Shown piece by piece: positions 1 through 64,000 of a DNA stretch of 64,000 bases; position 1 is the first letter of the stretch; every line of letters begins with the position of its first letter. The notes under the pieces are model-generated. The model did not search any database. It saw only the letters and a program-made list of their open reading frames with translations, and was not told the DNA's origin. Origin of the DNA: an uncultured Sphingobium sp. (GTDB lineage: Bacteria > Pseudomonadota > Alphaproteobacteria > Sphingomonadales > Sphingomonadaceae). A program made the translations under genes and the position numbers. The DNA is taken from contig CBFHAG010000005.1 of the NCBI GenBank assembly GCA_965653535.1, forward strand, positions 6,037 to 70,036. The letters run 5' to 3'.

Positions 1-1915
1 TCATCGCGCCATGGCCGATGGGGAAGCGTGCCACGGCATCCACCGTCAGGGCATCGGGCAGCACATCGGATTGCAGGTCATCCTCATATTGTTTCGACAC
101 ATAGCGCATGGTGGCGGACAGCTCCGGCCCCTGCGCGGGCCGCCACGCCAGCGTGGCACTGGCGGCATGGCGCGGGCTTTGAGCGGGCGAGAGGCCGTCG
201 AAATCCTCCCCCGGCGCATATACCCTGCTGTGGCTATAGGCGTAGGATGCGGACAGGCGGAAAGCGCCAGCATCGGCGCTGGCAGTCAGTTCGACGCCCT
301 TCGCAACGATACGGTCGATATTCCGCCGTTCCCGCACGACGATCGCGCGCCCGCCGGTCACCGTCGAACTGATCGTCACATTACCCACCGCATTGTCGAG
401 CCGGTTGTAAAAGGCGGTGGCGCCCAGCCTGACGTTCGGCGTCGGGGTAAGGTCGATGCCCGCTTCGACGCCCTTCAACTTTTCATTTTCAAGCGCCGGG
501 TTGGCGCGCGTCCTCACCGTCGATGCGGCTGAAGCGATCACGAACGGGCGATATAGTTCATTGAGCGTCGGCAGGCGAAAGCCGGTATAAGCGGCTCCGC
601 GCAATGCCACGGCGTTGCTGATGCGGTGGAGCGCACCCGCCCGGCCAGACACTTCCCAGCCCGACCGGTCGGGAAACGCATTGTCGGCTGCGTCCGCCCC
701 CGCCGCGCGGAAAAATCCGTCGCGGATCGTCCACCGATCCGCCCGGACACCGCCGGTCAGCACAAGGTCACCCAACGTCCAGTCATCCTCGGCGAACAGC
801 CCGACCGTCACCTGTTTTCCCCCCGCATGCCGGCGCGTACTGACAAGGCCGGTCATGGCATCATAGGCGGCCTCGAACATGTCGCCGCTGGACAAGCGAC
901 TGTCCGCGCCGATCCGCAGCATATGGCCACCGCCAACGGGCGGACGCAGTTCGATCTTGCCGCCAACTCCCGTCGACGGCGTGTTCCGCTGATCGAGCGA
1001 CATGCGGAAGGGTGGGCTGGACGAAATGACAACGTTCGAAAAATTGCGCGCCTGGACGTAGGCGAGTGCATCAAGTTGCCACTGCCCCCGCGACACATAG
1101 CGGATGCTGGCGTCCTGCCCCTCGCTCACACTGTCCGCCCCCCGGAAGCGCAGTGTGCGCTGATCGCGGAAGATGGTCGCGCGGAACTGCACTTCCGACG
1201 TCGCCGACAGCGGGGCCACGGCTCGCAAATTGGCGGACCAGCCATCATAGGCGGCTGGCACCGTGGCTGCCCCGCGCTGGTCCTCCGGCGTCGTCTGGAA
1301 TCCATCGCCGCGATCCCAGCGGCCCGACAGCGACACAAGACCGCCGCCCAGATCGGGGCTGAAGCTGGCCGACAATTCGGTCGCATCACGGCTGCCGTAA
1401 AGGGCGCTCGCGGAAAACACCGGAAGCTGGTCACGGGTCGCGCTGGCCAGTTCGATGGTCCCCGCGACCGCTCCTGCGCCGAACGGCCCGACCCCGCCAC
1501 CGCGCGTCACCCGCACGACCGAAAGCCGATCGGGAACCAGCGCGCTGAAGGGGATATAGCCAAAGAACGGGTCCGCCATCGGCACGCCGTCCAGCAGCAC
1601 GAGGGTCCGGCTCGACGCATTGCCCCCCAGCGCACGCAGGGTCGCGCCCTGCGCGGAAGGATTGGCCGATCGGCTGTCGGACCGGCGGAATTGCTGGAAC
1701 CCGGCAACGTCGGCCAGAACAGTCTCGATCCTTCCCGACGCACTGTTCAGCAGCCGGTCGCGATCAATGACTACTGACCCATAAGCAGGCGTGCCGGGCG
1801 GCAGGGGCAACCCCGTCCCCGTGACGATGATCCTCGCCGGTTCGGTGTCTGCGGACTGGCCCAGCGCTGCAGCGGGGAAGGCGAGCAGAAAGATGGGCAG
1901 GGCCGCGAATTTCAT
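1..1915 (-). CDS. TonB-dependent receptor (3' end runs off the window)
   Basis: Not in the ORF track. Manual translation from ATG 1915 gives MKFAALPIFLLAFPAAALGQS (signal peptide), IIVTG (TonB-box-like) and plug motif ...GATLRALGGNASSRTLVLLDGVP. Confidence 0.88.
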   Translation of the reverse strand, partial: MKFAALPIFLLAFPAAALGQSADTEPARIIVTGTGLPLPPGTPAYGSVVIDRDRLLNSASGRIETVLADVAGFQQFRRSDSRSANPSAQGATLRALGGNASSRTLVLLDGVPMADPFFGYIPFSALVPDRLSVVRVTRGGGVGPFGAGAVAGTIELASATRDQLPVFSASALYGSRDATELSASFSPDLGGGLVSLSGRWDRGDGFQTTPEDQRGAATVPAAYDGWSANLRAVAPLSATSEVQFRATIFRDQRTLRFRGADSVSEGQDASIRYVSRGQWQLDALAYVQARNFSNVVISSSPPFRMSLDQRNTPSTGVGGKIELRPPVGGGHMLRIGADSRLSSGDMFEAAYDAMTGLVSTRRHAGGKQVTVGLFAEDDWTLGDLVLTGGVRADRWTIRDGFFRAAGADAADNAFPDRSGWEVSGRAGALHRISNAVALRGAAYTGFRLPTLNELYRPFVIASAASTVRTRANPALENEKLKGVEAGIDLTPTPNVRLGATAFYNRLDNAVGNVTISSTVTGGRAIVVRERRNIDRIVAKGVELTASADAGAFRLSASYAYSHSRVYAPGEDFDGLSPAQSPRHAASATLAWRPAQGPELSATMRYVSKQYEDDLQSDVLPDALTVDAVARFPIGHGAM

Positions 1916-1972
1916 GCAGCCCGCCCTACAGGTCCCCCGCCCGCCCGGCAATCACGCCGGGCGGCACCTGGA

Positions 1973-4189
1973 TCAAGCCAGAGCCGAACCCTCCGCCCGC
2001 TCGATCAACTTGTCGATGGTGAGCGGATAGTCCCTCAGCCGAATGCCGGTCGCATTGTAGATCGCATTCGCAATCGCCGCGCCCGCGCCGCAAATGCCCA
2101 GTTCTCCCACCCCCTTGGCCTTCATGGGCGAGCTTTTGTCATCCAGCTCCTCCAGGAACAGCACATCCTGTTCGGGGATATCGGCATGCACCGGCACCAC
2201 ATATTCGGCCATGTCATGATTGACGAAGAAGCCGAACCGCTTGTCGACATGCAGTTCCTCCATCAACGCCGCGCCCGCGCCCATCGTCATCGCGCCAATC
2301 ACCTGGCTTCGCGCCGACTTGGGATTAAGGATGCGCCCAGCGGCAAAGGCCCCGCCCATACGGCGGATGCGGACTTCGGCGGTGTCGACGTCGACCCCCA
2401 CTTCGCAGAAATGAGCGCCGAAGGTCGCTTGCGCATAGCGTTCGGTCAGATCGCCAAATTCGATTTTGTCCTCAGCCCACAGTCCGTCAGGCCCGGCGAG
2501 CGCTGCCAGAGGGCGCGACTGGTTGCCCAGACGCAACAGGCCATCTTCAAAGATCACCTGTTCAGCGGGGAAACCAGCCCGCTCGGCCAGCTTCGTTCGC
2601 AGGGCGACGCAGGCAGCATAGACCCCGGCGGTCGAACTGTTGCCGCCAAACTGGCCGCCCGAACCCGACGATACCGGAAAACGGCTGTCCCCCAGCCGAA
2701 CCGTCACCGCTTCCAGCGGCACGCCCATCATTTCCGCCGCCGTCTGGCCGATGATGGTATAGCTGCCCGTGCCGATATCGGTCATGTCGGTTTCGACCGT
2801 CACCCGCCCCTGCGCGTCCACGCCAACGCGCGCGCCCGACGGAGCGACCAGGTTGTTGCGGAACGCCGCCGCCATGCCCATGCCCACCAACCAGCGCCCG
2901 TCGCGTTTCTGGCCGGGCCGGGACTGGCGCTGGTCCCAACCGAACCGTGCCGCGCCCTGACGCAGGCATTCGACGAACTTGCGGCTGGAAAAGGGGCGTT
3001 CCGGCCCCACTTCCGGGTCATATTGCACATCGTTGCGGATACGCAGTTCAACTGGATCAACCCCGCACGTCTCCGCCAGTTCATCCATGGCGATTTCCAG
3101 CGCCAGCATGCCCACCGCCTCGCCCGGCGCGCGCATCGCATTGCCTTCCGGCAGGTCCAGCGTCGCCAGACGGTGCGCCGTCCGGCGATGATCACCCCGA
3201 TACAGCAGCCGCGTCTGTTGCGCCGCCGTTTCCGGCCCGCCGCCGGGCAAGTCACCGGACCAGACCTCATGCGCGATGGCGTCGATCACTCCATCCTTGT
3301 CAGCGCCTATGCGTATCCGCTGGATGGTGGCTGGCCGATGGGTCGTATTGTTGGGGATTTGCGGCCGCGCGATGGCGACCTTCACCGGCCTGCCCACGGC
3401 TCGCGCACCCAGCGCCGCCAGCAGCACATCGGCACGCAGGAACAATTTCCCGCCAAACCCGCCGCCGACATAGGGCGAAACGACGCGGATGCGATCCTTG
3501 GGAATCTTCAACGTCCTCGCCATGTCGCTGACGGCCCAGGCGACCATCTGGTTGCTGGTCCACAATGTCAGCCGGTCGCCATTCCAGGCGGCTGTGGTGG
3601 CGTGCGGCTCCATCATGGCATGGCTTTGGTCGGGGGTGGTGTAGCTTTGGTCGATCTGCACCGCCGCACGCCCGAAAGCAGCGTCGAAATCACCCGCGCT
3701 CGTGTCGGCGGGGCCGCCGAAACCTTCCTCCGGCTTGACCGCCCTGTCGCGCTCGGCAGCCAGGTCGAACCTTCCCTGTTCAGCACTATAGTCGATCCTC
3801 AGCAGGCGAGCGGCGTCACGGGCATTTTCCAGCGTGTCGGCGATCACCAACGCCACCGCCTGGTCATAATGTTCAACCGCAGGCCCACCCAGCAGATGCG
3901 CCGTGTTCCTGGGGCCCTTGCCCAGCGGACCGGCATTTTGATGGGTGACGATACCCAGCACACCGGGCGCGGCCTCGACTGCGGTCAGGTCAATTGCGGC
4001 GATCCGCCCCTTGGCGATGGCGGACCCCACCATCCAGCCATAGGCCGCATTGGGCGCGACGTCATGCCGCTCATAGGCGTAAGGTGCCGTCCCCGTGACC
4101 TTCGCCGCGCCTTCGATGCGGTCGTGGGCGACACCCACCACCCGACCGCGATCAATCGGATTGGCGGTAGCTGGCGTATCGAACTTCAT
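1973..4189 (-). CDS. paoC: Aldehyde oxidoreductase, molybdenum-binding subunit (PaoC/YagR, xanthine dehydrogenase family)
   Basis: 738 aa; motifs [45 protein letters not shown]; overlaps paoB by 4 nt. Confidence 0.93.
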
Positions 4190-5142
4190 GTCCGCGCCTC
4201 CTTCTGGCGGAAAAGAGACTCAAGCGTCCGGGCCGTCAGCCCCTGTTTAAACGCGTTCTGAGCCGTGGGTCGCGCACCAGCCAGAGCGGCGTCGGCCACA
4301 GCCTTCGGCCCTGCTTCCACGGCGGCGTCGGCGGCATCCACGCGCCAAGGCTTGGGAGCGATGCCACCAAAGGCGAACCGCGCGCTCCCGTCCTTTCCAA
4401 ACACCGCCGCGATCGCCACCAGCGCGAAAGCGTATGAGGCACGATCACGCACCTTGCGATAGATATGCGTACCGCCAATGCGCGGAGGCAATGTCACCGC
4501 CGTAATAAGCTCTCCCGGTGTCAGCCCATGTTCGACATGAGGCGTGTCGCCCGGCAATTGGTGGAAGTCCGCGATGGGGATGGACCTGCGCCTTCCGTCC
4601 GCCGTCACCGTCTCTACATCGGCGTCCAGCAAGCGCATCGCCACCGCCATGTCGGACGGATGCTGCGCAATGCAGGCATCGCTGGTGCCGACAATCGCCA
4701 GGCCCCGGCTGATTCCGTTCATCGCCGCACAACCGCTGCCCGGCTTCCTTTTATTGCACGGCATGCGCGTGTCATAGAAATAGGGGCAGCGCGTGCGCTG
4801 GAGCAGGTTGCCCGCGGTCGTGGCCTTGTTTCGCAATTGCCCCGATGCTCCGGCGAGCAGCGCGCGGCTCAGCACCGCATAATCGCGCTGCACAGCCTCA
4901 TTCGCGGCCAGATCGGTATTTCGGACCAGCGCGCCAATGCGCAGTCCGCCCTCCTCCGTTGCCTCAATCCGGTTGAGGCCGATATGATTGACATCGATCA
5001 GGTGCGTGGGCGTTTCAATCTGCAGCTTCATCAGGTCCAGCAGGTTGGTCCCGCCAGCAATAAAGCGCGCGCCCTGGACGCTGGCGGCGGTTTGTGCCGC
5101 TTCCTGGGCGCTGGCCGCGCGGCTGTAGGTAAAGGGCTTCAT
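4186..5142 (-). CDS. paoB: Aldehyde oxidoreductase, FAD-binding subunit (PaoB/YagS)
   Basis: [27 protein letters not shown], Cys set CPYF...CNK...GC...CIA (4Fe-4S insert), [14 protein letters not shown]. Confidence 0.93.
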
Positions 5143-5777
5143 GCCTCCTTCTCCCCCGCGACATCGCGAATGGCCGCGATGATGTTGGGATAGGCGGCAC
5201 AGCGGCAGATATTACCGCTCATCCGCTCACGCAGCTCCGCGTCGGAAAACTCGACCTCGCCCAATTCCTGCGTCGCGTGGCTGGGAACCCCCGCTGCGAT
5301 TTCCTCCAGCATCGCCACCGCCGAACAAATCTGCCCAGGTGTGCAATAGCCGCACTGATAGCCATCATGGGTGACGAAGGCGCGCTGCATCGGATGCAGA
5401 TTGTCCGGCGTGCCCAGCCCTTCGATCGTGGTCACATTCTCGCCTTCATGCATGACGGCCAGCGTCAGGCAGCTGTTGATCCGCCGCCCTTCGACAATAA
5501 CCGTGCACGCGCCGCATTGGCCATGGTCGCACCCCTTCTTGGTGCCGGTCAGGTGCAGATGTTCGCGCAGCGCGTCCAACAATGTGGTGCGCGGGTCCAG
5601 CTGGAGATGCACATCCCGGCCATTCACAGTGAACTCGACGGCGTTCATGCCCCCTCCCTTGTTCGATTGCAGTGCGCCTGCGGGCGCGTCATGCGCCTGA
5701 GCCATCGCTGGAAGGATGACCGCCGCCGCGCCGCCGCCCTGCAACAGGCCACGGCGACTCAAATGATCGGATGACAT
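5139..5777 (-). CDS. paoA: Aldehyde oxidoreductase, 2Fe-2S subunit with Tat signal (PaoA/YagT)
   Basis: ATG 5777 after GGAGG; SRRGLL twin-arginine; [32 protein letters not shown]. Confidence 0.92.
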
Positions 5778-6053
5778 GTCCGCTTCCTCCTGCGTGCCTG
5801 AAACCATTACGCAGCACTATCCGGGATGATCCCGCATCCCCTAATAATAACGCCTGTCATACGACCACATCATGTGATGGTTCCACGCAGGACCTATCCA
5901 TTACGTGTTCCTTCCGGCGCACCCTTACCTCACCATGCGTTGCGAGCCTTCGAAAAATTTGTGACCAGCCCAATTCTTTCCTTGCCCGTTCGCGGAACCG
6001 CTGCTAGTTGCCCGCCTCACCCGCCGAGAGGGACATATCCTCCGGCCGCCAGA

Positions 6054-6128
6054 GCGGGCGTAGCTCAGGGGTAGAGCACAACCTTGCCAAGGTTGGGGTC
6101 GAGGGTTCGAATCCCTTCGCCCGCTCCA
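6054..6128 (+). tRNA. tRNA-Gly (GCC)
   Basis: GCGGGCG acceptor stem, anticodon arm CAACC-TTGCCAA-GGTTG, T-loop GTTCGAATC, encoded CCA end. Confidence 0.98.
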
Positions 6129-6325
6129 GTTTTATAAGATAATTCAACGAAATATCCGCCCTGCGGCGAGGCGAAATTGCGCCTTCAATCTGTGTCGCCA
6201 CCATGTCGCCACGGGTGAGGCCCCCGACAAACACAGGACCGATGGCAGCCTGGCCAAAGTGGACAGGTCGCTATTGCTATATGAGAGAACCTGCCGGTTC
6301 TGATAAAGAGATTGATCTGTTGGTT

Positions 6326-8251
6326 TCAGAAATCCGCCGTGACCGAAACCACCATTCGCCTGCCCTTGTTCACATCGAACCCGCCACCGCTCGATACGCG
6401 CCAACCATAGACATTGGTTGCATTGAGTAGCTGCGCCCGCAGCGTCGCCGGGCTCTTGCCCAGCTTGAACCTGTAGCGCGCGCCGAGGTCGAGAGTTGCG
6501 CGCGCTGGCAATTCTAGGGTGCCTGCCACGTTCGCGGTGCGCCTGCCTTCGACCAGCAATCCTGCGTCGAGGGACAGTGCCGGAAACGCCGGGAAGCGGT
6601 AGTCGAGGTTCAGATCAACCAGCAGCGGCGTCCGGCCGATCGGTTTCGATCCGAGCCTGCCATCGTCCACGGCCTCTCCTGAAACACTGGCATTGAGCAG
6701 TACGGCGCCAGCAACGAAATTGAGGCCCTTCAGCGGCTCGCCCGATAGCGACAACTCAAGGCCGCGATGGCCGACAGTGCCGAGTGTGCGGTATATCCCG
6801 TCGCTGCTGTCGATCTCGAAATAGGGTTTCTCCAGATCGAACAGCGCCGCTGCGAGGCGCAGATTATGGGGAAGCTGGACGCGCAGTCCTGCCTCCTGTT
6901 GCCGTGTGCGCAAGGCGGGTAGGGCTTCATTGGCGTTGACGGCGTTGCCCGGCGCGGTGCCGCTTTCCTCAAGCCCGCGTGTCGCCGCGACATAAAGTGT
7001 GATCCGATCCGTCGCATGGACGGCAAGCGCGGCATTCCAGAGCCAGGGACGGTCGTGTGCCTCGACAGTGGCGAGGCCGGGTGTGCTCACCCTTTTGCGA
7101 TAGTTGGTCCGGGTAAGACCAAGATTGAGTTCGCCGATCTCGCGCCAACGCAGCTCATAGCCCAACGCATAGCTGAGCTGCCGCACCCTGTCGTCCGTAC
7201 GCGCGCCGAAGTTCCAGGCCGGCTCGGGCACGGGATCACCGACGCCGATGCGCGCGGTGCCAAGATCGGCCAAGTCATAGCCGCCGTAAAGTGACTGCAC
7301 CGAACGTCCGCGCACCGACGCGATCAGGCGGTGCAGCCGGTCTCCCTCGCGAAATTCACGCGAGATGCGCAGTTCACCCGAAGTGGAGGCAAACCGCTGG
7401 TCCTTGCCGCTCAGCACGAACTCCCAGCCCAGACCCTGCGCATCGACGCCCTCGAACCAGGCAGAGGCATAGTTATCCTGGGTGAAGCGGCTGTTGAAAA
7501 GACCGACCTCGATCTTCCACGCACCACGAGCCGCCCTGGCGATGCCGCCGTAGTTCTGGCTGTGTCCGGCCCATTGTGCCCAGTCCTGCCCGAAGAAGCG
7601 CTGCCGTTCGATCCGGGGCGGCAGCCGGTTGCCATCGGTATAGATGGTCGGCCCCTGTTCTTCGTCGCCATAATCATAGCGGCCATAGAAGCCGGTCAAT
7701 TCGACGCCGTCCGCAGGCTTCCAGCGCAGCACCGTGCCATAGCTGACGAACCAGGCGCTGGCGCCATCGACATAGCGATCGTCGAACAGGCCGAGCGATG
7801 CGTTAACGCCGAGCCTGTCGGTGAGCGGCACCGCCGCCTCGATGGTGCCGTCGATGCCCAGATACTCACCGCTGTTGAGCTTGACGCTGACGACCGGGCG
7901 ATCCGTGGTCACACGCCGCAGGCTGGTATCGACGATGCCGGTTGGCGCGGGGAACGGATAGCCGAACGCCGTCAGACCAAGGCGGATGTCGGAGCCGGAT
8001 GTAATGACATCGGTGATCCCGCCCGATTCATTGAAATACAGCCCTTCCACCCGCGCGTTGCCGGCATCCTCTGCGGAAAAACCGCGCACATTGCCGCTGG
8101 CATAAATGCCGATCGATTCGCTGCCCACCGTCTTGCCGAAGCCATCGGTGGCAGCGGCTGTGACGTTCTCGTCGGCCCGCTGGGCTTGAGCGGCGGGTGC
8201 CCAACCCAGCAGGATCGTACCGGCCAGCAGCCAGGCCGCGCGGTGAATCAC
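6326..8251 (-). CDS. TonB-dependent receptor
   Basis: GTG 8251 overlaps the upstream stop (GTGA); signal peptide, plug, beta-strand pattern, terminal Phe (VSVTADF). Confidence 0.88.
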   Translation of the reverse strand: MIHRAAWLLAGTILLGWAPAAQAQRADENVTAAATDGFGKTVGSESIGIYASGNVRGFSAEDAGNARVEGLYFNESGGITDVITSGSDIRLGLTAFGYPFPAPTGIVDTSLRRVTTDRPVVSVKLNSGEYLGIDGTIEAAVPLTDRLGVNASLGLFDDRYVDGASAWFVSYGTVLRWKPADGVELTGFYGRYDYGDEEQGPTIYTDGNRLPPRIERQRFFGQDWAQWAGHSQNYGGIARAARGAWKIEVGLFNSRFTQDNYASAWFEGVDAQGLGWEFVLSGKDQRFASTSGELRISREFREGDRLHRLIASVRGRSVQSLYGGYDLADLGTARIGVGDPVPEPAWNFGARTDDRVRQLSYALGYELRWREIGELNLGLTRTNYRKRVSTPGLATVEAHDRPWLWNAALAVHATDRITLYVAATRGLEESGTAPGNAVNANEALPALRTRQQEAGLRVQLPHNLRLAAALFDLEKPYFEIDSSDGIYRTLGTVGHRGLELSLSGEPLKGLNFVAGAVLLNASVSGEAVDDGRLGSKPIGRTPLLVDLNLDYRFPAFPALSLDAGLLVEGRRTANVAGTLELPARATLDLGARYRFKLGKSPATLRAQLLNATNVYGWRVSSGGGFDVNKGRRMVVSVTADF

Positions 8252-10317
8252 ATTGCCGCCCTGATTCGCCCTCGGATGGTGCGCGGCGCGCCCGGCGTGA
8301 TCCAGACATCGCTGTAGGAGCTTTCCAGGTAATAGGCATCGAACAGGTTTTCGGCGTCGAGATGGAGCGAAACTCCTTTGCTCACCTGCCATCCCAGGTT
8401 GAGCCGCGCGGTGACATAGTCGGGCAGGCGAAAGCCACTGTTCACATCGTCGCCGGCGCGGCTGCCGACATAGGTGAGTCCGCCGCCCAGGCTGACCGAA
8501 CCTGGCTCATCGCCATCCGACTGCCAGTAGCCGTAGAGTGCGCCGCTGTGGCGGGGCACATTGGACAGCGAACTGCCAAGCAGCGCGGGGCGTGTGTCGC
8601 GCGTGATTTTCGTGTCGGTCAATGCATAGACAGCGGTGAGGTTGAACTGCGGGGTCACCTGCCAGTTGAGATCAAATTCCACGCCCTTGCTGCGCGCCCG
8701 GCCCGCTGCGATCTGGAAGGCGTTGTTGGCGGGATCGCTCACCAGAACATTGTCCTTGGTGATCTGGAACACGGAAAGTGTGCCGTTCAGCTTGCCCCCA
8801 GCCAGCGCATATTTGAAGCCCCCCTCCCAGGCCTCGCCTTGTTCGGGCGCGAAGGCATTGCTTGCGGCGTCCGTACCCTGGTTGAAGCGGAACGATTTGC
8901 CCCAACTGACATAGGCCGAGAAGGCATCCGAAGGTGCGAAGGTGAAGGCCGCACGCGGCGAGGTGGCGCTCGGGCTCTGCTTCGTCACGCCGTTCGTGCG
9001 GTAATTGGTATTGGCCTGCTGGATCCAGTCATGGCGAACGCCCAGCAGCAGGCTGAACTGCTTGCCCAACGTGATCAGATCCTGTGCGTAAAGGCTCTGG
9101 CCGCGCAGTTCCTCCAGCAGGTCCTGATTGAGCGTCGCGACGGGCTTGGGCTGGCCATAGACCGGATTGAGAATGTCGATGGCATAAGGATTGGTCGCCG
9201 TCGGGCTGAAGCGGTAGAACACGCGGCGCTGGTCATAGCGGTAGGCGTCGCCGCCCAGCCGCACCTGGTGATCGAGCCCCAATAGGCTGGCGTTGACGCT
9301 CAACTCTACCCGTCCGCTCAAGTCCTGCCAGTCATAATCGTGGATGCGCAACTGCCGGCGCAATTGCGTGCCGACAAGCACGCTGTTGTGGGTCGATTGG
9401 CCGCTGAAGCGCCCGTCGCGGTACTGGACGCCGGCTTCGAGAGCGACGCCTTCGGCAAGATCAAGCGTCAGCGTGCCCTGATGCTGCGCGGTGCGCTGCG
9501 TCATCAGCCCGTCATTGGGCTCCCCGAAGAACCTTGTCCGCGGGAGTGCCTTCCCGTCGCCATTCACCGCGACCAGGCCCCGGTCGTGGCGGAAATGCAC
9601 ATAATTGTATTCGAGCTGGTAGAGGAAGCGGATGCCTTCCTTGGGCTCGAAGGCGATGGATGGCGCGACCAGCAGCCGGTCGCTATCACCGAAATCGCGG
9701 AAGCCGTCGCTCTCCTGATAGACGCCGATTATCCGCGCGGTGAGACCGCCGCCCGCTGGGCCACCGAAATCGATCGCCGTGCGCCAGGTGTCGAAGCTGC
9801 CATAGCTTGCCTCGGCCCCGGCGTGGAAACGGTCGAGCGGGGCCTTGGTGACGATGTTGATCGAGCCGCCCGGCTCGCCCTTGCCGGAAAGCGCAGAGGC
9901 CGGACCCTTGAGCACCTGAAAGCTCTCCACCGTCGCCACGTCGCGCCTTGCATTGAAGCCGCGATTGGCGGTGAAGCGGTTGACGAGGAGGTCCGGCCCC
10001 TGGTTGATGTCGCCCGAGAAACCGCGAATGGCGTAGGCGTCCCACGCCCCGCCGAAGCTGTTCTGCCGCGCCATGCCGCCGGCCAGATCGAACAGCTGCG
10101 AGAGGTCGGTAACGCCGATCCGCTCGATCAGTTCGCCATCCAGCACGCGCACATTCTGCGGCAGGCGCAGCGGATCGACTTTCAGCCCGTTGATGCTGGC
10201 ATTAGCTTCGCGCGAGCCGGTGACGATGATCGCGCTGTCTTCAGCTTCCTCGGCCAGGGCTGCGTGCGACGACGCGAGCATCGCCAGACCGCCAAGCAGC
10301 GTAAGTTTTTCGTACAT
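8248..10317 (-). CDS. TonB-dependent metal/siderophore-type receptor (ZnuK-like by context)
   Basis: ATG 10317; IIVTG, plug motifs IRGF and VESFQVLKGPASALSG, NLFDAYY near the C-terminus; divergent from the ABC operon. Confidence 0.9.
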   Translation of the reverse strand: MYEKLTLLGGLAMLASSHAALAEEAEDSAIIVTGSREANASINGLKVDPLRLPQNVRVLDGELIERIGVTDLSQLFDLAGGMARQNSFGGAWDAYAIRGFSGDINQGPDLLVNRFTANRGFNARRDVATVESFQVLKGPASALSGKGEPGGSINIVTKAPLDRFHAGAEASYGSFDTWRTAIDFGGPAGGGLTARIIGVYQESDGFRDFGDSDRLLVAPSIAFEPKEGIRFLYQLEYNYVHFRHDRGLVAVNGDGKALPRTRFFGEPNDGLMTQRTAQHQGTLTLDLAEGVALEAGVQYRDGRFSGQSTHNSVLVGTQLRRQLRIHDYDWQDLSGRVELSVNASLLGLDHQVRLGGDAYRYDQRRVFYRFSPTATNPYAIDILNPVYGQPKPVATLNQDLLEELRGQSLYAQDLITLGKQFSLLLGVRHDWIQQANTNYRTNGVTKQSPSATSPRAAFTFAPSDAFSAYVSWGKSFRFNQGTDAASNAFAPEQGEAWEGGFKYALAGGKLNGTLSVFQITKDNVLVSDPANNAFQIAAGRARSKGVEFDLNWQVTPQFNLTAVYALTDTKITRDTRPALLGSSLSNVPRHSGALYGYWQSDGDEPGSVSLGGGLTYVGSRAGDDVNSGFRLPDYVTARLNLGWQVSKGVSLHLDAENLFDAYYLESSYSDVWITPGAPRTIRGRIRAAM

Positions 10318-10403
10318 GAATGAACCCCCTGAAGTGTGAATGACGTTCGCCCGGAGACGAGCGCTTGCCCGTCGGTGCCGTACCTCATCCAAGCACCGAC
10401 TTG

Positions 10404-10418
10404 CGTTATGATATATTG
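10404..10418. promoter_or_regulatory. Candidate Zur box CGTTATGATATATTG
   Basis: About 10/15 match to the recalled GTTATGTTATAAC-type Zur palindrome, in the divergent promoter of a COG0523-containing locus. Confidence 0.5.
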
Positions 10419-10457
10419 TCTCATAATTAGATGTGAATCAGTTGCAAGAGGGTTGGT

Positions 10458-11186
10458 ATGGCGGATCGGAACATCGTGCTGGAAGCGCGCGGCATTGTGG
10501 CGGGATATGGCGGCAGGCCGATCCTCGACGGACTCGACCTGACCGTCGCTGCCGGTGAAATCCACGCCCTGCTAGGCGGCAATGGCGCGGGCAAGACGAC
10601 CACGCTCAATGTCTTCCTCGGCTTCCTGCGCCCAACCGCGGGCATGGCGCAAGTCTGCGGTGCGGACGTCGTGGCGGATCCGGCCGAGGCCCGCCGTCAT
10701 ATCGCCTACATCCCGGAAAATGTGGCGCTCTACGAACATCTGAGCGCGCGCGAGAATGTCGATTACCTTCTTGAACTGGCCGGGCAGCGCGCCTCCCATG
10801 GCGCCATCGCCGACGCGCTGAACGCCGCCGGGCTGGATGCCGCCGCGCATGACCGGCGGGTCGGCGGCTTCTCCAAAGGAATGCGCCAGAAGGTCGCGAT
10901 CGCGCTGGCGCTTGCCCGCAAGACGCAGGCCCTGCTGCTCGATGAGCCGACATCCGGCCTCGATCCGCAGGGTACAACCGAGTTCAACCGCCTGCTGCTG
11001 GAGCTGCGGGGACGCGGCGTCGCCATCCTGATGGTGACGCACGATCTTCTGAGCGCGGCCGACGTCGCGGACCGCATCGGCTTTCTCGAAGGCGGTCGCC
11101 TGATCGAGGATGTGGCCGCTGAGGGCGCCGATCGCTTTGACGTGCGCGGCCTGCATGCGCGCTATGCACAAGGCGTGGCGGCATGA
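10458..11186 (+). CDS. ABC transporter ATP-binding protein
   Basis: Walker A GGNGAGKT, signature FSKGMRQK, Walker B LLLDEP, H-loop VTHD. Confidence 0.95.
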   Translation: MADRNIVLEARGIVAGYGGRPILDGLDLTVAAGEIHALLGGNGAGKTTTLNVFLGFLRPTAGMAQVCGADVVADPAEARRHIAYIPENVALYEHLSARENVDYLLELAGQRASHGAIADALNAAGLDAAAHDRRVGGFSKGMRQKVAIALALARKTQALLLDEPTSGLDPQGTTEFNRLLLELRGRGVAILMVTHDLLSAADVADRIGFLEGGRLIEDVAAEGADRFDVRGLHARYAQGVAA

Positions 11187-12598
11187 GCGTTCTGCGCATC
11201 GCGCATGAGGAAGGTCGTGCGCTGGCGCGCAGCCGTGTGGCCATGATCGGGCTTGTCCTCATGCTGCTGCTCGCGCTGGTCGCGGCACTGACCGCCCATG
11301 CACGGCAGCAGGCCATCGACGCCGAGCGCACGCGCTTTCAGGCACGGGCCAATGCCGATTTCGACGCGCAACCCGACCGCCATCCGCACCGCATGGCGCA
11401 TTACGGCCATTTCCTGTTCCGTCCGATCAGCCCGCTCGCCGCATTCGACCCGGGGGTTGATCCATTTACCGGACACACGGTCTTTCTCGAAGCCCACCGC
11501 CAGAACGGGGCGAGCTTTGGCGATGCGCGGCAAAGTTCGCTGCTGCTGCGCTTCGGCCAGCTGACGCCAGCCTTCGTCCTGCAAGTGCTGGCGCCGTTGC
11601 TGCTGATCTTCCTTGGCTATGCGGCAGTGGCGCGCGAGCGTGAGGGCGGGACGTTGCGGCTGATGCTGGCGCAGGGGCTTGCTCCGGGACGGCTGGTTAG
11701 GGCCAAGCTGCTGGCCTTGGCGGGCGTAGCGCTGATCATCTTTGCGCCCGCGCTCGCCGCCATGGCGTGGATCGGTGCGGGCACGCCTGCGGCATGGCCC
11801 TCGCTTAGCCTGCTGGCGCTGGGCTATCTTGGCTGGCTGGCGTTGTGGGTGATGGCCGTTGTGCTTGTCTCGGCACTGGTGCAGCGACGGCGTGATGCGT
11901 TGGTCGCGCTGATCGCGCTCTGGGCGGTCACGGTGATTTTGCTGCCGCGCATCCTCCCTGCGCTGGCCGGTATGGGAGAGCCGCTGCCTACCCGCTTCGA
12001 GACGGATATCGCGGTCCATCGCGATCTTGCGGCGATGGGCGACAGCCATGATCCCGGCGATCCCTATTTCAACGCTTTCAAAGCGCGCACGCTGGCAAAG
12101 TATGGCGCAAGCCGGATCGAAGACCTGCCGATCAACTACAAGGGCCTGCTCGCCATGGAGGGCGAACGCATGACCAGCGATCTGTTCAACAGCTATTCGG
12201 CCCGGTCATCCGAACGGCAGGCGCAGCAGAGTGCGCTGGTCGACGGATTCGGCCTCGTCAGCCCGGTGATCGCGCTCAGGCGCCTGTCGATGACGGCATC
12301 GGGCACCGACCGCGCCGCCTACCAGCGTTTCGTCGAACAGGCGGAGACCTATCGCTTCGGCCTGGTCCAGTTGCTCAACCGGCTCCAGGCCGAGAAGGTC
12401 AGGCTCGCCGAGGAAGGCGATCGCAAGCGGATCGACCGGCGCCACTGGCAGAACCATCCCGATTTCGTGTTCCGCCCGGCAAGTCCCGCCGAAATCGCCC
12501 GCTCGGTCATGCCGGCACTGGGCATGTTGCTACTCTGGCTGGCGGCGCTCGGCGGCCTGCTGATGCTGGCGACCCGCAAGCTGGGGAGGATCGCATGA
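11183..12598 (+). CDS. ABC-2-type permease with DUF3526-like periplasmic region
   Basis: N-terminal TM, loop with DRHPHRMAHYGH, motif AREREGGTLRLMLAQG, multiple TMs; ATGA coupling. Confidence 0.82.
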   Translation: MSVLRIAHEEGRALARSRVAMIGLVLMLLLALVAALTAHARQQAIDAERTRFQARANADFDAQPDRHPHRMAHYGHFLFRPISPLAAFDPGVDPFTGHTVFLEAHRQNGASFGDARQSSLLLRFGQLTPAFVLQVLAPLLLIFLGYAAVAREREGGTLRLMLAQGLAPGRLVRAKLLALAGVALIIFAPALAAMAWIGAGTPAAWPSLSLLALGYLGWLALWVMAVVLVSALVQRRRDALVALIALWAVTVILLPRILPALAGMGEPLPTRFETDIAVHRDLAAMGDSHDPGDPYFNAFKARTLAKYGASRIEDLPINYKGLLAMEGERMTSDLFNSYSARSSERQAQQSALVDGFGLVSPVIALRRLSMTASGTDRAAYQRFVEQAETYRFGLVQLLNRLQAEKVRLAEEGDRKRIDRRHWQNHPDFVFRPASPAEIARSVMPALGMLLLWLAALGGLLMLATRKLGRIA

Positions 12599-13878
12599 TG
12601 GCGCGCCTTCGTCACGAATGGCGGCTACTGGCCCGCTCGCGCCTGTCGCTTGCGGCGATCGCACTGCTGCTTGCGCTGGCCGGGGTGGCCGTGGCCGCGG
12701 GCCTCGGCGAAGTGGCGCAGCAGCGCGAAACGATCGCCCGGCTCGAACCGCTCAATCGGGCGGACACCGCAGCGCTCGCCCAGCGGCTGAGCAAGACCCG
12801 CGATCCGGGCGATGCCGCCTACTACAGCTTCCACGCCGCCTGGGATGCGCCGTCCGACCTTGCCTTCGCCGCGCTGGGCCAGCGCGACATCGCGCCGTAC
12901 GCCATGCGGATCAACGCACTTGGTCTCGATGGCCAGCTCTATCAGGGCGAGAACTTCAATCCCGAACTGGCGTTGCCCGGCCGGTTCGATTTTGCCTTCG
13001 TGCTAATCTATCTCGCGCCGCTCTTCGTCATCGCGCTGCTGCACGACATGGTCTCCGGGGAACGCGAGGCCGGCCGCCTGCCGATGCTGCGCGCCCTGCC
13101 GGGCTCGACCCGCCGGCTCTGGCTGCGGCGGGCCGGCCTGCGTTTTGCGCTGGTGGTTGCCGCGCTGCTGAGCCCCCTGCTGGCGGGAGGCATGATATCG
13201 GGCGCACCCATCGGCGGCCTCCTCGCCATGGCGGGCGTCGCGCTGCTCTACATCGCCTTCTGGTTCGCCCTGGTGCTGCTTGTCGCAGGGCGTGCCTGGA
13301 GTTCGATTGCCAATGCGACCACGCTGATGGGGTTGTGGGTCACGCTGACACTGGTGCTGCCGACGCTCGCCAACATCGTCATCCTGCGCGCCATCCCGGT
13401 CGAACAGGGCGTTGATATCATGCTGGTCCAGCGCCAGAACGTCCATGCAGCCTGGGAAGTGCCCCGCGAGGAGACGATGCGCCGCTTCTACGTCGGCCAC
13501 CCGGAGTGGGCGCAGACCGCCCCGCTCTCGCCGGACTTCGAATGGAAATGGTATTTCGCCTTCCACCAGCTTGGCGACGAAAGCGTCGCGGACCGGGTGC
13601 AGGCCTATCGCGCGGGGCTGATGCAGCGCCAGCAGGTGACGAACCGTCTCGGCCTGATCCTGCCAGGGGTCGGCGCGCAGCAGATGCTCCACCGTATCGC
13701 CGAAACCGATCTCACCGCCCAGCTTGCCCAGCAGGACCGCATTCGCGGCTTCCACAAGCGCCTGCGCGAATTCTACTATGCCTATCTGTTCGGCGCCCGG
13801 CCATTCACCGCCGCAGACTTCGGCCGCGCGCCAACGTGGCGGCGACCAACGCAGCCGCACGAAGGATCCGCCCAATGA
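12595..13878 (+). CDS. ABC-2-type permease with DUF3526-like region (second subunit)
   Basis: SGEREAGRLPML, FEWKWYFAFHQLGD; same topology as the upstream paralog; ATGA coupling. Confidence 0.82.
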   Translation: MMARLRHEWRLLARSRLSLAAIALLLALAGVAVAAGLGEVAQQRETIARLEPLNRADTAALAQRLSKTRDPGDAAYYSFHAAWDAPSDLAFAALGQRDIAPYAMRINALGLDGQLYQGENFNPELALPGRFDFAFVLIYLAPLFVIALLHDMVSGEREAGRLPMLRALPGSTRRLWLRRAGLRFALVVAALLSPLLAGGMISGAPIGGLLAMAGVALLYIAFWFALVLLVAGRAWSSIANATTLMGLWVTLTLVLPTLANIVILRAIPVEQGVDIMLVQRQNVHAAWEVPREETMRRFYVGHPEWAQTAPLSPDFEWKWYFAFHQLGDESVADRVQAYRAGLMQRQQVTNRLGLILPGVGAQQMLHRIAETDLTAQLAQQDRIRGFHKRLREFYYAYLFGARPFTAADFGRAPTWRRPTQPHEGSAQ

Positions 13879-15029
13879 GCCAGATACTACAGACGGCCCG
13901 AATTCCGGTCTCGGTGCTCACAGGCTTTCTCGGCAGCGGCAAGACGACTGTCCTCAACCATCTGGTCCGCGATCCTGCGATGAGCCGAGCGCTGGTGGTC
14001 ATCAACGAGTTCGGTGCCGTGGGGCTAGACCATGACCTCGTCGCGCGCTCGAACGAGGATTTGATGGTCGAAATGATGGGCGGCTGCCTGTGCTGCACCA
14101 TTCGCGGCGACCTGCTGCGCACTTTGCGCGACGCGCCCTTCCGCTTTGCGCGTGACGGCAAGTGCTGGTTCGACAGGGTGGTCATCGAGACTACCGGTCT
14201 GGCTGATCCGGCGCCGATCCTGCACACGCTGATGACCGACGATCATCTCCAGACGCTTTACCGGCTCGACGGTGTCATTACCATGGTCGATAGCGCGACA
14301 GGCATGGCAACTTTCGACATGCAGGAGGAGTCGCTCAAGCAGGCCGCAGTCGCCGACCGGCTTCTGCTCACCAAGACCGACCTTTCTTCAGAGGATGACA
14401 TCAGGGCGCTGGAAGCGCGGCTGCGGACGCTCAATCCCGCCGCGCCTATCGTCCGCGTCGTCAATGGCGTGGTCGAAGCGACGCGGCTGTTCGACGCCGG
14501 GATCTACAACCCCGCGACCAAAAGCAACGACGTGCAGCGATGGCTCAACGCGGAAGCCTATGAGGATCACGAGCGCCACGGAGACGATCATGGCGATCAC
14601 CATCACCATCATCATGACGTGAACCGCCATGACGATCGTATCCGCGCGATCTGCCTGACCTTCGACCAGCCGCTGAAGGATAGCGCCTTCGACCGCTGGA
14701 TCGGCATATTGACCACCTTCAAGGGCCCGGACGTCCTGCGCATCAAGGGCATCGTCAATATCGAGGGACTCGACCGGCCGCTCGTCCTGCACGGCGTCCA
14801 GCATGTCCTGCACACACCGGTCCCGCTCGACGCCTGGCCGAGCGAGGACCGGCGCACCCGGATGGTCTTCATCGTGCGCGGCATGGACGAGGCCGATCTG
14901 CGCGGCACGCTGGCGCTGATGACTATGGGGCTTGAGAACTTCGCATTTCAAGGTGCCGAAGGTCGTGCCCAATCAGGTCTACCGCACGCTCGCACGTCTG
15001 ATCGACCAGGGCTGCGTCCAGCGTATTGA
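13875..15029 (+). CDS. COG0523/CobW-family GTPase metallochaperone
   Basis: ATG 13875; GFLGSGKT, INEFG, GCLCC (CxCC), ETTGLADP, NKTD-like LTKTD, His-rich stretch, LRIKG and VQH in the CobW_C domain. Confidence 0.92.
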   Translation: MSQILQTARIPVSVLTGFLGSGKTTVLNHLVRDPAMSRALVVINEFGAVGLDHDLVARSNEDLMVEMMGGCLCCTIRGDLLRTLRDAPFRFARDGKCWFDRVVIETTGLADPAPILHTLMTDDHLQTLYRLDGVITMVDSATGMATFDMQEESLKQAAVADRLLLTKTDLSSEDDIRALEARLRTLNPAAPIVRVVNGVVEATRLFDAGIYNPATKSNDVQRWLNAEAYEDHERHGDDHGDHHHHHHDVNRHDDRIRAICLTFDQPLKDSAFDRWIGILTTFKGPDVLRIKGIVNIEGLDRPLVLHGVQHVLHTPVPLDAWPSEDRRTRMVFIVRGMDEADLRGTLALMTMGLENFAFQGAEGRAQSGLPHARTSDRPGLRPAY

Positions 15030-15231
15030 GTGTCTTGGCGCGTACGTCCGACGCGACGGCAAAGCCGACGCCTGTCTGATATGCCAGGCCTGTCATCGGA
15101 TCACCATGATCGCGCAATCCACCCTGCGTGCGCGGATACAGGAGTTGGCCAAGGCGACGGGCTTTGCCGCGAACCTCACCATGATCGAGGCGCACGGCCT
15201 CTGCGCAGACTGCTCGGACAAGCCGCACTGA
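14932..15231 (+). pseudogene. N-terminally truncated Fur/Zur-family regulator
   Basis: PNQVYRTLARL (Fur recognition helix), CQAC...HGLCADC; in-frame TGA at 14920-14922; overlaps the CobW 3' end by ~98 nt. Confidence 0.65.
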
Positions 15232-15281
15232 GCACACCCTTCGACACCCTTGTTCCATTTTCGATCGACACGAGAGAACCC

Positions 15282-15361
15282 ATGCAAACTGATCCCCGCC
15301 TTCCCGTCACCGTGCTTTCCGGCTTCCTTGGCGCGGGCAAAACAACGCTGCTCAATCACAT
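15282..15361 (+). pseudogene. 5' remnant of a second COG0523 (ZigA/YciC-like) GTPase
   Basis: MQTDPRLPVTVLSGFLGAGKTTLLNH, then an abrupt switch into antisense IS3 sequence. Confidence 0.85.
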
Positions 15362-16144
15362 AGGTGATGTCGCCCGCCCATTTACGATTAGGGGCATCGG
15401 CGGCGAAATCTCCATCCAGCCAGTTTGCCGCGACACCGAGACGATGGTGGCTGTCCGTTGTAACCTTGTGCTTGCGCGTGCGAACTGGCTTGATCCCGTT
15501 GATGTTGGCTACGCCGCCCTTCGGGTCATCAGTCGTCCGACCCGGCGCTCGCCAACATCGAGCCCTACTTCCTTCAACTCCATCGTCATCCTCGGGCGAC
15601 CGTAGCTGCCAAGGCTCAGGCGGTACTGTTCGCGGATATGCGCCAGCACCTTCATGTCCGTCCGGTCCCGGCAACTGATCGGGCGCGAGCGCCAGGAACG
15701 ATAACCACGCTCGCTGACAAGCATGACACGGCAGAGCAGTTCAACGGGCCAGCGGTGCCGCCAGCTATGCACGAAAGCGAACTTCACGGCCTTTGGCTCG
15801 CGAAGAACTGCGTGGCCCCTTCGACAGGCTCAGGACAGGCTTTTTTAGAATTTCCCTCTCCTCCCGGAGCACGCGGTTCTCAAGGCGAAGCCGTTCATTC
15901 TCTCGCGCCAGATCTGCCTGCGGCGCGGACACCAGGTCCGACGGCCGATAATGCGACACCCATTTGTTCAGCGTCGACTTGCCGATCCCCAAATCCGACG
16001 CAACCCGTCCGCGTGGTAATCCGCTGGTCAGCGCAATCCGCACCGCCTCCCGCTTGAACTCCTCACTATGCTTCATCATCTCGTCGGTCTCCTTGAACGA
16101 GCCTTAAACTCTCAAGTGACCGGCACAAAACCGTTACAAGTCCA
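15357..16144 (-). mobile_element. Truncated, frameshifted IS3-family element (orfA plus 5' part of orfB)
   Basis: OrfA KHSEEFKREAVR...ENERLR...EILKK; A6G slippery site 15840-15846; OrfB KFAFV...LLCRV...YGRPRM...WAGDITY. Left end probably TGGACTTGTAACGG at 16144; catalytic DDE part and right end missing. Confidence 0.9.
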
Positions 16145-16207
16145 TCGGCGCTGTGACTGCGGGGATGTTGGATCTGACACCAATATCGCGATCGGGGCTG
16201 AACGGGT

Positions 16208-17842
16208 TCACTTGGTATATGAAGCGCTATGCCGACCCGCGATCCAGGCGAACACCATGGCCGGACCAAGCGTCGCGCCTGCGCCGGGATAGGTCCTGCC
16301 CATGACTGGGGCAGCGCAGTTGCCCGCAGCGTAAAGCCCTTCGATGACGCTGCCGTCCTGGCGGAGGACCCGCGCATGTTCGTCCGCCATCAATCCGCCC
16401 TTGGTGCTGAGGTCGCCCGGATAAAAGCGCGTGGCGTAGTAGGGCGCTTGATCGATAGGGCCGAAGGACGGATTGGGCCGGTTTTTCGGATCGCCATAAT
16501 ATTGATCGTAGACATTGTCGCCACGACCGAAATCCTCATCGACGCCCTTTTCGGCCATGGCGTTTACCCGTTGAACCGTCCGCTTCAATCCGTCCGCGTC
16601 GATCCCACATGCATCGGCAAGCTGATCGAGGGTCGGAGCCTTTGTAAATACGCCGCTCTTCAGAAATTCGCCGTTCATTCCGGGAGGGGTGGACCCAAAG
16701 AAATAGCGGTTGCGATAGCGGCTGTCGAAAATAAGCCAGCTCGGCACCGCCCCCACGCTTTTGTCGCGATCCAGCATGGCGCGACCGGCGTTGACATAGG
16801 ATGCCGCTTCATTCGTGTATCGTTGCCCCGACGCGTCAACGATGATCGATCCCGGCAAGGTACGTTCCCAGATGCCGACATTGATGGAGCCATCTGGCAG
16901 GATCGATACCGGATACCAGGTGGCAGCGTCCATCAGAGCGAGTTCGGCACCGACACCAGCCCCAGCCTGGTGGCCGTCGCCAGTGTCGCCAGGGCTGGCC
17001 GGGCTCCATTCACCGCTGACCTCCTGAAACTGTTTCCGATAGCTGCTGTTCTTTGCGAAACCGCCCGTGGCCAGCAGCACGCCCCGTGGTGCCATGAACC
17101 GTTGTTCGGTGTCGCCCTCACCAGTTACGACGCCCACTACTCTGTCGCCCTCCTGGATCAGGGACTTGAGCGGGGTGTCGAGCAGGACTGGTATTTCCAT
17201 TCTCTGCACGATGGCCATCAATTGCGCCACCAGCGTAGCGCCCATGGACAACGGTTTGCGCCCGCGCACGTACCAGGCGAGCGTCCGCCCCATCATGAGA
17301 AGCGCGGTTGAAAGCGACTTGAGCGACCGGAACATGGTCGGAATTTGGGGTGCGTCGTCCGCACTCATTACCATCGATGGCAGGTTCGACGTGCGCATCG
17401 TCTTGAGCCAACCGGCAATCTTCTTCCCATCGAAGCTGACACATTCCAGCGTGCGCCCTACGCGCGCGCCGGGCTGATCCTGATGATAGTCGGGATATCG
17501 GGGAGCACGACGCCAGCCCAGACCCAGCGCTTCCAACGCCTGCACCATTTCTGGGCCGACATTCAAATAGGCGGCCTTGCGTTCGCTACTACTGGACGGG
17601 CCGACATCGCCGATGGTGGCTTCCATATAGGCAAGTGCGGCCTCATAACTGTCTTCCACCCCGTCACGCTGCATCAGGTGATTATTCGGAATCCAGACCC
17701 CGCCGCCGGAAAGCGCGCTGGTCCCGCCCCAGGAGTCGGTTTTTTCGATGATCATCGGGTTAAGGCCGTTCAACTTGGCCGAAATTGCGCCCACAAGGCC
17801 GCCCGCGCCCGTCCCTACAATAATAAAATCAGCTTTCACCAT
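16208..17842 (-). CDS. kstD: FAD-dependent oxidoreductase, 3-ketosteroid-delta1-dehydrogenase (KstD)-like
   Basis: IIVGTGAGG, GGTSALSGGGVWIPNN, LATGGF, PGDLSTKGGL, YPGAGATLGPAM. Confidence 0.75.
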   Translation of the reverse strand: MVKADFIIVGTGAGGLVGAISAKLNGLNPMIIEKTDSWGGTSALSGGGVWIPNNHLMQRDGVEDSYEAALAYMEATIGDVGPSSSSERKAAYLNVGPEMVQALEALGLGWRRAPRYPDYHQDQPGARVGRTLECVSFDGKKIAGWLKTMRTSNLPSMVMSADDAPQIPTMFRSLKSLSTALLMMGRTLAWYVRGRKPLSMGATLVAQLMAIVQRMEIPVLLDTPLKSLIQEGDRVVGVVTGEGDTEQRFMAPRGVLLATGGFAKNSSYRKQFQEVSGEWSPASPGDTGDGHQAGAGVGAELALMDAATWYPVSILPDGSINVGIWERTLPGSIIVDASGQRYTNEAASYVNAGRAMLDRDKSVGAVPSWLIFDSRYRNRYFFGSTPPGMNGEFLKSGVFTKAPTLDQLADACGIDADGLKRTVQRVNAMAEKGVDEDFGRGDNVYDQYYGDPKNRPNPSFGPIDQAPYYATRFYPGDLSTKGGLMADEHARVLRQDGSVIEGLYAAGNCAAPVMGRTYPGAGATLGPAMVFAWIAGRHSASYTK

Positions 17843-18033
17843 CACCGAAACGCCTGCCCTTTTAGCGATCTCACCGAAGACAATCGCACTGTCGCGACCC
17901 TTATTGGGTTGCCACTATCGCAAAGTGATTTGGAGAGGCAAGTGAGCTGACAGCTAAGTGACCGCGTCGTGGGATAACACCCGAGCTATTCCACCATTCC
18001 AGTCACGGCCTGACCCTTATCCGCAAACGCGTT

Positions 18034-19122
18034 TCAGGCGGCCTCGTGGCTCTCCATAGTGGACTTTTGATCCAGCGTAACCACGGTGCCGTTGACGCGG
18101 GATTGTATCTCAGCAACCTTTGCGCGTTCATTGTAAAACTGTTTATACCAGTTGCGGAGCCTCCCATAGGGTCCGTCTTTCGGCACGGCGAGCGGGTTCA
18201 AGCAGGGGCGCTTGTTCGCCCATATCTCTACATCCTGGACGAGGCCGTCGCATAGCTGATCCTGATAGGTCGATGCGGCATCGCGCTCCTCGTCAGTCAG
18301 TGGGCGCGAACCATCGTTGACCCGTATCATGGCCGCGTGCCAGACGCGCGTGCGGCCATCCTCGATCGGGGTATGCGCGACGAGCATGAAGACGGGCACG
18401 TGACTGTTCATGTCGGACTGAAGAATGCCCGGACCAGTATACCAGGTGTCGAGTTCGCTTTCCGTCGGCGGAAGATCGCCCCAGCTTCGATTGATCACCT
18501 TGAAATGCTGATGAACGACATGTGCGTCGAAACTGTTCGCGAAATAGATGCAGCGATGCGCCCCGTGGATCGGTGTCATATGGCCCAGGTCCGCCATGTT
18601 GTCGACAATCTCACAACCGTGAATATCGATGTCGCCGAGGTGATCGATTTTCCAGTTGACCCAGCCCGCCTGGTCATAATGACCGCCAAAATCGGGTAGC
18701 GGATAATCAGGTTCCAGTCCCTCTGGATCGTGCCACATCCATAATATTCCTGCCCGTTCCATGACAGGATAGGTTTTGAGACGCGCCGATCCGGGAATGA
18801 AATCCGAATAAGGAATGTCATTGCATTTACCATCAGCGCCATAGCGCCAGCCATGGAAGGGGCAGCGGATGGATTCGCCCTGGATCTGATCGCCATCCCG
18901 TACGATGTAACTGGTCGAATTTTTGGCCAGATGCGCGCCCATATGAGGGCAATAGGCCGAAACGAGATGCGCCATGCCGCTTTCGCCACGGTAGAGCACC
19001 AGATCCTCGCCAAAATATCGCACCGGCACCGGCCTGTCCAAGACTTGGCTGGCTGCGCCTATCATGAACCACCCGCGCGGATACTGGAATGCACCGAATC
19101 CATAGTCGCCGCTCTTCGCCAT
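18034..19122 (-). CDS. kshA: Rieske oxygenase, 3-ketosteroid-9alpha-hydroxylase oxygenase (KshA)-like
   Basis: YPRGW, CPHMG...CPFHGW Rieske ligands, DNMADLGHMTPIH, QDVEIWANK...DGPYGRLRNWYKQFY. Confidence 0.75.
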   Translation of the reverse strand: MAKSGDYGFGAFQYPRGWFMIGAASQVLDRPVPVRYFGEDLVLYRGESGMAHLVSAYCPHMGAHLAKNSTSYIVRDGDQIQGESIRCPFHGWRYGADGKCNDIPYSDFIPGSARLKTYPVMERAGILWMWHDPEGLEPDYPLPDFGGHYDQAGWVNWKIDHLGDIDIHGCEIVDNMADLGHMTPIHGAHRCIYFANSFDAHVVHQHFKVINRSWGDLPPTESELDTWYTGPGILQSDMNSHVPVFMLVAHTPIEDGRTRVWHAAMIRVNDGSRPLTDEERDAASTYQDQLCDGLVQDVEIWANKRPCLNPLAVPKDGPYGRLRNWYKQFYNERAKVAEIQSRVNGTVVTLDQKSTMESHEAA

Positions 19123-19335
19123 CTCTTCATCCTCTGATCACGCGGTCTTGATCGCCGCGATGCCCATGCGCTGATTAGCAGTTCACTCTGCTCCAGGCGA
19201 GCCTAACCACCTCACGAAGGTCACACGTCAACGCCGTATACGCCAGAGGGCCGAGCAGACCTTTTAGCGACCAGCCGCACCGACCCGGTCATCCTATACC
19301 AAATGGTTGACAATGGTGGCTGGGCCGAGATACTA

Positions 19336-19347
19336 AACCATATGGTT
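19336..19347. promoter_or_regulatory. Palindrome AACCATATGGTT over the ArsR start codon (candidate autoregulatory operator)
   Basis: Perfect 12-bp palindrome; a related ACCAAATGGTTGAC lies about 40 bp upstream. Confidence 0.6.
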
Positions 19348-19665
19348 GACTATAGACTCGACGCTACCTTCACGGCGCTGGCCGATCCAACGCGACGCGG
19401 GATGCTGGCCGCCTTGGCTCTTGGCGAAAAACCGATCAGCGACCTCGCCGCGCCTTACCCGATGAGCCTGGCGGGCGTCGCCAAGCATGTTGGTGTGCTG
19501 GAGCGTGCAGGCCTGATCGAGCGCCGGAAGGTGGGCCGACAACATCTCTGTCGCCTCAGACCCGACCGGCTGAAGGAAGCTAGCGATTGGCTGGGCCAGT
19601 GGGAGCGGTTCTGGAATTCGCGCCTGGACGCGCTGGAAGCTGCATTGAAGGGAGATGGCACATGA
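19342..19665 (+). CDS. ArsR/SmtB-family regulator
   Basis: LDATFTALADPTRR, KHVGVLERAGLIERRKVGR, W..QWERFWNSRLDAL. Confidence 0.88.
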   Translation: MVDYRLDATFTALADPTRRGMLAALALGEKPISDLAAPYPMSLAGVAKHVGVLERAGLIERRKVGRQHLCRLRPDRLKEASDWLGQWERFWNSRLDALEAALKGDGT

Positions 19666-20192
19666 CAGGTTCGGACAAGGTCACGCCCCAGGAACTGCAT
19701 TTCGAGCGTCTGCTTGATGCGCCGATCGATAAGGTCTGGCGCTTTCTGATCGAGCCGGATCTGCGCGCCCGCTGGTTCATGGGCGGCCCGACCGAGCCCG
19801 TTGTGGGGGGCAGACTCGGCTTCACCATGAACCATGACCGCCTATCCGATGACGATGTGCCCGTTCCTGAACGCTTCCATTCGCATGTGGGTGCCAGTTG
19901 GGCGGAGCGCATCACGCATATCGAGCCGCCGCATCTGCTCTCCTTCACCTGGGACGAAGGGAAAGCCGGCGAGGTCAAAATTGAGCTTGCCGACGAGAAC
20001 GGAAAGACGCGCCTCGCACTCACGCATTCCGGGCTGCGGGGGCGCGGCGATGCGGAGAATTTTGGATCCGGCTGGCATTCGCACCTTGCCGCGCTCGAAC
20101 GTCGGATTCGGGGCGATGGCGTCGCGAACTTCTGGGCGCTTCATGCGGAAGCCGAGGCGGCGATGCAAAAAGCGCTCGAGTTGGGGGATTGA
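19662..20192 (+). CDS. SRPBCC/AHSA1-domain protein
   Basis: FERLLDAPIDKVW, PPHLLSFTW, FGSGWHSHL; ATGA-coupled to ArsR. Confidence 0.88.
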   Translation: MTGSDKVTPQELHFERLLDAPIDKVWRFLIEPDLRARWFMGGPTEPVVGGRLGFTMNHDRLSDDDVPVPERFHSHVGASWAERITHIEPPHLLSFTWDEGKAGEVKIELADENGKTRLALTHSGLRGRGDAENFGSGWHSHLAALERRIRGDGVANFWALHAEAEAAMQKALELGD

Positions 20193-20466
20193 TACCAATT
20201 CCCAATCCTCTTCCGCACCGACGGCGCGCGGAAAGGGGGCTTCCCTTGACCTTGCCGATCCGACATCACTATCCGGGGCAGGCTGCGGATCGGTTCGACC
20301 TTGATCGCACGGAACCATGTCTCCGCATATGTGACTATGCTGGAAAATGCCGTGCAGTGGGCTGGATCAAAAAGCTCCGCTTGTCCGCTGCGCGGTCAGG
20401 CCGACGATAAGGGCTATTCGCCCCCCAATAGCATCGCAGTTGCCAACCACCCCTGCGAGTAAGACG

Positions 20467-20777
20467 ATGACGCTGATCCACCATGCATTTTTCTGGTTGA
20501 AGAACCCCGGATCTTTGGACGACAGGGATAAGCTGGTCGCCGGGATCGAAACCTTGCGTAACATAGGGCAGGTCGCCCGCCTCACATCGGCGTGCCTGCC
20601 CCGACGGAGCAGCGCGATGTCGTGGAAGCCGGTTATGATGTCTCGGAACTGATGTTCTTCAACTGCGTCAGCGACCAGAAGGCATATCAGGACCATCCCA
20701 CCCATCAGGCGTTTGTCGCCAAATATGGGCATTTGTGGAAAAAGGTCGTTGTCTATGATGCGCTCGACCTGAATTGA
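20467..20777 (+). pseudogene. Dabb (stress-responsive alpha/beta barrel) protein with a 1-nt frameshift near 20583
   Basis: HHAFFWLKNP...LVAGIETL in one frame, continuing as IGVPAPTEQRDVV...YQDHPTHQAFV in another. Confidence 0.75.
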
Positions 20778-20915
20778 CAGGAAGGCTTGGATATAACGTG
20801 TTCAGGACCGCTCAGAGCACGCGGTATCGTCGTGGTGGAAACGCGGTAGCGGTCGATAATCACGGGGCATGACGACCGTCCCGGCGCGCGAGGCCACGTC
20901 TGTCGATCTAATCTG

Positions 20916-20931
20916 ATGTAATCCTTTACAT
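20916..20931. promoter_or_regulatory. LacI-type operator-like inverted repeat ATGTAA-TCCT-TTACAT
   Basis: Perfect 6-bp arms 63 bp upstream of the permease operon; central CC rather than canonical CG. Confidence 0.55.
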
Positions 20932-20993
20932 ACAATGGTGCCCAGTTTAGGCCGGTCAGCGAAAAGCATAAGCTTGAGTGGGAGAGAAGGCAG

Positions 20994-22244
20994 ATGGCTG
21001 CAAATGGCGCGATTGCGGAAGCTGCTGGCGCAGCAACTCCGGCGACGCTGACTGCGCGTCTCAGCGCGATGATGTTCATGCAATTTTTCGTATGGGGTGC
21101 ATGGAACGTCACGCTGGGCCTGGTCATGCAGACGGTCGGGATCGGCAGTCTGATCGGCAACGCTTTCTCGGTCGGTCCAATCGCTTCGATTGCGGGGTCT
21201 TTCCTGCTCGGCATGGCCGCCACCCGCTATCTCAGCCCCAGGATGCTGATGGTGATCCTGCACCTGGTCGGCGGCGTGATATTGTTCGTTCTGCCTTCCT
21301 TCATCACGCCGGAAACGGGCAGCAGCTTCGTCTGGCTGCTGCTTTGCTACATGATCCTTTATATGCCGACGGTCGGCCTGGCGAACAGCATTGCGCTGAA
21401 GAGCTTTGGCGAACGCGTCGACAATTTTCCCTTCGTGCGCGCTTTCGGCACATTGGGCTGGATCGCGTCGGGCCTCATCATCGGTTGGGCGGGCTTGTCG
21501 GCCAGCCCGCGGATATTCACCATCGCGGCCGTCGTGTCGATCGCGCTGGGCCTGTACAGCTTCACCCTTCCCGAGGTCGAAGGAGATGCGCCGCGCGACG
21601 AATCCATCGTGCGGCAAGTGCTCTGTCTTGAGGCGTTCGGCCTGTTGCGGCAACGGTCCTTCCTGGTCTTCATCCTCAGCGCGACTTTGATTTCTATCCC
21701 GCTCGCCATGTATTATGCTTATGCGTCACCCTTTGTCGGGGCGACCGGCATCAGCAATGTCGGCGGCACTATGTCGATCGGGCAAATGTCCGAGCTGGCT
21801 TTCATGTTCTCCATGCCATGGCTTTACCGACGGTTTGGAGTGAAACCTCTGCTGCTGGTCGGCATGATCGCCTGGGCGGTGCGCTATTCCCTGTTTGCCA
21901 TCGCAGACGGCGGGGACTCTCTCTGGGCCGTTTATGTCGGCGTCGCCCTGCACGGCGTCTGCTATGACTTCTTCTTCGTCGCGGGTGCGATTTATACCGG
22001 CACCATCGCGACGCCAAAGGGCGTCAATGCGCAGGCGCAGGGCATGCTGACCTTGTTCACTTATGGCGTGGGCATGTTGCTGGGATCGCAGATCGGCGCG
22101 CTGCTCTATGCGCAGCTGCCCGATATGCCGACCATTGCCGACTGGCAGCATATGTGGTGGTATCCCGCCATCGCCGCCGCGGTGATCGCGATCCTCTTCC
22201 ACCTTACCTTCCGCGACGACAGCAGGGCGACGACCACAGCATGA
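20994..22244 (+). CDS. MFS permease, NupG/XapB nucleoside:H+ symporter family
   Basis: LSAMMFMQFFVWGAW, FPFVRAFGTLGWI, GQMSEL, LHGVCYDFFF. Confidence 0.88.
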   Translation: MAANGAIAEAAGAATPATLTARLSAMMFMQFFVWGAWNVTLGLVMQTVGIGSLIGNAFSVGPIASIAGSFLLGMAATRYLSPRMLMVILHLVGGVILFVLPSFITPETGSSFVWLLLCYMILYMPTVGLANSIALKSFGERVDNFPFVRAFGTLGWIASGLIIGWAGLSASPRIFTIAAVVSIALGLYSFTLPEVEGDAPRDESIVRQVLCLEAFGLLRQRSFLVFILSATLISIPLAMYYAYASPFVGATGISNVGGTMSIGQMSELAFMFSMPWLYRRFGVKPLLLVGMIAWAVRYSLFAIADGGDSLWAVYVGVALHGVCYDFFFVAGAIYTGTIATPKGVNAQAQGMLTLFTYGVGMLLGSQIGALLYAQLPDMPTIADWQHMWWYPAIAAAVIAILFHLTFRDDSRATTTA

Positions 22245-23320
22245 CAGATTCAAAGGGTATGAAGGGGCCGGGCATTTTCCTGGCACAGTTTCTGGGTGAT
22301 GCGGCACCGTTCGACACGCTCGAAAATTTTGCGCGCTGGGCGGCGGGCCTGGGCTATGTCGGTCTCCAAATTCCCTGCGACCCCCGGTTGATCGACCTTC
22401 CCCGCGCTGCGGAGAGCAAGGCCTATTGCGACGATCTCAAGGGCATGCTGGCCAACCATGGACTGGAGGTCACGGAGCTTTCGACCCATTTGCAAGGACA
22501 GCTGGTCGCCGTCCACCCCGCTTATGACCCGCTGTTCGATTCCTTTGCTCCTCCTGCGCTGCGTGGCAGGCCCGAGGAACGGCAGCTTTGGGCGGTCGAC
22601 CAGATCAAGCTCGCGGCCAGCGCCAGCGCCCATCTCGGCCTGTCTGCACATGCGACCTTTTCGGGCGCGCTGGCCTGGCCTTATGTTTATCCGTGGCCGC
22701 AGCGCCCGACCGGACTAATTGAAGAAGCCTTCGCCGAACTTGCCCGGCGCTGGACGCCGATCCTGGACGTGTTCGAAGATGCGGGCGTCGATTGCGCCTA
22801 TGAAATCCATCCCGGCGAAGACTTGCACGATGGCGTTTCCTGGGAACGTTTCCTAGCGGCGGTGGATCATCATCCGCGCGCGCGCATCCTCTACGATCCT
22901 TCGCATTTCGTGCTGCAACAGCTCGACTATCTCGATTTCATCGATCGCTACCATGACCGGATATCCTGCTTTCATGTAAAGGACGCCGAATTCAATCCGA
23001 CCGGACGGTCGGGGGTCTATGGTGGCTATGACAATTGGGTCGACCGCGCAGGGCGGTTCCGCTCACCGGGCGATGGTCAGGTCGATTTCACCGCGATCTT
23101 CAGCAAGATGGCGCAATATGGCTATGCCGGCTGGGCGGTGCTGGAATGGGAGTGTGCGCTCAAGCGGCCCGAAGACGGCGCGCGGGAAGGGGCACCCTTC
23201 ATCCGCGATCATATCATCCGACTGACTGAACGCACATTTGACGATTTTGCGGCAAGCGGCGTTGATGTCGGGTCGATCCGGTCGCTGCTGGGTCTTTCAG
23301 GGAGCGCAGGCGATGACTAG
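22241..23320 (+). CDS. Sugar phosphate isomerase/epimerase family (xylose-isomerase-like TIM barrel)
   Basis: [53 protein letters not shown]. Confidence 0.88.
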
Positions 23321-24461
23321 GCGCGCGCTTCGGCTCGGCATGGCAGGCGGCGGGGAAGGGGCCTTCATCGGCGCAGTTCACCGGATGGCCGTCGGCCTGG
23401 ACGACGAATGGCAATTGTCGGCGGGCGCGTTCAGCACGGACGCGGGTCGCAATGGCCGGACGGGCGTGTTGCTGGGGCTGGACCCACAACGTGTCTATCC
23501 CTCCGTTGAGACCATGCTGGCGGCGGAGCGGGCGCTGCCGGAAGATGTGCGGATCGATGCGGTGGCGATCGTTACCCCTAACCATCTTCACGCGCCCATG
23601 GCGATTTCCGCGCTGGAGGCGGGTTTCCACGTCTTTTGCGAAAAGCCGATGGCAATCAGTGTCGCAGAAGCCGAGGCTATTTTGAGGGCCGTGGACAGCA
23701 GTGGTCGCCGCCTGGCGCTCGCCTTCACCTATAGCGCATACCCGCTGGTGGAGGAGGCGCGGCTCCGCGTGGCGCGCGGTGATTTCGGTGCGATCCGACT
23801 GGTCCAGGTCGAATATCTGCAAGGCTGGCTCAGTCTGCCGATCGATAGCGAAGGCGACCGGCAGGCCGAATGGCGTACGGACCCGGCGCGCGCCGGGCTG
23901 GGCGGTTGCCTGGGTGATATCGGTACGCATGCCTTCCATCTGGCCGAGCATGTGTCGGGCCTGCGCGTACAGTCGGTGTCAGCCGACCTGACAACCCATG
24001 TGCCGGGGCGGCGGCTCGACGATGATGTCAACGCGTTGCTGCGTTTCGACGGCGGCGCGCGCGGCATGCTCAAGGCGAGCCAGGTCGCCGCCGGTGAGGA
24101 GAACGGCCTCAAACTCCGTATCCACGGTGAGCGCGGCGGGCTGGAATGGTCGCAGATGGAGCCGAACACGCTGATCCTGCGCTGGCTTGATCGCCCTGCC
24201 GAGATGGTGCGGGTGGGCGGGCCGGGTCTGCATGGCAGTGTCGGCAATATGGCGCGCGTCCCGGCGGGCCATCCCGAAGGCTATATCGAAGCGTTCGCCA
24301 ACCTCTACCGCGGTTTTGCGCGCGCTATTCACGGCGAAGCGAATGCCGCGTTCCCCGGCGTCGCCGACGGTTTGCGCACGATGCGGTTCATCGAAGCGAT
24401 GATAGACAATACGGGATCCGAGCGAAAATGGACCATGATCGATCCGGGAGGATCCTTGTGA
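23313..24461 (+). CDS. Gfo/Idh/MocA-family oxidoreductase
   Basis: [49 protein letters not shown]. Confidence 0.9.
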
Positions 24462-24552
24462 GCAAATCCATGGGCCGAGGCATCGCTGCTACCTGACCGC
24501 GACGGCTTTGACCGCGCATGCCGCTCCCGCGCTGGCCTAGTCGGCCCCGAAT

Positions 24553-24831
24553 GCTCCACCGCCCGCTTTCGCTGCCTACCGTGCCTGTCATGTTGTCCAA
24601 AAGGGTGGCCGCAACGGCGTCGGCCCCAATCTCTACGGCGTTGTGGGCCGTCCGGCCGCGTCCGCGCCTGGCTTCAACTATTCAGTCGCATTCAAGGGCA
24701 AGCTACGCGATTCACATTTCGCGCTGCTTGATCTAGGCGCGCGACCTTGCCAGCGGCCCTATATCCGACGCAGGCCGATCGCTATGTTACGTCTCGTCGA
24801 GCCCGGCCCGGGCGCGCATGACCATATATAG
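24553..24831 (+). pseudogene. Cytochrome c2-like remnant
   Basis: FAAYRACH...GGRNGVGPNLYGVVGRPAAS..GFNYS; CxxCH reads YxxCH; in-frame TAG at 24538-24540; C-terminus diverges. Confidence 0.75.
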
Positions 24832-24904
24832 CGTCACCGCTTGGCGCGTGTCGATCCCATTGCCCGGCAGGGCTTGCCACCGCAGCGCTCAATATGCGCA
24901 TCAT
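24740..24904 (-). pseudogene. Possible mobA (molybdenum cofactor guanylyltransferase) remnant
   Basis: ATGA start coupled to the fdhD stop (MMRILSAAVA); DRPASDIGPLA (GPLAG-like motif) appears in another frame. Confidence 0.45.
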
Positions 24905-25671
24905 CGCGCGCGAAGCAGGCTGTCGGGCCGCGCCAGGACATAGAGGCGCAGATTTGCTTCCCGTGCCCGGCGAAGGGCCAATGTGGTGGGAGCCGAGATC
25001 GTGACAAGCGTCGGGCAGCCCGACAATACGGCCTTCTCAACCAGTTCGTAGGAGCAGCGGGAGGACAGGAGGGCAAAGCCGCCCTCCCACGCCAGCCCCT
25101 GGCGTAACATCGCGCCCACCAGCTTGTCGAAAGCATTGTGACGGCCAACATCCTCCCGCACCAATCTTATCTGCCCAGTCGGCGCGCAAAGTGCTGCGGC
25201 ATGAACGCCGCCGGTGGCCTGATTGAGCGGCTGATGATCGTTCAGCGCTGCCAGGGCCGCAAAGATCGCCCCTTCCGCAATAGTTGCGGTATCGGGCAAG
25301 CGCGGCAATGGGCGCATGGCCTGTTCAAGATTTTCCAGGCCGCAAAGACCGCACGATGACTCCGATGTCCGATGCCGTACGCGATCATGAACGCGGAGCT
25401 GTATCTCGACGGCAAGCCCAACGCGCAGGATGACGCCATCCTCTGTGTGGTGGACATCGACGCCCTGCACTTGATCGGGTCCGTCGATCAGCCGCTCGCT
25501 CCACGCGAAGCCATAGGCCAGATCTTCCAGGTCCTCCGCTGTCGCCATCAGCACGGCATAGCCTATGCCGCCCGGTTCGATCGCAACAGGGACTTCCTCC
25601 GCAATCGCTCGCGACCGGGTGGAGTGCCCTCCGTTCGTCTCGATCAGATCGAATGTCGCGTCAGGTGGCAT
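24901..25671 (-). CDS. fdhD: Formate dehydrogenase accessory sulfurtransferase
   Basis: EEVPVAI, SSCGLCG, TGGVHAAA, REDVGRHNAFDKLVG, SRCSYELVEKA. Confidence 0.93.
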   Translation of the reverse strand: MPPDATFDLIETNGGHSTRSRAIAEEVPVAIEPGGIGYAVLMATAEDLEDLAYGFAWSERLIDGPDQVQGVDVHHTEDGVILRVGLAVEIQLRVHDRVRHRTSESSCGLCGLENLEQAMRPLPRLPDTATIAEGAIFAALAALNDHQPLNQATGGVHAAALCAPTGQIRLVREDVGRHNAFDKLVGAMLRQGLAWEGGFALLSSRCSYELVEKAVLSGCPTLVTISAPTTLALRRAREANLRLYVLARPDSLLRAR

Positions 25672-27970
25672 TCGCAGCCAAGCTACTGCGTGCCATCGTC
25701 ACCCGTATCGATTTGTAGGACGGTGTACCGCTTGATCGGTCATGATCGTCCAGTGGGACGAGGCAATTGGCCTCAGGATAATAAGCCGCAAGGGAGCCGC
25801 GGGCGATTTCATGGGCAACGACCGTGTAGCCATTGAGTGACCTCCCGGACCCGGCCTGGATATCGACTAGATCACCATGAACCAGGCCCAGGTCGGCGAG
25901 ATCGTCGGCGTGGGCGAAGATCACGTCGCGGCGCCCGGTGATGCCGCGATAGCGATCGTTCAGTCCGTAGATGGTGGTGTTATACTGGTCATGGCTGCGG
26001 ATGGTCGTGAGGATCAGCGCGCCTTCCTCTCCCGATGCTCCAGTGAGCGGATGGACGAGGAAATGGGCTTTGCCCGACGGTGTGTTCCACTTGCGCTCCG
26101 ATGCGCCAACGGGCAGCCGAAAGCCGCCCTTCTGCCGAACGCGGACGTTGAACTCCCTGAAATCGGGAAACACTGCCTCTATGGCGTCGCGGATGCGATC
26201 ATAGTCGGCGACCAGCCAGTCCCATTGGATCGCGCTGTCGGGCAATGTCGCCTTGGCCATGCCTGCAACAATGGCCGGTTCGGACATCAGGTCGGATGCC
26301 GCTGGCTTCAGAAACCCGCGCGAGGCGTGAACCATCGACATGGAATCTTCGACCGTGATCCATTGCGGCCCCTCTGCCTGCTCGTCCAGTTCCGTGCGCC
26401 CCAGACAAGGCAGTATGATGGTTTCTTTCGCAAGGAGCAGGCAGGTCCGGTTGAACTTGGTGAGGATGTTGACTGAGAGGTCGAGCTTGCGAAACGCCTC
26501 GAAGCAGGCATCCGGGTCGGGCATGGCGACGGCGAGATTGCCGCCGAGCGAGATGAGGGCCTTTGCTTTCCCCTCCCGCATCGCCTGGAGCGATTCGACC
26601 GCCGCATGGCCATGCGCGCGCGGGCTGGTGATGCCGAAATGGGCGTCGAGCCGCGCCAGCATTGCTTCGCCGGGGATTTCAGTGATGCCGACAGTACGGT
26701 CGCCCTGCACGTTGCTATGGCCCCGGAGCGGACAGATACCCGCGCCCGGCTTGCCCATATTGCCGCGCAGCAGGAGCAGGTTGGCCAGTTCCTGCACATT
26801 GGCCGTCCCATTGGTATGCTGGGTAATGCCCATGCCGTAGCAGAAGATGACCCGCTCGGCTTTCCAATATGTCTCCGCCATGCCCTCAATGGCGTCCTTC
26901 GATAGGCCGGAGCGGCGGGTGATTTCGTCCCATCCGGTCGCTTCCACATCCTTGCGCAGATCGTCGATGCCCAGCGTATGTTCGGCGATGAACGCACGGT
27001 CCAAAAGACCAGCTCCTCCGATTGCCAGGTCGGCGGCATCGGCCTCGAACAGTGCCTTCATCATGCCCTTCAGCATGGCGCTGTCTCCGCCTACGCGGAC
27101 CTGATGATAGGCCGAGGCGAGTTGGGTCGAGCTGGGCGACAGCATCTCGGTCGGATGCTGCGGTGACTTGAACCTCTCAAGCCCGCGTTCCTTCATCGGA
27201 TTGGCAACGACAATCGGCACGCCGCGACGGGCGGCGGCGCTGAGGGTTGAGAGCATGCGGGGGTGATTGGTGCCGGGATTATGGCCGATGCAAAAGATCG
27301 CGTCGGTCTCGTCGAAGTCATCCAGCGTTACCGTTCCCTTGCCGACGCCGATCGACCGGGGAAGGCCGACGCTGGTCCCTTCGTGGCACATGTTGGAACA
27401 GTCGGGAAAATTGTTCGTGCCATAGGCGCGGACCATCAACTGATACAGGAATGCGGCCTCATTGGAGGCGCGGCCTGAACAGTAGAATTCGGCCTGGTTG
27501 GGATCATCAAGGGCGCGCAGGCCCGCGCCGATGCGGGCGAACGCCTCATCCCAGCTGATGGGCACGAAATGATCGCTATCGCCGTCATAGGCCAACGGAT
27601 GGGTCAGCCGACCAGCATCCTCGAGTTGATGATCGCTCCATGCCCAAAGATCGGTAGCGCTGTGTTGGGCGAAGAATGCGACATCCACGCGCTTGGCCGT
27701 GGCTTCCCATGTGACGGCCTTCGCGCCGTTTTCGCAAAATTCGAAAGACGATGTTTTCTGAGGGTCAGGCCAGGCACAGCCAGGGCAGTCGAAGCCGGTC
27801 GGCTGGTTCACCTTCAGCAGCGCACGCGTATCTGTAGATGCGCCCATCTGATTGCGAACGGCCATTGCGACGGCTTTTAATGCTCCCCAGCCGCCGGCCG
27901 GACCATCATAAGGCTCGACGCCCCTGACCGGCTCGTGGGCTGCAATCTGATTTGCGTCTTCCTCGGCCAC
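25661..27970 (-). CDS. FdhF/YdeP-family molybdopterin oxidoreductase
   Basis: GTG 27970 after AGGAGG; AGGWGAL, GFDCPGCAWPD, FCENGAKA, NFPDCSNMCHE, RGHSNVQGDRTVG, RSHDQYNTTIYG. Confidence 0.92.
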   Translation of the reverse strand: MAEEDANQIAAHEPVRGVEPYDGPAGGWGALKAVAMAVRNQMGASTDTRALLKVNQPTGFDCPGCAWPDPQKTSSFEFCENGAKAVTWEATAKRVDVAFFAQHSATDLWAWSDHQLEDAGRLTHPLAYDGDSDHFVPISWDEAFARIGAGLRALDDPNQAEFYCSGRASNEAAFLYQLMVRAYGTNNFPDCSNMCHEGTSVGLPRSIGVGKGTVTLDDFDETDAIFCIGHNPGTNHPRMLSTLSAAARRGVPIVVANPMKERGLERFKSPQHPTEMLSPSSTQLASAYHQVRVGGDSAMLKGMMKALFEADAADLAIGGAGLLDRAFIAEHTLGIDDLRKDVEATGWDEITRRSGLSKDAIEGMAETYWKAERVIFCYGMGITQHTNGTANVQELANLLLLRGNMGKPGAGICPLRGHSNVQGDRTVGITEIPGEAMLARLDAHFGITSPRAHGHAAVESLQAMREGKAKALISLGGNLAVAMPDPDACFEAFRKLDLSVNILTKFNRTCLLLAKETIILPCLGRTELDEQAEGPQWITVEDSMSMVHASRGFLKPAASDLMSEPAIVAGMAKATLPDSAIQWDWLVADYDRIRDAIEAVFPDFREFNVRVRQKGGFRLPVGASERKWNTPSGKAHFLVHPLTGASGEEGALILTTIRSHDQYNTTIYGLNDRYRGITGRRDVIFAHADDLADLGLVHGDLVDIQAGSGRSLNGYTVVAHEIARGSLAAYYPEANCLVPLDDHDRSSGTPSYKSIRVTMARSSLAANAT

Positions 27971-28155
27971 TCGCGCCTCCTCCTTTCCCTGCACTATTGC
28001 GCTTTTGGATACGCCAATCAAAGCAGGATGTAGTCAGAGATTCATCTGCGCGAAACGGCTCCCTCTTGCCTATCACATATTGATTATGCCCGGCGACCGG
28101 CAGGGCCTGCTTGCGTCGCGAAGGCAAGCCGATCCTCCGGTCAGTGCCGACCCGA

Positions 28156-29331
28156 TTATTTGCCGAACGTTCCGATATAAAGTCCTGTTGGATGGCCAGA
28201 CTTTCCGGTGGGATCCTTTATTGCGAAAGCGATGCGGTGGCCGTCAGGCGAGGCCGCCGATTGATGTGCCTGAGCGCCCGATGGGCTGACATGCGTCAGC
28301 GCCCGGCGTGACTTACCGTCCATGGTGATGACAAAGATGTCGAAGCCCTTGCCGGAATGAGTCGCGGCGATTTCAGCGGCACGGGGCTCTCCCTTGACGC
28401 GCAATATCTGTTCGACGCCTGGCCGGATGTGGGCCGTGATGCCGCGATAGGGGCCGTCAGGGTCGGAAAAGAGATTGGCTTCCTCCAGGCCATAATGTTC
28501 GTCGGGGAAGACATGGGTCTCATTATGGGAGGGGGTGGCGTAAACCTTGCTGACCGCCTTGGTCGCGATATCGACCTTGTACATTTCGCTATTCAGCGCC
28601 TCCATTTCGGTGGTCCAAAACATGACGCTCCGCCCCCCGTCGATGAAGTCATAGGCTTCGGGGAAGCTGGCGGGGCCAGGCTTGCCAGGGCGATAGTCAT
28701 AGAGGCTCTGTTGGTCGGCGAGATGCGCGGTGTGCCCGTCATTGATCAGCCGGGCCTTGACCAGTTCCAAACCTGTTGCGGTCGGACGCGACCAGGAGAT
28801 ATCGACCGATCCATCGGCATTCGCGCTGCGGGCGATTGCAATATCGCCCATCGCGCCGCTGTTGAGCGCAACCGGGCGGGCGAGCGCTTTCGACATCCAG
28901 AAAAGCTGGGTCCGCGCCACGTCTGCCGCTCCGCCACTGCCCCCCTTCATGCCGGGTGCGGCTTCGATCAGGAAGCTGTCGTCGGGTAGATAAAAGATGC
29001 GGGTGACGAACTGGGTTTTGCCGAACTTGCAGGTAAGGCAGCGCACCTTCTTCGTGCGCATGTCGATTTCATATGCTGGGCTGTCGACCAGATCGTCCTT
29101 GGTAAAGGCGATGCGGCGGCTATCGGGCGACCAGTTGGGTCGGCTGCCCCAGTCCAGAATGCGTTCCTGACGGAAAGGAGCGGTCAGATAGTCGATCTTC
29201 GCATCGCTGGCCGATACAGCAGGCGCGGCGAGGACAGGCGCTGCGATGAAGGGCAGCGCGGCGGTCAGTAGCGCCGCGTTCAGAAGGCGGGCAACGAGTG
29301 TGGGCTTGCCACCGACATTTGGATTGATCAC
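28156..29331 (-). CDS. Secreted TolB/PD40-like beta-propeller protein
   Basis: Signal peptide; WGSRPNWSPDSRRIAF, SPDGHRIAF; paralog of 36766-37833. Confidence 0.65.
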   Translation of the reverse strand: MINPNVGGKPTLVARLLNAALLTAALPFIAAPVLAAPAVSASDAKIDYLTAPFRQERILDWGSRPNWSPDSRRIAFTKDDLVDSPAYEIDMRTKKVRCLTCKFGKTQFVTRIFYLPDDSFLIEAAPGMKGGSGGAADVARTQLFWMSKALARPVALNSGAMGDIAIARSANADGSVDISWSRPTATGLELVKARLINDGHTAHLADQQSLYDYRPGKPGPASFPEAYDFIDGGRSVMFWTTEMEALNSEMYKVDIATKAVSKVYATPSHNETHVFPDEHYGLEEANLFSDPDGPYRGITAHIRPGVEQILRVKGEPRAAEIAATHSGKGFDIFVITMDGKSRRALTHVSPSGAQAHQSAASPDGHRIAFAIKDPTGKSGHPTGLYIGTFGK

Positions 29332-29356
29332 GTCTCAGGCTCCATGGTTCGATTTT

Positions 29357-30295
29357 CTAGATGGTTGGTTCGTGCGATGCGCCAAGGCTTTGCAGCACGG
29401 TGGCGCGGGCAGGGATGGAAGCAGCCGCTCCCAGCGATCGGACGGCGACCGATGCTGCGGCATTGGCTTCCTGCGCGGCCCGTTCTATCCCGTCGCCACG
29501 GGCGAGCCCCGCTGCGAGATACCCGCAGAAGCAGTCTCCAGCGCCAGTCGTGTCAATCACGGTCGCAGGGAGTCCCGCGATGCGGACAATGCCGCTTTCC
29601 CCAATGATCGCCAGGCCGTCAGCCCCCAATGTCACGAGCAGCGTCTGACCGTGCGTCAGTCCGAGCAAGTTACGGCTCAACAGTAGTCCCGCATCGTCCA
29701 GCATTACCCCGCCGTCAGCGCCGGTGAGCAGGGCCAGTTCGCTTTCATTGACGATGAGCAGGTCACAGAATGGCAGAAGCTGGCGCGCATCGGACGACGC
29801 AGGCGCGGCGTTGAGGATCGTGCAGGCTCCGGCTGCGCGGGCCCGATGGAATAGTGCTGCCGTGGCGGAGGCGGGCGTCTCCATCTGAGCAAGGCAGACG
29901 TCGTTCGGGCCAAGATCGACCCCGGTTGCAAGCGTCGTATCGACATCGCTGTTCGCCCCTGCGATATGGATGATCTGATTGTCCTGTGGCGATGTCGCAA
30001 CCAGCGCGCAGCCCGTGGCGGAGGAGGTGACCCGCAGCCGCGCGGTATCGACGCCATGATTGGCGAGAGCGGCCATCATGCTTGCGCCGTCATCATCGGC
30101 CCCGACTGCGGCCAGCAAGGTGCAATGCGCCCCCGCCCGCGCGGCACCGACCGCCTGATTTGCGCCCTTGCCGCCCAACTGACGCGTCACGCTGGTCCCG
30201 GATACGGTTTCGCCCGCGCAGGGCAGGCGGGGGGTGCTGACGAGCAGGTCGACATTGACGCTCCCCAGCACGATGACTTTGCCCGCACCGGCCAT
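29357..30295 (-). CDS. Ribokinase-like PfkB carbohydrate kinase
   Basis: GSVNVD, GGKGANQAV, NAAP, VNESE, DTTGAGDCF. Confidence 0.9.
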   Translation of the reverse strand: MAGAGKVIVLGSVNVDLLVSTPRLPCAGETVSGTSVTRQLGGKGANQAVGAARAGAHCTLLAAVGADDDGASMMAALANHGVDTARLRVTSSATGCALVATSPQDNQIIHIAGANSDVDTTLATGVDLGPNDVCLAQMETPASATAALFHRARAAGACTILNAAPASSDARQLLPFCDLLIVNESELALLTGADGGVMLDDAGLLLSRNLLGLTHGQTLLVTLGADGLAIIGESGIVRIAGLPATVIDTTGAGDCFCGYLAAGLARGDGIERAAQEANAAASVAVRSLGAAASIPARATVLQSLGASHEPTI

Positions 30296-30297
30296 GG

Positions 30298-30795
30298 TCA
30301 GCCGCCCTGCTCAAGCAGAGCGAGTTTGGCGACACGACGGCGGAAATGTTCTTCATCGCTGAAACGCGCCGCCAAGAAATGGCGGACGATGTCGAGCGCG
30401 ATCTGCGGTCCTGTGATCCACGCGCCGATGCACAGCACATTGACGTCGTCATGCACGACCGCCTGCCGCGCGACATAGGTGTCGTGCGCGACGGCGGCGC
30501 GGATGCCGCGCACCTTGTTGGCTGCGATGCACGCCCCCGCGCCGGTCCCACATAGCAGGATGACGCGATCGGTCTGGCCATCAAGGATGGTCTGCACCGC
30601 GCGGCGGGTGATGTCGGGGAAGTCCACCGGCTCTTCGGATTGCGCGCCCACATCGATGATGCGTCCGCTATGGCGGGCCAGAAGGTCCAGCACCGGCGGG
30701 CGCAGCGGGAAACCGGCATGGTCGTTGGCAAAGCCGATGACTTCCCGAAAAGGAATAGCCTGTTCGTCCCCCGACAATGTTTCTGGCTTTACCAT
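30298..30795 (-). CDS. RpiB/LacA/LacB-family sugar-phosphate isomerase
   Basis: DHAG, CGTGAG..IAANKVRGIRAA, HDDVNVLC, RRRVAKL. Confidence 0.9.
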   Translation of the reverse strand: MVKPETLSGDEQAIPFREVIGFANDHAGFPLRPPVLDLLARHSGRIIDVGAQSEEPVDFPDITRRAVQTILDGQTDRVILLCGTGAGACIAANKVRGIRAAVAHDTYVARQAVVHDDVNVLCIGAWITGPQIALDIVRHFLAARFSDEEHFRRRVAKLALLEQGG

Positions 30796-30877
30796 CGATC
30801 CCCCAATTTTATGCCGCACGGCCGCCGCCAAGTCCTTCACAGGTAGAATCGGACCTACCCACTGGCGTCGCGATTAC

Positions 30878-30896
30878 AATGTGGTATGACCAGTTT
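30878..30896. promoter_or_regulatory. FadR-subfamily operator candidate AATGTGGTATGACCAGTTT
   Basis: TGGT-N3-ACCA core; 16/19 identical to the reverse complement of 50496-50514. Confidence 0.65.
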
Positions 30897-30922
30897 GAAA
30901 TTCGATCAAGGGGGAGGGCAAA

Positions 30923-32251
30923 ATGGCAGACGGCAGGGAGGACGCGCTGGGACGTGGAAGGCTGGCGTCTTTCTGCGTGACGGCGCTGGCGATCCAGGCC
31001 TACGCCACGCTGGTCACGGTTTTCCTGCCGGAATTTTACGCCAATGCGTTGGCTTTGCCGGTGGCGGCAGTCGGAACCGCCTTCATGACGGTGCGCGTGC
31101 TGGACCTGATGATCGATCCGCTGCTGGGCGGGATGATGGACGCGACACGAACCCGATGGGGCCGATACCGTCCGTGGCTGGCGGCGAGCGCACCGATCCT
31201 GATGCTGTCCACCTATGCCCTGTTCCAGCCGGAGCGCGGGGTCGGCATGGCCTATTTGTGGGCGTGGCTGTTTATCGCCTTTATCGGCTTTTCGATGATC
31301 GTTTTGTCTCATCTGGCCTGGACGGCGACCCTTTCCACGGGCGCTGCGGAGCGGACGCGGATCTTTGCCTGGTGGCAGGTTTTCGCGACGGCAGGGCAGT
31401 TTTCCATCCTTGCCATTCTGCCGCTGGTGGCCAGTGCCTATCCGGGCGACCCGGCAGCGGGCATGCATGCTGCCGGTTGGGTGATGATCGTGCTCATTCC
31501 CGGCGCGATCCTGCTGGCGCTGCGGACTACGCCTGAAAAACGGCCTGCGGACGGCGCTCAGGCGGCGCTCGCCGTGCGAGATTATGTCGCGTTGTTCTCG
31601 CAAGGTCCGGTCGTCCGACTGGTGCTGGCGGACCTGCTGATCGCTTTGTCCACCGGCGTCGCCAATGCGGTGGCGCTGTTCTTCTACATGGGGCAACTGG
31701 GCTTTGACCGCGCGGTGGCAAGCACGCTGATCCTGATCGCCTATGCCGCCGCCTTCGCGGGCACGCCATTGTTCGTCAAACTCGCTGGACGGATCGGCAA
31801 GGCGCGCGCGTTGCAGGCTGGGGCATTGCTTCAGGCGGTGCTGCAATTGGGAATGGCGGTGCAACCAGCCAATTCATTCTGGCTGACGGCCGCCAATGTC
31901 GCGGCGCTGGGCCTGTGCATTCCAATTGCCTGGTTCCTGCCCCGTGCGCTGATGGCCGATGTCGCCGACGCGACCCGCGCGCGTTTCGGCGTCGATCGCA
32001 CTGGGCTGCTTTATGCGACACTCAACGGGTCGATGAAGCTGGCGCTGGGGCTGGCGGTGGGCCTGGCCTTCCTGCTTCTCGGCTGGCTCGGCTTCGATCC
32101 TGCCCATGCGAGCGATCCGCGCAACGCCTTGCCGCTGCGCACCTTGATCGGCATCGTGCCCGCGCTTTTCTCGTTAGGCGTGGTCCTGTGCATGATGCGA
32201 TACCCTGAAAACACCCTGCGCGACGCGAGCCGCAAGGCCGCACTCGCCTGA
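30923..32251 (+). CDS. MFS transporter, GPH/MelB glycoside:cation symporter family
   Basis: DPLLGGMMDATRTRWGRYRPW, ALMADVAD...RTGL, 12-TM pattern. Confidence 0.88.
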   Translation: MADGREDALGRGRLASFCVTALAIQAYATLVTVFLPEFYANALALPVAAVGTAFMTVRVLDLMIDPLLGGMMDATRTRWGRYRPWLAASAPILMLSTYALFQPERGVGMAYLWAWLFIAFIGFSMIVLSHLAWTATLSTGAAERTRIFAWWQVFATAGQFSILAILPLVASAYPGDPAAGMHAAGWVMIVLIPGAILLALRTTPEKRPADGAQAALAVRDYVALFSQGPVVRLVLADLLIALSTGVANAVALFFYMGQLGFDRAVASTLILIAYAAAFAGTPLFVKLAGRIGKARALQAGALLQAVLQLGMAVQPANSFWLTAANVAALGLCIPIAWFLPRALMADVADATRARFGVDRTGLLYATLNGSMKLALGLAVGLAFLLLGWLGFDPAHASDPRNALPLRTLIGIVPALFSLGVVLCMMRYPENTLRDASRKAALA

Positions 32252-32277
32252 AAATCCTCATAGCGAAAGATCAACTG

Positions 32278-33231
32278 ATGAACCGTCGCGATCTGCTCAA
32301 ATCCTCTGCCCTTCTGATGCTCGCGGCTGGCGTGCCTGCGGCGGCAGGCCGCCGATCTGCATCGCTGTTGGGGAAGGAGGGCGCGGGCGTACAGCTCTAC
32401 ATGTTCGATCCTGATCTTTCCCGCGATTTCGACGGCACGCTGGCCAAGATTGCCGCAGCAGGCGTGCGTTCTGTTGAGCTTGCCTCGCTGCATCGCCGCT
32501 CCCCAGCCGAGTTCCGTGCGGCGCTGGACAAGGCGGGCCTTAAATGCCGCAGCGCCCATGTTGCGGCATCTTCCGCCGTACCGGGCGCATCCGGCCTCTC
32601 TTTCGATGATCTCGGCAAGCTGACGGATGATCTGAAGGTGCTGGGCGCACGCAACGCCGTGCTGCCACTGTTCCAGTTCCCCAAGGACCCGGTCTGGGGA
32701 CCACCCGTGTCCATCATGTCGCTGATGCGTGCTGACAGCCCGCCGTTATCCGCCGAACGCTATGAACGGATGGCGGATTTCCTCAACCAGACCGGCACTG
32801 TCCTTAAAAAACAGGGCGTCAGGATCGGCTACCACAATCATAATGGCGAACTCGCGCCGATTGGCGACAAGACCGGCCTGCAGATACTGCTGGAACGGAC
32901 CGATCCGCGCATCGTCGATTTCGAAATGGATGCGGGCTGGCTGGCGGCGGGCGGGGAGGACCCGGTCGTGTGGCTCCAGCGCTATCGTGGCCGCTTCACC
33001 CAAATGCATGTGAAGGACATCAGGGCGGATACGGTGGTCAATTATCATATGCAGCAAAAGCCGACAGAGGTGGGGTCGGGCACGATGGACTGGCCGGCCA
33101 TCCTGAAAGCGGCGCGGGCTGCGGGCGTGCGCAACTTCTTCGTTGAGCAGGAGCCACCTTTCCCCGGCGCGCGCATCGACTCGCTGAACAAGAGCCTTGC
33201 CTATCTTCGCACGCTGGAGACTGCCCGATGA
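32278..33231 (+). CDS. Tat-exported sugar phosphate isomerase/epimerase-family protein
   Basis: NRRDLL signal; GVQLY, GYHNH, FEMDAGW, MHVKD, EVGSG, FFVEQE. Confidence 0.85.
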   Translation: MNRRDLLKSSALLMLAAGVPAAAGRRSASLLGKEGAGVQLYMFDPDLSRDFDGTLAKIAAAGVRSVELASLHRRSPAEFRAALDKAGLKCRSAHVAASSAVPGASGLSFDDLGKLTDDLKVLGARNAVLPLFQFPKDPVWGPPVSIMSLMRADSPPLSAERYERMADFLNQTGTVLKKQGVRIGYHNHNGELAPIGDKTGLQILLERTDPRIVDFEMDAGWLAAGGEDPVVWLQRYRGRFTQMHVKDIRADTVVNYHMQQKPTEVGSGTMDWPAILKAARAAGVRNFFVEQEPPFPGARIDSLNKSLAYLRTLETAR

Positions 33232-34481
33232 GCCATAGCATGTTGTTTCGCACGACGATCCTGGCGTCATTCTTCGCGGCTGCGGCCATGCCGGTGCAGG
33301 CGCAGAATGATGCTTCGCCAGCCCTGCTTTTCGATGATGTGACCGAAACCCATGTGCCCGTTTCCAAATATCTGCACGCGCTGGACGTGGCGCTGGTGGA
33401 TGTGGATGGCGACGGCGATCTGGACGCGGCAATCGCGGTCGAGATGGGCGCCAATCGGCTGTACATCAATGACGGGCAGGGTCATTTCACCTGGAAGCAA
33501 GAAGCGCTCGGCATCAAGAAGCATGACAGCGAGCATGTGCTGTCGGCCGACTTCAACCGTGACGGCTATCCCGACCTGATCTTCGTCGCGGAGGAGGATC
33601 ACGCCCACCAGCTGTTCCTGGGCGGACCGGGCGGCGTGTTCACCGAAGCGTCCGACCGCCTGCCCAAGATGAGCGAGGGCAATGGCCTGGCGGTGGGCGA
33701 CGTCAATGGGGACGGCCTGCCGGACATCGCAATCGGCAATTCCGCTGAGGACCGGCCCGGCAAGCCGCGCGCGTCAGGGCAGAATTTCCTGTGGCTGAAC
33801 GACGCGAAACAGCCCGGCACTTTCATCGATGCGACCGCCACGCATCTGCCTGCCTATGAGGATGACACGCAGGACATCGCGCTGGCGGACATGGATGGTG
33901 ATGGCGATCTCGACATGGTGGTTGGCAACGAAAGCCCACCCAATCGCCTGCTGCTGAACGATGGCAAGGCGCATTTCCGCGAGGCACCCAAGGCTCTTCA
34001 GCTGCTCACGCCGTTGGAAACGCGTGAAGTGCATGTGTTCGACGCCAATGGCGATAAACGCCCCGACATCCTGTTCCTGAACCTGACCAGCAACAACAAG
34101 AAGTGGGACAAGGACCCGCAGGCCAGATTGCTGATCAACAAGGGGCGGGGCAAGTTTCGCGACGAAACCAAGACGCGCCTGCCCGCCAACCGCTTTTCCA
34201 GTTGGGGTGGGATGGTGATGGACTTCAACCATGACGGCCATCCCGACCTGATCGTCGGTGCCATCGATGTGCCGGGGTTCAAGCCGTTGCAGCTTCGCGC
34301 CTACGCCAATGACGGCAAAGGCCGCTTCACCGATGTCACTGCTTCGGTCATGCCCGCCGCGACGGTCGCGCGGAGCTGGAGCATGGCGAAGGGCGACGTG
34401 AACGGCGATGGCGTGGAGGACCTTTTCGTCGGCAGCTGGGGCACGCAGGCGCGCCTGCTGCTGGGCAAGTCCGGCAAATAG
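33228..34481 (+). CDS. Secreted FG-GAP/VCBS repeat protein
   Basis: Signal peptide; about seven DxDGDGDLD / DxNxDGxPD Ca-binding repeats. Confidence 0.85.
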   Translation: MSHSMLFRTTILASFFAAAAMPVQAQNDASPALLFDDVTETHVPVSKYLHALDVALVDVDGDGDLDAAIAVEMGANRLYINDGQGHFTWKQEALGIKKHDSEHVLSADFNRDGYPDLIFVAEEDHAHQLFLGGPGGVFTEASDRLPKMSEGNGLAVGDVNGDGLPDIAIGNSAEDRPGKPRASGQNFLWLNDAKQPGTFIDATATHLPAYEDDTQDIALADMDGDGDLDMVVGNESPPNRLLLNDGKAHFREAPKALQLLTPLETREVHVFDANGDKRPDILFLNLTSNNKKWDKDPQARLLINKGRGKFRDETKTRLPANRFSSWGGMVMDFNHDGHPDLIVGAIDVPGFKPLQLRAYANDGKGRFTDVTASVMPAATVARSWSMAKGDVNGDGVEDLFVGSWGTQARLLLGKSGK

Positions 34482-34591
34482 CGTCGCATCCCTGTTCCAC
34501 TGGGCGGAATAGGGCGCGCCCTGCAAGTCGGAAATTGCGCGTTTCCCCGCAGCTTTGTAAGCCCGGCTTTATCCGGGGGCGAGGAGCGGGC

Positions 34592-35878
34592 ATGGAACAG
34601 CGGCACGGGGTGAATGAGGAGCGGATCGCGCTGGCGCGGGAGATGTTTGACGTCGCCCTGTCGGCGGTATCGGCGGAGCGTTGCCTGCCGTCGCATCTGC
34701 CACCGCCGCCGGAGGGACGGCGGCTGGTGCTGGCGGTGGGCAAGGCGGGCGCGGCGATGGCGCAAGTCGCGCTGCGCCATTCACTGCCCGGCACACAGGC
34801 GATCATCCTCACGCCTTATGGCCATGGCCTGCCGCCCGGCACCTTCCCCGCTGACGCATTGGTGATCGAGGCCGGGCATCCCTTGCCCGACCAGCACGGC
34901 CTGCGTGCCGCGCAGACGATCCGGGAAGCGGTGAGGGGCCTTGGTGAACAAGATCAGTTGCTGGCGTTGATTTCGGGCGGCGGCTCGGCGCTGCTGGCAT
35001 TGCCGGTTGAGGGTGTGTCTCTGGACGACAAGCGCCGCGTCACGCGCGAGCTTCTATTTTGCGGCGCGACCATTTCGCAGATCAACTGCGTGCGCACGCA
35101 TCTGTCGCAGGTCAAGGGCGGCCGCCTTGCCGCGCTGGCGCATCCGGCCCAGGTGGTTACATTGGCCTTTTCCGACGTGCCTGGGGACGACCCGGCCCTG
35201 ATTGCATCAGGCCCTACCGTCGCTGATCGCACGACCCTGGCCGATGCGCGACGCGTGATCGAACGCTATCGTATTACCGTTCCCGACAACGTCATGGCGG
35301 TACTGAACGATGACCGGCATGCGACGCCGCGGCCGGGTTCGCCTGAACTCGCGCGGGCCGATACGCGTATCGTCGCCCGCAATCGCATGGCGCTGGAGGC
35401 GGCAGGGGAAGTAGCGGCGGCAGCGGGTTACAAGCCGGTCTATCTGGGTGATGATCTTGAAGGGGATGCGACTGAACTCGGCATCGTTCACGCGGCGCTC
35501 GCCCTGCATCATCAGCGAAAGGGCGGGCGATGGGCGCTGCTGTCCGGTGGTGAAACCACGGTGCTGGTCGGCAATCCGTCGGGCAGCGGCGGGCGCAACA
35601 GCGAATATATGTTGAGCTTGGCCATGTCGCTGGACGCCGCGCCCGGCATATCGGCACTGGCATGCGACACGGACGGCATCGATGGCGTGGGTGGGCATGC
35701 AGGCGCGATCGTGGACGAAACGACATTGGCCCGTGCCCGCGCCGCCGGGGTTTCGGCGAGTGGGATGCTGCGGGAAAATAACAGCTTCGGTTTCTTCAAT
35801 GGATTGGGCGACCTAGTGTTCACCGGGCCGACGCGCACCAACGTCAATGATTTCCGCGTGATCCTGATCGACGGTTAA
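34592..35878 (+). CDS. Type-2 glycerate kinase (TtuD/MOFRL family), copy 1
   Basis: AVGKAG, AGHPLPD, LISGGGSAL, SDVPGDD...IASGPT, GGETTV, GGRNSE, TDGIDG, TGPTRTNVND. Confidence 0.9.
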   Translation: MEQRHGVNEERIALAREMFDVALSAVSAERCLPSHLPPPPEGRRLVLAVGKAGAAMAQVALRHSLPGTQAIILTPYGHGLPPGTFPADALVIEAGHPLPDQHGLRAAQTIREAVRGLGEQDQLLALISGGGSALLALPVEGVSLDDKRRVTRELLFCGATISQINCVRTHLSQVKGGRLAALAHPAQVVTLAFSDVPGDDPALIASGPTVADRTTLADARRVIERYRITVPDNVMAVLNDDRHATPRPGSPELARADTRIVARNRMALEAAGEVAAAAGYKPVYLGDDLEGDATELGIVHAALALHHQRKGGRWALLSGGETTVLVGNPSGSGGRNSEYMLSLAMSLDAAPGISALACDTDGIDGVGGHAGAIVDETTLARARAAGVSASGMLRENNSFGFFNGLGDLVFTGPTRTNVNDFRVILIDG

Positions 35879-35900
35879 GCGCTTCCGGGCCTGTCTTCCC

Positions 35901-36686
35901 TCAGGTCTCATCCAGAGCCTGCCTCTTCCACGCCGCGCCGATCGCGAAATGGCTGAGGATGAGGTCGTCGGCCATCACCGCGTTGCCCGCCCGGACGGCT
36001 TCGTAAACCTTGCGGTGGTGATCGATCAGGAATTCCCGCGCCTTTGGGCTGTCGGCGATGTGTTGGCGACGCTCGACATGAGAACGTTCCAGCAGGTGAG
36101 TGATGGTGCCATAGACCGTCGACAAAGCAGGCGAATGCGCTGCGGCGACAAGCCGGGTGTGGAAATGCAGATCCGCCTGACCGCCCCTTGATATATCGCC
36201 GATCGTGGCCTCAATGTCCTCCAGCGCCAGTTCAAGCATCCGGTGATCTTCATCGGTGCCGCGGGCGCAGGCCAGCCGTAGCGCCTGCCGTTCCAGCGCG
36301 ATCCGAACCTCGACAATGTCATCGATGATGGCGGGCTGCTGCGCCAGGGCTAGGGAGAAAAATTCGCCCAGCACGGCCGCGTCGGGGATGCGCACGGTGC
36401 TGGCGCGGCCATGGCGCGTTTCCAGCACGCCGATCATCTCCATCGCGCGCACCGCTTCGCGCACGGCCGGGCGGCTTACCCCCAGGCTGAGCGCCAGTTC
36501 CCGTTCGCTGGGCAGGCGCTGGCCGGTCTGGACGCCGCCGTTGACCAGCAGGTCGCGCAGATGAGCGAGCACCCGGCGATAACCGGACATTTCCGACTCT
36601 GTGGGAATGGATGCGCGCTCGGTCGTCATCTTCACGGCCTTATCGCTCGGGGGGGCGGCTGGCCAGTGCTTTGGCAGCGCGTCCAT
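35901..36686 (-). CDS. GntR/FadR-family regulator with FCD domain
   Basis: RLPSERELA..LGVSRPAVREA..LE, DLHFHTRL..AAHS, DHHRKVYEA. Start may be 36629. Confidence 0.9.
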   Translation of the reverse strand: MDALPKHWPAAPPSDKAVKMTTERASIPTESEMSGYRRVLAHLRDLLVNGGVQTGQRLPSERELALSLGVSRPAVREAVRAMEMIGVLETRHGRASTVRIPDAAVLGEFFSLALAQQPAIIDDIVEVRIALERQALRLACARGTDEDHRMLELALEDIEATIGDISRGGQADLHFHTRLVAAAHSPALSTVYGTITHLLERSHVERRQHIADSPKAREFLIDHHRKVYEAVRAGNAVMADDLILSHFAIGAAWKRQALDET

Positions 36687-36765
36687 ATGATGGAACAGCG
36701 GCGCGAACGAATTGACTTGGCCCCGTATTCAAGGTGCACCACCATGGAACAAGGAGAGACGATTC

Positions 36766-37833
36766 ATGAACGCCAAACATGTTCTGATGGCCGTGGCGAT
36801 GGCCGCTTTGCCCCCGTTCGCGCTTTCGGCGCAAACCTTTACGCGCGGTGATCCGGTTCCGGCCACGTTGCCGTTGGGCAACAAGCCAGGCAATCCGATC
36901 CAGGACATGCCGCCAGGCCAGCGACTGATTTCCGCATTCGGCGAGCGCCCGGCCTTTTCGCCTAAGGGTGACAGGCTGGCCTTCATCGGCAAATCCTATG
37001 GCGACGCATTCGAATATGACATGGCGACCGGGCGCGTGCGCAACCTGACCGACCATGCCCCCAGCGAGGGTTATTTGCGAGTGAGCTATATGGCTGATGG
37101 CAGCTATACGCTGCTGGGGCCGCGCATATTGGGCAAGACGCGGGAAGAAACGCGCATGAGCCGCGTCGAACTGTTCTGGATGGATGCTGAAGCATCGCGC
37201 GCGCCGGTGCCGCTGGGCATCACCGTGTTCGAAGGCGTCGCCGTCAGCCCGCGCAGCAACATGATCGCCTGGAGCAAGTTTACGCTGGGGCCGGATGGAA
37301 AGAAGCCGTCGACCACCATCTACACCGGGCGCGTGGTGGTGAACGGCGCGTCAGCCAAGCTGGAAGATGTGCGCGAGATCGTCACGACCACTGAATGTTT
37401 TGTCGAGGCGCAGGATTTCCTGCCAGGCGACAGGGGGCTGACCATGCCCTGCTACGCCTATGGCACGGGGCCCAGCGGCGTGAGCACGAAGGTGCTGTCG
37501 GTCGACTTTGCGACAAAGAAGATCACCGAATATCCCACGCCTTCCACCCTGTACAACGAAGTCGAAGGGATTCTCCCGGACGGGAAGCGCACGATGGTCG
37601 AATGTGCGCAGGATCGTTCCAAGGGCATGGACCTGTGCGTTCTGGACCTTGACCCTGCCAAACCGCGCTACACGCGCATGACGAACATCGTGCAATATGG
37701 CGGCTGGAAATATGGCAATCCGGTCCTGCACCCCGATGGTCGAGTGATGGCGGCGCAGGTCGGGTCTGCGAACGTCATAGACGCAGGCGTCGGGCAGGGC
37801 ATCGTTCTGATGGACCTGGCGCCCGACTTTTAG
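36766..37833 (+). CDS. Secreted TolB/PD40-like beta-propeller protein
   Basis: ATG 36766 after AAGGAG; signal peptide; FGERPAFSPKGDRLAF, AFEYDM...RNLT. Confidence 0.65.
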   Translation: MNAKHVLMAVAMAALPPFALSAQTFTRGDPVPATLPLGNKPGNPIQDMPPGQRLISAFGERPAFSPKGDRLAFIGKSYGDAFEYDMATGRVRNLTDHAPSEGYLRVSYMADGSYTLLGPRILGKTREETRMSRVELFWMDAEASRAPVPLGITVFEGVAVSPRSNMIAWSKFTLGPDGKKPSTTIYTGRVVVNGASAKLEDVREIVTTTECFVEAQDFLPGDRGLTMPCYAYGTGPSGVSTKVLSVDFATKKITEYPTPSTLYNEVEGILPDGKRTMVECAQDRSKGMDLCVLDLDPAKPRYTRMTNIVQYGGWKYGNPVLHPDGRVMAAQVGSANVIDAGVGQGIVLMDLAPDF

Positions 37834-37840
37834 AAACGCG

Positions 37841-37879
37841 GCGGCGGGGGAGGGGCATTGACCGCCTCCTCCCCGCCGC
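37841..37879. terminator. GC-rich hairpin between convergent genes
   Basis: GCGGCGGGG / CCCCGCCGC stem; no U-tract. Confidence 0.5.
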
Positions 37880-37882
37880 TCG

Positions 37883-40045
37883 TCAAGCGATCGTCAACTG
37901 CACCGCTTCGAACGTGTCGACCGGAGGGAGGTCGAACCAGAGATGATCGCGGTCGCCATCCCGCCGCTTCCCTTTCACGGGCTTGCCCGCCACCAGCATC
38001 TGCGCCGTGCTGCCCACGGCATCCCGCACGCCAAGCTTCAGGTCATGGGCGATGATCGGATCGCCATAGCGGGTGTTGCGCTGGCCGGAATAGTTGATGA
38101 CGTGGACCAGCATCTTGCCCGTCGTCGGCTGCCGCATCGCCATTATCTCGATCGGTCCCGGCCCTTCCAGCACCAAGGGCGGCGGCGGAGCGTAGCGGGC
38201 GATCAGGCTTTCGAACAGCAGCCGGTGCGCGTCCAATCCGTCGCGATAATAGAGCCAGTCGGGCAGCCAGGGGATGTGCACATGATGCCCCTTGCCATAG
38301 GCCCTGACCAGCGCACCCGCATCGGTGCGCGCTGCTTCTCCCGGGCGCGCGTAGGAAAATTCCGGCGGGCCGAAACGCTGGTCGGGCGCGAAGGGGATCA
38401 GCCCGATTGCGTCGGATCGTGGCGTTACGGGGAAAAAGTCCGCGTCGATCGGCATGCGGCCCGGCCCCATCGGAATGGCGGCCTTGCTCATGTCGAGCGA
38501 CCAGCCATGGCCATCGCGTGGCTGGCCGAAGCTGCCGACGGGACTCGACTTCATCGCCGAGCCGGGGCGCGGCTTGCCGCCTTGCCCCAAAGCGCCGGTA
38601 TAGCCGGTCGCGATGAGCAGGCCGCCCGCCTCCACGAAGGCGTCAAGCGCATCAGCATCCTCGTCGCCCAAGCTCATGATGTGGGGCATGATGATGACAT
38701 CATAGGCCCTGTCGCGCGTGGCCTGCCGGACTTGCGGACCGTTGGTCATCCAGAAGGGCAGGCGGGCATCGACCAGCGCCTGATAAGCACCCCGCTGCGC
38801 ATTGTCGTTGTAGCGAGCGAGGCCCGCCCCCTGCGGCTGGAAAATCGATCCTGTATTGTAGATGGCCACCCGTGCCGCCGGGACCAGCCCGGCATAATGG
38901 CGCTCATTGGCCGCATGCCAGTGGAAAAGGCGTGAGATCGGCGGCAGGAAGCGCGGATCATCCTGATCAGCGAGCGTGCCCATGAGATACAGGTCGAGCT
39001 TTGCGCCCGTGCCCAGCGCCTGGGCGAAGCGCAGCATGTGGTTATCGGCGCTTTCCGTCACCTGCCGCCAGGGATAGTCGATGTGAGCGGTCGATGTCGC
39101 TGAAAAAGCCTTCCCCGGAGCAAGGCCCATGAGCGCGCGTGTCTGCTCGCCCATCGCATGGGGCCATTCGGGTGCCTTGCGTGAAACCCGGCGCTGCACC
39201 TCTCCGCGCGCGACGACGCCGCCGAAAAAATCCATCAGCGGCACATTCGGGCGCGCCGCCTTGATAACGTCGCGCGCCTTTGCCGCAAGCTCGGTCGCAA
39301 TGCGCGTCTGGAATTGCTGATAGGCGCCCCAATTAGGATCTTTGCCGTCATCGGTTTTGGGCAGGTCGAGCTTGTACAGTTCATGGAAACGCCGCCTGCA
39401 ATTGTCGCAGACGCAAATGCCGTGATCGACATCGGAATAGTCTGTGCGAACGAAGCTGACCATGTTGAAGAACAGGCCGTCAATGTCGTGGCGCTCGACA
39501 CCTTCTTTCAGGATTTGCAGGCTGTAGTCCTGAGCCCAGCCGCCATTGGGGCAGGCCTGATAGGTCCCGGCATATTCGCGCGGACTGCCGTCGCGGTTGC
39601 GCATGAACCAGTCGGGATGCGCGTCATAGGCGGGCTTCATCGCCTTTGAAAGGTCGAACCGGCCGATATAGGCCAGACCCTCCGCATGAGCGGCGGCGAC
39701 CATCTCGCCCGCGAAATCATTCTTCAGATACGGGTTGCGATAGTGCAGCGGTAATTCTGTAGGATAGAAGGCGACGATCCCGCCGATATTCGACACGATC
39801 ATGTTTGCGCCAAAAGCGCGCGTCTGCCGGGCGATCTCTCGCGGATCTTCCAGCGCGTCGATTTCGCGCAGGTTGGTCTGGAGTATGCGATATTCATGCT
39901 TCCACCATTCACGGCGGTCGAAGCTGCTGTTCCCGCTCGTCGTGGCGGCCCATGTCGTGCCCGAAATAGTGCTCGCCATCGCCGCGGCGGGCAAGGCATG
40001 CACGAGATCGCGGCGCGTGATTCCGCCGATCGCTTTCAAGCCCAT
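37883..40045 (-). CDS. Tat-exported GHL6-like (hypothetical glycoside hydrolase) protein with GH42-trimerisation-like C-terminal domain
   Basis: TRRDLV signal; GGIVAFYPT...DFAGEMVAAAH.EGL...RFDLS; CVCDNC; GAYQALVDARLPF...VIIMP. Confidence 0.72.
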   Translation of the reverse strand: MGLKAIGGITRRDLVHALPAAAMASTISGTTWAATTSGNSSFDRREWWKHEYRILQTNLREIDALEDPREIARQTRAFGANMIVSNIGGIVAFYPTELPLHYRNPYLKNDFAGEMVAAAHAEGLAYIGRFDLSKAMKPAYDAHPDWFMRNRDGSPREYAGTYQACPNGGWAQDYSLQILKEGVERHDIDGLFFNMVSFVRTDYSDVDHGICVCDNCRRRFHELYKLDLPKTDDGKDPNWGAYQQFQTRIATELAAKARDVIKAARPNVPLMDFFGGVVARGEVQRRVSRKAPEWPHAMGEQTRALMGLAPGKAFSATSTAHIDYPWRQVTESADNHMLRFAQALGTGAKLDLYLMGTLADQDDPRFLPPISRLFHWHAANERHYAGLVPAARVAIYNTGSIFQPQGAGLARYNDNAQRGAYQALVDARLPFWMTNGPQVRQATRDRAYDVIIMPHIMSLGDEDADALDAFVEAGGLLIATGYTGALGQGGKPRPGSAMKSSPVGSFGQPRDGHGWSLDMSKAAIPMGPGRMPIDADFFPVTPRSDAIGLIPFAPDQRFGPPEFSYARPGEAARTDAGALVRAYGKGHHVHIPWLPDWLYYRDGLDAHRLLFESLIARYAPPPPLVLEGPGPIEIMAMRQPTTGKMLVHVINYSGQRNTRYGDPIIAHDLKLGVRDAVGSTAQMLVAGKPVKGKRRDGDRDHLWFDLPPVDTFEAVQLTIA

Positions 40046-40254
40046 CCTCCTTATGCTCCTAAACTTTCAGACCGGGTACGTTCAGTCTGCACCCGACAAC
40101 GCACAGGGGCAATGATCTGCCCTGCGCCGTTCCGCCATGTGGAACCGTGCGTCCCCAGGCACCCAATCTGTTCCACATCGCGGAAAGGCGGGTTTCGCCA
40201 ACCAACCCCTCGCTTTAGGCCGCGCGCCATAACATCGATAGATTTGTAGAGGGG

Positions 40255-42549
40255 ATGGACATGAAGAATTTGGCACGGCTTTTTCTTGCAGGCACGGCAC
40301 TGCCGTTTGGCTTGATCGCCGCCAGCTCGGCAAGCGCTCAGCAGGCGGAGGCGCTGGACAGCGGCATGGCGCCCGAGATCATCGTCACCGCGCAAAAGCG
40401 TGAACAGAATCTGCAGGACGTGCCGATGACGGTCAATGTCGTCAGCGGCAAGGCGATCGAAGACCTGAAGATTTTCGACGTTCGCGAACTCAACACGCTG
40501 GCGCCCGGCCTGTCGTTGCAGAATGTGAACGGCAGCGAAGCGACGATTTCGCTGCGCGGCGTGCCCTATAATCCCAACACTGGTGCGCCCGATGCCGTCG
40601 ACATCTACCTGAACGAAGCGTCGTTCCAGTCGGATTCCGCGTTCCAGGCGCTGTATGACGTGGGTCAGATAGAAGTGCTTCGCGGTCCGCAGGGATCGCT
40701 GCGTGGTCGTACCTCGCCAGCCGGTGCGATCACGATCGCCACCCGCCAGCCGAGCTTCGACAAGATCGAAGGCTATGTGCAGGGATCGCTGTCCGACGAT
40801 GGTCTCTATAACCTGCAGGGCGGCATTGGCGGCCCGATCGTGCAGGATAAGATCGCTGTGCGGATCGCCGGGCTGCTCGATCGCAACCGGCTGGATCAGG
40901 TGCGCAACATCACGACCGGCGAGCGCAACCGCCGCTGGGTGGACAGTATTCGCGGCACCGTGTCGGTCAAGCCGACCGAAACGCTGACGGTCACGGCGAT
41001 GTATCAGTATATCAACGCGAAGAACCGGGTGAGCCGCCAGGTCATCGGTGAAGGTTCCGCTGTGTCCGGCCATGGCCCGCTGACCGCAGAGGATCGCGCC
41101 GCCGTGGCGGAGGTCGCGCCCATCTACCGCAAGAAGTCGCATGTCGGCATATTGACGGCCGATCTCGACCTGGACACCGTGGCGCTGCATTATATCGGCA
41201 GCATCCAGTCTAATCCGGCCTATAATGTCGTCGATCAGGATGCAGCTGACGCCGTGCCGGGATATAGCGCTCCGCAGATCGTCGACAGCAGCCAGAAGCT
41301 GATGACCCAGGAAATCCGCCTGCAATCGGTCGGCGAGAATTTCTGGAACTGGATGGTTGGCGCTTATTATGAGCGAGTACGCACCAGCACCTTCGTAACG
41401 CAGACCAATGACAGCTTCTTCCCGCCGTTCACCACGCCGGTATTCAGCATCGGGGTGGGCATCGATGTTCCAGCAAATGCCGACAAGATCGCCTTCTTCA
41501 TGCTGCACCGCTTCAAGCTGACGGACAAGCTGACCTTTGAAGGCGGGCTGCGTTACAACCGGCTGAAGTCGCGCCGCCAGAGCACGCTCTTCCTCGACAT
41601 ACCCGGCATGCCGCTGCCGCCGATCGACACGATCTCGTCGGACAATGAAGAGGTGAAGGAAAATCCTTTCACCGGCAACGCCAGCCTGACCTATGAAATC
41701 AGCCCTCAGGCGACGGTTTATGCGTCCTACGGGCGGTCGTTCCGGCCCGGCAATCCCGCCGTCGGCCTGACCGCTGCACTGGGACAGGATCTGCTCGTTT
41801 CAGGTTCCGAAACGTCGGATCAGGTCGAAATCGGCTTCAAGGGTCGGACAGCGGACGACAGGCTGCGCCTGACGGTCGCGGCTTTCTACCAGAAGTTCAA
41901 GGGTTTCCTCAGCAACACGGCGGGCGTCTATTACCGCGATCCCATTTCCGGGCTTGTCGAGGATAGCTTTGGATTCAACTTCAACGGGGACGCAAAGGTC
42001 AAGGGCATCGAAGTTCAGGCGGATATTCGCCCGTCGCGCAACTTCACGCTGTCGATCAACGCCGCCTATGCACGCGGCCGCTATGACAATGCGCTGGCCC
42101 CCTGCAATGACTTCAACCAGGATGGTCAGCCCGATGCGATCGGCACGCCTGTGGTCACGCCGGGTCAGGATGTCAGCCGCTGCGTCATCAATGGCCGCAT
42201 CGGTGAGGACCCGGACTTCTCGCTGACGCTGCTGCCCAGCTTCCGTCATCCGATCGGCGCGCTGGAAGGCTTCATCAACGGCAGCTTCAACTTCCGGCCT
42301 GCCTTCACCTCGCAGATGGTGCCGGGCTACCGCTATCCGTCGCAGGAGATGCTGAACCTGTTCGCCGGATTGCGCGATCCGGGCACCGGGTGGGAGCTGA
42401 CGGTCTGGGCGAAGAATGTCTTCAACTTGACGCGTATCACCAGCTTCAGCGACTCCAACGCTCTGCAGGGGGCGTTCGATTCCGGCTACCGGATTTCGGC
42501 GGTGACCGCGCCGCGTGAATTCGGCGTTACCGCGAAGCTCGACTTCTGA
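40255..42549 (+). CDS. TonB-dependent receptor
   Basis: EIIVTAQKREQNLQDVP, QIEVLRGPQGSLRGR, PREFGVTAKLDF. Confidence 0.93.
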   Translation: MDMKNLARLFLAGTALPFGLIAASSASAQQAEALDSGMAPEIIVTAQKREQNLQDVPMTVNVVSGKAIEDLKIFDVRELNTLAPGLSLQNVNGSEATISLRGVPYNPNTGAPDAVDIYLNEASFQSDSAFQALYDVGQIEVLRGPQGSLRGRTSPAGAITIATRQPSFDKIEGYVQGSLSDDGLYNLQGGIGGPIVQDKIAVRIAGLLDRNRLDQVRNITTGERNRRWVDSIRGTVSVKPTETLTVTAMYQYINAKNRVSRQVIGEGSAVSGHGPLTAEDRAAVAEVAPIYRKKSHVGILTADLDLDTVALHYIGSIQSNPAYNVVDQDAADAVPGYSAPQIVDSSQKLMTQEIRLQSVGENFWNWMVGAYYERVRTSTFVTQTNDSFFPPFTTPVFSIGVGIDVPANADKIAFFMLHRFKLTDKLTFEGGLRYNRLKSRRQSTLFLDIPGMPLPPIDTISSDNEEVKENPFTGNASLTYEISPQATVYASYGRSFRPGNPAVGLTAALGQDLLVSGSETSDQVEIGFKGRTADDRLRLTVAAFYQKFKGFLSNTAGVYYRDPISGLVEDSFGFNFNGDAKVKGIEVQADIRPSRNFTLSINAAYARGRYDNALAPCNDFNQDGQPDAIGTPVVTPGQDVSRCVINGRIGEDPDFSLTLLPSFRHPIGALEGFINGSFNFRPAFTSQMVPGYRYPSQEMLNLFAGLRDPGTGWELTVWAKNVFNLTRITSFSDSNALQGAFDSGYRISAVTAPREFGVTAKLDF

Positions 42550-42572
42550 TCGCAAATGACAGGGACGGCGCG

Positions 42573-44243
42573 ATGATCTGGGCACAGAATTACGACCCGT
42601 TTGGCAACGGTTTGCTCTCGGCCCTGGTCGCCGCCGTCCCCGTCGTCGTACTGTTGGGCGCGATCGGCCTGTTCCATGTGCGGGCGCACATCGCCGCGCT
42701 CATGGGCCTGGGCGCAGGGTTGGCCATCGCCGTGCTGGCTTTTGGTATGCCTGCGGCCTTGGCGGTGCGCGCGGCTGGTTTCGGGGCGGCCTATGGGTTG
42801 CTGCCGATCGGCTGGATCGTGCTCAACATCATCTTCCTCTATCAGCTGACGGAAACGACAGGGCAGTTCCACGTCCTGCGTGGCGCGATCACCTCGATCA
42901 CTGCGGACAGCCGGTTACAGCTGCTGCTGATCGCCTTCTGCTTCGGCGCTTTCTTCGAAGGTGCGGCAGGTTTTGGGACGCCGGTCGCGGTGACCGGAGC
43001 GATGCTGATCGGCCTTGGCTTCACGCGGTTGCAGGCTTCAGGCCTGTCGCTGATCGCCAATACTGCGCCCGTGGCCTTCGGCGCACTGGGCACGCCGCTG
43101 GTCACGCTGGCAGGCGTGACGGGCCTGCCACTGCTCGAACTGTCGGCGATGGTCGGGCGGCAGATGACACCGTTTGCCATCATTGTGCCTTTCTGGCTGC
43201 TGGTCGCCTATTGCGGGTGGCGGCGGACGATGGAGGTGCTGCCTGCGGTGCTCGTCGCAGGCGTCAGCTTCGCGCTGGTGCAGCTGCTCATCTCCAACCT
43301 TCACGGCCCATGGTTGACCTCGATCGGGGCGGCGCTCGCTTCGATCGGCGCGCTGATCGCCTTCCTGCAAGTCTGGAAGCCCGCGCGGATTATGCACGTC
43401 AATGAGGCGAAGCTCGCCGCCGGTGACGAGCGGGACGTGGCGGCAACCATTGACGCGGCCCATGCCCAGCCGCTGCATGATCCCGCCGCTGTCCGGCGCG
43501 CCTGGATGCCGTGGATCATCCTGACAGGCTGCGTTTTCCTATGGGGGCTTCCCTTCATGAAGCAGGGGCTGGACGCCATCTTCGCGCTGCGCCTGCCCTT
43601 CGCTGGGTTGGACGGCGTGATCCAGCGCCTGCCCCCGGTCGTCACCGCGCCGGAGTTTGAGAAGGCGGTCTATAACCTCAACCTGCTGTCGGCGACGGGG
43701 ACGGCGATATTGGTCGCGGCCCTTGCCTCCGCAATGCTGTTGCGTGTGCCAGCGCGCACGGTCGGCCTCGTCTATCTGCGCACGTGGAAGCTGGTATTTC
43801 CATCACTGCTCACCATCGCGGCGATGCTGGCGCTGGGTTATCTCACGCGTTTTGGCGGTATCGATGCGTCCATGGGCCTGGCCTTCGCGGCGACGGGCGT
43901 GCTCTATCCCTTCTTCGGCACCATGCTGGGGTGGCTGGGTGTAGCCGTCACCGGATCGGACACGGCGTCCAACGTGCTGTTTGGCGGCCTGCAAAAGATC
44001 ACTGCCGAGCAACTGAACCTATCCCCCGTGTTGATGGCGGGCGCGAATAGCGCGGGCGGGGTGATGGGCAAGATGATCGACGCGCAAAGCATCGTCGTCG
44101 CCTCTACCGCTACCCAATGGTTCGGGCAGGAGGGCCGTATCCTGCGCCATGTCTTCGTCCACAGCCTGGTGCTGGGTTCGTTGATCGGTCTTTTCGTGAT
44201 GCTGCAAGCTTATGTCTATCCCTTCACTCTCCTTGTTCCCTGA
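42573..44243 (+). CDS. L-lactate/glycolate permease (LctP/GlcA family)
   Basis: CFGAFFEGAAGFGTP, ANTAPVAFGALGTP, GSDTASNVLFG, GKMIDAQSI. Confidence 0.92.
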   Translation: MIWAQNYDPFGNGLLSALVAAVPVVVLLGAIGLFHVRAHIAALMGLGAGLAIAVLAFGMPAALAVRAAGFGAAYGLLPIGWIVLNIIFLYQLTETTGQFHVLRGAITSITADSRLQLLLIAFCFGAFFEGAAGFGTPVAVTGAMLIGLGFTRLQASGLSLIANTAPVAFGALGTPLVTLAGVTGLPLLELSAMVGRQMTPFAIIVPFWLLVAYCGWRRTMEVLPAVLVAGVSFALVQLLISNLHGPWLTSIGAALASIGALIAFLQVWKPARIMHVNEAKLAAGDERDVAATIDAAHAQPLHDPAAVRRAWMPWIILTGCVFLWGLPFMKQGLDAIFALRLPFAGLDGVIQRLPPVVTAPEFEKAVYNLNLLSATGTAILVAALASAMLLRVPARTVGLVYLRTWKLVFPSLLTIAAMLALGYLTRFGGIDASMGLAFAATGVLYPFFGTMLGWLGVAVTGSDTASNVLFGGLQKITAEQLNLSPVLMAGANSAGGVMGKMIDAQSIVVASTATQWFGQEGRILRHVFVHSLVLGSLIGLFVMLQAYVYPFTLLVP

Positions 44244-44256
44244 CGAGGCGCGCGCT

Positions 44257-45567
44257 TTGCCCGATCGGATTGTCGCCGCGCGCGCCCTGTTGAAAAGCAT
44301 CTATCTGGAAGCGATCGAGTCGGTGCGTGGCGAACGGCTGATCGAAGCGCTGGAGAGGCCTGAGGGCGACCGCTGGCGCATCCGGCATGGCGGCGCGGAA
44401 ATCGACTGGCCGCTGCCCCCCGGCGGGCGCATCGTTGTAATCGGAGCTGGGAAGGCCGTAGGGTCGCTGGCCAAGGGGCTGGAAACCATATTGGGGGACC
44501 GGATCACCGACGGGTGCATCATCATTAAGCATCATCATCACGAACCGCTGACCCGCATCCGCCAGTTGGAAGCCGGGCATCCCATTCCCGACGCTCATGG
44601 TGTCGAGGCGACTCGTGAGATGCTGCGCACCGTCGAGGGTTTGACAGAGCGCGACACTGTGATCGTGCTGCTGACGGGCGGCGCTTCGGCATTGATGGTC
44701 GCGCCGGTCGATGGTGTCACGCTGGAGGAGAAGGCTGCCGTCACCGAAATGTTGTTGCGGTCCGGCGCGTCGATCGAGGAAATTAATTCGGTTCGCAAAC
44801 GCCTGTCGCGGGTCAAGGGCGGACAGCTGCTGGACCGGATCGGCCCGGCGTCCGCCCTGACCCTGCTGATTTCCGACATACCCAGTGGCGACATCGGCAT
44901 GATCGGATCGGGGCCGACCATCGCGGCGGACGAGAGTCAGGAGGACGCCACCGCGATCCTCACTCGATATGGCCTGAGCTGTCAGATACCCGAATCGATC
45001 AGGCTCACACTCAACCGGAAACAGGGTTGCGCGCAAACGGCACAGGGGCAAAACGCGGCGATTTTGCTGGCGGACAGCGCCACTTTGGTGGAGACAGTGC
45101 ACGCTATCGCTGCCCGGGAGGGATTGGCGGTGCGAAATGTCGATACTGCCATGGCGGGCAACACCCATGTCGCGGCGCAAGCGATGGCGACCACCCTGCG
45201 TGCCATCCCACAGCAGGAGCGTCCGGCGTTGCTGGTTTCAGCAGGTGAAACGACGCTTCAGGTGAAGGGCGAAGGCCGCGGCGGACGCAATCAGGAATAT
45301 GCGCTGGTCGTCGCGATGGCCCTGGCGGGAGCAACCGATGTTGCGCTTCTTTCCGCCGGAACGGATGGAACCGACGGTCCCACCGATGCGGCGGGGGCGT
45401 TCGCCGACGGCGCGGTGGTCCAGCGCGCTCAGCAGGCGGGAATCGACCCCGCAGACGCACTGATGCGTAATGACAGCCATGCGCTGTTCGACGCGACGGG
45501 CGATCTGTTCCACACGGGACCCACGGGCACCAACGTTATGGATCTTGTCCTTGGCATTGCATTCTAA
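44257..45567 (+). CDS. Type-2 glycerate kinase (DUF4147/MOFRL), copy 2
   Basis: GAGKA, AGHPIPD, LTGGASAL, GETTL, GGRNQE, TDGTDGPTDAAG, TGPTGTNVMD. TTG start is inferred. Confidence 0.88.
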   Translation: MPDRIVAARALLKSIYLEAIESVRGERLIEALERPEGDRWRIRHGGAEIDWPLPPGGRIVVIGAGKAVGSLAKGLETILGDRITDGCIIIKHHHHEPLTRIRQLEAGHPIPDAHGVEATREMLRTVEGLTERDTVIVLLTGGASALMVAPVDGVTLEEKAAVTEMLLRSGASIEEINSVRKRLSRVKGGQLLDRIGPASALTLLISDIPSGDIGMIGSGPTIAADESQEDATAILTRYGLSCQIPESIRLTLNRKQGCAQTAQGQNAAILLADSATLVETVHAIAAREGLAVRNVDTAMAGNTHVAAQAMATTLRAIPQQERPALLVSAGETTLQVKGEGRGGRNQEYALVVAMALAGATDVALLSAGTDGTDGPTDAAGAFADGAVVQRAQQAGIDPADALMRNDSHALFDATGDLFHTGPTGTNVMDLVLGIAF

Positions 45568-45597
45568 GTGGCTGGATCAGGAAGAGAGGAAGAGAAC

Positions 45598-46389
45598 ATG
45601 GTGAAGCTAGCGGCCAATCTGTCGATGATGTTCCAGGACCTGCCCTTTCTGGACCGTTTCGACGCGGCGGCAGCGGCTGGGTTCAAGGGCGTGGAGTTTA
45701 TGTTTCCCTATGACCATGACGAACGGCAGCTGGCCGCGCATGCTCGGCAGTGCGGTCTGGAGGTGGTGCTGTTCAACTTGCCAGCGGGTGATTGGGCCGC
45801 TGGAGAGCGAGGCATCGGAGCGCTGCCCGACCGGGTCGGGGAATTTCGCGAGAGCGTCGCGAAGGGACTGGACTATGCCCGCGCGCTGCAATGCCCGCGC
45901 CTTCACCTGATGGCAGGCAAAGCTTTGTCTAACACGGAAAACCGGTCGGTCCTGGCGGAGAATATCCGTCATGCCGCCACGCTTGCCGCCGCCGATCGCA
46001 TCGAGATATTGATCGAGCCGATCAACACGCGCGTTGATATTCCAGGCTATTTCTACGGCACCACCGCAGAAGCGCTGTCGGTCATTGATGAAGCGAACTG
46101 CGCCAACGTCCGACTGCAATATGACATTTATCATATGCAGATCATGGAAGGTGACCTCGCCCGCACGATCGAGCGGCTGCTTCCGCGCATCGGGCATATG
46201 CAGCTGGCCGACAACCCGGGCCGCGCCGAACCGGGTAGTGGCGAGATAAACTATCCCTGGCTGCTCAGCCACATCGACGCGCTGGGCTATACGGGCTGGA
46301 TCGGATGTGAATATCGCCCGGCAGGTGACACGAGGGCAGGGCTGGGCTGGGCGGGCGATTATCTCAAATCTCAGGAGAGCATGACATGA
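45598..46389 (+). CDS. hyi: Hydroxypyruvate isomerase
   Basis: AANLSMMF, GVEFMFPY, NLPAGDWAAGERGI, IEPIN, QYDIYHMQIMEGD, ADNPGRAEPGSGEINY. Confidence 0.88.
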   Translation: MVKLAANLSMMFQDLPFLDRFDAAAAAGFKGVEFMFPYDHDERQLAAHARQCGLEVVLFNLPAGDWAAGERGIGALPDRVGEFRESVAKGLDYARALQCPRLHLMAGKALSNTENRSVLAENIRHAATLAAADRIEILIEPINTRVDIPGYFYGTTAEALSVIDEANCANVRLQYDIYHMQIMEGDLARTIERLLPRIGHMQLADNPGRAEPGSGEINYPWLLSHIDALGYTGWIGCEYRPAGDTRAGLGWAGDYLKSQESMT

Positions 46390-47273
46390 GGATCGGTTTC
46401 ATTGGCCTTGGCATTATGGGACGGCCCATGGCCGGGCATCTGCAAGCGGCGGGTCATGCCATCTACAGCTGCGCGAACCGCACACCGATGCCGGAGGAAC
46501 TGCGCGAAGGTGGCGCGGTCGCCTGCGCCACGCCTGCGGAAGTGGCCGCACAGGTGGAATGCCTGATCCTGATGCTGCCCGATACGCCGGATGTCGAACG
46601 CGTGCTGTTCGGCGCGGATGGCGTCGCGCAGGGGCTGAAGCCCGGCGCGACCGTCATCGACATGAGCTCCATCGACCCTATCGCGACGCGCGACTTTGCG
46701 GCCCGGATCGAGGCTTTGGGCTGTGCCTATGTCGACGCGCCGGTGTCCGGCGGCGAAGTAGGCGCAAAGAACGCCGCGCTCACCATCATGTGCGGCGGCA
46801 GGGAAGACGTGTTCGAAAAGGTCCGCCTCCTGTTGGAACTGATGGGCAAGAACATCACGCTGGTAGGCGATGTGGGGGCGGGACAGGTGACGAAGGTCGC
46901 CAACCAGATCATCGTTGCGCTCAACATCGAAGCGGTATCCGAAGCGCTGGTCTTTGCGTCGAAGGCTGGGGCCGACCCTGCCCGCGTGCGTGAGGCGCTG
47001 ATGGGTGGCTTTGCGGCATCACGCGTGCTGGAGGTGCATGGTCAGCGAATGATTGACCGGACATTTGACCCCGGTTTTCGCATCCGGCTGCACCAGAAGG
47101 ACCTGAACCTGGCGCTGTCGGGCGCTCGCTCGCTTGGGATCGCTTTGCCTGCAACCGCGAACGCGCAGCAGCTGTTCAGCAGTTGCGTCGCGCATGGTGA
47201 TGGCGACAAGGACCATAGCGCGATGGTCATGGCGTTGGAGCGGGCTGCCAACCACGGGGTGGGCACTGCATAA
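46386..47273 (+). CDS. glxR: 2-hydroxy-3-oxopropionate (tartronate semialdehyde) reductase
   Basis: GFIGLGIMG, DAPVSGGEVGA, KVANQIIVALNIEAVSEAL, EVHGQRM, HQKDLNLAL. Confidence 0.92.
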   Translation: MRIGFIGLGIMGRPMAGHLQAAGHAIYSCANRTPMPEELREGGAVACATPAEVAAQVECLILMLPDTPDVERVLFGADGVAQGLKPGATVIDMSSIDPIATRDFAARIEALGCAYVDAPVSGGEVGAKNAALTIMCGGREDVFEKVRLLLELMGKNITLVGDVGAGQVTKVANQIIVALNIEAVSEALVFASKAGADPARVREALMGGFAASRVLEVHGQRMIDRTFDPGFRIRLHQKDLNLALSGARSLGIALPATANAQQLFSSCVAHGDGDKDHSAMVMALERAANHGVGTA

Positions 47274-47309
47274 TGATGCGTTGCAGATGTTTCGTCGGGC
47301 GACCGGCTT

Positions 47310-48113
47310 TCAATAAAGTGCGATGACCCGCGCGGGCATTCCGGTCGCCTGATCCAGCGGCGCGACTCCGGCGAACAGGAGGCCGCCGGACGCGGGCGCG
47401 CGATCAAGGTTGGTCAGCGCCTCCAGACCCCATCGTCCGCTCCGCAGCCACGACAGATGAACCGGGAAATCCGGCATGGATTCCCCGGCATCCAGCGACA
47501 TGGTATCGACGCCGATGCCATTTACGTCCCGCTTCATCAGCATGTCGATCGCCGCCGCATCGAAGCCGGGACTCTTGCGCCGTTCAGCCGGTGAAAGACT
47601 GCCATAGCGCGCCATCATGGTGAGCGGGTCCCAGCCGGACAGCATCGCGACGCAGGCGCCGGCGGGGATGCGGCCATGGCGACGCTCCCACGCGGCAAGG
47701 TCGTCCGGCATGACGCGGGCGTCGCGATCCTTGGCTGCCTTTTGCCTTATGTCGATGACGGCGAGCGGGACGATCAACTGGCTGATCGGCAAGTCACCGA
47801 CAGAGGCACCATCGGGTGCGAAATGGCGCGGTGCGTCCAGATGGGTTCCGGTATGTTCGACGATCGAGACGCGGTTGAGCGCCATTCCGGCCTTCGAACC
47901 TGACCCCTGCACTGCTTCCATGGACAGGCGGTCGGGGGTGAAGGCGAAGGCGCGCGTCAGCTTGTGCGTGAGGTCCAGAATATGGAGTTGTTGCCCGTGC
48001 AGGGGCAGGCTGGCCGCGTCCGGTGTGACTGCCGCCGCATCCCCGCGCGATCCGCTGCCCAGAGCGATCGCCCCTAATGTGGTCAGGGCCAGAATGTCGC
48101 GGCGATCCATCAT
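47310..48113 (-). CDS. Tat-exported cyclase-family (kynurenine-formamidase-like) metal hydrolase
   Basis: DRRDIL signal; EHTGTHLDAPRHF, GIGVDTMSLD, EALTNL, GMPARV. Confidence 0.85.
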   Translation of the reverse strand: MMDRRDILALTTLGAIALGSGSRGDAAAVTPDAASLPLHGQQLHILDLTHKLTRAFAFTPDRLSMEAVQGSGSKAGMALNRVSIVEHTGTHLDAPRHFAPDGASVGDLPISQLIVPLAVIDIRQKAAKDRDARVMPDDLAAWERRHGRIPAGACVAMLSGWDPLTMMARYGSLSPAERRKSPGFDAAAIDMLMKRDVNGIGVDTMSLDAGESMPDFPVHLSWLRSGRWGLEALTNLDRAPASGGLLFAGVAPLDQATGMPARVIALY

Positions 48114-48130
48114 GCGGGCGCTCCTGCTGT

Positions 48131-50335
48131 TCAAGCCAGATCGATGGCGACGACTTCGTGGAAATCGATGTGCGGCACTTCGACCTCGACCCATCCGTCA
48201 TTGCCTTGCATCGGCATGGTCACCCCTGCTGTCAACAGCCGCGCCTGCACGGCGCGCTGGCCTTGGGGAATCTGCAGGCGAACGCGATAGGGTCCGGTCC
48301 TGATCGCCTCGCGATAGCTGCCCTGCATGGTCATGGGATTGTTCAAGTTGACCAGATGCGCCGTAACGGATTTGTCCTGCCGCCAACAGGCAATGTCCAG
48401 CAGCCCCGGCCCGTCAATCTGCAAGGGATGGGCTTCCTCATGCGCCCAATCGAGCATTGCCTGCATCAGCCGGAGATGATCGCCGTGACTAAGCTCGGCG
48501 AAAGTCCGGTCAAGGTCCATGGGCAAATAGACGACGCGGCCCCGCCCGACCTGACGACAGATCGCCATGGGAATGTCGGTTTCCATTTTGTCGCTAAACA
48601 CCCGTTCCATCGGCAGGTCGGGGTAGGTCGGGACCAGCGTCAGTGCTACTTCTGCCGGGTTGCGTGCGGTGACGGGCTGGCGATGGAGCGGTCCGATCGT
48701 GCGGCTGATCTTGCCAAGGCCTGCCATGGCGGAATGCGTGTGGTGCAGCGTTAGATAGGCGTTTTTGAGCGGGCCTTCTGCTTCCCCTGCCGCCGAACAG
48801 CCAAACAGGTCGGCCAGCCCGAAATCCGATCTCTGCCGCCCTTCGCCATCGAACAGAGAGGTTTGATAGGTCGCGACCACCCGCCCGCCGCGGGTCACGA
48901 AGGCGCGGATTTGATCGCATTGCGCGTCGGACAATATGGCTGCATTGGCAAGGATGATCGTGCGGAAACGGGACAGGCTGGCCTGGTCGAGAAAGCCCTC
49001 ATCAATGAGGTCGAACGGCAGCCGCGATTCCAGCGCGGCCTGGTAAAATCCCGCTCCATGTTTTTCCAGTTCCTCACGCTTCGTCCAGCCGCCCAGATAG
49101 GCGGTCGTCGTCGGCGTGTGCAGAAGCCCAACGCGGGCCATATTATGCGTGTTGCGCAGATAATCTTCGTTGGCGTGATGCCAGCTATAGATTTGCCGCA
49201 CCACGTCCATCCAGCGAAGGTCGAGCGGCTTGGCATTGAATTTGGTGATCCAGGGACGTGCGCCCTGGGCGATTGCGCCTGCGGCCCAGATGCGGATTTC
49301 GGCCGGGTCCTGGACGGAATCCTTCCACCGATAGGCCTCTTCAACACCCACGGAAATGATATGGCCGACCGGCTTGTCCTGCATGAAGGCGCGCAATTCC
49401 CGCGTGTAGCGCCCAGCACCCCAGACTTCCGGTCCCGTCGTCCAGGCGGAATGGACAGCGGACCGTGCCTGTCGGTCGCAGAAGGCCAGCGGCAGCCGCT
49501 TGGAAAGATCCGGCCCATCCAGATCCACCAAGCCGCGACGGTCACCGCCGGGGATGAAGAAGGCGTCGGGGCGATATTTGCGCGCCGCCGCGTTCCACAG
49601 GTCGATGAGCGCGAAAGACCGGCGTTCGATCCAGTCGGCGTAACGCTGACCCTCCGGTTTTGACGGGTCGGGGTCAGCCGGAATTTCCTGTCCGGTCGTG
49701 GCGCGGTAGAGGGTTCGGCAGCTTTGGCAATAACAGGTGCCGCTGCCGTTCCAGCGATTGCCGAAGAAGCCGTCCACCGGGTAGCGGCGGGCGATTTCCT
49801 CGATAATCTTTGGCATCAGTTCGAAATTATAGGGACCGTAGGCGCAGGTCAGGGTGAGATCGGGCGCGCTGCCATGGCGCTTGATCTTGCCGTCCTGCCC
49901 GGTCAGCGCCCATTCGGGATGGGCGGCCGCAGCGGCTGCGTTCATGGCATGCGGATCGATCCGCGCGAGCACGCGCATGCCGAGTTTCTTGCACGCCGCC
50001 ACCATGTCGCCGAACGGGTCGACATCCGTGCCGACGCCCTGAGCCATGCCATGATAGGGGATCGCCGTTGGATAGAAGGCGATGCCGCCACCCGCGCTGA
50101 GGCAGACGCCATCGGCATGGATCTGCTGGAAATAGTCGATCCAGAATGAGGGGTCGTACCGGCCCGGATCATCTTCCGTGAAGGCGAGCTGGAACCAGCG
50201 CAACGGCTCGCTCGCCCAATCCGGCGCGCTGTTTCGCCCTATCTTTCGCGCGAAGGCCGGTTCGAGACTCGTCAGCAGCGCCCCAGCTCCAAGGCCCAGG
50301 GCTGTCCGACGATTGAGCGGCAAGATGCCAGGCAT
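48131..50335 (-). CDS. Tat-exported GHL6-like protein (second paralog)
   Basis: NRRTAL signal; GGGIAFYPT...DPFGDMVAACKKLGMRVLARID; CYCQSC; GFYQAALESRLPF. Confidence 0.72.
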   Translation of the reverse strand: MPGILPLNRRTALGLGAGALLTSLEPAFARKIGRNSAPDWASEPLRWFQLAFTEDDPGRYDPSFWIDYFQQIHADGVCLSAGGGIAFYPTAIPYHGMAQGVGTDVDPFGDMVAACKKLGMRVLARIDPHAMNAAAAAAHPEWALTGQDGKIKRHGSAPDLTLTCAYGPYNFELMPKIIEEIARRYPVDGFFGNRWNGSGTCYCQSCRTLYRATTGQEIPADPDPSKPEGQRYADWIERRSFALIDLWNAAARKYRPDAFFIPGGDRRGLVDLDGPDLSKRLPLAFCDRQARSAVHSAWTTGPEVWGAGRYTRELRAFMQDKPVGHIISVGVEEAYRWKDSVQDPAEIRIWAAGAIAQGARPWITKFNAKPLDLRWMDVVRQIYSWHHANEDYLRNTHNMARVGLLHTPTTTAYLGGWTKREELEKHGAGFYQAALESRLPFDLIDEGFLDQASLSRFRTIILANAAILSDAQCDQIRAFVTRGGRVVATYQTSLFDGEGRQRSDFGLADLFGCSAAGEAEGPLKNAYLTLHHTHSAMAGLGKISRTIGPLHRQPVTARNPAEVALTLVPTYPDLPMERVFSDKMETDIPMAICRQVGRGRVVYLPMDLDRTFAELSHGDHLRLMQAMLDWAHEEAHPLQIDGPGLLDIACWRQDKSVTAHLVNLNNPMTMQGSYREAIRTGPYRVRLQIPQGQRAVQARLLTAGVTMPMQGNDGWVEVEVPHIDFHEVVAIDLA

Positions 50336-50495
50336 GATCCTCTCCTTTGATGGAGCGGACTCTAGCCCCGGTTTACCGATCCACAATCGATCTTCCCATG
50401 ATGTGGAACAACAATGGTCGACCGAAATGTCACACGCCTAAAACTATGCTAAGATCGCCCACGGTTCGGCTCAACGCTTATCGACAAAGGCGGGT

Positions 50496-50514
50496 AAACA
50501 GGTCATACCAGTTT
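50496..50514. promoter_or_regulatory. FadR-subfamily operator candidate AAACAGGTCATACCAGTTT
   Basis: 19-bp palindrome with one arm mismatch, in the GHL6/IclR divergent region. Confidence 0.65.
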
Positions 50515-50566
50515 ATGATAAGGCTCTCGCTCGTGCGGTGATAGCTGATGAGGTGAGGAAACAGGC

Positions 50567-51361
50567 GTGACCGACATTCAGCAAGAGCCGGAAAATGGCT
50601 TGCTAGGGCGAGTCCAGTCTTTGGTGCGGGCGTTCGGCATCCTCGATGAGCTTGCCAAGAGCGACAGCATGACGCTGAGCGAGTTGGCCCGCGCGGTCGG
50701 ATTGCCCCGTTCCACCACTCACCGCATGCTGACCACCATGGAAGCGTTGCGCTACGTCGCATTCGACCGGCAACGAAATGGCTGGTCGATCGGCGTGCAG
50801 GCCTTCACCGTGGGCGCGGTATTCGCCCAGACGCGCGACCTTGGCCAGCTTGGCCGCACCATCATGCAGTCGCTGATGTCGCAGGTGCAGCATTGCGTGA
50901 ACGTCGCGGTGCCGGAGGGTGCCGGCGTCTGCTATATCGGGCAGGTCGCGACCAATGGCTTTCGCCAGACGGCCGCGCGCCCCGGTGCGGTGCTGCCGCT
51001 GCACACCACCGCATCGGGCAAGGTGTTGATGGCACACTGGTCCCGTTCAGAGTTTGACCGCTATCTGGATAGCGCTCCGCTCACGGCGCGCACCGCGCGC
51101 AGCATCATCGATGGCGACCGTTTGCGGGGCGAACTGGCAGACATCAGGGCGCGCGGATATGCGTTGGATGATGAGGAGCATAGTGATGGCTTGCGGTGCG
51201 TCGCGGCTGTTGTCCAGGACCGCTATGGCCTGCCCAAGGGATCGCTGTCGATTTCGGATCGCTCATCCCAGCTGACGCGCGCCCGGCTGGACGAGTTGGG
51301 GCCGACGCTGATCAGCGCGGCCACGCGGATGAGCGTAGAAATTGCGGCGCAGAGTTTCTGA
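50567..51361 (+). CDS. IclR-family regulator
   Basis: VQSLVRAFGILD, GLPRSTTHRML, LHTTASGKVL, GYALDDEEH..GLRCVA. Confidence 0.92.
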   Translation: MTDIQQEPENGLLGRVQSLVRAFGILDELAKSDSMTLSELARAVGLPRSTTHRMLTTMEALRYVAFDRQRNGWSIGVQAFTVGAVFAQTRDLGQLGRTIMQSLMSQVQHCVNVAVPEGAGVCYIGQVATNGFRQTAARPGAVLPLHTTASGKVLMAHWSRSEFDRYLDSAPLTARTARSIIDGDRLRGELADIRARGYALDDEEHSDGLRCVAAVVQDRYGLPKGSLSISDRSSQLTRARLDELGPTLISAATRMSVEIAAQSF

Positions 51362-51536
51362 TCCGGCCTTGCCGGGAAAATCAGACTGTCGCTTTTCTTT
51401 CAGGCCGCAGGCTATGATCTTCGACTTCACCGTCAAGCAATAGTCCGCGACCGGGTGCCTTGCCTTCGCATGTGACCTCAGCTTTCCGCCGACGTCCTTC
51501 TCCCGGAAGGATGTCGGCGAACGTCTCTGCTCCTGA

Positions 51537-52778
51537 TCAGATCACATTCAAAGCCCGCAGTTCAGCAATACGGGCATCATCATAGCCGATCGTCTTCAAT
51601 ATCTCGTCACTATGCTCACCGATCAGGGGCGGGGCCGCGCGGATTGTCGCTGGAGTCCTCGACATATGGGCGAGCGGGCTTGCGATGAGGTCGACCGACC
51701 CGCTTTCCGCCCATGGATGGGGTGTGGCGGCGCGAAGGTTCCGGTGCTTGACTTGTGGTTCATCCCAAACTTCGTCGAGATCATTATAGCGAGCCGCAGG
51801 AATGCCGACGCCATCGAACATGGCCTGGAGATCAGCGGTCGTGAACCCGCGGCTCCAATCGTTGATGATGTCCATCAACTCGACGCGGTGCAGCTTGGCG
51901 CGCTTCATGTTGGAATTGAAGCGGTCATCCTCGTACAATTCCGGCTGCTCCATCAGGACGGTCAGGCGTCGCCAATGTTCGTCGCCGCCCGCGCTCAGGT
52001 ACATGATGCCGTCTGCGCAGTGAATGACGTCTGCAGGTCCGCCACCATTTCCGCCATTGCCGAAGCGGGGCGGAGCCACGCCGCCGATCAGATAGTCCTG
52101 CATGATATGGCTCACCATCGCCACAGAGCTGTCGAGCAGGGCAATGTCGATAAATTGCCCCTCTCCAGTCCGGCTGCGATGCATGAGGGCACCCAGGATT
52201 GCGAGTGCGGCGTTATGGCCAGTCATGAAATCGACCAGGCTGGGGCCCGCTTTCAGCGGACCGGCACCGGGCTGACCGTCGGGAATGCCGGTGACCGCCA
52301 TCATGCCACCAGTGGCCTGGAACAGTCCGTCATATCCGGCGCGCGCGGCCATTGGCCCGGTCTGACCGAAACCGGTCACGGAGCAATAGATCAGGCGCGG
52401 GTTGATCGCGCGCAGGCTTTCATAATCCAGACCGAACCGCTTGAGGTCGCCGACCTTGTAATTTTCGATCATCACGTCCGCGGTCTTCACCAGTTCGCGG
52501 ATGATGTCCTGTCCTTCAGGCTTTGCGTGATTGACGGTGATGGAGCGCTTGTTGCGGTTGGATGCCGTGAAGAAGCTCGACTGGTGGAGTTCAACCCCGT
52601 CTTTGCCGGGAACCCACGCAAGGCCATAGCCGCGTCCGTCATCGCCGACTTTTGGCCGCTCGACCTTGATCACGTCGGCGCCCAAATCACCGAGTATCTG
52701 TGCGCCGATCGGCCCCGCAAACACGCGGCTCATATCGATAACCCTCACCCCCTCCAGGGCCGCCTTTGTATCCATCAT
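51537..52778 (-). CDS. CaiB/BaiF class III CoA-transferase
   Basis: LEGVRVID, GPIGAQILGDLGADVIKVERP, NRNKRSI, ENYK, FGQTGP..RAGYD, PPLIGEH. Confidence 0.92.
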   Translation of the reverse strand: MMDTKAALEGVRVIDMSRVFAGPIGAQILGDLGADVIKVERPKVGDDGRGYGLAWVPGKDGVELHQSSFFTASNRNKRSITVNHAKPEGQDIIRELVKTADVMIENYKVGDLKRFGLDYESLRAINPRLIYCSVTGFGQTGPMAARAGYDGLFQATGGMMAVTGIPDGQPGAGPLKAGPSLVDFMTGHNAALAILGALMHRSRTGEGQFIDIALLDSSVAMVSHIMQDYLIGGVAPPRFGNGGNGGGPADVIHCADGIMYLSAGGDEHWRRLTVLMEQPELYEDDRFNSNMKRAKLHRVELMDIINDWSRGFTTADLQAMFDGVGIPAARYNDLDEVWDEPQVKHRNLRAATPHPWAESGSVDLIASPLAHMSRTPATIRAAPPLIGEHSDEILKTIGYDDARIAELRALNVI

Positions 52779-53065
52779 GCTTCTCTGCCAATCTTGTAGT
52801 TCGTAACCAAAAGTCCATAATGCAGCGCAGGTGGGGTGCCTAACCCTCCCGGTCGGAGCCGTCATACCACTGGTTTTTATGCCCTCAAACGGTGCTGTTG
52901 ATGAGGGCGGGCAATAGGCCTGCTCCTGGTGATTGGCAATCAACGTCTATGCGCAGGCCGAGGGCGATTTAACGAGCCTCCGCAGGAGCGCTAAGCCAGT
53001 CTGGCTCGTTTCCGCTGATGCCGCAAATGCGTAATTATTTGCGTCCATACGGGGCGGTTTGAAAC

Positions 53066-53083
53066 GGTTGACGACTGTCAACC
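53066..53083. promoter_or_regulatory. Operator copy 1: GGTTGAC-GACT-GTCAACC (perfect 7-bp arms)
   Basis: One of four near-identical palindromes in the 51.5-62 kb block. Confidence 0.75.
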
Positions 53084-53181
53084 TATGGTCCAGCATGCCA
53101 TCTTCTGCTGCTCGAATCGCGCGGCCTGTTGTGCTGCGCGCGATGCGCGGCGAGGTTTCTTGCTTGCCTACGGAGTAACCG

Positions 53182-54246
53182 ATGACCACCGAATTTGCCG
53201 ACCAGTTCCGCCCATTCGCTCCGCCTTACGTGATCGAAGACGCCTATACTGAAGACCAGCGTCAGCGCCTGTTCAAGGTCGTGCGCGAAAACGGGCCGTG
53301 GCCGCTTATCCTTGCCGAGAATTTCAAATCTCCCGAAGAGGTTATTGCCACGACCGGCGGCGTCATTCCCGAAGGCGTGACCCTCACTTGGGACATGATC
53401 CTGCGAGGCAGCGGGACGTTCCGGGGGTACATCGCCCGTCAGGGTGTCTGCTTCTATCCTGAACTGAACGACTGCTACTATAACTCCAAGTTCCTCGAAA
53501 TGTCGCGCAACTATTGGGGTGCCAAATATGCCGAGCCGGAGACGTTTCTGATCAACATTCAGGGGCCGACCCTTATCGGTGGGCCGCCGCATCTGGACGG
53601 CGTGGTTTTCCGTGGAATGACTATGGAGAACACGCCGCTCTGGCTTCTCCTGACCATGGCCAAGTCCCGCATGTTCGAGCACTGGCGGAGCAAGAAGATG
53701 CAGGTCACGGGCTGGTATTATAAGGGCAATATCGGCGGCGGTTTCAATTATTGGCCGGACGGTCCGCGCGGCGAACCGAAGCAGATCACCGCGCCCATGT
53801 GGGGTCGCGCCGTTGCCGCCGAAAACGAGATGATGTTCCACCACGCTCAGGCGACCGGCCCGCTTGCGATGCGTCGTTCCGAAGGCCTCGATATCAGCAG
53901 CGTGATGGCCCCTGATCCGACGGTCGAAGGCGGTTGGCGGATCGAGACTAACGGAGTGGTTAATCAGCAGTTGCCGGCAGAGGAAGTGCGACTTCTGGTT
54001 CACTGGGGCGCACGTGTTTTCATGGACATGGCTGACCTTAAGCGCACGTTCGATCACACCGATGACATCACGCACGACCAGGCCCTGAACATGCTGATAG
54101 ATGAGGTTCGCAAGCGGGGCGTGACGTTCGAGATGCCGACCGATCCGATGACCGATCGCAAGTTTATCGCCATGCTCAGCCAGGTTTTTGCCGTGAACGG
54201 ACCGGCGAACATCCCGGCAGACATTAACGACCCTATCGCCGCCTGA
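53182..54246 (+). CDS. Hypothetical protein, possible Fe(II)/2-oxoglutarate-dioxygenase-like fold
   Basis: 354-aa ORF; PHLD (HxD), GGFNYWP, MFH, Arg about 11 residues later. Confidence 0.6.
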   Translation: MTTEFADQFRPFAPPYVIEDAYTEDQRQRLFKVVRENGPWPLILAENFKSPEEVIATTGGVIPEGVTLTWDMILRGSGTFRGYIARQGVCFYPELNDCYYNSKFLEMSRNYWGAKYAEPETFLINIQGPTLIGGPPHLDGVVFRGMTMENTPLWLLLTMAKSRMFEHWRSKKMQVTGWYYKGNIGGGFNYWPDGPRGEPKQITAPMWGRAVAAENEMMFHHAQATGPLAMRRSEGLDISSVMAPDPTVEGGWRIETNGVVNQQLPAEEVRLLVHWGARVFMDMADLKRTFDHTDDITHDQALNMLIDEVRKRGVTFEMPTDPMTDRKFIAMLSQVFAVNGPANIPADINDPIAA

Positions 54247-54364
54247 TAGCGGCTGACGATCAAAAATTTGAGCAAAAATGAATGGCGGGCCGGGTGCGGC
54301 TCGCCATTCATGTTTTCCGCGGTTGCGGAATTATCCATCCTGCAACGGCCCACGGCTTGACAGT

Positions 54365-54382
54365 GGTTGAATTGCGTCAACT
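54365..54382. promoter_or_regulatory. Operator copy 2: GGTTGAA-TTGC-GTCAACT
   Basis: Immediately after TTGACA (54357-54362), upstream of the TBDR. Confidence 0.75.
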
Positions 54383-54533
54383 ATCGCGGTCGGCGGGAAT
54401 AGGGGCGCAAGGTCGGCAGAAATGCTGGCCCAACGAACATCAAAGCCCAAACCGCCGATTGAACCCGTCGTTTATGCCGGGGACGGCGATGTCCTTTTGG
54501 GAAAGGGCATTGCTACATGAGGGGGAAGTAGCA

Positions 54534-57077
54534 ATGATGCGATCTGTACAAAAAAGCATGAAAATCCTTTATGCGTCAGGGATGACGGCGCTTTGGATCG
54601 CCGGCGCGGCGCAGGCGCAAGCCCAATCCACTGCTGGCTCGAATGAAGGCGTAAACTCGTTCCGCGACGAAATCATCGTCACCGCGCAACGCCGCGATGA
54701 GCGTGCGCAGGACGTTCCGATCGCCATCACGGCATTCTCGCCCGAACGCCTCCAGCAACAAAATATCACGCAGGCTCAGAACCTGCAGGCAACAGTTCCA
54801 TCCCTGGTCGTAGGCACTAACGGAGTACCGGCGCGAGAAGCGCAGAGCTTTACGATCCGTGGGCAGGGCGCAACCTTTCAGGCATCGCCCGGCGTGGTGG
54901 TGTATCTGAATGAAGTGCCTCTGCCCGCCGCGATCTCGCTACCGCAACAGGGCGGCGCAGGTAATTTCGTGGATCTGGAAAATGTGCAGATCCTGAACGG
55001 CCCGCAAGGAACGCTGTTCGGTCGCAATACGACTGGCGGCGCGGTCCTGCTGGTCCCGAAAAAGCCCACGAACAGTTTTGAAGGCTATGTTCAGGGCAAG
55101 TTCGGCAATTACGACAACAAGGAACTCGAAGGCGCGATCAACGTACCGATCGTCGATGACAAAGTTCTATTGCGTGTGGCGGGCGCATATCAGGACCGTG
55201 ACGGCTATACGCATGACGTTATCTGGAACACCGACCGCGATAATATGCACTGGTATTCGGGCCGTATCGGGTTGTCGCTGAAGCCGACGGAGAATTTCGA
55301 AAATTATACCATGGCCTATGGGGCGAATTCCCGGAACCACGGTACAGGCGTCGTCAACACGCATCTCAATGTTGCGGGTCTTGCCGCGGCCGGACTGCCC
55401 GACGGGAGCGGCGGCTTTCTTCCCTTTTGCGTAGAAGGCCCAACCACGGGCTCTGCCGCATCGTGCGACGTGTACAGGACGGCGAGTGCGGAAGCAGCGG
55501 CGCGGGGGCCGCGGCAGACGGCCCATGGGTCGAACTCGTTCCAGAATACCAAGACCTGGGGTATCACCAATACATCAACGCTGAATTTGAACGAAGAACT
55601 GACGCTGCGTAATATCGTGAGCTATCAGCGCTTCAAGACGACATATAGCATCGACAGTGACGGCACGATCTTCCAGTTAGACGATGGCGATCCCAGAAAC
55701 TATCCGGCCCCTGGTGTGGTAACTTTGCCGGGTGACGGAACCCCTGTTACTTATCTGAACGCCTCGCCGACGCGCCTGCCGCGAGACCATATCAAGGTCT
55801 TCACTGAGGAATTGCAGCTTCAGGGCGATCTGTTCGATAAGCTTCTCACCTTCACGGCGGGGGCGTTCTATTATGATCAGCGTCCAGCCGGGCCACAAGG
55901 TGCGGGCGCGACCGGTTACTGTCCGGTCGCTTTTACGGGCAATCCAGCCGTTTGCGGCGCGTATGATATCCGATACGCGATCACCAATACGTCCAAAGCG
56001 CTTTATGCGCAGGCGACGCTGGACCTGGGACTCGTCTCGCCTGCCTTGCAGAACCTGAAAGTGACCGGTGGATACCGGCATACGTGGGATAAGGTCAGTG
56101 GTTCAGCCAATTTGTACCAGTCTTTCGGTCCAGGGGCATTTTTCTGCTTTATCGACAATACACTGGCGTCAGATCCAACCGGTTGCCAGTTTGAAACAAC
56201 CCTAAAGACCAATGAGCCAACCTGGAACATCGGCGTGGATTACCGGTTCTCGCCAGCACTCCTCGTTTACGGGAAGGTCAGCCGCGGCTACAAGGCCGGT
56301 GGCATAAATGCCAATGCGGTCCGCATCACCACCCGCACGTTCCCGCCGGAATTCGTCACTTCCTATGAAGCCGGGTTCAAATCGGATGTGCGATTGGCTG
56401 GCATGCCGCTTCGGTTCAACGCCACTTATTATTATCTGAATTACAAGGGCATCCAGCGCGCGACCGGCGATTTCAATACCACCACCGGAGCGGCCGGGGC
56501 ACGCATCGTCACTGCGGATGCAAGGGTTCAAGGTATCGAGGCGGAAGCATCTTTGCGACCGGTGCCGGGGGTCGAGATTGGGGGCACCTTCAGCTACACC
56601 GACGCCAAGTATAAAAAATACGCATTCGTGCCGTCGAGCACGGTCGATCAGGATTGCACCGGCAATTCGGTCAGCGATCCAGCAACGGCAAATCTGACAT
56701 GCCTGCCGTTCCAATATGTGTCGCCCTATATCTATAGCTTCCATGTGTCGGCTGAGCAGCCGCTCGGCAACGATCTCGGCACAATCGCGATGTTCATGAA
56801 CTATTCGCACACATCGGCGCAGCATACGTCCGGGACCACTCTTGGGGTCAACCAGCCGGGTGAGCGGCTGGAACCGTTCGGAACGCTGAACCTGTCGCTT
56901 GACTGGAGGAATGTCGCGGGCAGCCGGGCTGACATCGGCTTCTACGCGACCAATCTCACGAACAAGCTGTATCGCGTCAGCAACAGCAATACCTATAATG
57001 GACAGTTCTTTACCGCGACATTATATGGCGAGCCGAGAATGTACGGTGTACGCCTGCGTTACTCATTTGGCGGGTAA
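54534..57077 (+). CDS. TonB-dependent receptor
   Basis: ATG 54534 after GAGGGGG; EIIVTAQRRDERAQDVP, QILNGPQGTLFGRNTTGGA, PRMYGVRLRYSF. Confidence 0.93.
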   Translation: MMRSVQKSMKILYASGMTALWIAGAAQAQAQSTAGSNEGVNSFRDEIIVTAQRRDERAQDVPIAITAFSPERLQQQNITQAQNLQATVPSLVVGTNGVPAREAQSFTIRGQGATFQASPGVVVYLNEVPLPAAISLPQQGGAGNFVDLENVQILNGPQGTLFGRNTTGGAVLLVPKKPTNSFEGYVQGKFGNYDNKELEGAINVPIVDDKVLLRVAGAYQDRDGYTHDVIWNTDRDNMHWYSGRIGLSLKPTENFENYTMAYGANSRNHGTGVVNTHLNVAGLAAAGLPDGSGGFLPFCVEGPTTGSAASCDVYRTASAEAAARGPRQTAHGSNSFQNTKTWGITNTSTLNLNEELTLRNIVSYQRFKTTYSIDSDGTIFQLDDGDPRNYPAPGVVTLPGDGTPVTYLNASPTRLPRDHIKVFTEELQLQGDLFDKLLTFTAGAFYYDQRPAGPQGAGATGYCPVAFTGNPAVCGAYDIRYAITNTSKALYAQATLDLGLVSPALQNLKVTGGYRHTWDKVSGSANLYQSFGPGAFFCFIDNTLASDPTGCQFETTLKTNEPTWNIGVDYRFSPALLVYGKVSRGYKAGGINANAVRITTRTFPPEFVTSYEAGFKSDVRLAGMPLRFNATYYYLNYKGIQRATGDFNTTTGAAGARIVTADARVQGIEAEASLRPVPGVEIGGTFSYTDAKYKKYAFVPSSTVDQDCTGNSVSDPATANLTCLPFQYVSPYIYSFHVSAEQPLGNDLGTIAMFMNYSHTSAQHTSGTTLGVNQPGERLEPFGTLNLSLDWRNVAGSRADIGFYATNLTNKLYRVSNSNTYNGQFFTATLYGEPRMYGVRLRYSFGG

Positions 57078-57116
57078 CACTGGCCATCGCCAGTGTTTTA
57101 ATTGAAGAGTGTCAAT

Positions 57117-57521
57117 ATGGCAGATGGTGTGAATAAGGTGACCGCACTAGGCTTTACCAAGCTGGTGGTCGAAGATCTGGACAAGGTGGCCGCATTTTAT
57201 GGAGCAGTATGCGGCCTGGTCGAGGAAGGGCGCGCCGACGAAAAGATTGCAGGGCGTCCCATTCGTGAGCTGTATTTCAAGTCGGATCCGCCGGGTACGG
57301 GGACCTTCACGCTGACGAAGTTTCTTGATGTCCAGAGGCCTGCCTCTGAGTCGGTCATCTTGGGCTTTATCGCCGATGATATCGACCAGTTCGTAGAAAA
57401 GGCGATCGGTGCAGGTGGTGAAGTCCTGGTCGCCGCTCATCCTCAGCCAGATCACGGCGTCAAAGTGGCCTTCCTCAAGGACGTCGAAGGCAATTGGATT
57501 GAGGTAGTCGAACTGCTCTGA
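57117..57521 (+). CDS. VOC/glyoxalase-family protein
   Basis: TKLVVEDLDKVAAFY, AFLKDVEGNWIEVVE. Confidence 0.85.
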   Translation: MADGVNKVTALGFTKLVVEDLDKVAAFYGAVCGLVEEGRADEKIAGRPIRELYFKSDPPGTGTFTLTKFLDVQRPASESVILGFIADDIDQFVEKAIGAGGEVLVAAHPQPDHGVKVAFLKDVEGNWIEVVELL

Positions 57522-57562
57522 CGCAGTTATTTCCGGCTCTGGAAATATCGAACTTGAATGAT

Positions 57563-57595
57563 AAGGGGCGGTGCGAAAGCGCCGCCCCTTTTTCT
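57563..57595. terminator. Intrinsic, probably bidirectional, terminator
   Basis: AAGGGGCGGTGC-GAAA-GCGCCGCCCCTT followed by a T-tract, between convergent genes. Confidence 0.8.
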
Positions 57596-57618
57596 TTATC
57601 GTGCTACCGGACCCAGGA

Positions 57619-58200
57619 TCAGCCGCGGAAACTGCCGGGATAGGCGATCTCGTCCAGAGATTTCCGCCCGCTTGGCACTTCGCGTTCCTGCAACTTTTCA
57701 GGCAGCGCGGCGGGGTCGCCCATACGGCCTATCGCTATTGCCGCTTCGATGCGGAAGCCGTCGGGAACGCCAAGTTCAGTCCGGCTTTTGTCCATTTCGA
57801 TCCCGGCCATCCCATGGGTGTGATAGCCGAGCATATGTGCCTGGAGCGCCATGGCTCCCCAGGCTGCGCCTGAATCGAAACTGTGTGAGTGGCTCGGCTT
57901 GTCCGGCGCGCCCATCGTTGTTTCGCTCACGATAAAGACCAGGGCGGACGCTTCCTTGGCCCAAAGGGCGTTGAAGGGCATGAGAAGATCGACGAAACGC
58001 GACCAGTTCGCGGCATCATCGCGCGTCGCGTACAAAAAGCGCCAGGGCTGATAATTGAAGGAAGATGGTGCCCAACGCCCTGCGTCGAATATGGTGCGCA
58101 GATCCTCAGCCGACATGACCGACCCATCAAATGCACGCGGCGACCAACGATGGAGAAAGATGGGGTCAAGAGCGGTGTCGGTCTGCCTGTTGGTCGTCAC
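57619..58200 (-). CDS. Nitroreductase-family protein
   Basis: HRWSPRAF, AGRWAPSSFNYQPWRF, FDSGAAW, HGMAG, IAIGRMGD. Confidence 0.9.
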   Translation of the reverse strand: MTTNRQTDTALDPIFLHRWSPRAFDGSVMSAEDLRTIFDAGRWAPSSFNYQPWRFLYATRDDAANWSRFVDLLMPFNALWAKEASALVFIVSETTMGAPDKPSHSHSFDSGAAWGAMALQAHMLGYHTHGMAGIEMDKSRTELGVPDGFRIEAAIAIGRMGDPAALPEKLQEREVPSGRKSLDEIAYPGSFRG

Positions 58201-58272
58201 TGATCGATCCTTCCATGAAAAAATTTAGCAAAAAGGGGCTTCGCACCCGCTGAGATGAAGGGCTTGACTAAA

Positions 58273-58290
58273 GGTTGTCGGCTGTCAACA
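58273..58290. promoter_or_regulatory. Operator copy 3: GGTTGTC-GGCT-GTCAACA
   Basis: After TTGACT in the nitroreductase/MFS divergent region. Confidence 0.7.
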
Positions 58291-58409
58291 GTTGTCGGCG
58301 ATTTTCGGGGTAGGCAGCGCGCTCATCAAATAGCGCGCTATTCGTTTTTCCTGGACGCAATCGGATGGGGCGGGAGATATCCTCCGCCAGTCGAAGAGAT
58401 GGTGGGTGC

Positions 58410-59684
58410 ATGACAGAAGATGTGGGCATGGATACGCGTGGCATTGGTTTGCGAGGCCGCGGTCGTGGCATGCTTCTTCGGGCGACGCTAGCGCAGAATG
58501 TCGGGACGGGATGCGCGTTCGGCGGGCTGGGCGTCAGCATCCTGGCCCTGCAGGATCGCTACGATGCGTCCCTGGGATCGACTGCGATGGCATTGTCCCT
58601 TGTCGTCCTGACCATGACGGTATTTGGTCCCTTGATCGCTGGCCTGATCGCCCGGTGGGGCCTTCGGCGAGTGATGTCGACCGGGGTTCTGACTTCCCTG
58701 ATAGGATATGCCGCGCTTGCTTATGCGCCCACCATGCCGATCGCGTTGGCCGTATGCGGCCTTCTGATCGGTCCGGGGGCTGCCTTGTTCGCCGCCCTGC
58801 CGCCGGCGGTTCTGGCGGGTGCCTGGTATCCCCATGCGCGGGGGCAGGTGATGGGGATTGCCTATCTTCCCATATTGGTCACCGTTATTCCGCTATTTGG
58901 GGTAAGCGTTATCCAGAATTATGGCTTAACGGTCTTTTTCCTGTCCCTCGCTGCCTTGCACCTGCTGCTGTTGCCGCTGGTGCTGGGTGTGATGGAGCCG
59001 CCGCCGGAAGTTCTGGATGAACAAGATTCGGTCGATGGCCCGGCCCTGGGTGCCCCACATGTCGTCATCATGGGCGGAGCGCTGTTCTGGTTGATCGTTC
59101 TGGGCGACGGCATTCTCAACGGGACGGCTATTGCCGGGTCGGCCCACGTGCTGCCGATCGTGGAGGGATATGGCGTTTCGCTGGAGACCGGAGCATTGCT
59201 GCTATCTGTTTCCGGGGTGTCCAGTATATTAGGTTCTTTGCTGGCGGGCTTCGTCTGTGACCGGGTCGGTTCAGCGAAAACGCTTGGATTTGCGGGAATA
59301 GGGTTCGCGGCTGCCTGGATAATCATGGCGTTTACGGGATGGTTACCCGCTTTGACGACTTCCGCGTTCCTCATGGGGCTTTGCGGCGCGTCGGTTTTCC
59401 CGCCGATCAGTGCGTTGGTCGTCCAGGTCTATGGCGCAGACGCCTTGCCGAAGGTGCTGGGCCTGTTGGGGGTCATGACGCTGCCCTTTTCATCTACCAT
59501 GTCCCCTGCTGCGGGATGGCTTCATGACGCCTTCGGTGGCTTTGAGCCTGTATTTGTCGGGATAGTCTCGGCCTGCCTTGTCGCGGGCGCAACATTTTTC
59601 GGCATCAATTGGCATCTCGCGCGAAAGACAGAGGCGGACCCAGAAATGCCGGTTGACCTTTTGTCGTCGGCTACGTCGGCCTGA
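58410..59684 (+). CDS. MFS transporter
   Basis: About 12 hydrophobic segments; IARWGLRRV and CDRVGSAKT loop motifs. Confidence 0.88.
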   Translation: MTEDVGMDTRGIGLRGRGRGMLLRATLAQNVGTGCAFGGLGVSILALQDRYDASLGSTAMALSLVVLTMTVFGPLIAGLIARWGLRRVMSTGVLTSLIGYAALAYAPTMPIALAVCGLLIGPGAALFAALPPAVLAGAWYPHARGQVMGIAYLPILVTVIPLFGVSVIQNYGLTVFFLSLAALHLLLLPLVLGVMEPPPEVLDEQDSVDGPALGAPHVVIMGGALFWLIVLGDGILNGTAIAGSAHVLPIVEGYGVSLETGALLLSVSGVSSILGSLLAGFVCDRVGSAKTLGFAGIGFAAAWIIMAFTGWLPALTTSAFLMGLCGASVFPPISALVVQVYGADALPKVLGLLGVMTLPFSSTMSPAAGWLHDAFGGFEPVFVGIVSACLVAGATFFGINWHLARKTEADPEMPVDLLSSATSA

Positions 59685-59745
59685 CAACATCGATCCTGCT
59701 CCACCGTCGATTTTCTGCCGCGCCCGTCATCTTGCTCTTGACAAA

Positions 59746-59763
59746 GGTTGAAGATCGTCAACT
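59746..59763. promoter_or_regulatory. Operator copy 4: GGTTGAA-GATC-GTCAACT
   Basis: Immediately after TTGACA (59738-59743), upstream of the monooxygenase. Confidence 0.75.
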
Positions 59764-59902
59764 ATTACGCTCAGATGGGTGGGCAAGCCGCGCCGGGGAC
59801 GTGATGACGATGTCTCAGGGCGTCGGCTGCTTTTCAGTCATCCAAGAAGCGATTCGATACGAACAATGAAGTTGGTCTAAATCAGCAAGAGAGGTTCATG
59901 AT

Positions 59903-61207
59903 ATGGCGCACACGAAATTCCACCTCGGTTATTTCACGAAGTTTGGAGCCACGTCATGGCCGGGCGACGGCAAGGAATTCGGATCGGACTGGGTCGACGG
60001 TTCCTACCACAAGCAACTCGCCAAGATGCTGGAAGCGGCGAAGTTCGACTTCATCTTTTTCGAAGATACGCTGATCGTCGGTGACAGATATGCAGGCTCC
60101 ATGGAGCTGGATCTGAAGAACGCGACCTTGGCACCCAAGCATGATCCCATCCCGCTGCTGCCCGTCCTGGCCCAGGAAACGTCGCACATCGGCCTGGTCG
60201 CGACCGCGTCCACCACATTCTACCCGCCCTATCTGCTGGCCCGACTGCTTTCGACCGTCGATTCCCTGACCGGCGGGCGCGCTGGCTGGAACATGGTCAC
60301 GTCCAGCGAGAAGAACGCGGCCCTGAATTTTGGCATGGACAAGCTGCTGCCGCCCACGGTCCGCTATGACATTGCGGACGAATATGTCGAACTGGTCAAG
60401 CAGCTGTGGGATTCCTGGGAAGAAGGCGCGCTGGTCGCCAACACGGAAACCGGCGTCTATGTCGATCATAACAAGGTCCACACCGTGGATTTCAAAGGAG
60501 AGCATTTTCGCTCGCGCGGCCCGCTGAACACCATGCGGTCGCCGCAGGGCTATCCTGTCCTGTGCCAGGCCGGTGCGTCGGAGCGCGGTCGCGAATTTTC
60601 GTCCAAAAATGCGGAAGTCGTTCTGGGCATGATGACCGGCGGCGTCGCCGGAATGAAAGCCTATCGCAACGATATTCGGCAGCGCGCCGAAGCGCAGGGT
60701 CGCAACCCGGACGACATCAAGGTCATCTTCCTCACCCCCGTCAACATCCTTCCTGAAGGGGTCGAGAAGCAGGAAATGACCGAGGCTGAAAAGCAGGCGG
60801 CGTTCGAACATAATATCGTCATGGCGTCGTCCTCGCTGGACGTGGACTTTTCGCTCTATGACCTCGACGTCCCGGTGCCGCAGGACATTGTTGCGGGCGG
60901 ACATACCAGCGCGCTGGACCACATGAAAAAGGTCGGGCGAGAAGAAGGCAAATCCATCCGCGACCTGTTTTCCATGGGGCAGGGTGCCAGCGGCATGGAC
61001 TTCAGCGGCACGGCGCAGCAGGTCGCGGACAAGATGATGGCGGTCATGGACGAAGTCGGCGGCGACGGCTTCCTGATCGAAGGATCGGGCTATAATCGCC
61101 AGCTCCCCGATCTGCTCAACGGCGTTGTCCCCGCCTTGCAGAAGGCCGGCGCGGTTCGCACCGAATATAGCGGCACCACATTGCGCGAAATCCTGCGCGA
61201 ATTTTAA
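59903..61207 (+). CDS. NtaA/DmoA/SnaA-family FMN-dependent (luciferase-like) monooxygenase
   Basis: LEAAKFDFIFFED, HDPIPLL, TASTTF..PY..AR...D....GRAGWNMVTS, HKGEHF-like FKGEHFRSRGPLN...PQG, QAGAS..G..F. Confidence 0.9.
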   Translation: MAHTKFHLGYFTKFGATSWPGDGKEFGSDWVDGSYHKQLAKMLEAAKFDFIFFEDTLIVGDRYAGSMELDLKNATLAPKHDPIPLLPVLAQETSHIGLVATASTTFYPPYLLARLLSTVDSLTGGRAGWNMVTSSEKNAALNFGMDKLLPPTVRYDIADEYVELVKQLWDSWEEGALVANTETGVYVDHNKVHTVDFKGEHFRSRGPLNTMRSPQGYPVLCQAGASERGREFSSKNAEVVLGMMTGGVAGMKAYRNDIRQRAEAQGRNPDDIKVIFLTPVNILPEGVEKQEMTEAEKQAAFEHNIVMASSSLDVDFSLYDLDVPVPQDIVAGGHTSALDHMKKVGREEGKSIRDLFSMGQGASGMDFSGTAQQVADKMMAVMDEVGGDGFLIEGSGYNRQLPDLLNGVVPALQKAGAVRTEYSGTTLREILREF

Positions 61208-61454
61208 CCGCGTCGCGGACCCGGCGGCGTCATCGCTGTCGGGTCCATCGGGTTAGGGTCAGCGTGTGTCGACCGACGCGGCAAAGGTTGCCAGACAGTC
61301 CTGGATTAATCGCTGCGGGCACCACCATAAGGCTTTCGTCGGCAATCGACGTCATTGGCAGTTCGGAAATTGAGATGGTGAACGATCATAACTGATGCCG
61401 CTGGTAACGGCGTGCAGAACTATTCATCGGTTCAAATCACCGCTACGGAGAATT

Positions 61455-62126
61455 ATGATCAATCAACAGGCGCATAAGGCGAAGCTCGTCGCTCCGTCCC
61501 GTCCAGGCATATATTCTCGTGGATCCGACACGGTCGATGCCATCCTGCGGGCGGCGCTGCACGTCCTCATAGAAGAAGGCGCATCGGCCTTCACCCTTCG
61601 CCGGATCGCTTCCGAATGTGGATTGAAGGTCGGTAATGTCAGCCGTCATTTCCCGCGTAAGGAGATGTTGGTCAAGGTGCTTCTGGAAGAACTGCTGAGT
61701 CCAAATGCGGGGGAGGTAAGAAGCTACCTAAAGGATGCGGGGAGGACAGCCGAAGAATCGCTTGCGATCGTCATCGGGGGCAGCCTTGACGAAATCCAGA
61801 CAAAAAAGATGACTCATCTGTTCACAGAATTGTGGGCGATGGCCAATCACAATGAATTCGTCGCGGAACGGGTGGAGATGGTTTACCGGTTTACGCACGG
61901 CCTGATCGCTTCCTTCGTAGCCGAGCTCAATCCTGCCCTGTCTCCGAACGAGGTGGACATTGTTTCCGTTTACATCAGCGCGACAATCGAAGGATCAACT
62001 GTAGTTGCCGGATATAGCAGGTTGTGGAGCGGCTTGATGCCGCAGATCAGGGCCATCGCAATCAAGCAACTGGTGGCCTTCGCCAAAAATATCACGCCTG
62101 AGGAAATCAAGGCTCTCCCATCATAG
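61455..62126 (+). CDS. TetR/AcrR-family regulator
   Basis: ILRAALHVLIEEG...FTLRRIA..CGL..G.VSRHFP.KE HTH. Confidence 0.88.
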   Translation: MINQQAHKAKLVAPSRPGIYSRGSDTVDAILRAALHVLIEEGASAFTLRRIASECGLKVGNVSRHFPRKEMLVKVLLEELLSPNAGEVRSYLKDAGRTAEESLAIVIGGSLDEIQTKKMTHLFTELWAMANHNEFVAERVEMVYRFTHGLIASFVAELNPALSPNEVDIVSVYISATIEGSTVVAGYSRLWSGLMPQIRAIAIKQLVAFAKNITPEEIKALPS

Positions 62127-62251
62127 GATGGCATGGGCCATAGCTGTGCATCGCGTCGATTAATGGGGCCACGACACCGGTATCCTGACAGCGGATTGTT
62201 CCTCTGTCGGGATCGCTGTTGCCAGTCAATTGAACGGTAGGAGGCGCGGAT

Positions 62252-62992
62252 ATGGCAGGACGGATTAGGGTCGGTATCGGCGGATGGGCGTTCGAACCCT
62301 GGCGCGGCGTCTTCTATCCTGATGGACTGCGGCAGAAGGATGAACTTGCCTATGTCGGTCAGCATCTGACCGCGACAGAGGTCAACGCAACCTATTATGG
62401 CACGCAAAAGCCCGCCACTTTCGCCAACTGGGCAAAGATGGTGCCCGACGGGTTCCAGTTTGCGATCAAGGCGTCGCGTTTCTGCACCGACCGCCGGGTA
62501 CTGGGTGAGGCAGGCGAATCGATCGCCAAGTTCGTCAACCAGGGCATTGTTGAATTGGGTGATCGGCTGGGTCCCATCCTCTGGCAATTCATGCCGACGA
62601 AGCAATTCGACGCGGACGACTTTGCCGCATTCCTGACGCTGCTTCCCGCGCAGGTCGAAGGCGTCGCGCTGCGCCATGCGCTGGAGGTGCGGCACGAAAG
62701 CTTTGACGATCCGGCTTTCCTGACGCTGGCGCAGGATGCGGGCGCGGCGGTCGTGTTTGCCGATCATGACGATTATCCGGCGATCAAGGGGCATGATGTC
62801 GGCTTCAGCTACGATCGGTTGATGCGCACGCGCGACGATCAGGCGACCGGCTATTCACCCGATGAGATCGCGGCCTGGGCCAGCATGGCTCGCGACCAGT
62901 CGGCGAAGGGCGATGTCTTCGCTTTCTTCATCAGCGGCGCGAAGATACGCGCCCCCGCCGCGGCCCAGGCGCTGATCGTTGCATTGGAGTAA
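62252..62992 (+). CDS. DUF72 (YecE-like) protein
   Basis: RVGIGGWAF..W...FYP, EVNATYY, FAIKASRF, LGPILWQF, ALEVRH.SF. Confidence 0.9.
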   Translation: MAGRIRVGIGGWAFEPWRGVFYPDGLRQKDELAYVGQHLTATEVNATYYGTQKPATFANWAKMVPDGFQFAIKASRFCTDRRVLGEAGESIAKFVNQGIVELGDRLGPILWQFMPTKQFDADDFAAFLTLLPAQVEGVALRHALEVRHESFDDPAFLTLAQDAGAAVVFADHDDYPAIKGHDVGFSYDRLMRTRDDQATGYSPDEIAAWASMARDQSAKGDVFAFFISGAKIRAPAAAQALIVALE

Positions 62993-63115
62993 CAGGGGCT
63001 GTTGCATTTGCTGCAACTGCGAACGCGGCCTTTGCGATTGTTACGAATCGGCGTCTGGCGCATAGGCCCGCTCGCCGAAAGGCAAAAAACAAAATGAAAT
63101 GCAGGAAACAAAAAC

Positions 63116-63199
63116 ATGCGACACACTGTTCAGGGCGTTGCGCTGATGGTTGCAGTCGGCGCGCAGATGCTGACCTTCTACTCGGTTCTCTTTGCCTGA
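63116..63199 (+). CDS. Unannotated 27-aa hydrophobic small protein MRHTVQGVALMVAVGAQMLTFYSVLFA
   Basis: AGGA RBS in an A-rich leader, clean ORF, own terminator at 63242-63280. Confidence 0.6.
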   Translation: MRHTVQGVALMVAVGAQMLTFYSVLFA

Positions 63200-63241
63200 G
63201 CGATTTCTCGCTCAACATCTATCCCTTGTCATGGGGGAGCT

Positions 63242-63280
63242 AAAAAAGGCCGCCCAGGATCATGCCAGGGCGGCTTTTTT
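63242..63280. terminator. Bidirectional intrinsic terminator
   Basis: A6-GGCCGCCC...GGGCGGC-T6. Confidence 0.8.
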
Positions 63281-63324
63281 ATTACCCGTTGACCTTGACC
63301 GTTAGCAGGCGTCATCTCAACCCC

Positions 63325-63711
63325 ATGAAACAGACACTGCTTTTCGTCTACGGAACCTTGCGCGCGGGCTATGACGGCCCGATGGCGAAATGGTTGGCAT
63401 CTGTGGCGTCCCATGTCGGCCTGGCGACGGCGCAGGGTAGGCTTTATCGCGTTCGGGACTATCCCGGGTTCGTGCGCTGCCCATCGACGCTTGTCGTGGG
63501 TGACCTGTTCCTGCTGCCAGATGATCCGGCTGTTCTGAACCAGCTGGACGAGCATGAAGAGTGCGCAGCACATTTCCCCCAGCCCCATGAATATCACCGC
63601 GAGCGGTTGACGGTGCTGTCCGAAAACGGCCCTGTCGATGCGTGGGCATATGTCTATAGCTGGGATGTCAGCGACCTGGAGTTGATCGAGAGCGGCGATT
63701 TCCTGCGCTGA
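63325..63711 (+). CDS. Gamma-glutamylcyclotransferase (AIG2-like) family protein
   Basis: LFVYGTLR, G.LY....YPG, LDEHEE, AWAYVY, IESGDF. Confidence 0.9.
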   Translation: MKQTLLFVYGTLRAGYDGPMAKWLASVASHVGLATAQGRLYRVRDYPGFVRCPSTLVVGDLFLLPDDPAVLNQLDEHEECAAHFPQPHEYHRERLTVLSENGPVDAWAYVYSWDVSDLELIESGDFLR

Positions 63712-63748
63712 CCCGGCTTGCGCTACCGATTTGGACGGATAGGCGCGC

Positions 63749-64000
63749 TTATTTTGCCTGCATCGCTTGCACGGCGGCCAGCATGCTCTTCACATGGCCC
63801 TTATAATTCATCTCGCTGTGAACGAATGCGATGCGACCGGTCGGGGCGATGACGTAGGAGGTGCGGTCAGTGATGCTGGGTCGCATCTTCAGCGCCACGT
63901 CATAGCCCGACACGATGGCCGGTCCGGCAGACGCGACCGCGAACTTGCCCGCGCATTCCTTAGTAGAAAAGGCGACAAGGTCATCAACCGTGTCGGTCGA
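63749..64000 (-). CDS. Peroxiredoxin (BCP/AhpC-TSA-like), C-terminal part; 5' end off the window
   Basis: Manual translation: STDTVDDLVAFSTKECAGKFAVASA...DRTSYVIAPTGRIAFVHS...HVKSMLAAV. Confidence 0.78.
   Translation of the reverse strand, partial: STDTVDDLVAFSTKECAGKFAVASAGPAIVSGYDVALKMRPSITDRTSYVIAPTGRIAFVHSEMNYKGHVKSMLAAVQAMQAK

Follow-up and report, generated by a model that had tools for sequence, protein, structure and literature searches.

A Sphingobium gene cluster with two exported GHL6 enzymes and genes for C3-acid use points to an undescribed nutrient pathway

The gcl-hyi-glxR...glxK branch of allantoin and glycolate metabolism in E. coli is among the closest described counterparts of a gene cluster found in a soil Sphingobium. 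The cluster occupies positions 28156-51361 of the 64,000-nucleotide stretch of DNA analysed here, called the window, in whose positions all coordinates are given. It likewise has hyi and glxR side by side, together with genes for a glycerate kinase and a carboxylate permease, and an IclR-type regulator near hyi-glxR resembles the position of AllR near the gcl branch. However, the E. coli branch includes Gcl and a kinase of the GlxK type, whereas the Sphingobium kinase is of the MOFRL type. Unlike its E. coli counterpart, the Sphingobium hyi-glxR set is also placed among genes for exported GHL6 proteins, with which it has operators in common. As a whole, the combination of two exported GHL6 enzymes, an acid importer and enzymes leading from a C3 acid to 2-phosphoglycerate points to an undescribed nutrient pathway.

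Gene identities were assigned by Pfam and NCBIfam profile searches, and Tat and Sec signals were read off the translations (Table 1). All genes named in a preliminary description of this DNA are present in the cluster, with the export signals claimed for them. For comparison, we collected the surroundings of GHL6a homologues in other species, 80 loci in all (L numbers; 1.45 Mb), in which ORF starts and signal peptides were called by a crude script. The preliminary description had reported glyoxylate carboligase and glucarate genes to be missing; in agreement, tblastn with the E. coli proteins detected neither Gcl nor GarL, GarD, OtnK or OtnC, whether in the 64 kb window or across the 80 loci.

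Table 1. Genes and sequence elements of the Sphingobium cluster, in window positions.
Feature	Position	Strand	Assignment or location
PD40a, PD40/TolB-type beta-propeller	28156-29331	-	Sec-type N-terminus; weak Pfam PD40 match
PfkB sugar kinase, ribokinase-like (putative)	29357-30295	-	Pfam PfkB 175 bits; TIGR02152 230, cut-off 300
RpiB/LacAB-family sugar-phosphate isomerase	30298-30795	-	NF004051 152.7, cut-off 135
Motif A, TGGTATGACCA	30882-30892		FadR/GntR-type palindrome; RpiB/GPH divergent promoter
GPH/MFS_2 glycoside-pentoside-hexuronide symporter	30923-32251	+	Pfam MFS_2 215 bits
Xylose-isomerase-like TIM barrel (Tat-TIM)	32278-33231	+	Tat signal MNRRDLLK; Pfam AP_endonuc_2
FG-GAP/VCBS repeat propeller	33228-34481	+	Sec signal; Pfam FG-GAP_3 175 bits
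Motif B, GTTCC-N7-GGAAT	34494-34510		5' of GK1
GK1, MOFRL-type glycerate 2-kinase	34592-35878	+	Pfam DUF4147+MOFRL; PDB 2B8N E 7.5e-68
GntR/FCD regulator (LldR/GlcC-like)	35901-36686	-	Pfam GntR+FCD
Weak motif B, 2 mismatches	36680-36696		GntR/propeller divergent region
Prop373, third secreted propeller	36766-37833	+	No Pfam match; AF2 pLDDT 91.3, all-beta
G+C-rich hairpin	37841-37879		Between convergent Prop373 and GHL6a genes; read from sequence
GHL6a	37883-40045	-	Tat signal TRRDLV; Pfam GHL6 80 bits
Two motif B operators, GTTCCGCCATGTGGAAC and GTTCCACATCGCGGAAA	40129-40186		GHL6a/TBDR-LctP divergent promoter
TonB-dependent receptor (TBDR)	40261-42549	+	Pfam Plug and TBDR barrel
LctP permease, 2-hydroxy-monocarboxylate family	42573-44243	+	TIGR00795 476, cut-off 341
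GK2, second MOFRL glycerate kinase	44257-45567	+	Pfam DUF4147+MOFRL
Hyi (Hyi/OtnI family)	45598-46389	+	50% identity to E. coli Hyi, 43% to YgbM
GlxR, tartronate semialdehyde reductase	46386-47273	+	TIGR01505 384, cut-off 341
Cyclase-family (PF04199) metal-dependent hydrolase	47310-48113	-	Tat signal DRRDIL; Pfam Cyclase 122 bits
GHL6b	48131-50335	-	Tat signal NRRTAL; Pfam GHL6 59 bits
Motif B (50393-50409, 2 mismatches) and motif A (50500-50510)	50393-50510		GHL6b/IclR divergent promoter
IclR-family regulator (BhcR/IclR/AllR-like)	50567-51361	+	Pfam IclR_C and HTH_IclR

Among the proteins assigned to C3-acid use, GlxR shares 60% identity with E. coli GlxR, 44% with GarR and 29% with YgbJ, and its start overlaps the stop codon of hyi. 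The earlier label of the isomerase as Hyi agrees with its identity to the E. coli protein, but its score lies slightly under the Hyi cut-off (TIGR03234, 341 against 353) and above that for 2-oxo-tetronate isomerase (NF043033, 359 against 325). LctP scores under the NCBIfam equivalog cut-offs for both LldP and GlcA.

The linkage of GHL6a with such genes spans Alphaproteobacteria, Bacillota, Actinomycetota and Bacteroidota, with Paenibacillus, Actinopolymorpha, Spirosoma and Rhizobium among the genera that have the gene set. Tartronate semialdehyde reductase (TSAR) is found in 25 of the 80 loci, as is a D-2-hydroxyacid dehydrogenase (25/80), frequently encoded directly 3' of GHL6, while LctP is present in 12 and Hyi in 7. 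Glycerate kinases of two unrelated families occur in 21 loci together: homologues of the MOFRL kinases GK1 and GK2 in 16, and GlxK-type kinases, 41-51% identical to E. coli GlxK, in 5. At least one reductase, dehydrogenase, isomerase or kinase gene is present in 45 loci, and at least two kinds, counting LctP, in 26; the roughly 35 loci with none of the four are chiefly distant homologues or short contigs. In Bacteroidota, the unrelated GlxK-type kinase fills the same position, and compact operons of the order GH138-like-GHL6-LctP-TIM-2HADH-GHL6-GlxK contain no other catabolic genes. Conservation of the gene neighbourhood, proposed as a check in the preliminary description, is thus borne out by the co-occurrence of GHL6 with Gcl-less Hyi, GlxR, glycerate kinase and LctP in four phyla, which supports reading these genes as a single functional unit.

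The type of transporter varies with the localisation of GHL6. In all 12 loci with LctP, GHL6 is exported (11 by the crude predictor, with L020 aligning from query residue 8), and it is signal-less in 24 of the 25 loci with an ABC importer. This pattern fits the earlier proposal that cleavage is periplasmic and that the acid is imported separately.

Two conserved operator-like motifs recur upstream of the cluster's main transcription units, which are therefore predicted to be co-regulated. Motif A has two matches in the 64 kb, against 0.38 expected, and both lie in cluster promoters. Motif B, with at most one mismatch, is located 5' of GK1 and of GHL6a/TBDR-LctP, and with two mismatches 5' of GHL6b and of the GntR/propeller pair. 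L009-L012, L016 and L036 retain both motifs at orthologous sites, and in these loci 19 of 20 motif B matches (at most one mismatch) fall in cluster promoters. More specifically, the GK1 site has orthologues in L009, L010, L036, L011 and L012; the GTTCCGCCATGTGGAAC and GTTCCACATCGCGGAAA blocks are both kept in L009, L010 and L036; and the AACTGGTCATACCACA block around motif A in the RpiB/GPH promoter and the TCATCATATGGACG block of the GntR/propeller region are kept in L010 and L036. In the GHL6b/IclR promoter, the motif A and B blocks are invariant in four genomes, the remainder being about 68% identical. The IclR gene is kept beside GHL6b or the cyclase gene in six loci, flanked in L016 by motif B sites, and GntR/FCD genes occur in 14 of the 80. 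Our guess at candidate binders would be IclR for motif B and GntR/FCD for motif A. Recurrence, the non-orthologous kinase, the transporter pattern and co-regulation together indicate that the link between GHL6 and C3-acid use is real and old.

To account for these observations, we propose, with a probability of about one half, that the cluster forms one regulon for using an extracellular acidic glycoside or oligosaccharide, from which GHL6 frees a C3 acid that then follows the glycerate route. The substrate would pass the outer membrane, for which the strain of the window has the TBDR, and be broken down in the periplasm by the two GHL6 enzymes. The Tat-exported cyclase-family hydrolase, the Tat-exported beta-eliminase-like TIM barrel and the three secreted propellers would act as helpers. 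One product would be a small 2-hydroxy or 2-oxo C3 monocarboxylate, imported by LctP and converted by Hyi, TSAR and the MOFRL kinase to D-glycerate and on to 2-phosphoglycerate. In Sphingobium, the sugar part would be taken up by the GPH symporter and processed by the PfkB kinase and RpiB.

It seems unlikely that the two parts of the cluster are neighbours by chance, with lctP-gk2-hyi-glxR forming the tail of a glycolate/glyoxylate-to-glycerate route whose carboligase is distant, and the GHL6 proteins, propellers, GPH symporter and sugar kinase acting on an unrelated neutral glycan. The pairing recurs in four phyla with kinases and dehydrogenases that are not orthologous, and motif B lies 5' of both GHL6 genes and of the lctP operon, a placement conserved across species. 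LctP is roughly equally close to the glycolate permease GlcA and to LldP, yet its presence follows GHL6 localisation. Likewise, the search for gcl covered the window and the 80 loci, and the gene could sit elsewhere in the genome, but it accompanies none of the 25 loci with TSAR. Similarity of the IclR regulator to the glyoxylate-sensing BhcR, IclR and AllR, and GlcD/GlcF-type glycolate oxidase genes in 6 of the 80 loci, are what a glycolate route would lead one to expect.

To our knowledge, no member of the GHL6 family has been characterised. GHL6a and GHL6b are paralogues (23% identity in pairwise comparison), and homologues of GHL6b (40-45% identical) adjoin GHL6a-type genes in Clostridia, Acidobacteriota, Actinomycetota and Bacteroidota. 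In its AF2 model (pLDDT 88.5), GHL6a adopts a three-domain fold of the GH42/GH151 type; the best Foldseek match is the GH151 structure 6TVK (TM 0.72/0.78, 16% identity), with GH42 and GH164 next. Like the alpha-L-fucosidase ALfuk2 (6TVK), GH42 beta-galactosidases and GH164 beta-mannosidase, it combines a TIM barrel, a GH42M/Rossmann-like domain and a beta-sandwich, and it shares the GH42-type Cys4 metal site, which is 97% conserved across the family. In contrast, sequence identity to these relatives is just 12-16%, the GH151 nucleophile Asp154 is replaced by an invariant Asn (N194), and the GH42 'NE' acid/base is lost. Residues R53, Q56, D110, R129, D131, E181, N194, R327, E562 and N651 are invariant. 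Lacking the catalytic residues of GH42 and GH151, GHL6 may turn out not to be a glycosidase, while its three invariant arginines (R53, R129, R327) would fit an anionic substrate.

Hints to the glycan come from related loci. In Rhizobiales, the Opp-type SBP adjoining a cytoplasmic GHL6 matches SPH1118 (E 2.5e-117), which binds oligogalacturonide and unsaturated trigalacturonate (PMC7055323, PMC9314435). GH28, PL and Kdu genes are missing alongside GHL6. One gene that recurs beside GHL6 encodes a match to BPa0997/6HZE, presumably a GH138 alpha-galacturonidase, and GH79-like and GH39-like genes also occur nearby. The SPH1118-like SBP and the GH138-like and GH79-like neighbours would suit an acidic, pectin-like oligosaccharide better than gellan.

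The same SBP and neighbours, the arginines of GHL6 and an enolase-superfamily gene resembling galactarate/talarate dehydratase in L037 and L053 could also mean that GHL6 enzymes act as uronidases on pectin-like oligosaccharides. TSAR and glycerate kinase would then end an aldarate-type route, from uronate through aldarate and 5-keto-4-deoxy-glucarate to pyruvate and tartronate semialdehyde, with its earlier steps encoded elsewhere. We consider this improbable, as genes for GarL, GarD or a uronate dehydrogenase-like enzyme are found in neither the window nor the 80 loci, and the compact Bacteroidota operons carry no aldarate genes. Furthermore, the cargo of LctP-family carriers is C2-C3 monocarboxylates rather than uronates or aldarates, and the restriction of LctP to loci with exported GHL6 would be left unexplained.

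Within the reading of a C3 acid freed from an acidic glycan, we infer that the acid is released by GHL6, that it is at the level of hydroxypyruvate or tartronate semialdehyde, given that isomerase, reductase and kinase are all conserved and not the kinase alone, and that the carrier glycan is rich in uronic acid. We know of no natural glycoconjugate that frees either compound. The version specific to the preliminary description, put forward there as a hypothesis, instead has D- or L-glycerate freed in the periplasm, from glucosyl- or mannosyl-glycerate or L-glyceryl-gellan, then imported by LctP and phosphorylated. The two glycerate kinases of the window and the two unrelated kinase families elsewhere would suit this version, glycerate is a plausible LctP cargo, and the cyclase-family hydrolase could be a de-acylase. 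We nevertheless regard it as unlikely. Free D-glycerate needs a kinase alone, which would make isomerase and reductase superfluous, yet these are the best-conserved partners, and TSAR and the dehydrogenase are commoner than the kinases; the level of hydroxypyruvate or tartronate semialdehyde therefore fits better. A route from L-glycerate would include one more oxidation step, and just one dehydrogenase is encoded in the compact operons of Bacteroidota. Gellan is made by a few sphingomonads, in contrast to the wide spread of the genes, and the window contains no GH63 or GH38 homologue by Pfam.

Very unlikely is a variant pathway for C4 acid sugars (L-threonate/D-erythronate type), with Hyi in the role of 2-oxo-tetronate isomerase, GlxR in that of tetronate dehydrogenase and OtnK replaced by a MOFRL kinase: Hyi does pass the 2-oxo-tetronate isomerase cut-off, DhaK/DhaL genes adjoin GHL6 in Bacteroidaceae loci, and RpiB-like and TIM-barrel proteins typify tetrose metabolism, as in the erythritol/threitol pathways of Brucella and Mycobacterium, but GlxR is much closer to E. 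coli GlxR than to LtnD/YgbJ and scores 176 against a cut-off of 350 on the L-threonate dehydrogenase model, Hyi is nearer to E. coli Hyi than to YgbM, OtnK and OtnC are missing from window and loci alike, and we know of no activity other than glycerate kinase in the MOFRL and GlxK-type families.

The sugar module, which the preliminary description had made part of its candidate system, has a narrower distribution. Across the 80 loci, the ribokinase, RpiB, GPH, Tat-TIM and FG-GAP genes occur in close Sphingobium relatives only (the kinase gene in L010-L012 and L036), suggesting a lineage-specific addition, although the ribokinase/RpiB/GPH/Tat-TIM module appears to be co-regulated with the cluster. 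The supposed ribokinase is indeed a PfkB-family kinase but misses the equivalog cut-off, the GPH symporter scores under its own (TIGR00792, 156), and RpiB has 165 aa from the gene-caller start. PD40a, the final gene of the RpiB-kinase-propeller operon, is 28% identical to Prop373, and its homologues adjoin GHL6 in eight loci, including a Chitinophagales MAG. The first 4 nt of the FG-GAP propeller gene lie within the TIM gene, and Prop373 matches only generic propellers in Foldseek (TolB, S9 peptidase, PL22, SMP30; TM 0.45-0.56). The hairpin downstream of Prop373 is likely a bidirectional terminator. The cyclase-family hydrolase, encoded in 10 of the 80 loci, matches 8F9X (177 bits) and isatin hydrolase (120 bits) in the PDB. 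The TBDR is present as described, but its position is not kept: the three closest Sphingobium genomes (L009, L010, L036) have none between GHL6a and LctP, and in Sphingomonas loci GHL6 has other TBDRs beside it.

Several described systems share parts of this organisation. The best PDB sequence match of the Tat-TIM protein, 8BVK (E 1.7e-22, 83 bits), is AtOGE, the O-glycoside beta-eliminase of A. tumefaciens (PMC10628242), which suggests that the protein is related to 3-keto-glycoside beta-eliminases. In contrast to AtOGE-type oxidative cleavage, the window encodes no exported glycoside 3-dehydrogenase partner, a nearby Gfo/Idh/MocA protein (23238-24461) lacks a Tat signal, and the AtOGE-like gene is confined to the Sphingobium versions of the cluster. 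The SPH1114-SPH1118 system for pectin/oligogalacturonide uptake in Sphingomonas sp. A1 has its close SPH1118 homologue in the Rhizobiales GHL6 loci, while an SBP system of this type is absent from the Sphingobium window. The overall layout is that of TonB-dependent loci in Proteobacteria and PULs in Bacteroidota, with a TBDR, exported hydrolases, inner-membrane carriers, cytoplasmic enzymes and local regulators. The Sphingobium cluster differs from these in a TBDR position that varies even between sister species, in hydrolases from the uncharacterised GHL6 family, and in cytoplasmic enzymes dedicated to a C3 acid instead of a sugar.

Genes for GHL6 proteins, represented in the cluster by two Tat-exported paralogues (GHL6a and GHL6b), recur next to genes of C3-acid metabolism across several bacterial lineages. 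We analyzed 80 loci that surround GHL6a homologues (1.45 Mb in all), with each species represented by a single genome, using tblastn of the window proteins and de novo ORF clustering, and counted neighbors within 10 kb on either side. The loci span Sphingomonadales, Rhizobiales, Paenibacillus, Actinopolymorpha, and Cytophagia/Chitinophagia/Bacteroidaceae. Tartronate-semialdehyde reductase (TSAR, GlxR) and a D-2-hydroxyacid dehydrogenase were each found in 25 of the 80 loci, the dehydrogenase gene often lying directly downstream of GHL6. MOFRL glycerate kinases are present in 16 loci, a GntR/FCD regulator in 14, the 2-hydroxy-monocarboxylate permease LctP in 12, GlcD plus GlcF in six, and GlxK-type glycerate kinases in five, while the hydroxypyruvate isomerase homologue Hyi and other isomerase-like AP_endonuc_2 TIM proteins each occur in seven. 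In 45/80 loci, GHL6 is accompanied by one or more genes for a reductase, dehydrogenase, isomerase, or kinase; 26/80 have two or more gene kinds, LctP included.

TSAR is usually present in one or two copies per genome, so 25 copies within 1.45 Mb represent a very large enrichment; the Rhizobium copy passes TIGR01505. All five GlxK-type kinases belong to Bacteroidota and are 41−51% identical to E. coli GlxK. The use of an unrelated kinase family in this phylum constitutes non-orthologous displacement, which argues for a functional connection rather than shared ancestry of the block. In Spirosoma, Dyadobacter, and Chitinophagales, the operons are compact and contain a GH138-like gene, two or three GHL6 genes, a TIM gene, and a 2-hydroxyacid dehydrogenase, with LctP and a GlxK-type kinase each present in two of the three, and no other catabolic genes. 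At the bioinformatic level we regard the linkage between GHL6 and C3-acid genes as strong, and the core idea of the preliminary description, a glycoside-utilization system feeding a glycerate pathway, survives this test of co-occurrence.

Two variants of the arrangement were also observed. In Bacteroidaceae MAGs (loci L058, L065, and L070), GHL6 follows the dihydroxyacetone-kinase subunits DhaK-DhaL and a 319-residue AP_endonuc_2 TIM protein, with a GlxK-type kinase also in the vicinity in L058 and L065. Here the downstream module takes a triose-level form. In two Paenibacillus loci (L053 and L062), a long co-directional array runs from a CUT1 ABC importer through a GH138-like gene, in L053 an enolase-superfamily dehydratase, and GHL6 to a 2-hydroxyacid dehydrogenase, a TSAR-like gene, GlcE-GlcF-GlcD, IclR, and a FAH-family hydrolase. 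This richer version of the cluster might reveal further pathway steps.

The location of GHL6, assessed on the ORFs with a crude signal-peptide predictor, varies with the type of transporter. LctP is confined to loci whose GHL6 is exported by Tat or Sec: the predictor called 11 of the 12, and in the twelfth (L020), where the alignment begins at query residue 8, a signal is probably present too. Among loci with Opp-type or CUT1 ABC importers, 24 of 25 carry a signal-less GHL6. This split is expected if GHL6 frees a small monocarboxylate: after periplasmic cleavage the acid would require its own carrier, and cytoplasmic cleavage would call for import of the whole substrate. The separate import of sugar and acid proposed in the preliminary description is supported by this pattern.

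Both paralogues match Pfam GHL6 (PF14871), GHL6a with 80.5 bits and GHL6b with 59.4 bits against a gathering cut-off of 35, and the family comprises 290 clusters at 50% identity with E ≤ 1e-30 to GHL6a. No NCBIfam model covers either protein, and our literature search on GHL6/PF14871 returned nothing relevant, with no characterized member and no close structure in the resources searched. The AlphaFold model of GHL6a is confident (pLDDT 88.5), and its closest structure in Foldseek is the GH151 alpha-L-fucosidase 6TVK (TM 0.72/0.78, 16% identity); GH42 and GH164 structures rank next. GHL6a shares the three-domain fold of GH42 (TM 0.61−0.69 to GH42 structures), and a Cys4 metal site (C165, C211, C213, and C216), 97% conserved in GHL6, aligns with the CxCxxC motif of 3TTS. 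The catalytic residues, however, differ. The catalytic pair of clan GH-A is an Asn-Glu where strand 4 ends and a Glu nucleophile where strand 7 ends. In the profile alignment, the GH42 Asn-Glu acid/base becomes Asn-Val in the GHL6a consensus. According to the alignment and predicted secondary structure, N194 at the end of strand 4 is followed by a variable residue, and strand 7 (residues 349−355, LDLYLMG) contains no Glu.

In the GH151 enzyme ALfuk2, the nucleophile is D154, an Asp closing strand 4, and the acid/base a Glu (E235) (PMC10154630). The FLD motif of 6TVK aligns with the invariant FFN194 of GHL6, where we take the 6TVK chain index to match the published numbering, and the counterpart of E235 is ambiguous. 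The Asn at the GH151-nucleophile position is invariant in 94 GHL6 members from both paralogue groups. Because the catalytic residues of neither GH42 nor GH151 are kept in the alignment and predicted secondary structure, GHL6 appears to be neither. Residues invariant throughout the family are R53, Q56, D63, D110, R129, D131, E181, N194, R327, E562, and N651, and the three invariant Arg point to a negatively charged substrate.

GHL6a and GHL6b are only 23% identical in pairwise comparison, and identity across phyla is higher for GHL6b (40−45%) than for GHL6a (27−33%). Genes of both types adjoin in Clostridia, Acidobacteriota, Actinomycetota, and Bacteroidota (loci L047, L054, L055, L060, L075, L078, L079, and L088). 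Given this adjacency in several phyla, GHL6a and GHL6b may work in sequence or may form an obligate pair or hetero-oligomer; in GH151, too, a neighboring subunit completes the active site.

Regarding the product, free D-glycerate would need a kinase alone. Since conservation is stronger for the reductases than for the kinases, and an isomerase accompanies them, we favor a released acid at the level of hydroxypyruvate or tartronate semialdehyde, and glycerate, the acid named in the preliminary description, is probably not the exact product. L-glycerate is disfavored because its use would take one more oxidoreductase than the compact operons encode. The downstream sets, Hyi, TSAR, and kinase in the window and TIM, 2-hydroxyacid dehydrogenase, and kinase in Bacteroidota, both funnel the hydroxypyruvate/tartronate-semialdehyde tautomer pair to D-glycerate. 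We know of no natural conjugate that yields either compound.

As for the substrate, a recurrent 735-residue neighbor of GHL6 matches BPa0997/6HZE, which we take to be an alpha-galacturonidase of family GH138 that attacks rhamnogalacturonan II, and GH79-like and GH39-like genes recur near GHL6 as well. The solute-binding protein of the Rhizobiales loci matches SPH1118 (E 2.5e-117), which binds pectin and unsaturated trigalacturonate in Sphingomonas sp. A1 (PMC7055323, PMC9314435). These neighboring genes hint at an acidic, pectin-like oligosaccharide. Of the substrates proposed earlier, gellan is made less likely by how widely the gene set is distributed among taxa, and no GH63 or GH38 domain, as in glucosyl- and mannosyl-glycerate hydrolases, was detected by Pfam in the proteins of 25661-52943. 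The most far-reaching reading is tentative, with about one chance in five of being correct: GHL6 would be a new catalytic family on a GH42/GH151 scaffold, with an invariant Asn in place of the GH151 nucleophile, that releases tartronate semialdehyde or hydroxypyruvate from a natural conjugate, for example an acidic, pectin-like oligosaccharide that carries the acid as an acetal or ketal.

A periplasmic 3-keto-glycoside route was also considered as the core mechanism. The best PDB sequence match of the Tat-exported TIM protein (Tat-TIM) is the O-glycoside beta-eliminase AtOGE (8BVK). However, no exported glycoside 3-dehydrogenase was found as its partner: the sole Gfo/Idh/MocA protein of the window runs from its N-terminus straight into the Rossmann fold and carries no signal, and the cluster contains no GMC oxidoreductase. 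We rejected this route for lack of an exported dehydrogenase and because only the Sphingobium loci carry the TIM gene.

The window has a GC content of ~63%, and GHL6a is 89% identical to the copy of Sphingobium vermicomposti DSM 21299, which places the window in Sphingobium. A protein identical to GHL6a is present in soil and rhizosphere metagenomes, and the sequencing runs matched were exclusively DNA metagenomes of these habitats and three tiny runs of unknown type. The gene calls of the preliminary description were all borne out by Pfam, NCBIfam, and N-terminal translations; the translations contain the claimed twin-arginine motifs in the TIM protein, GHL6a, GHL6b, and the cyclase-family protein, and Sec-type signals in all three propellers. 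The third propeller, which lacks annotation, was confirmed as a beta-propeller by its AlphaFold model (pLDDT 91), and a structure search returned generic propeller matches only, without a functional lead.

Positions and orientation of features in the window (TBDR, TonB-dependent receptor; GK1 and GK2, MOFRL glycerate kinases)
Feature	Position	Orientation	Remark
Three-subunit xanthine-dehydrogenase/aldehyde-oxidase-family operon	1973-5807		
TBDR ORF	6326-8392	minus	overlaps next ORF by ~145 nt
TBDR ORF	8248-10392	minus	
ABC ATPase, two ABC-2/DUF3526 permeases	10458-13878		adjoining TBDR
Low-GC stretch	14000-22000		GC 0.59 vs 0.63-0.67
FAD_binding_2 (KstD/fumarate-reductase-like) flavoprotein	16208-17845		
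KshA-like Rieske oxygenase	18034-19122		
FdhD, YdeP-family molybdopterin oxidoreductase	24901-28021		directly left of cluster
rpiB, PfkB kinase, PD40 propeller	30795 to 28156	leftward	one transcription unit
GPH symporter, Tat-TIM, FG-GAP propeller, GK1	30923-35878	rightward	one transcription unit
gntR		minus	divergent from third propeller
Third secreted propeller (355 aa)	36766-37833		
Hairpin	37841-37879		between convergent propeller and GHL6a genes
GHL6a		minus	divergent from TBDR-lctP-gk2-hyi-glxR
TBDR-lctP-gk2-hyi-glxR	40261-47273		
TBDR of this operon	40261-42549		
Hyi homologue	45598-46389		
GHL6b, cyclase-family hydrolase	50335 to 47310	leftward	divergent from iclR

Two operator-like motifs connect these units. 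Motif A (TGGTATGACCA), a FadR/GntR-type palindrome, has two sites in 64 kb where 0.38 would be expected, in the divergent rpiB-GPH and GHL6b-iclR promoters, and both sites lie in blocks 100% conserved in sister genomes, where intergenic DNA is otherwise ~68% identical. Motif B (GTTCC-N7-GGAAC), with at most one mismatch, precedes GK1 and has two copies in the GHL6a-TBDR promoter; weak sites with two mismatches lie upstream of GHL6b and in the gntR-propeller region. Across five Sphingobium loci (L009, L010, L036, L011, and L012) and a Sphingomonas MAG (L016), 19 of 20 motif B matches with at most one mismatch precede cluster-type genes, namely GK1, GHL6a/lctP, a TBDR, the PD40 propeller, the cyclase gene, and iclR. 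Because the two motifs, counting the two weak B sites, jointly precede the main transcription units, the cluster looks like one regulon in Sphingobium, with motif A presumably bound by GntR and motif B by IclR. A consensus scan for sigma-70 promoters and terminators performed no better than on shuffled sequence. The perfect, G+C-rich hairpin (GCGGCGGGGGAGG...CCTCCTCCCCGCCGC), absent from the terminator list of that scan, is probably a bidirectional terminator.

Some parts are specific to the lineage. The TBDR lies between the motif B region and lctP only in the lineage of this strain; in S. vermicomposti and two other Sphingobium (L009, L010, and L036) it is missing here and lctP is directly divergent from GHL6a. 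A receptor gene seems to have been inserted recently into a pre-existing operon. In L011 and L012, motif B precedes another TBDR. The PfkB kinase, RpiB, GPH, Tat-TIM, and FG-GAP genes are found only in close Sphingobium relatives, though with motif A.

Outside the cluster, the first of the two overlapping TBDR ORFs has a barrel match without a Plug domain and mostly weak coding-like GC3, and may be a degraded or frameshifted duplicate. The Rieske oxygenase and flavoprotein genes of the low-GC stretch are of steroid-degradation type and possibly lie on an acquired segment. The FdhD/YdeP pair carries none of the cluster's motifs and is also present in contigs of the identical strain (L001).

To our knowledge, Gcl and GarL are the only established sources of tartronate semialdehyde. 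The present linkage gives the orphan GHL6 family a testable context, with a defined downstream route of isomerase, reductase, glycerate kinase, and LctP; our literature search returned nothing relevant linking TSAR, Hyi, or glycerate kinase with a glycoside hydrolase, or L-glycerate with a lactate permease. GHL6 may provide a third source, which would also give Hyi a role, and if the most far-reaching reading is true, TSAR and the enigmatic Hyi would gain a physiological source of substrate independent of Gcl/GarL that is widespread in soil bacteria. The distribution in rhizosphere Sphingomonadaceae, Rhizobiales, Paenibacillus, and Cytophagia suggests that an unrecognized carbon source, a plant- or microbe-derived acidic glycoconjugate, may be involved, which would matter for soil carbon turnover and CAZyme annotation.

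Hyi and GlxR of the window are 50% and 60% identical to their E. coli counterparts; GlxR passes TIGR01505, and Hyi scores 341 on TIGR03234 against a cut-off of 353. Hyi also scores 359 on NF043033 (cut-off 325) and is 43% identical to YgbM, while GlxR reaches 176 on NF043037 (cut-off 350) and 29% identity to YgbJ. NF043033, a 2-oxo-tetronate isomerase equivalog, accepts Hyi although the partners OtnK, OtnC, and LtnD are absent, and automatic annotation would probably misname this protein. In tblastn searches with the E. coli proteins, neither Gcl (E ≤ 1e-5) nor GarL, GarD, OtnK (YgbK), or OtnC (YgbL) had a match in the window or in any of the 80 loci; the earlier statement that Gcl and the glucarate genes are absent was therefore correct for the window. 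The aldarate pathway was rejected for want of GarL/GarD, and the tetronate pathway for want of OtnK/OtnC. Since their defining enzymes were tested for and are absent from the window and the 80 loci, the cluster falls outside the gcl, gar, and otn pathways. Its two glycerate kinases are of MOFRL type by Pfam (GK1 against PDB 2B8N, E 7.5e-68), a family other than that of E. coli GlxK. The TBDR is the first gene of the lctP operon, behind motif B, and, as in TonB-dependent glycan utilization loci, is coupled genetically and regulatorily to exported hydrolases and inner-membrane carriers. As a whole, the cluster works like such a locus feeding the tail of a glycerate pathway.
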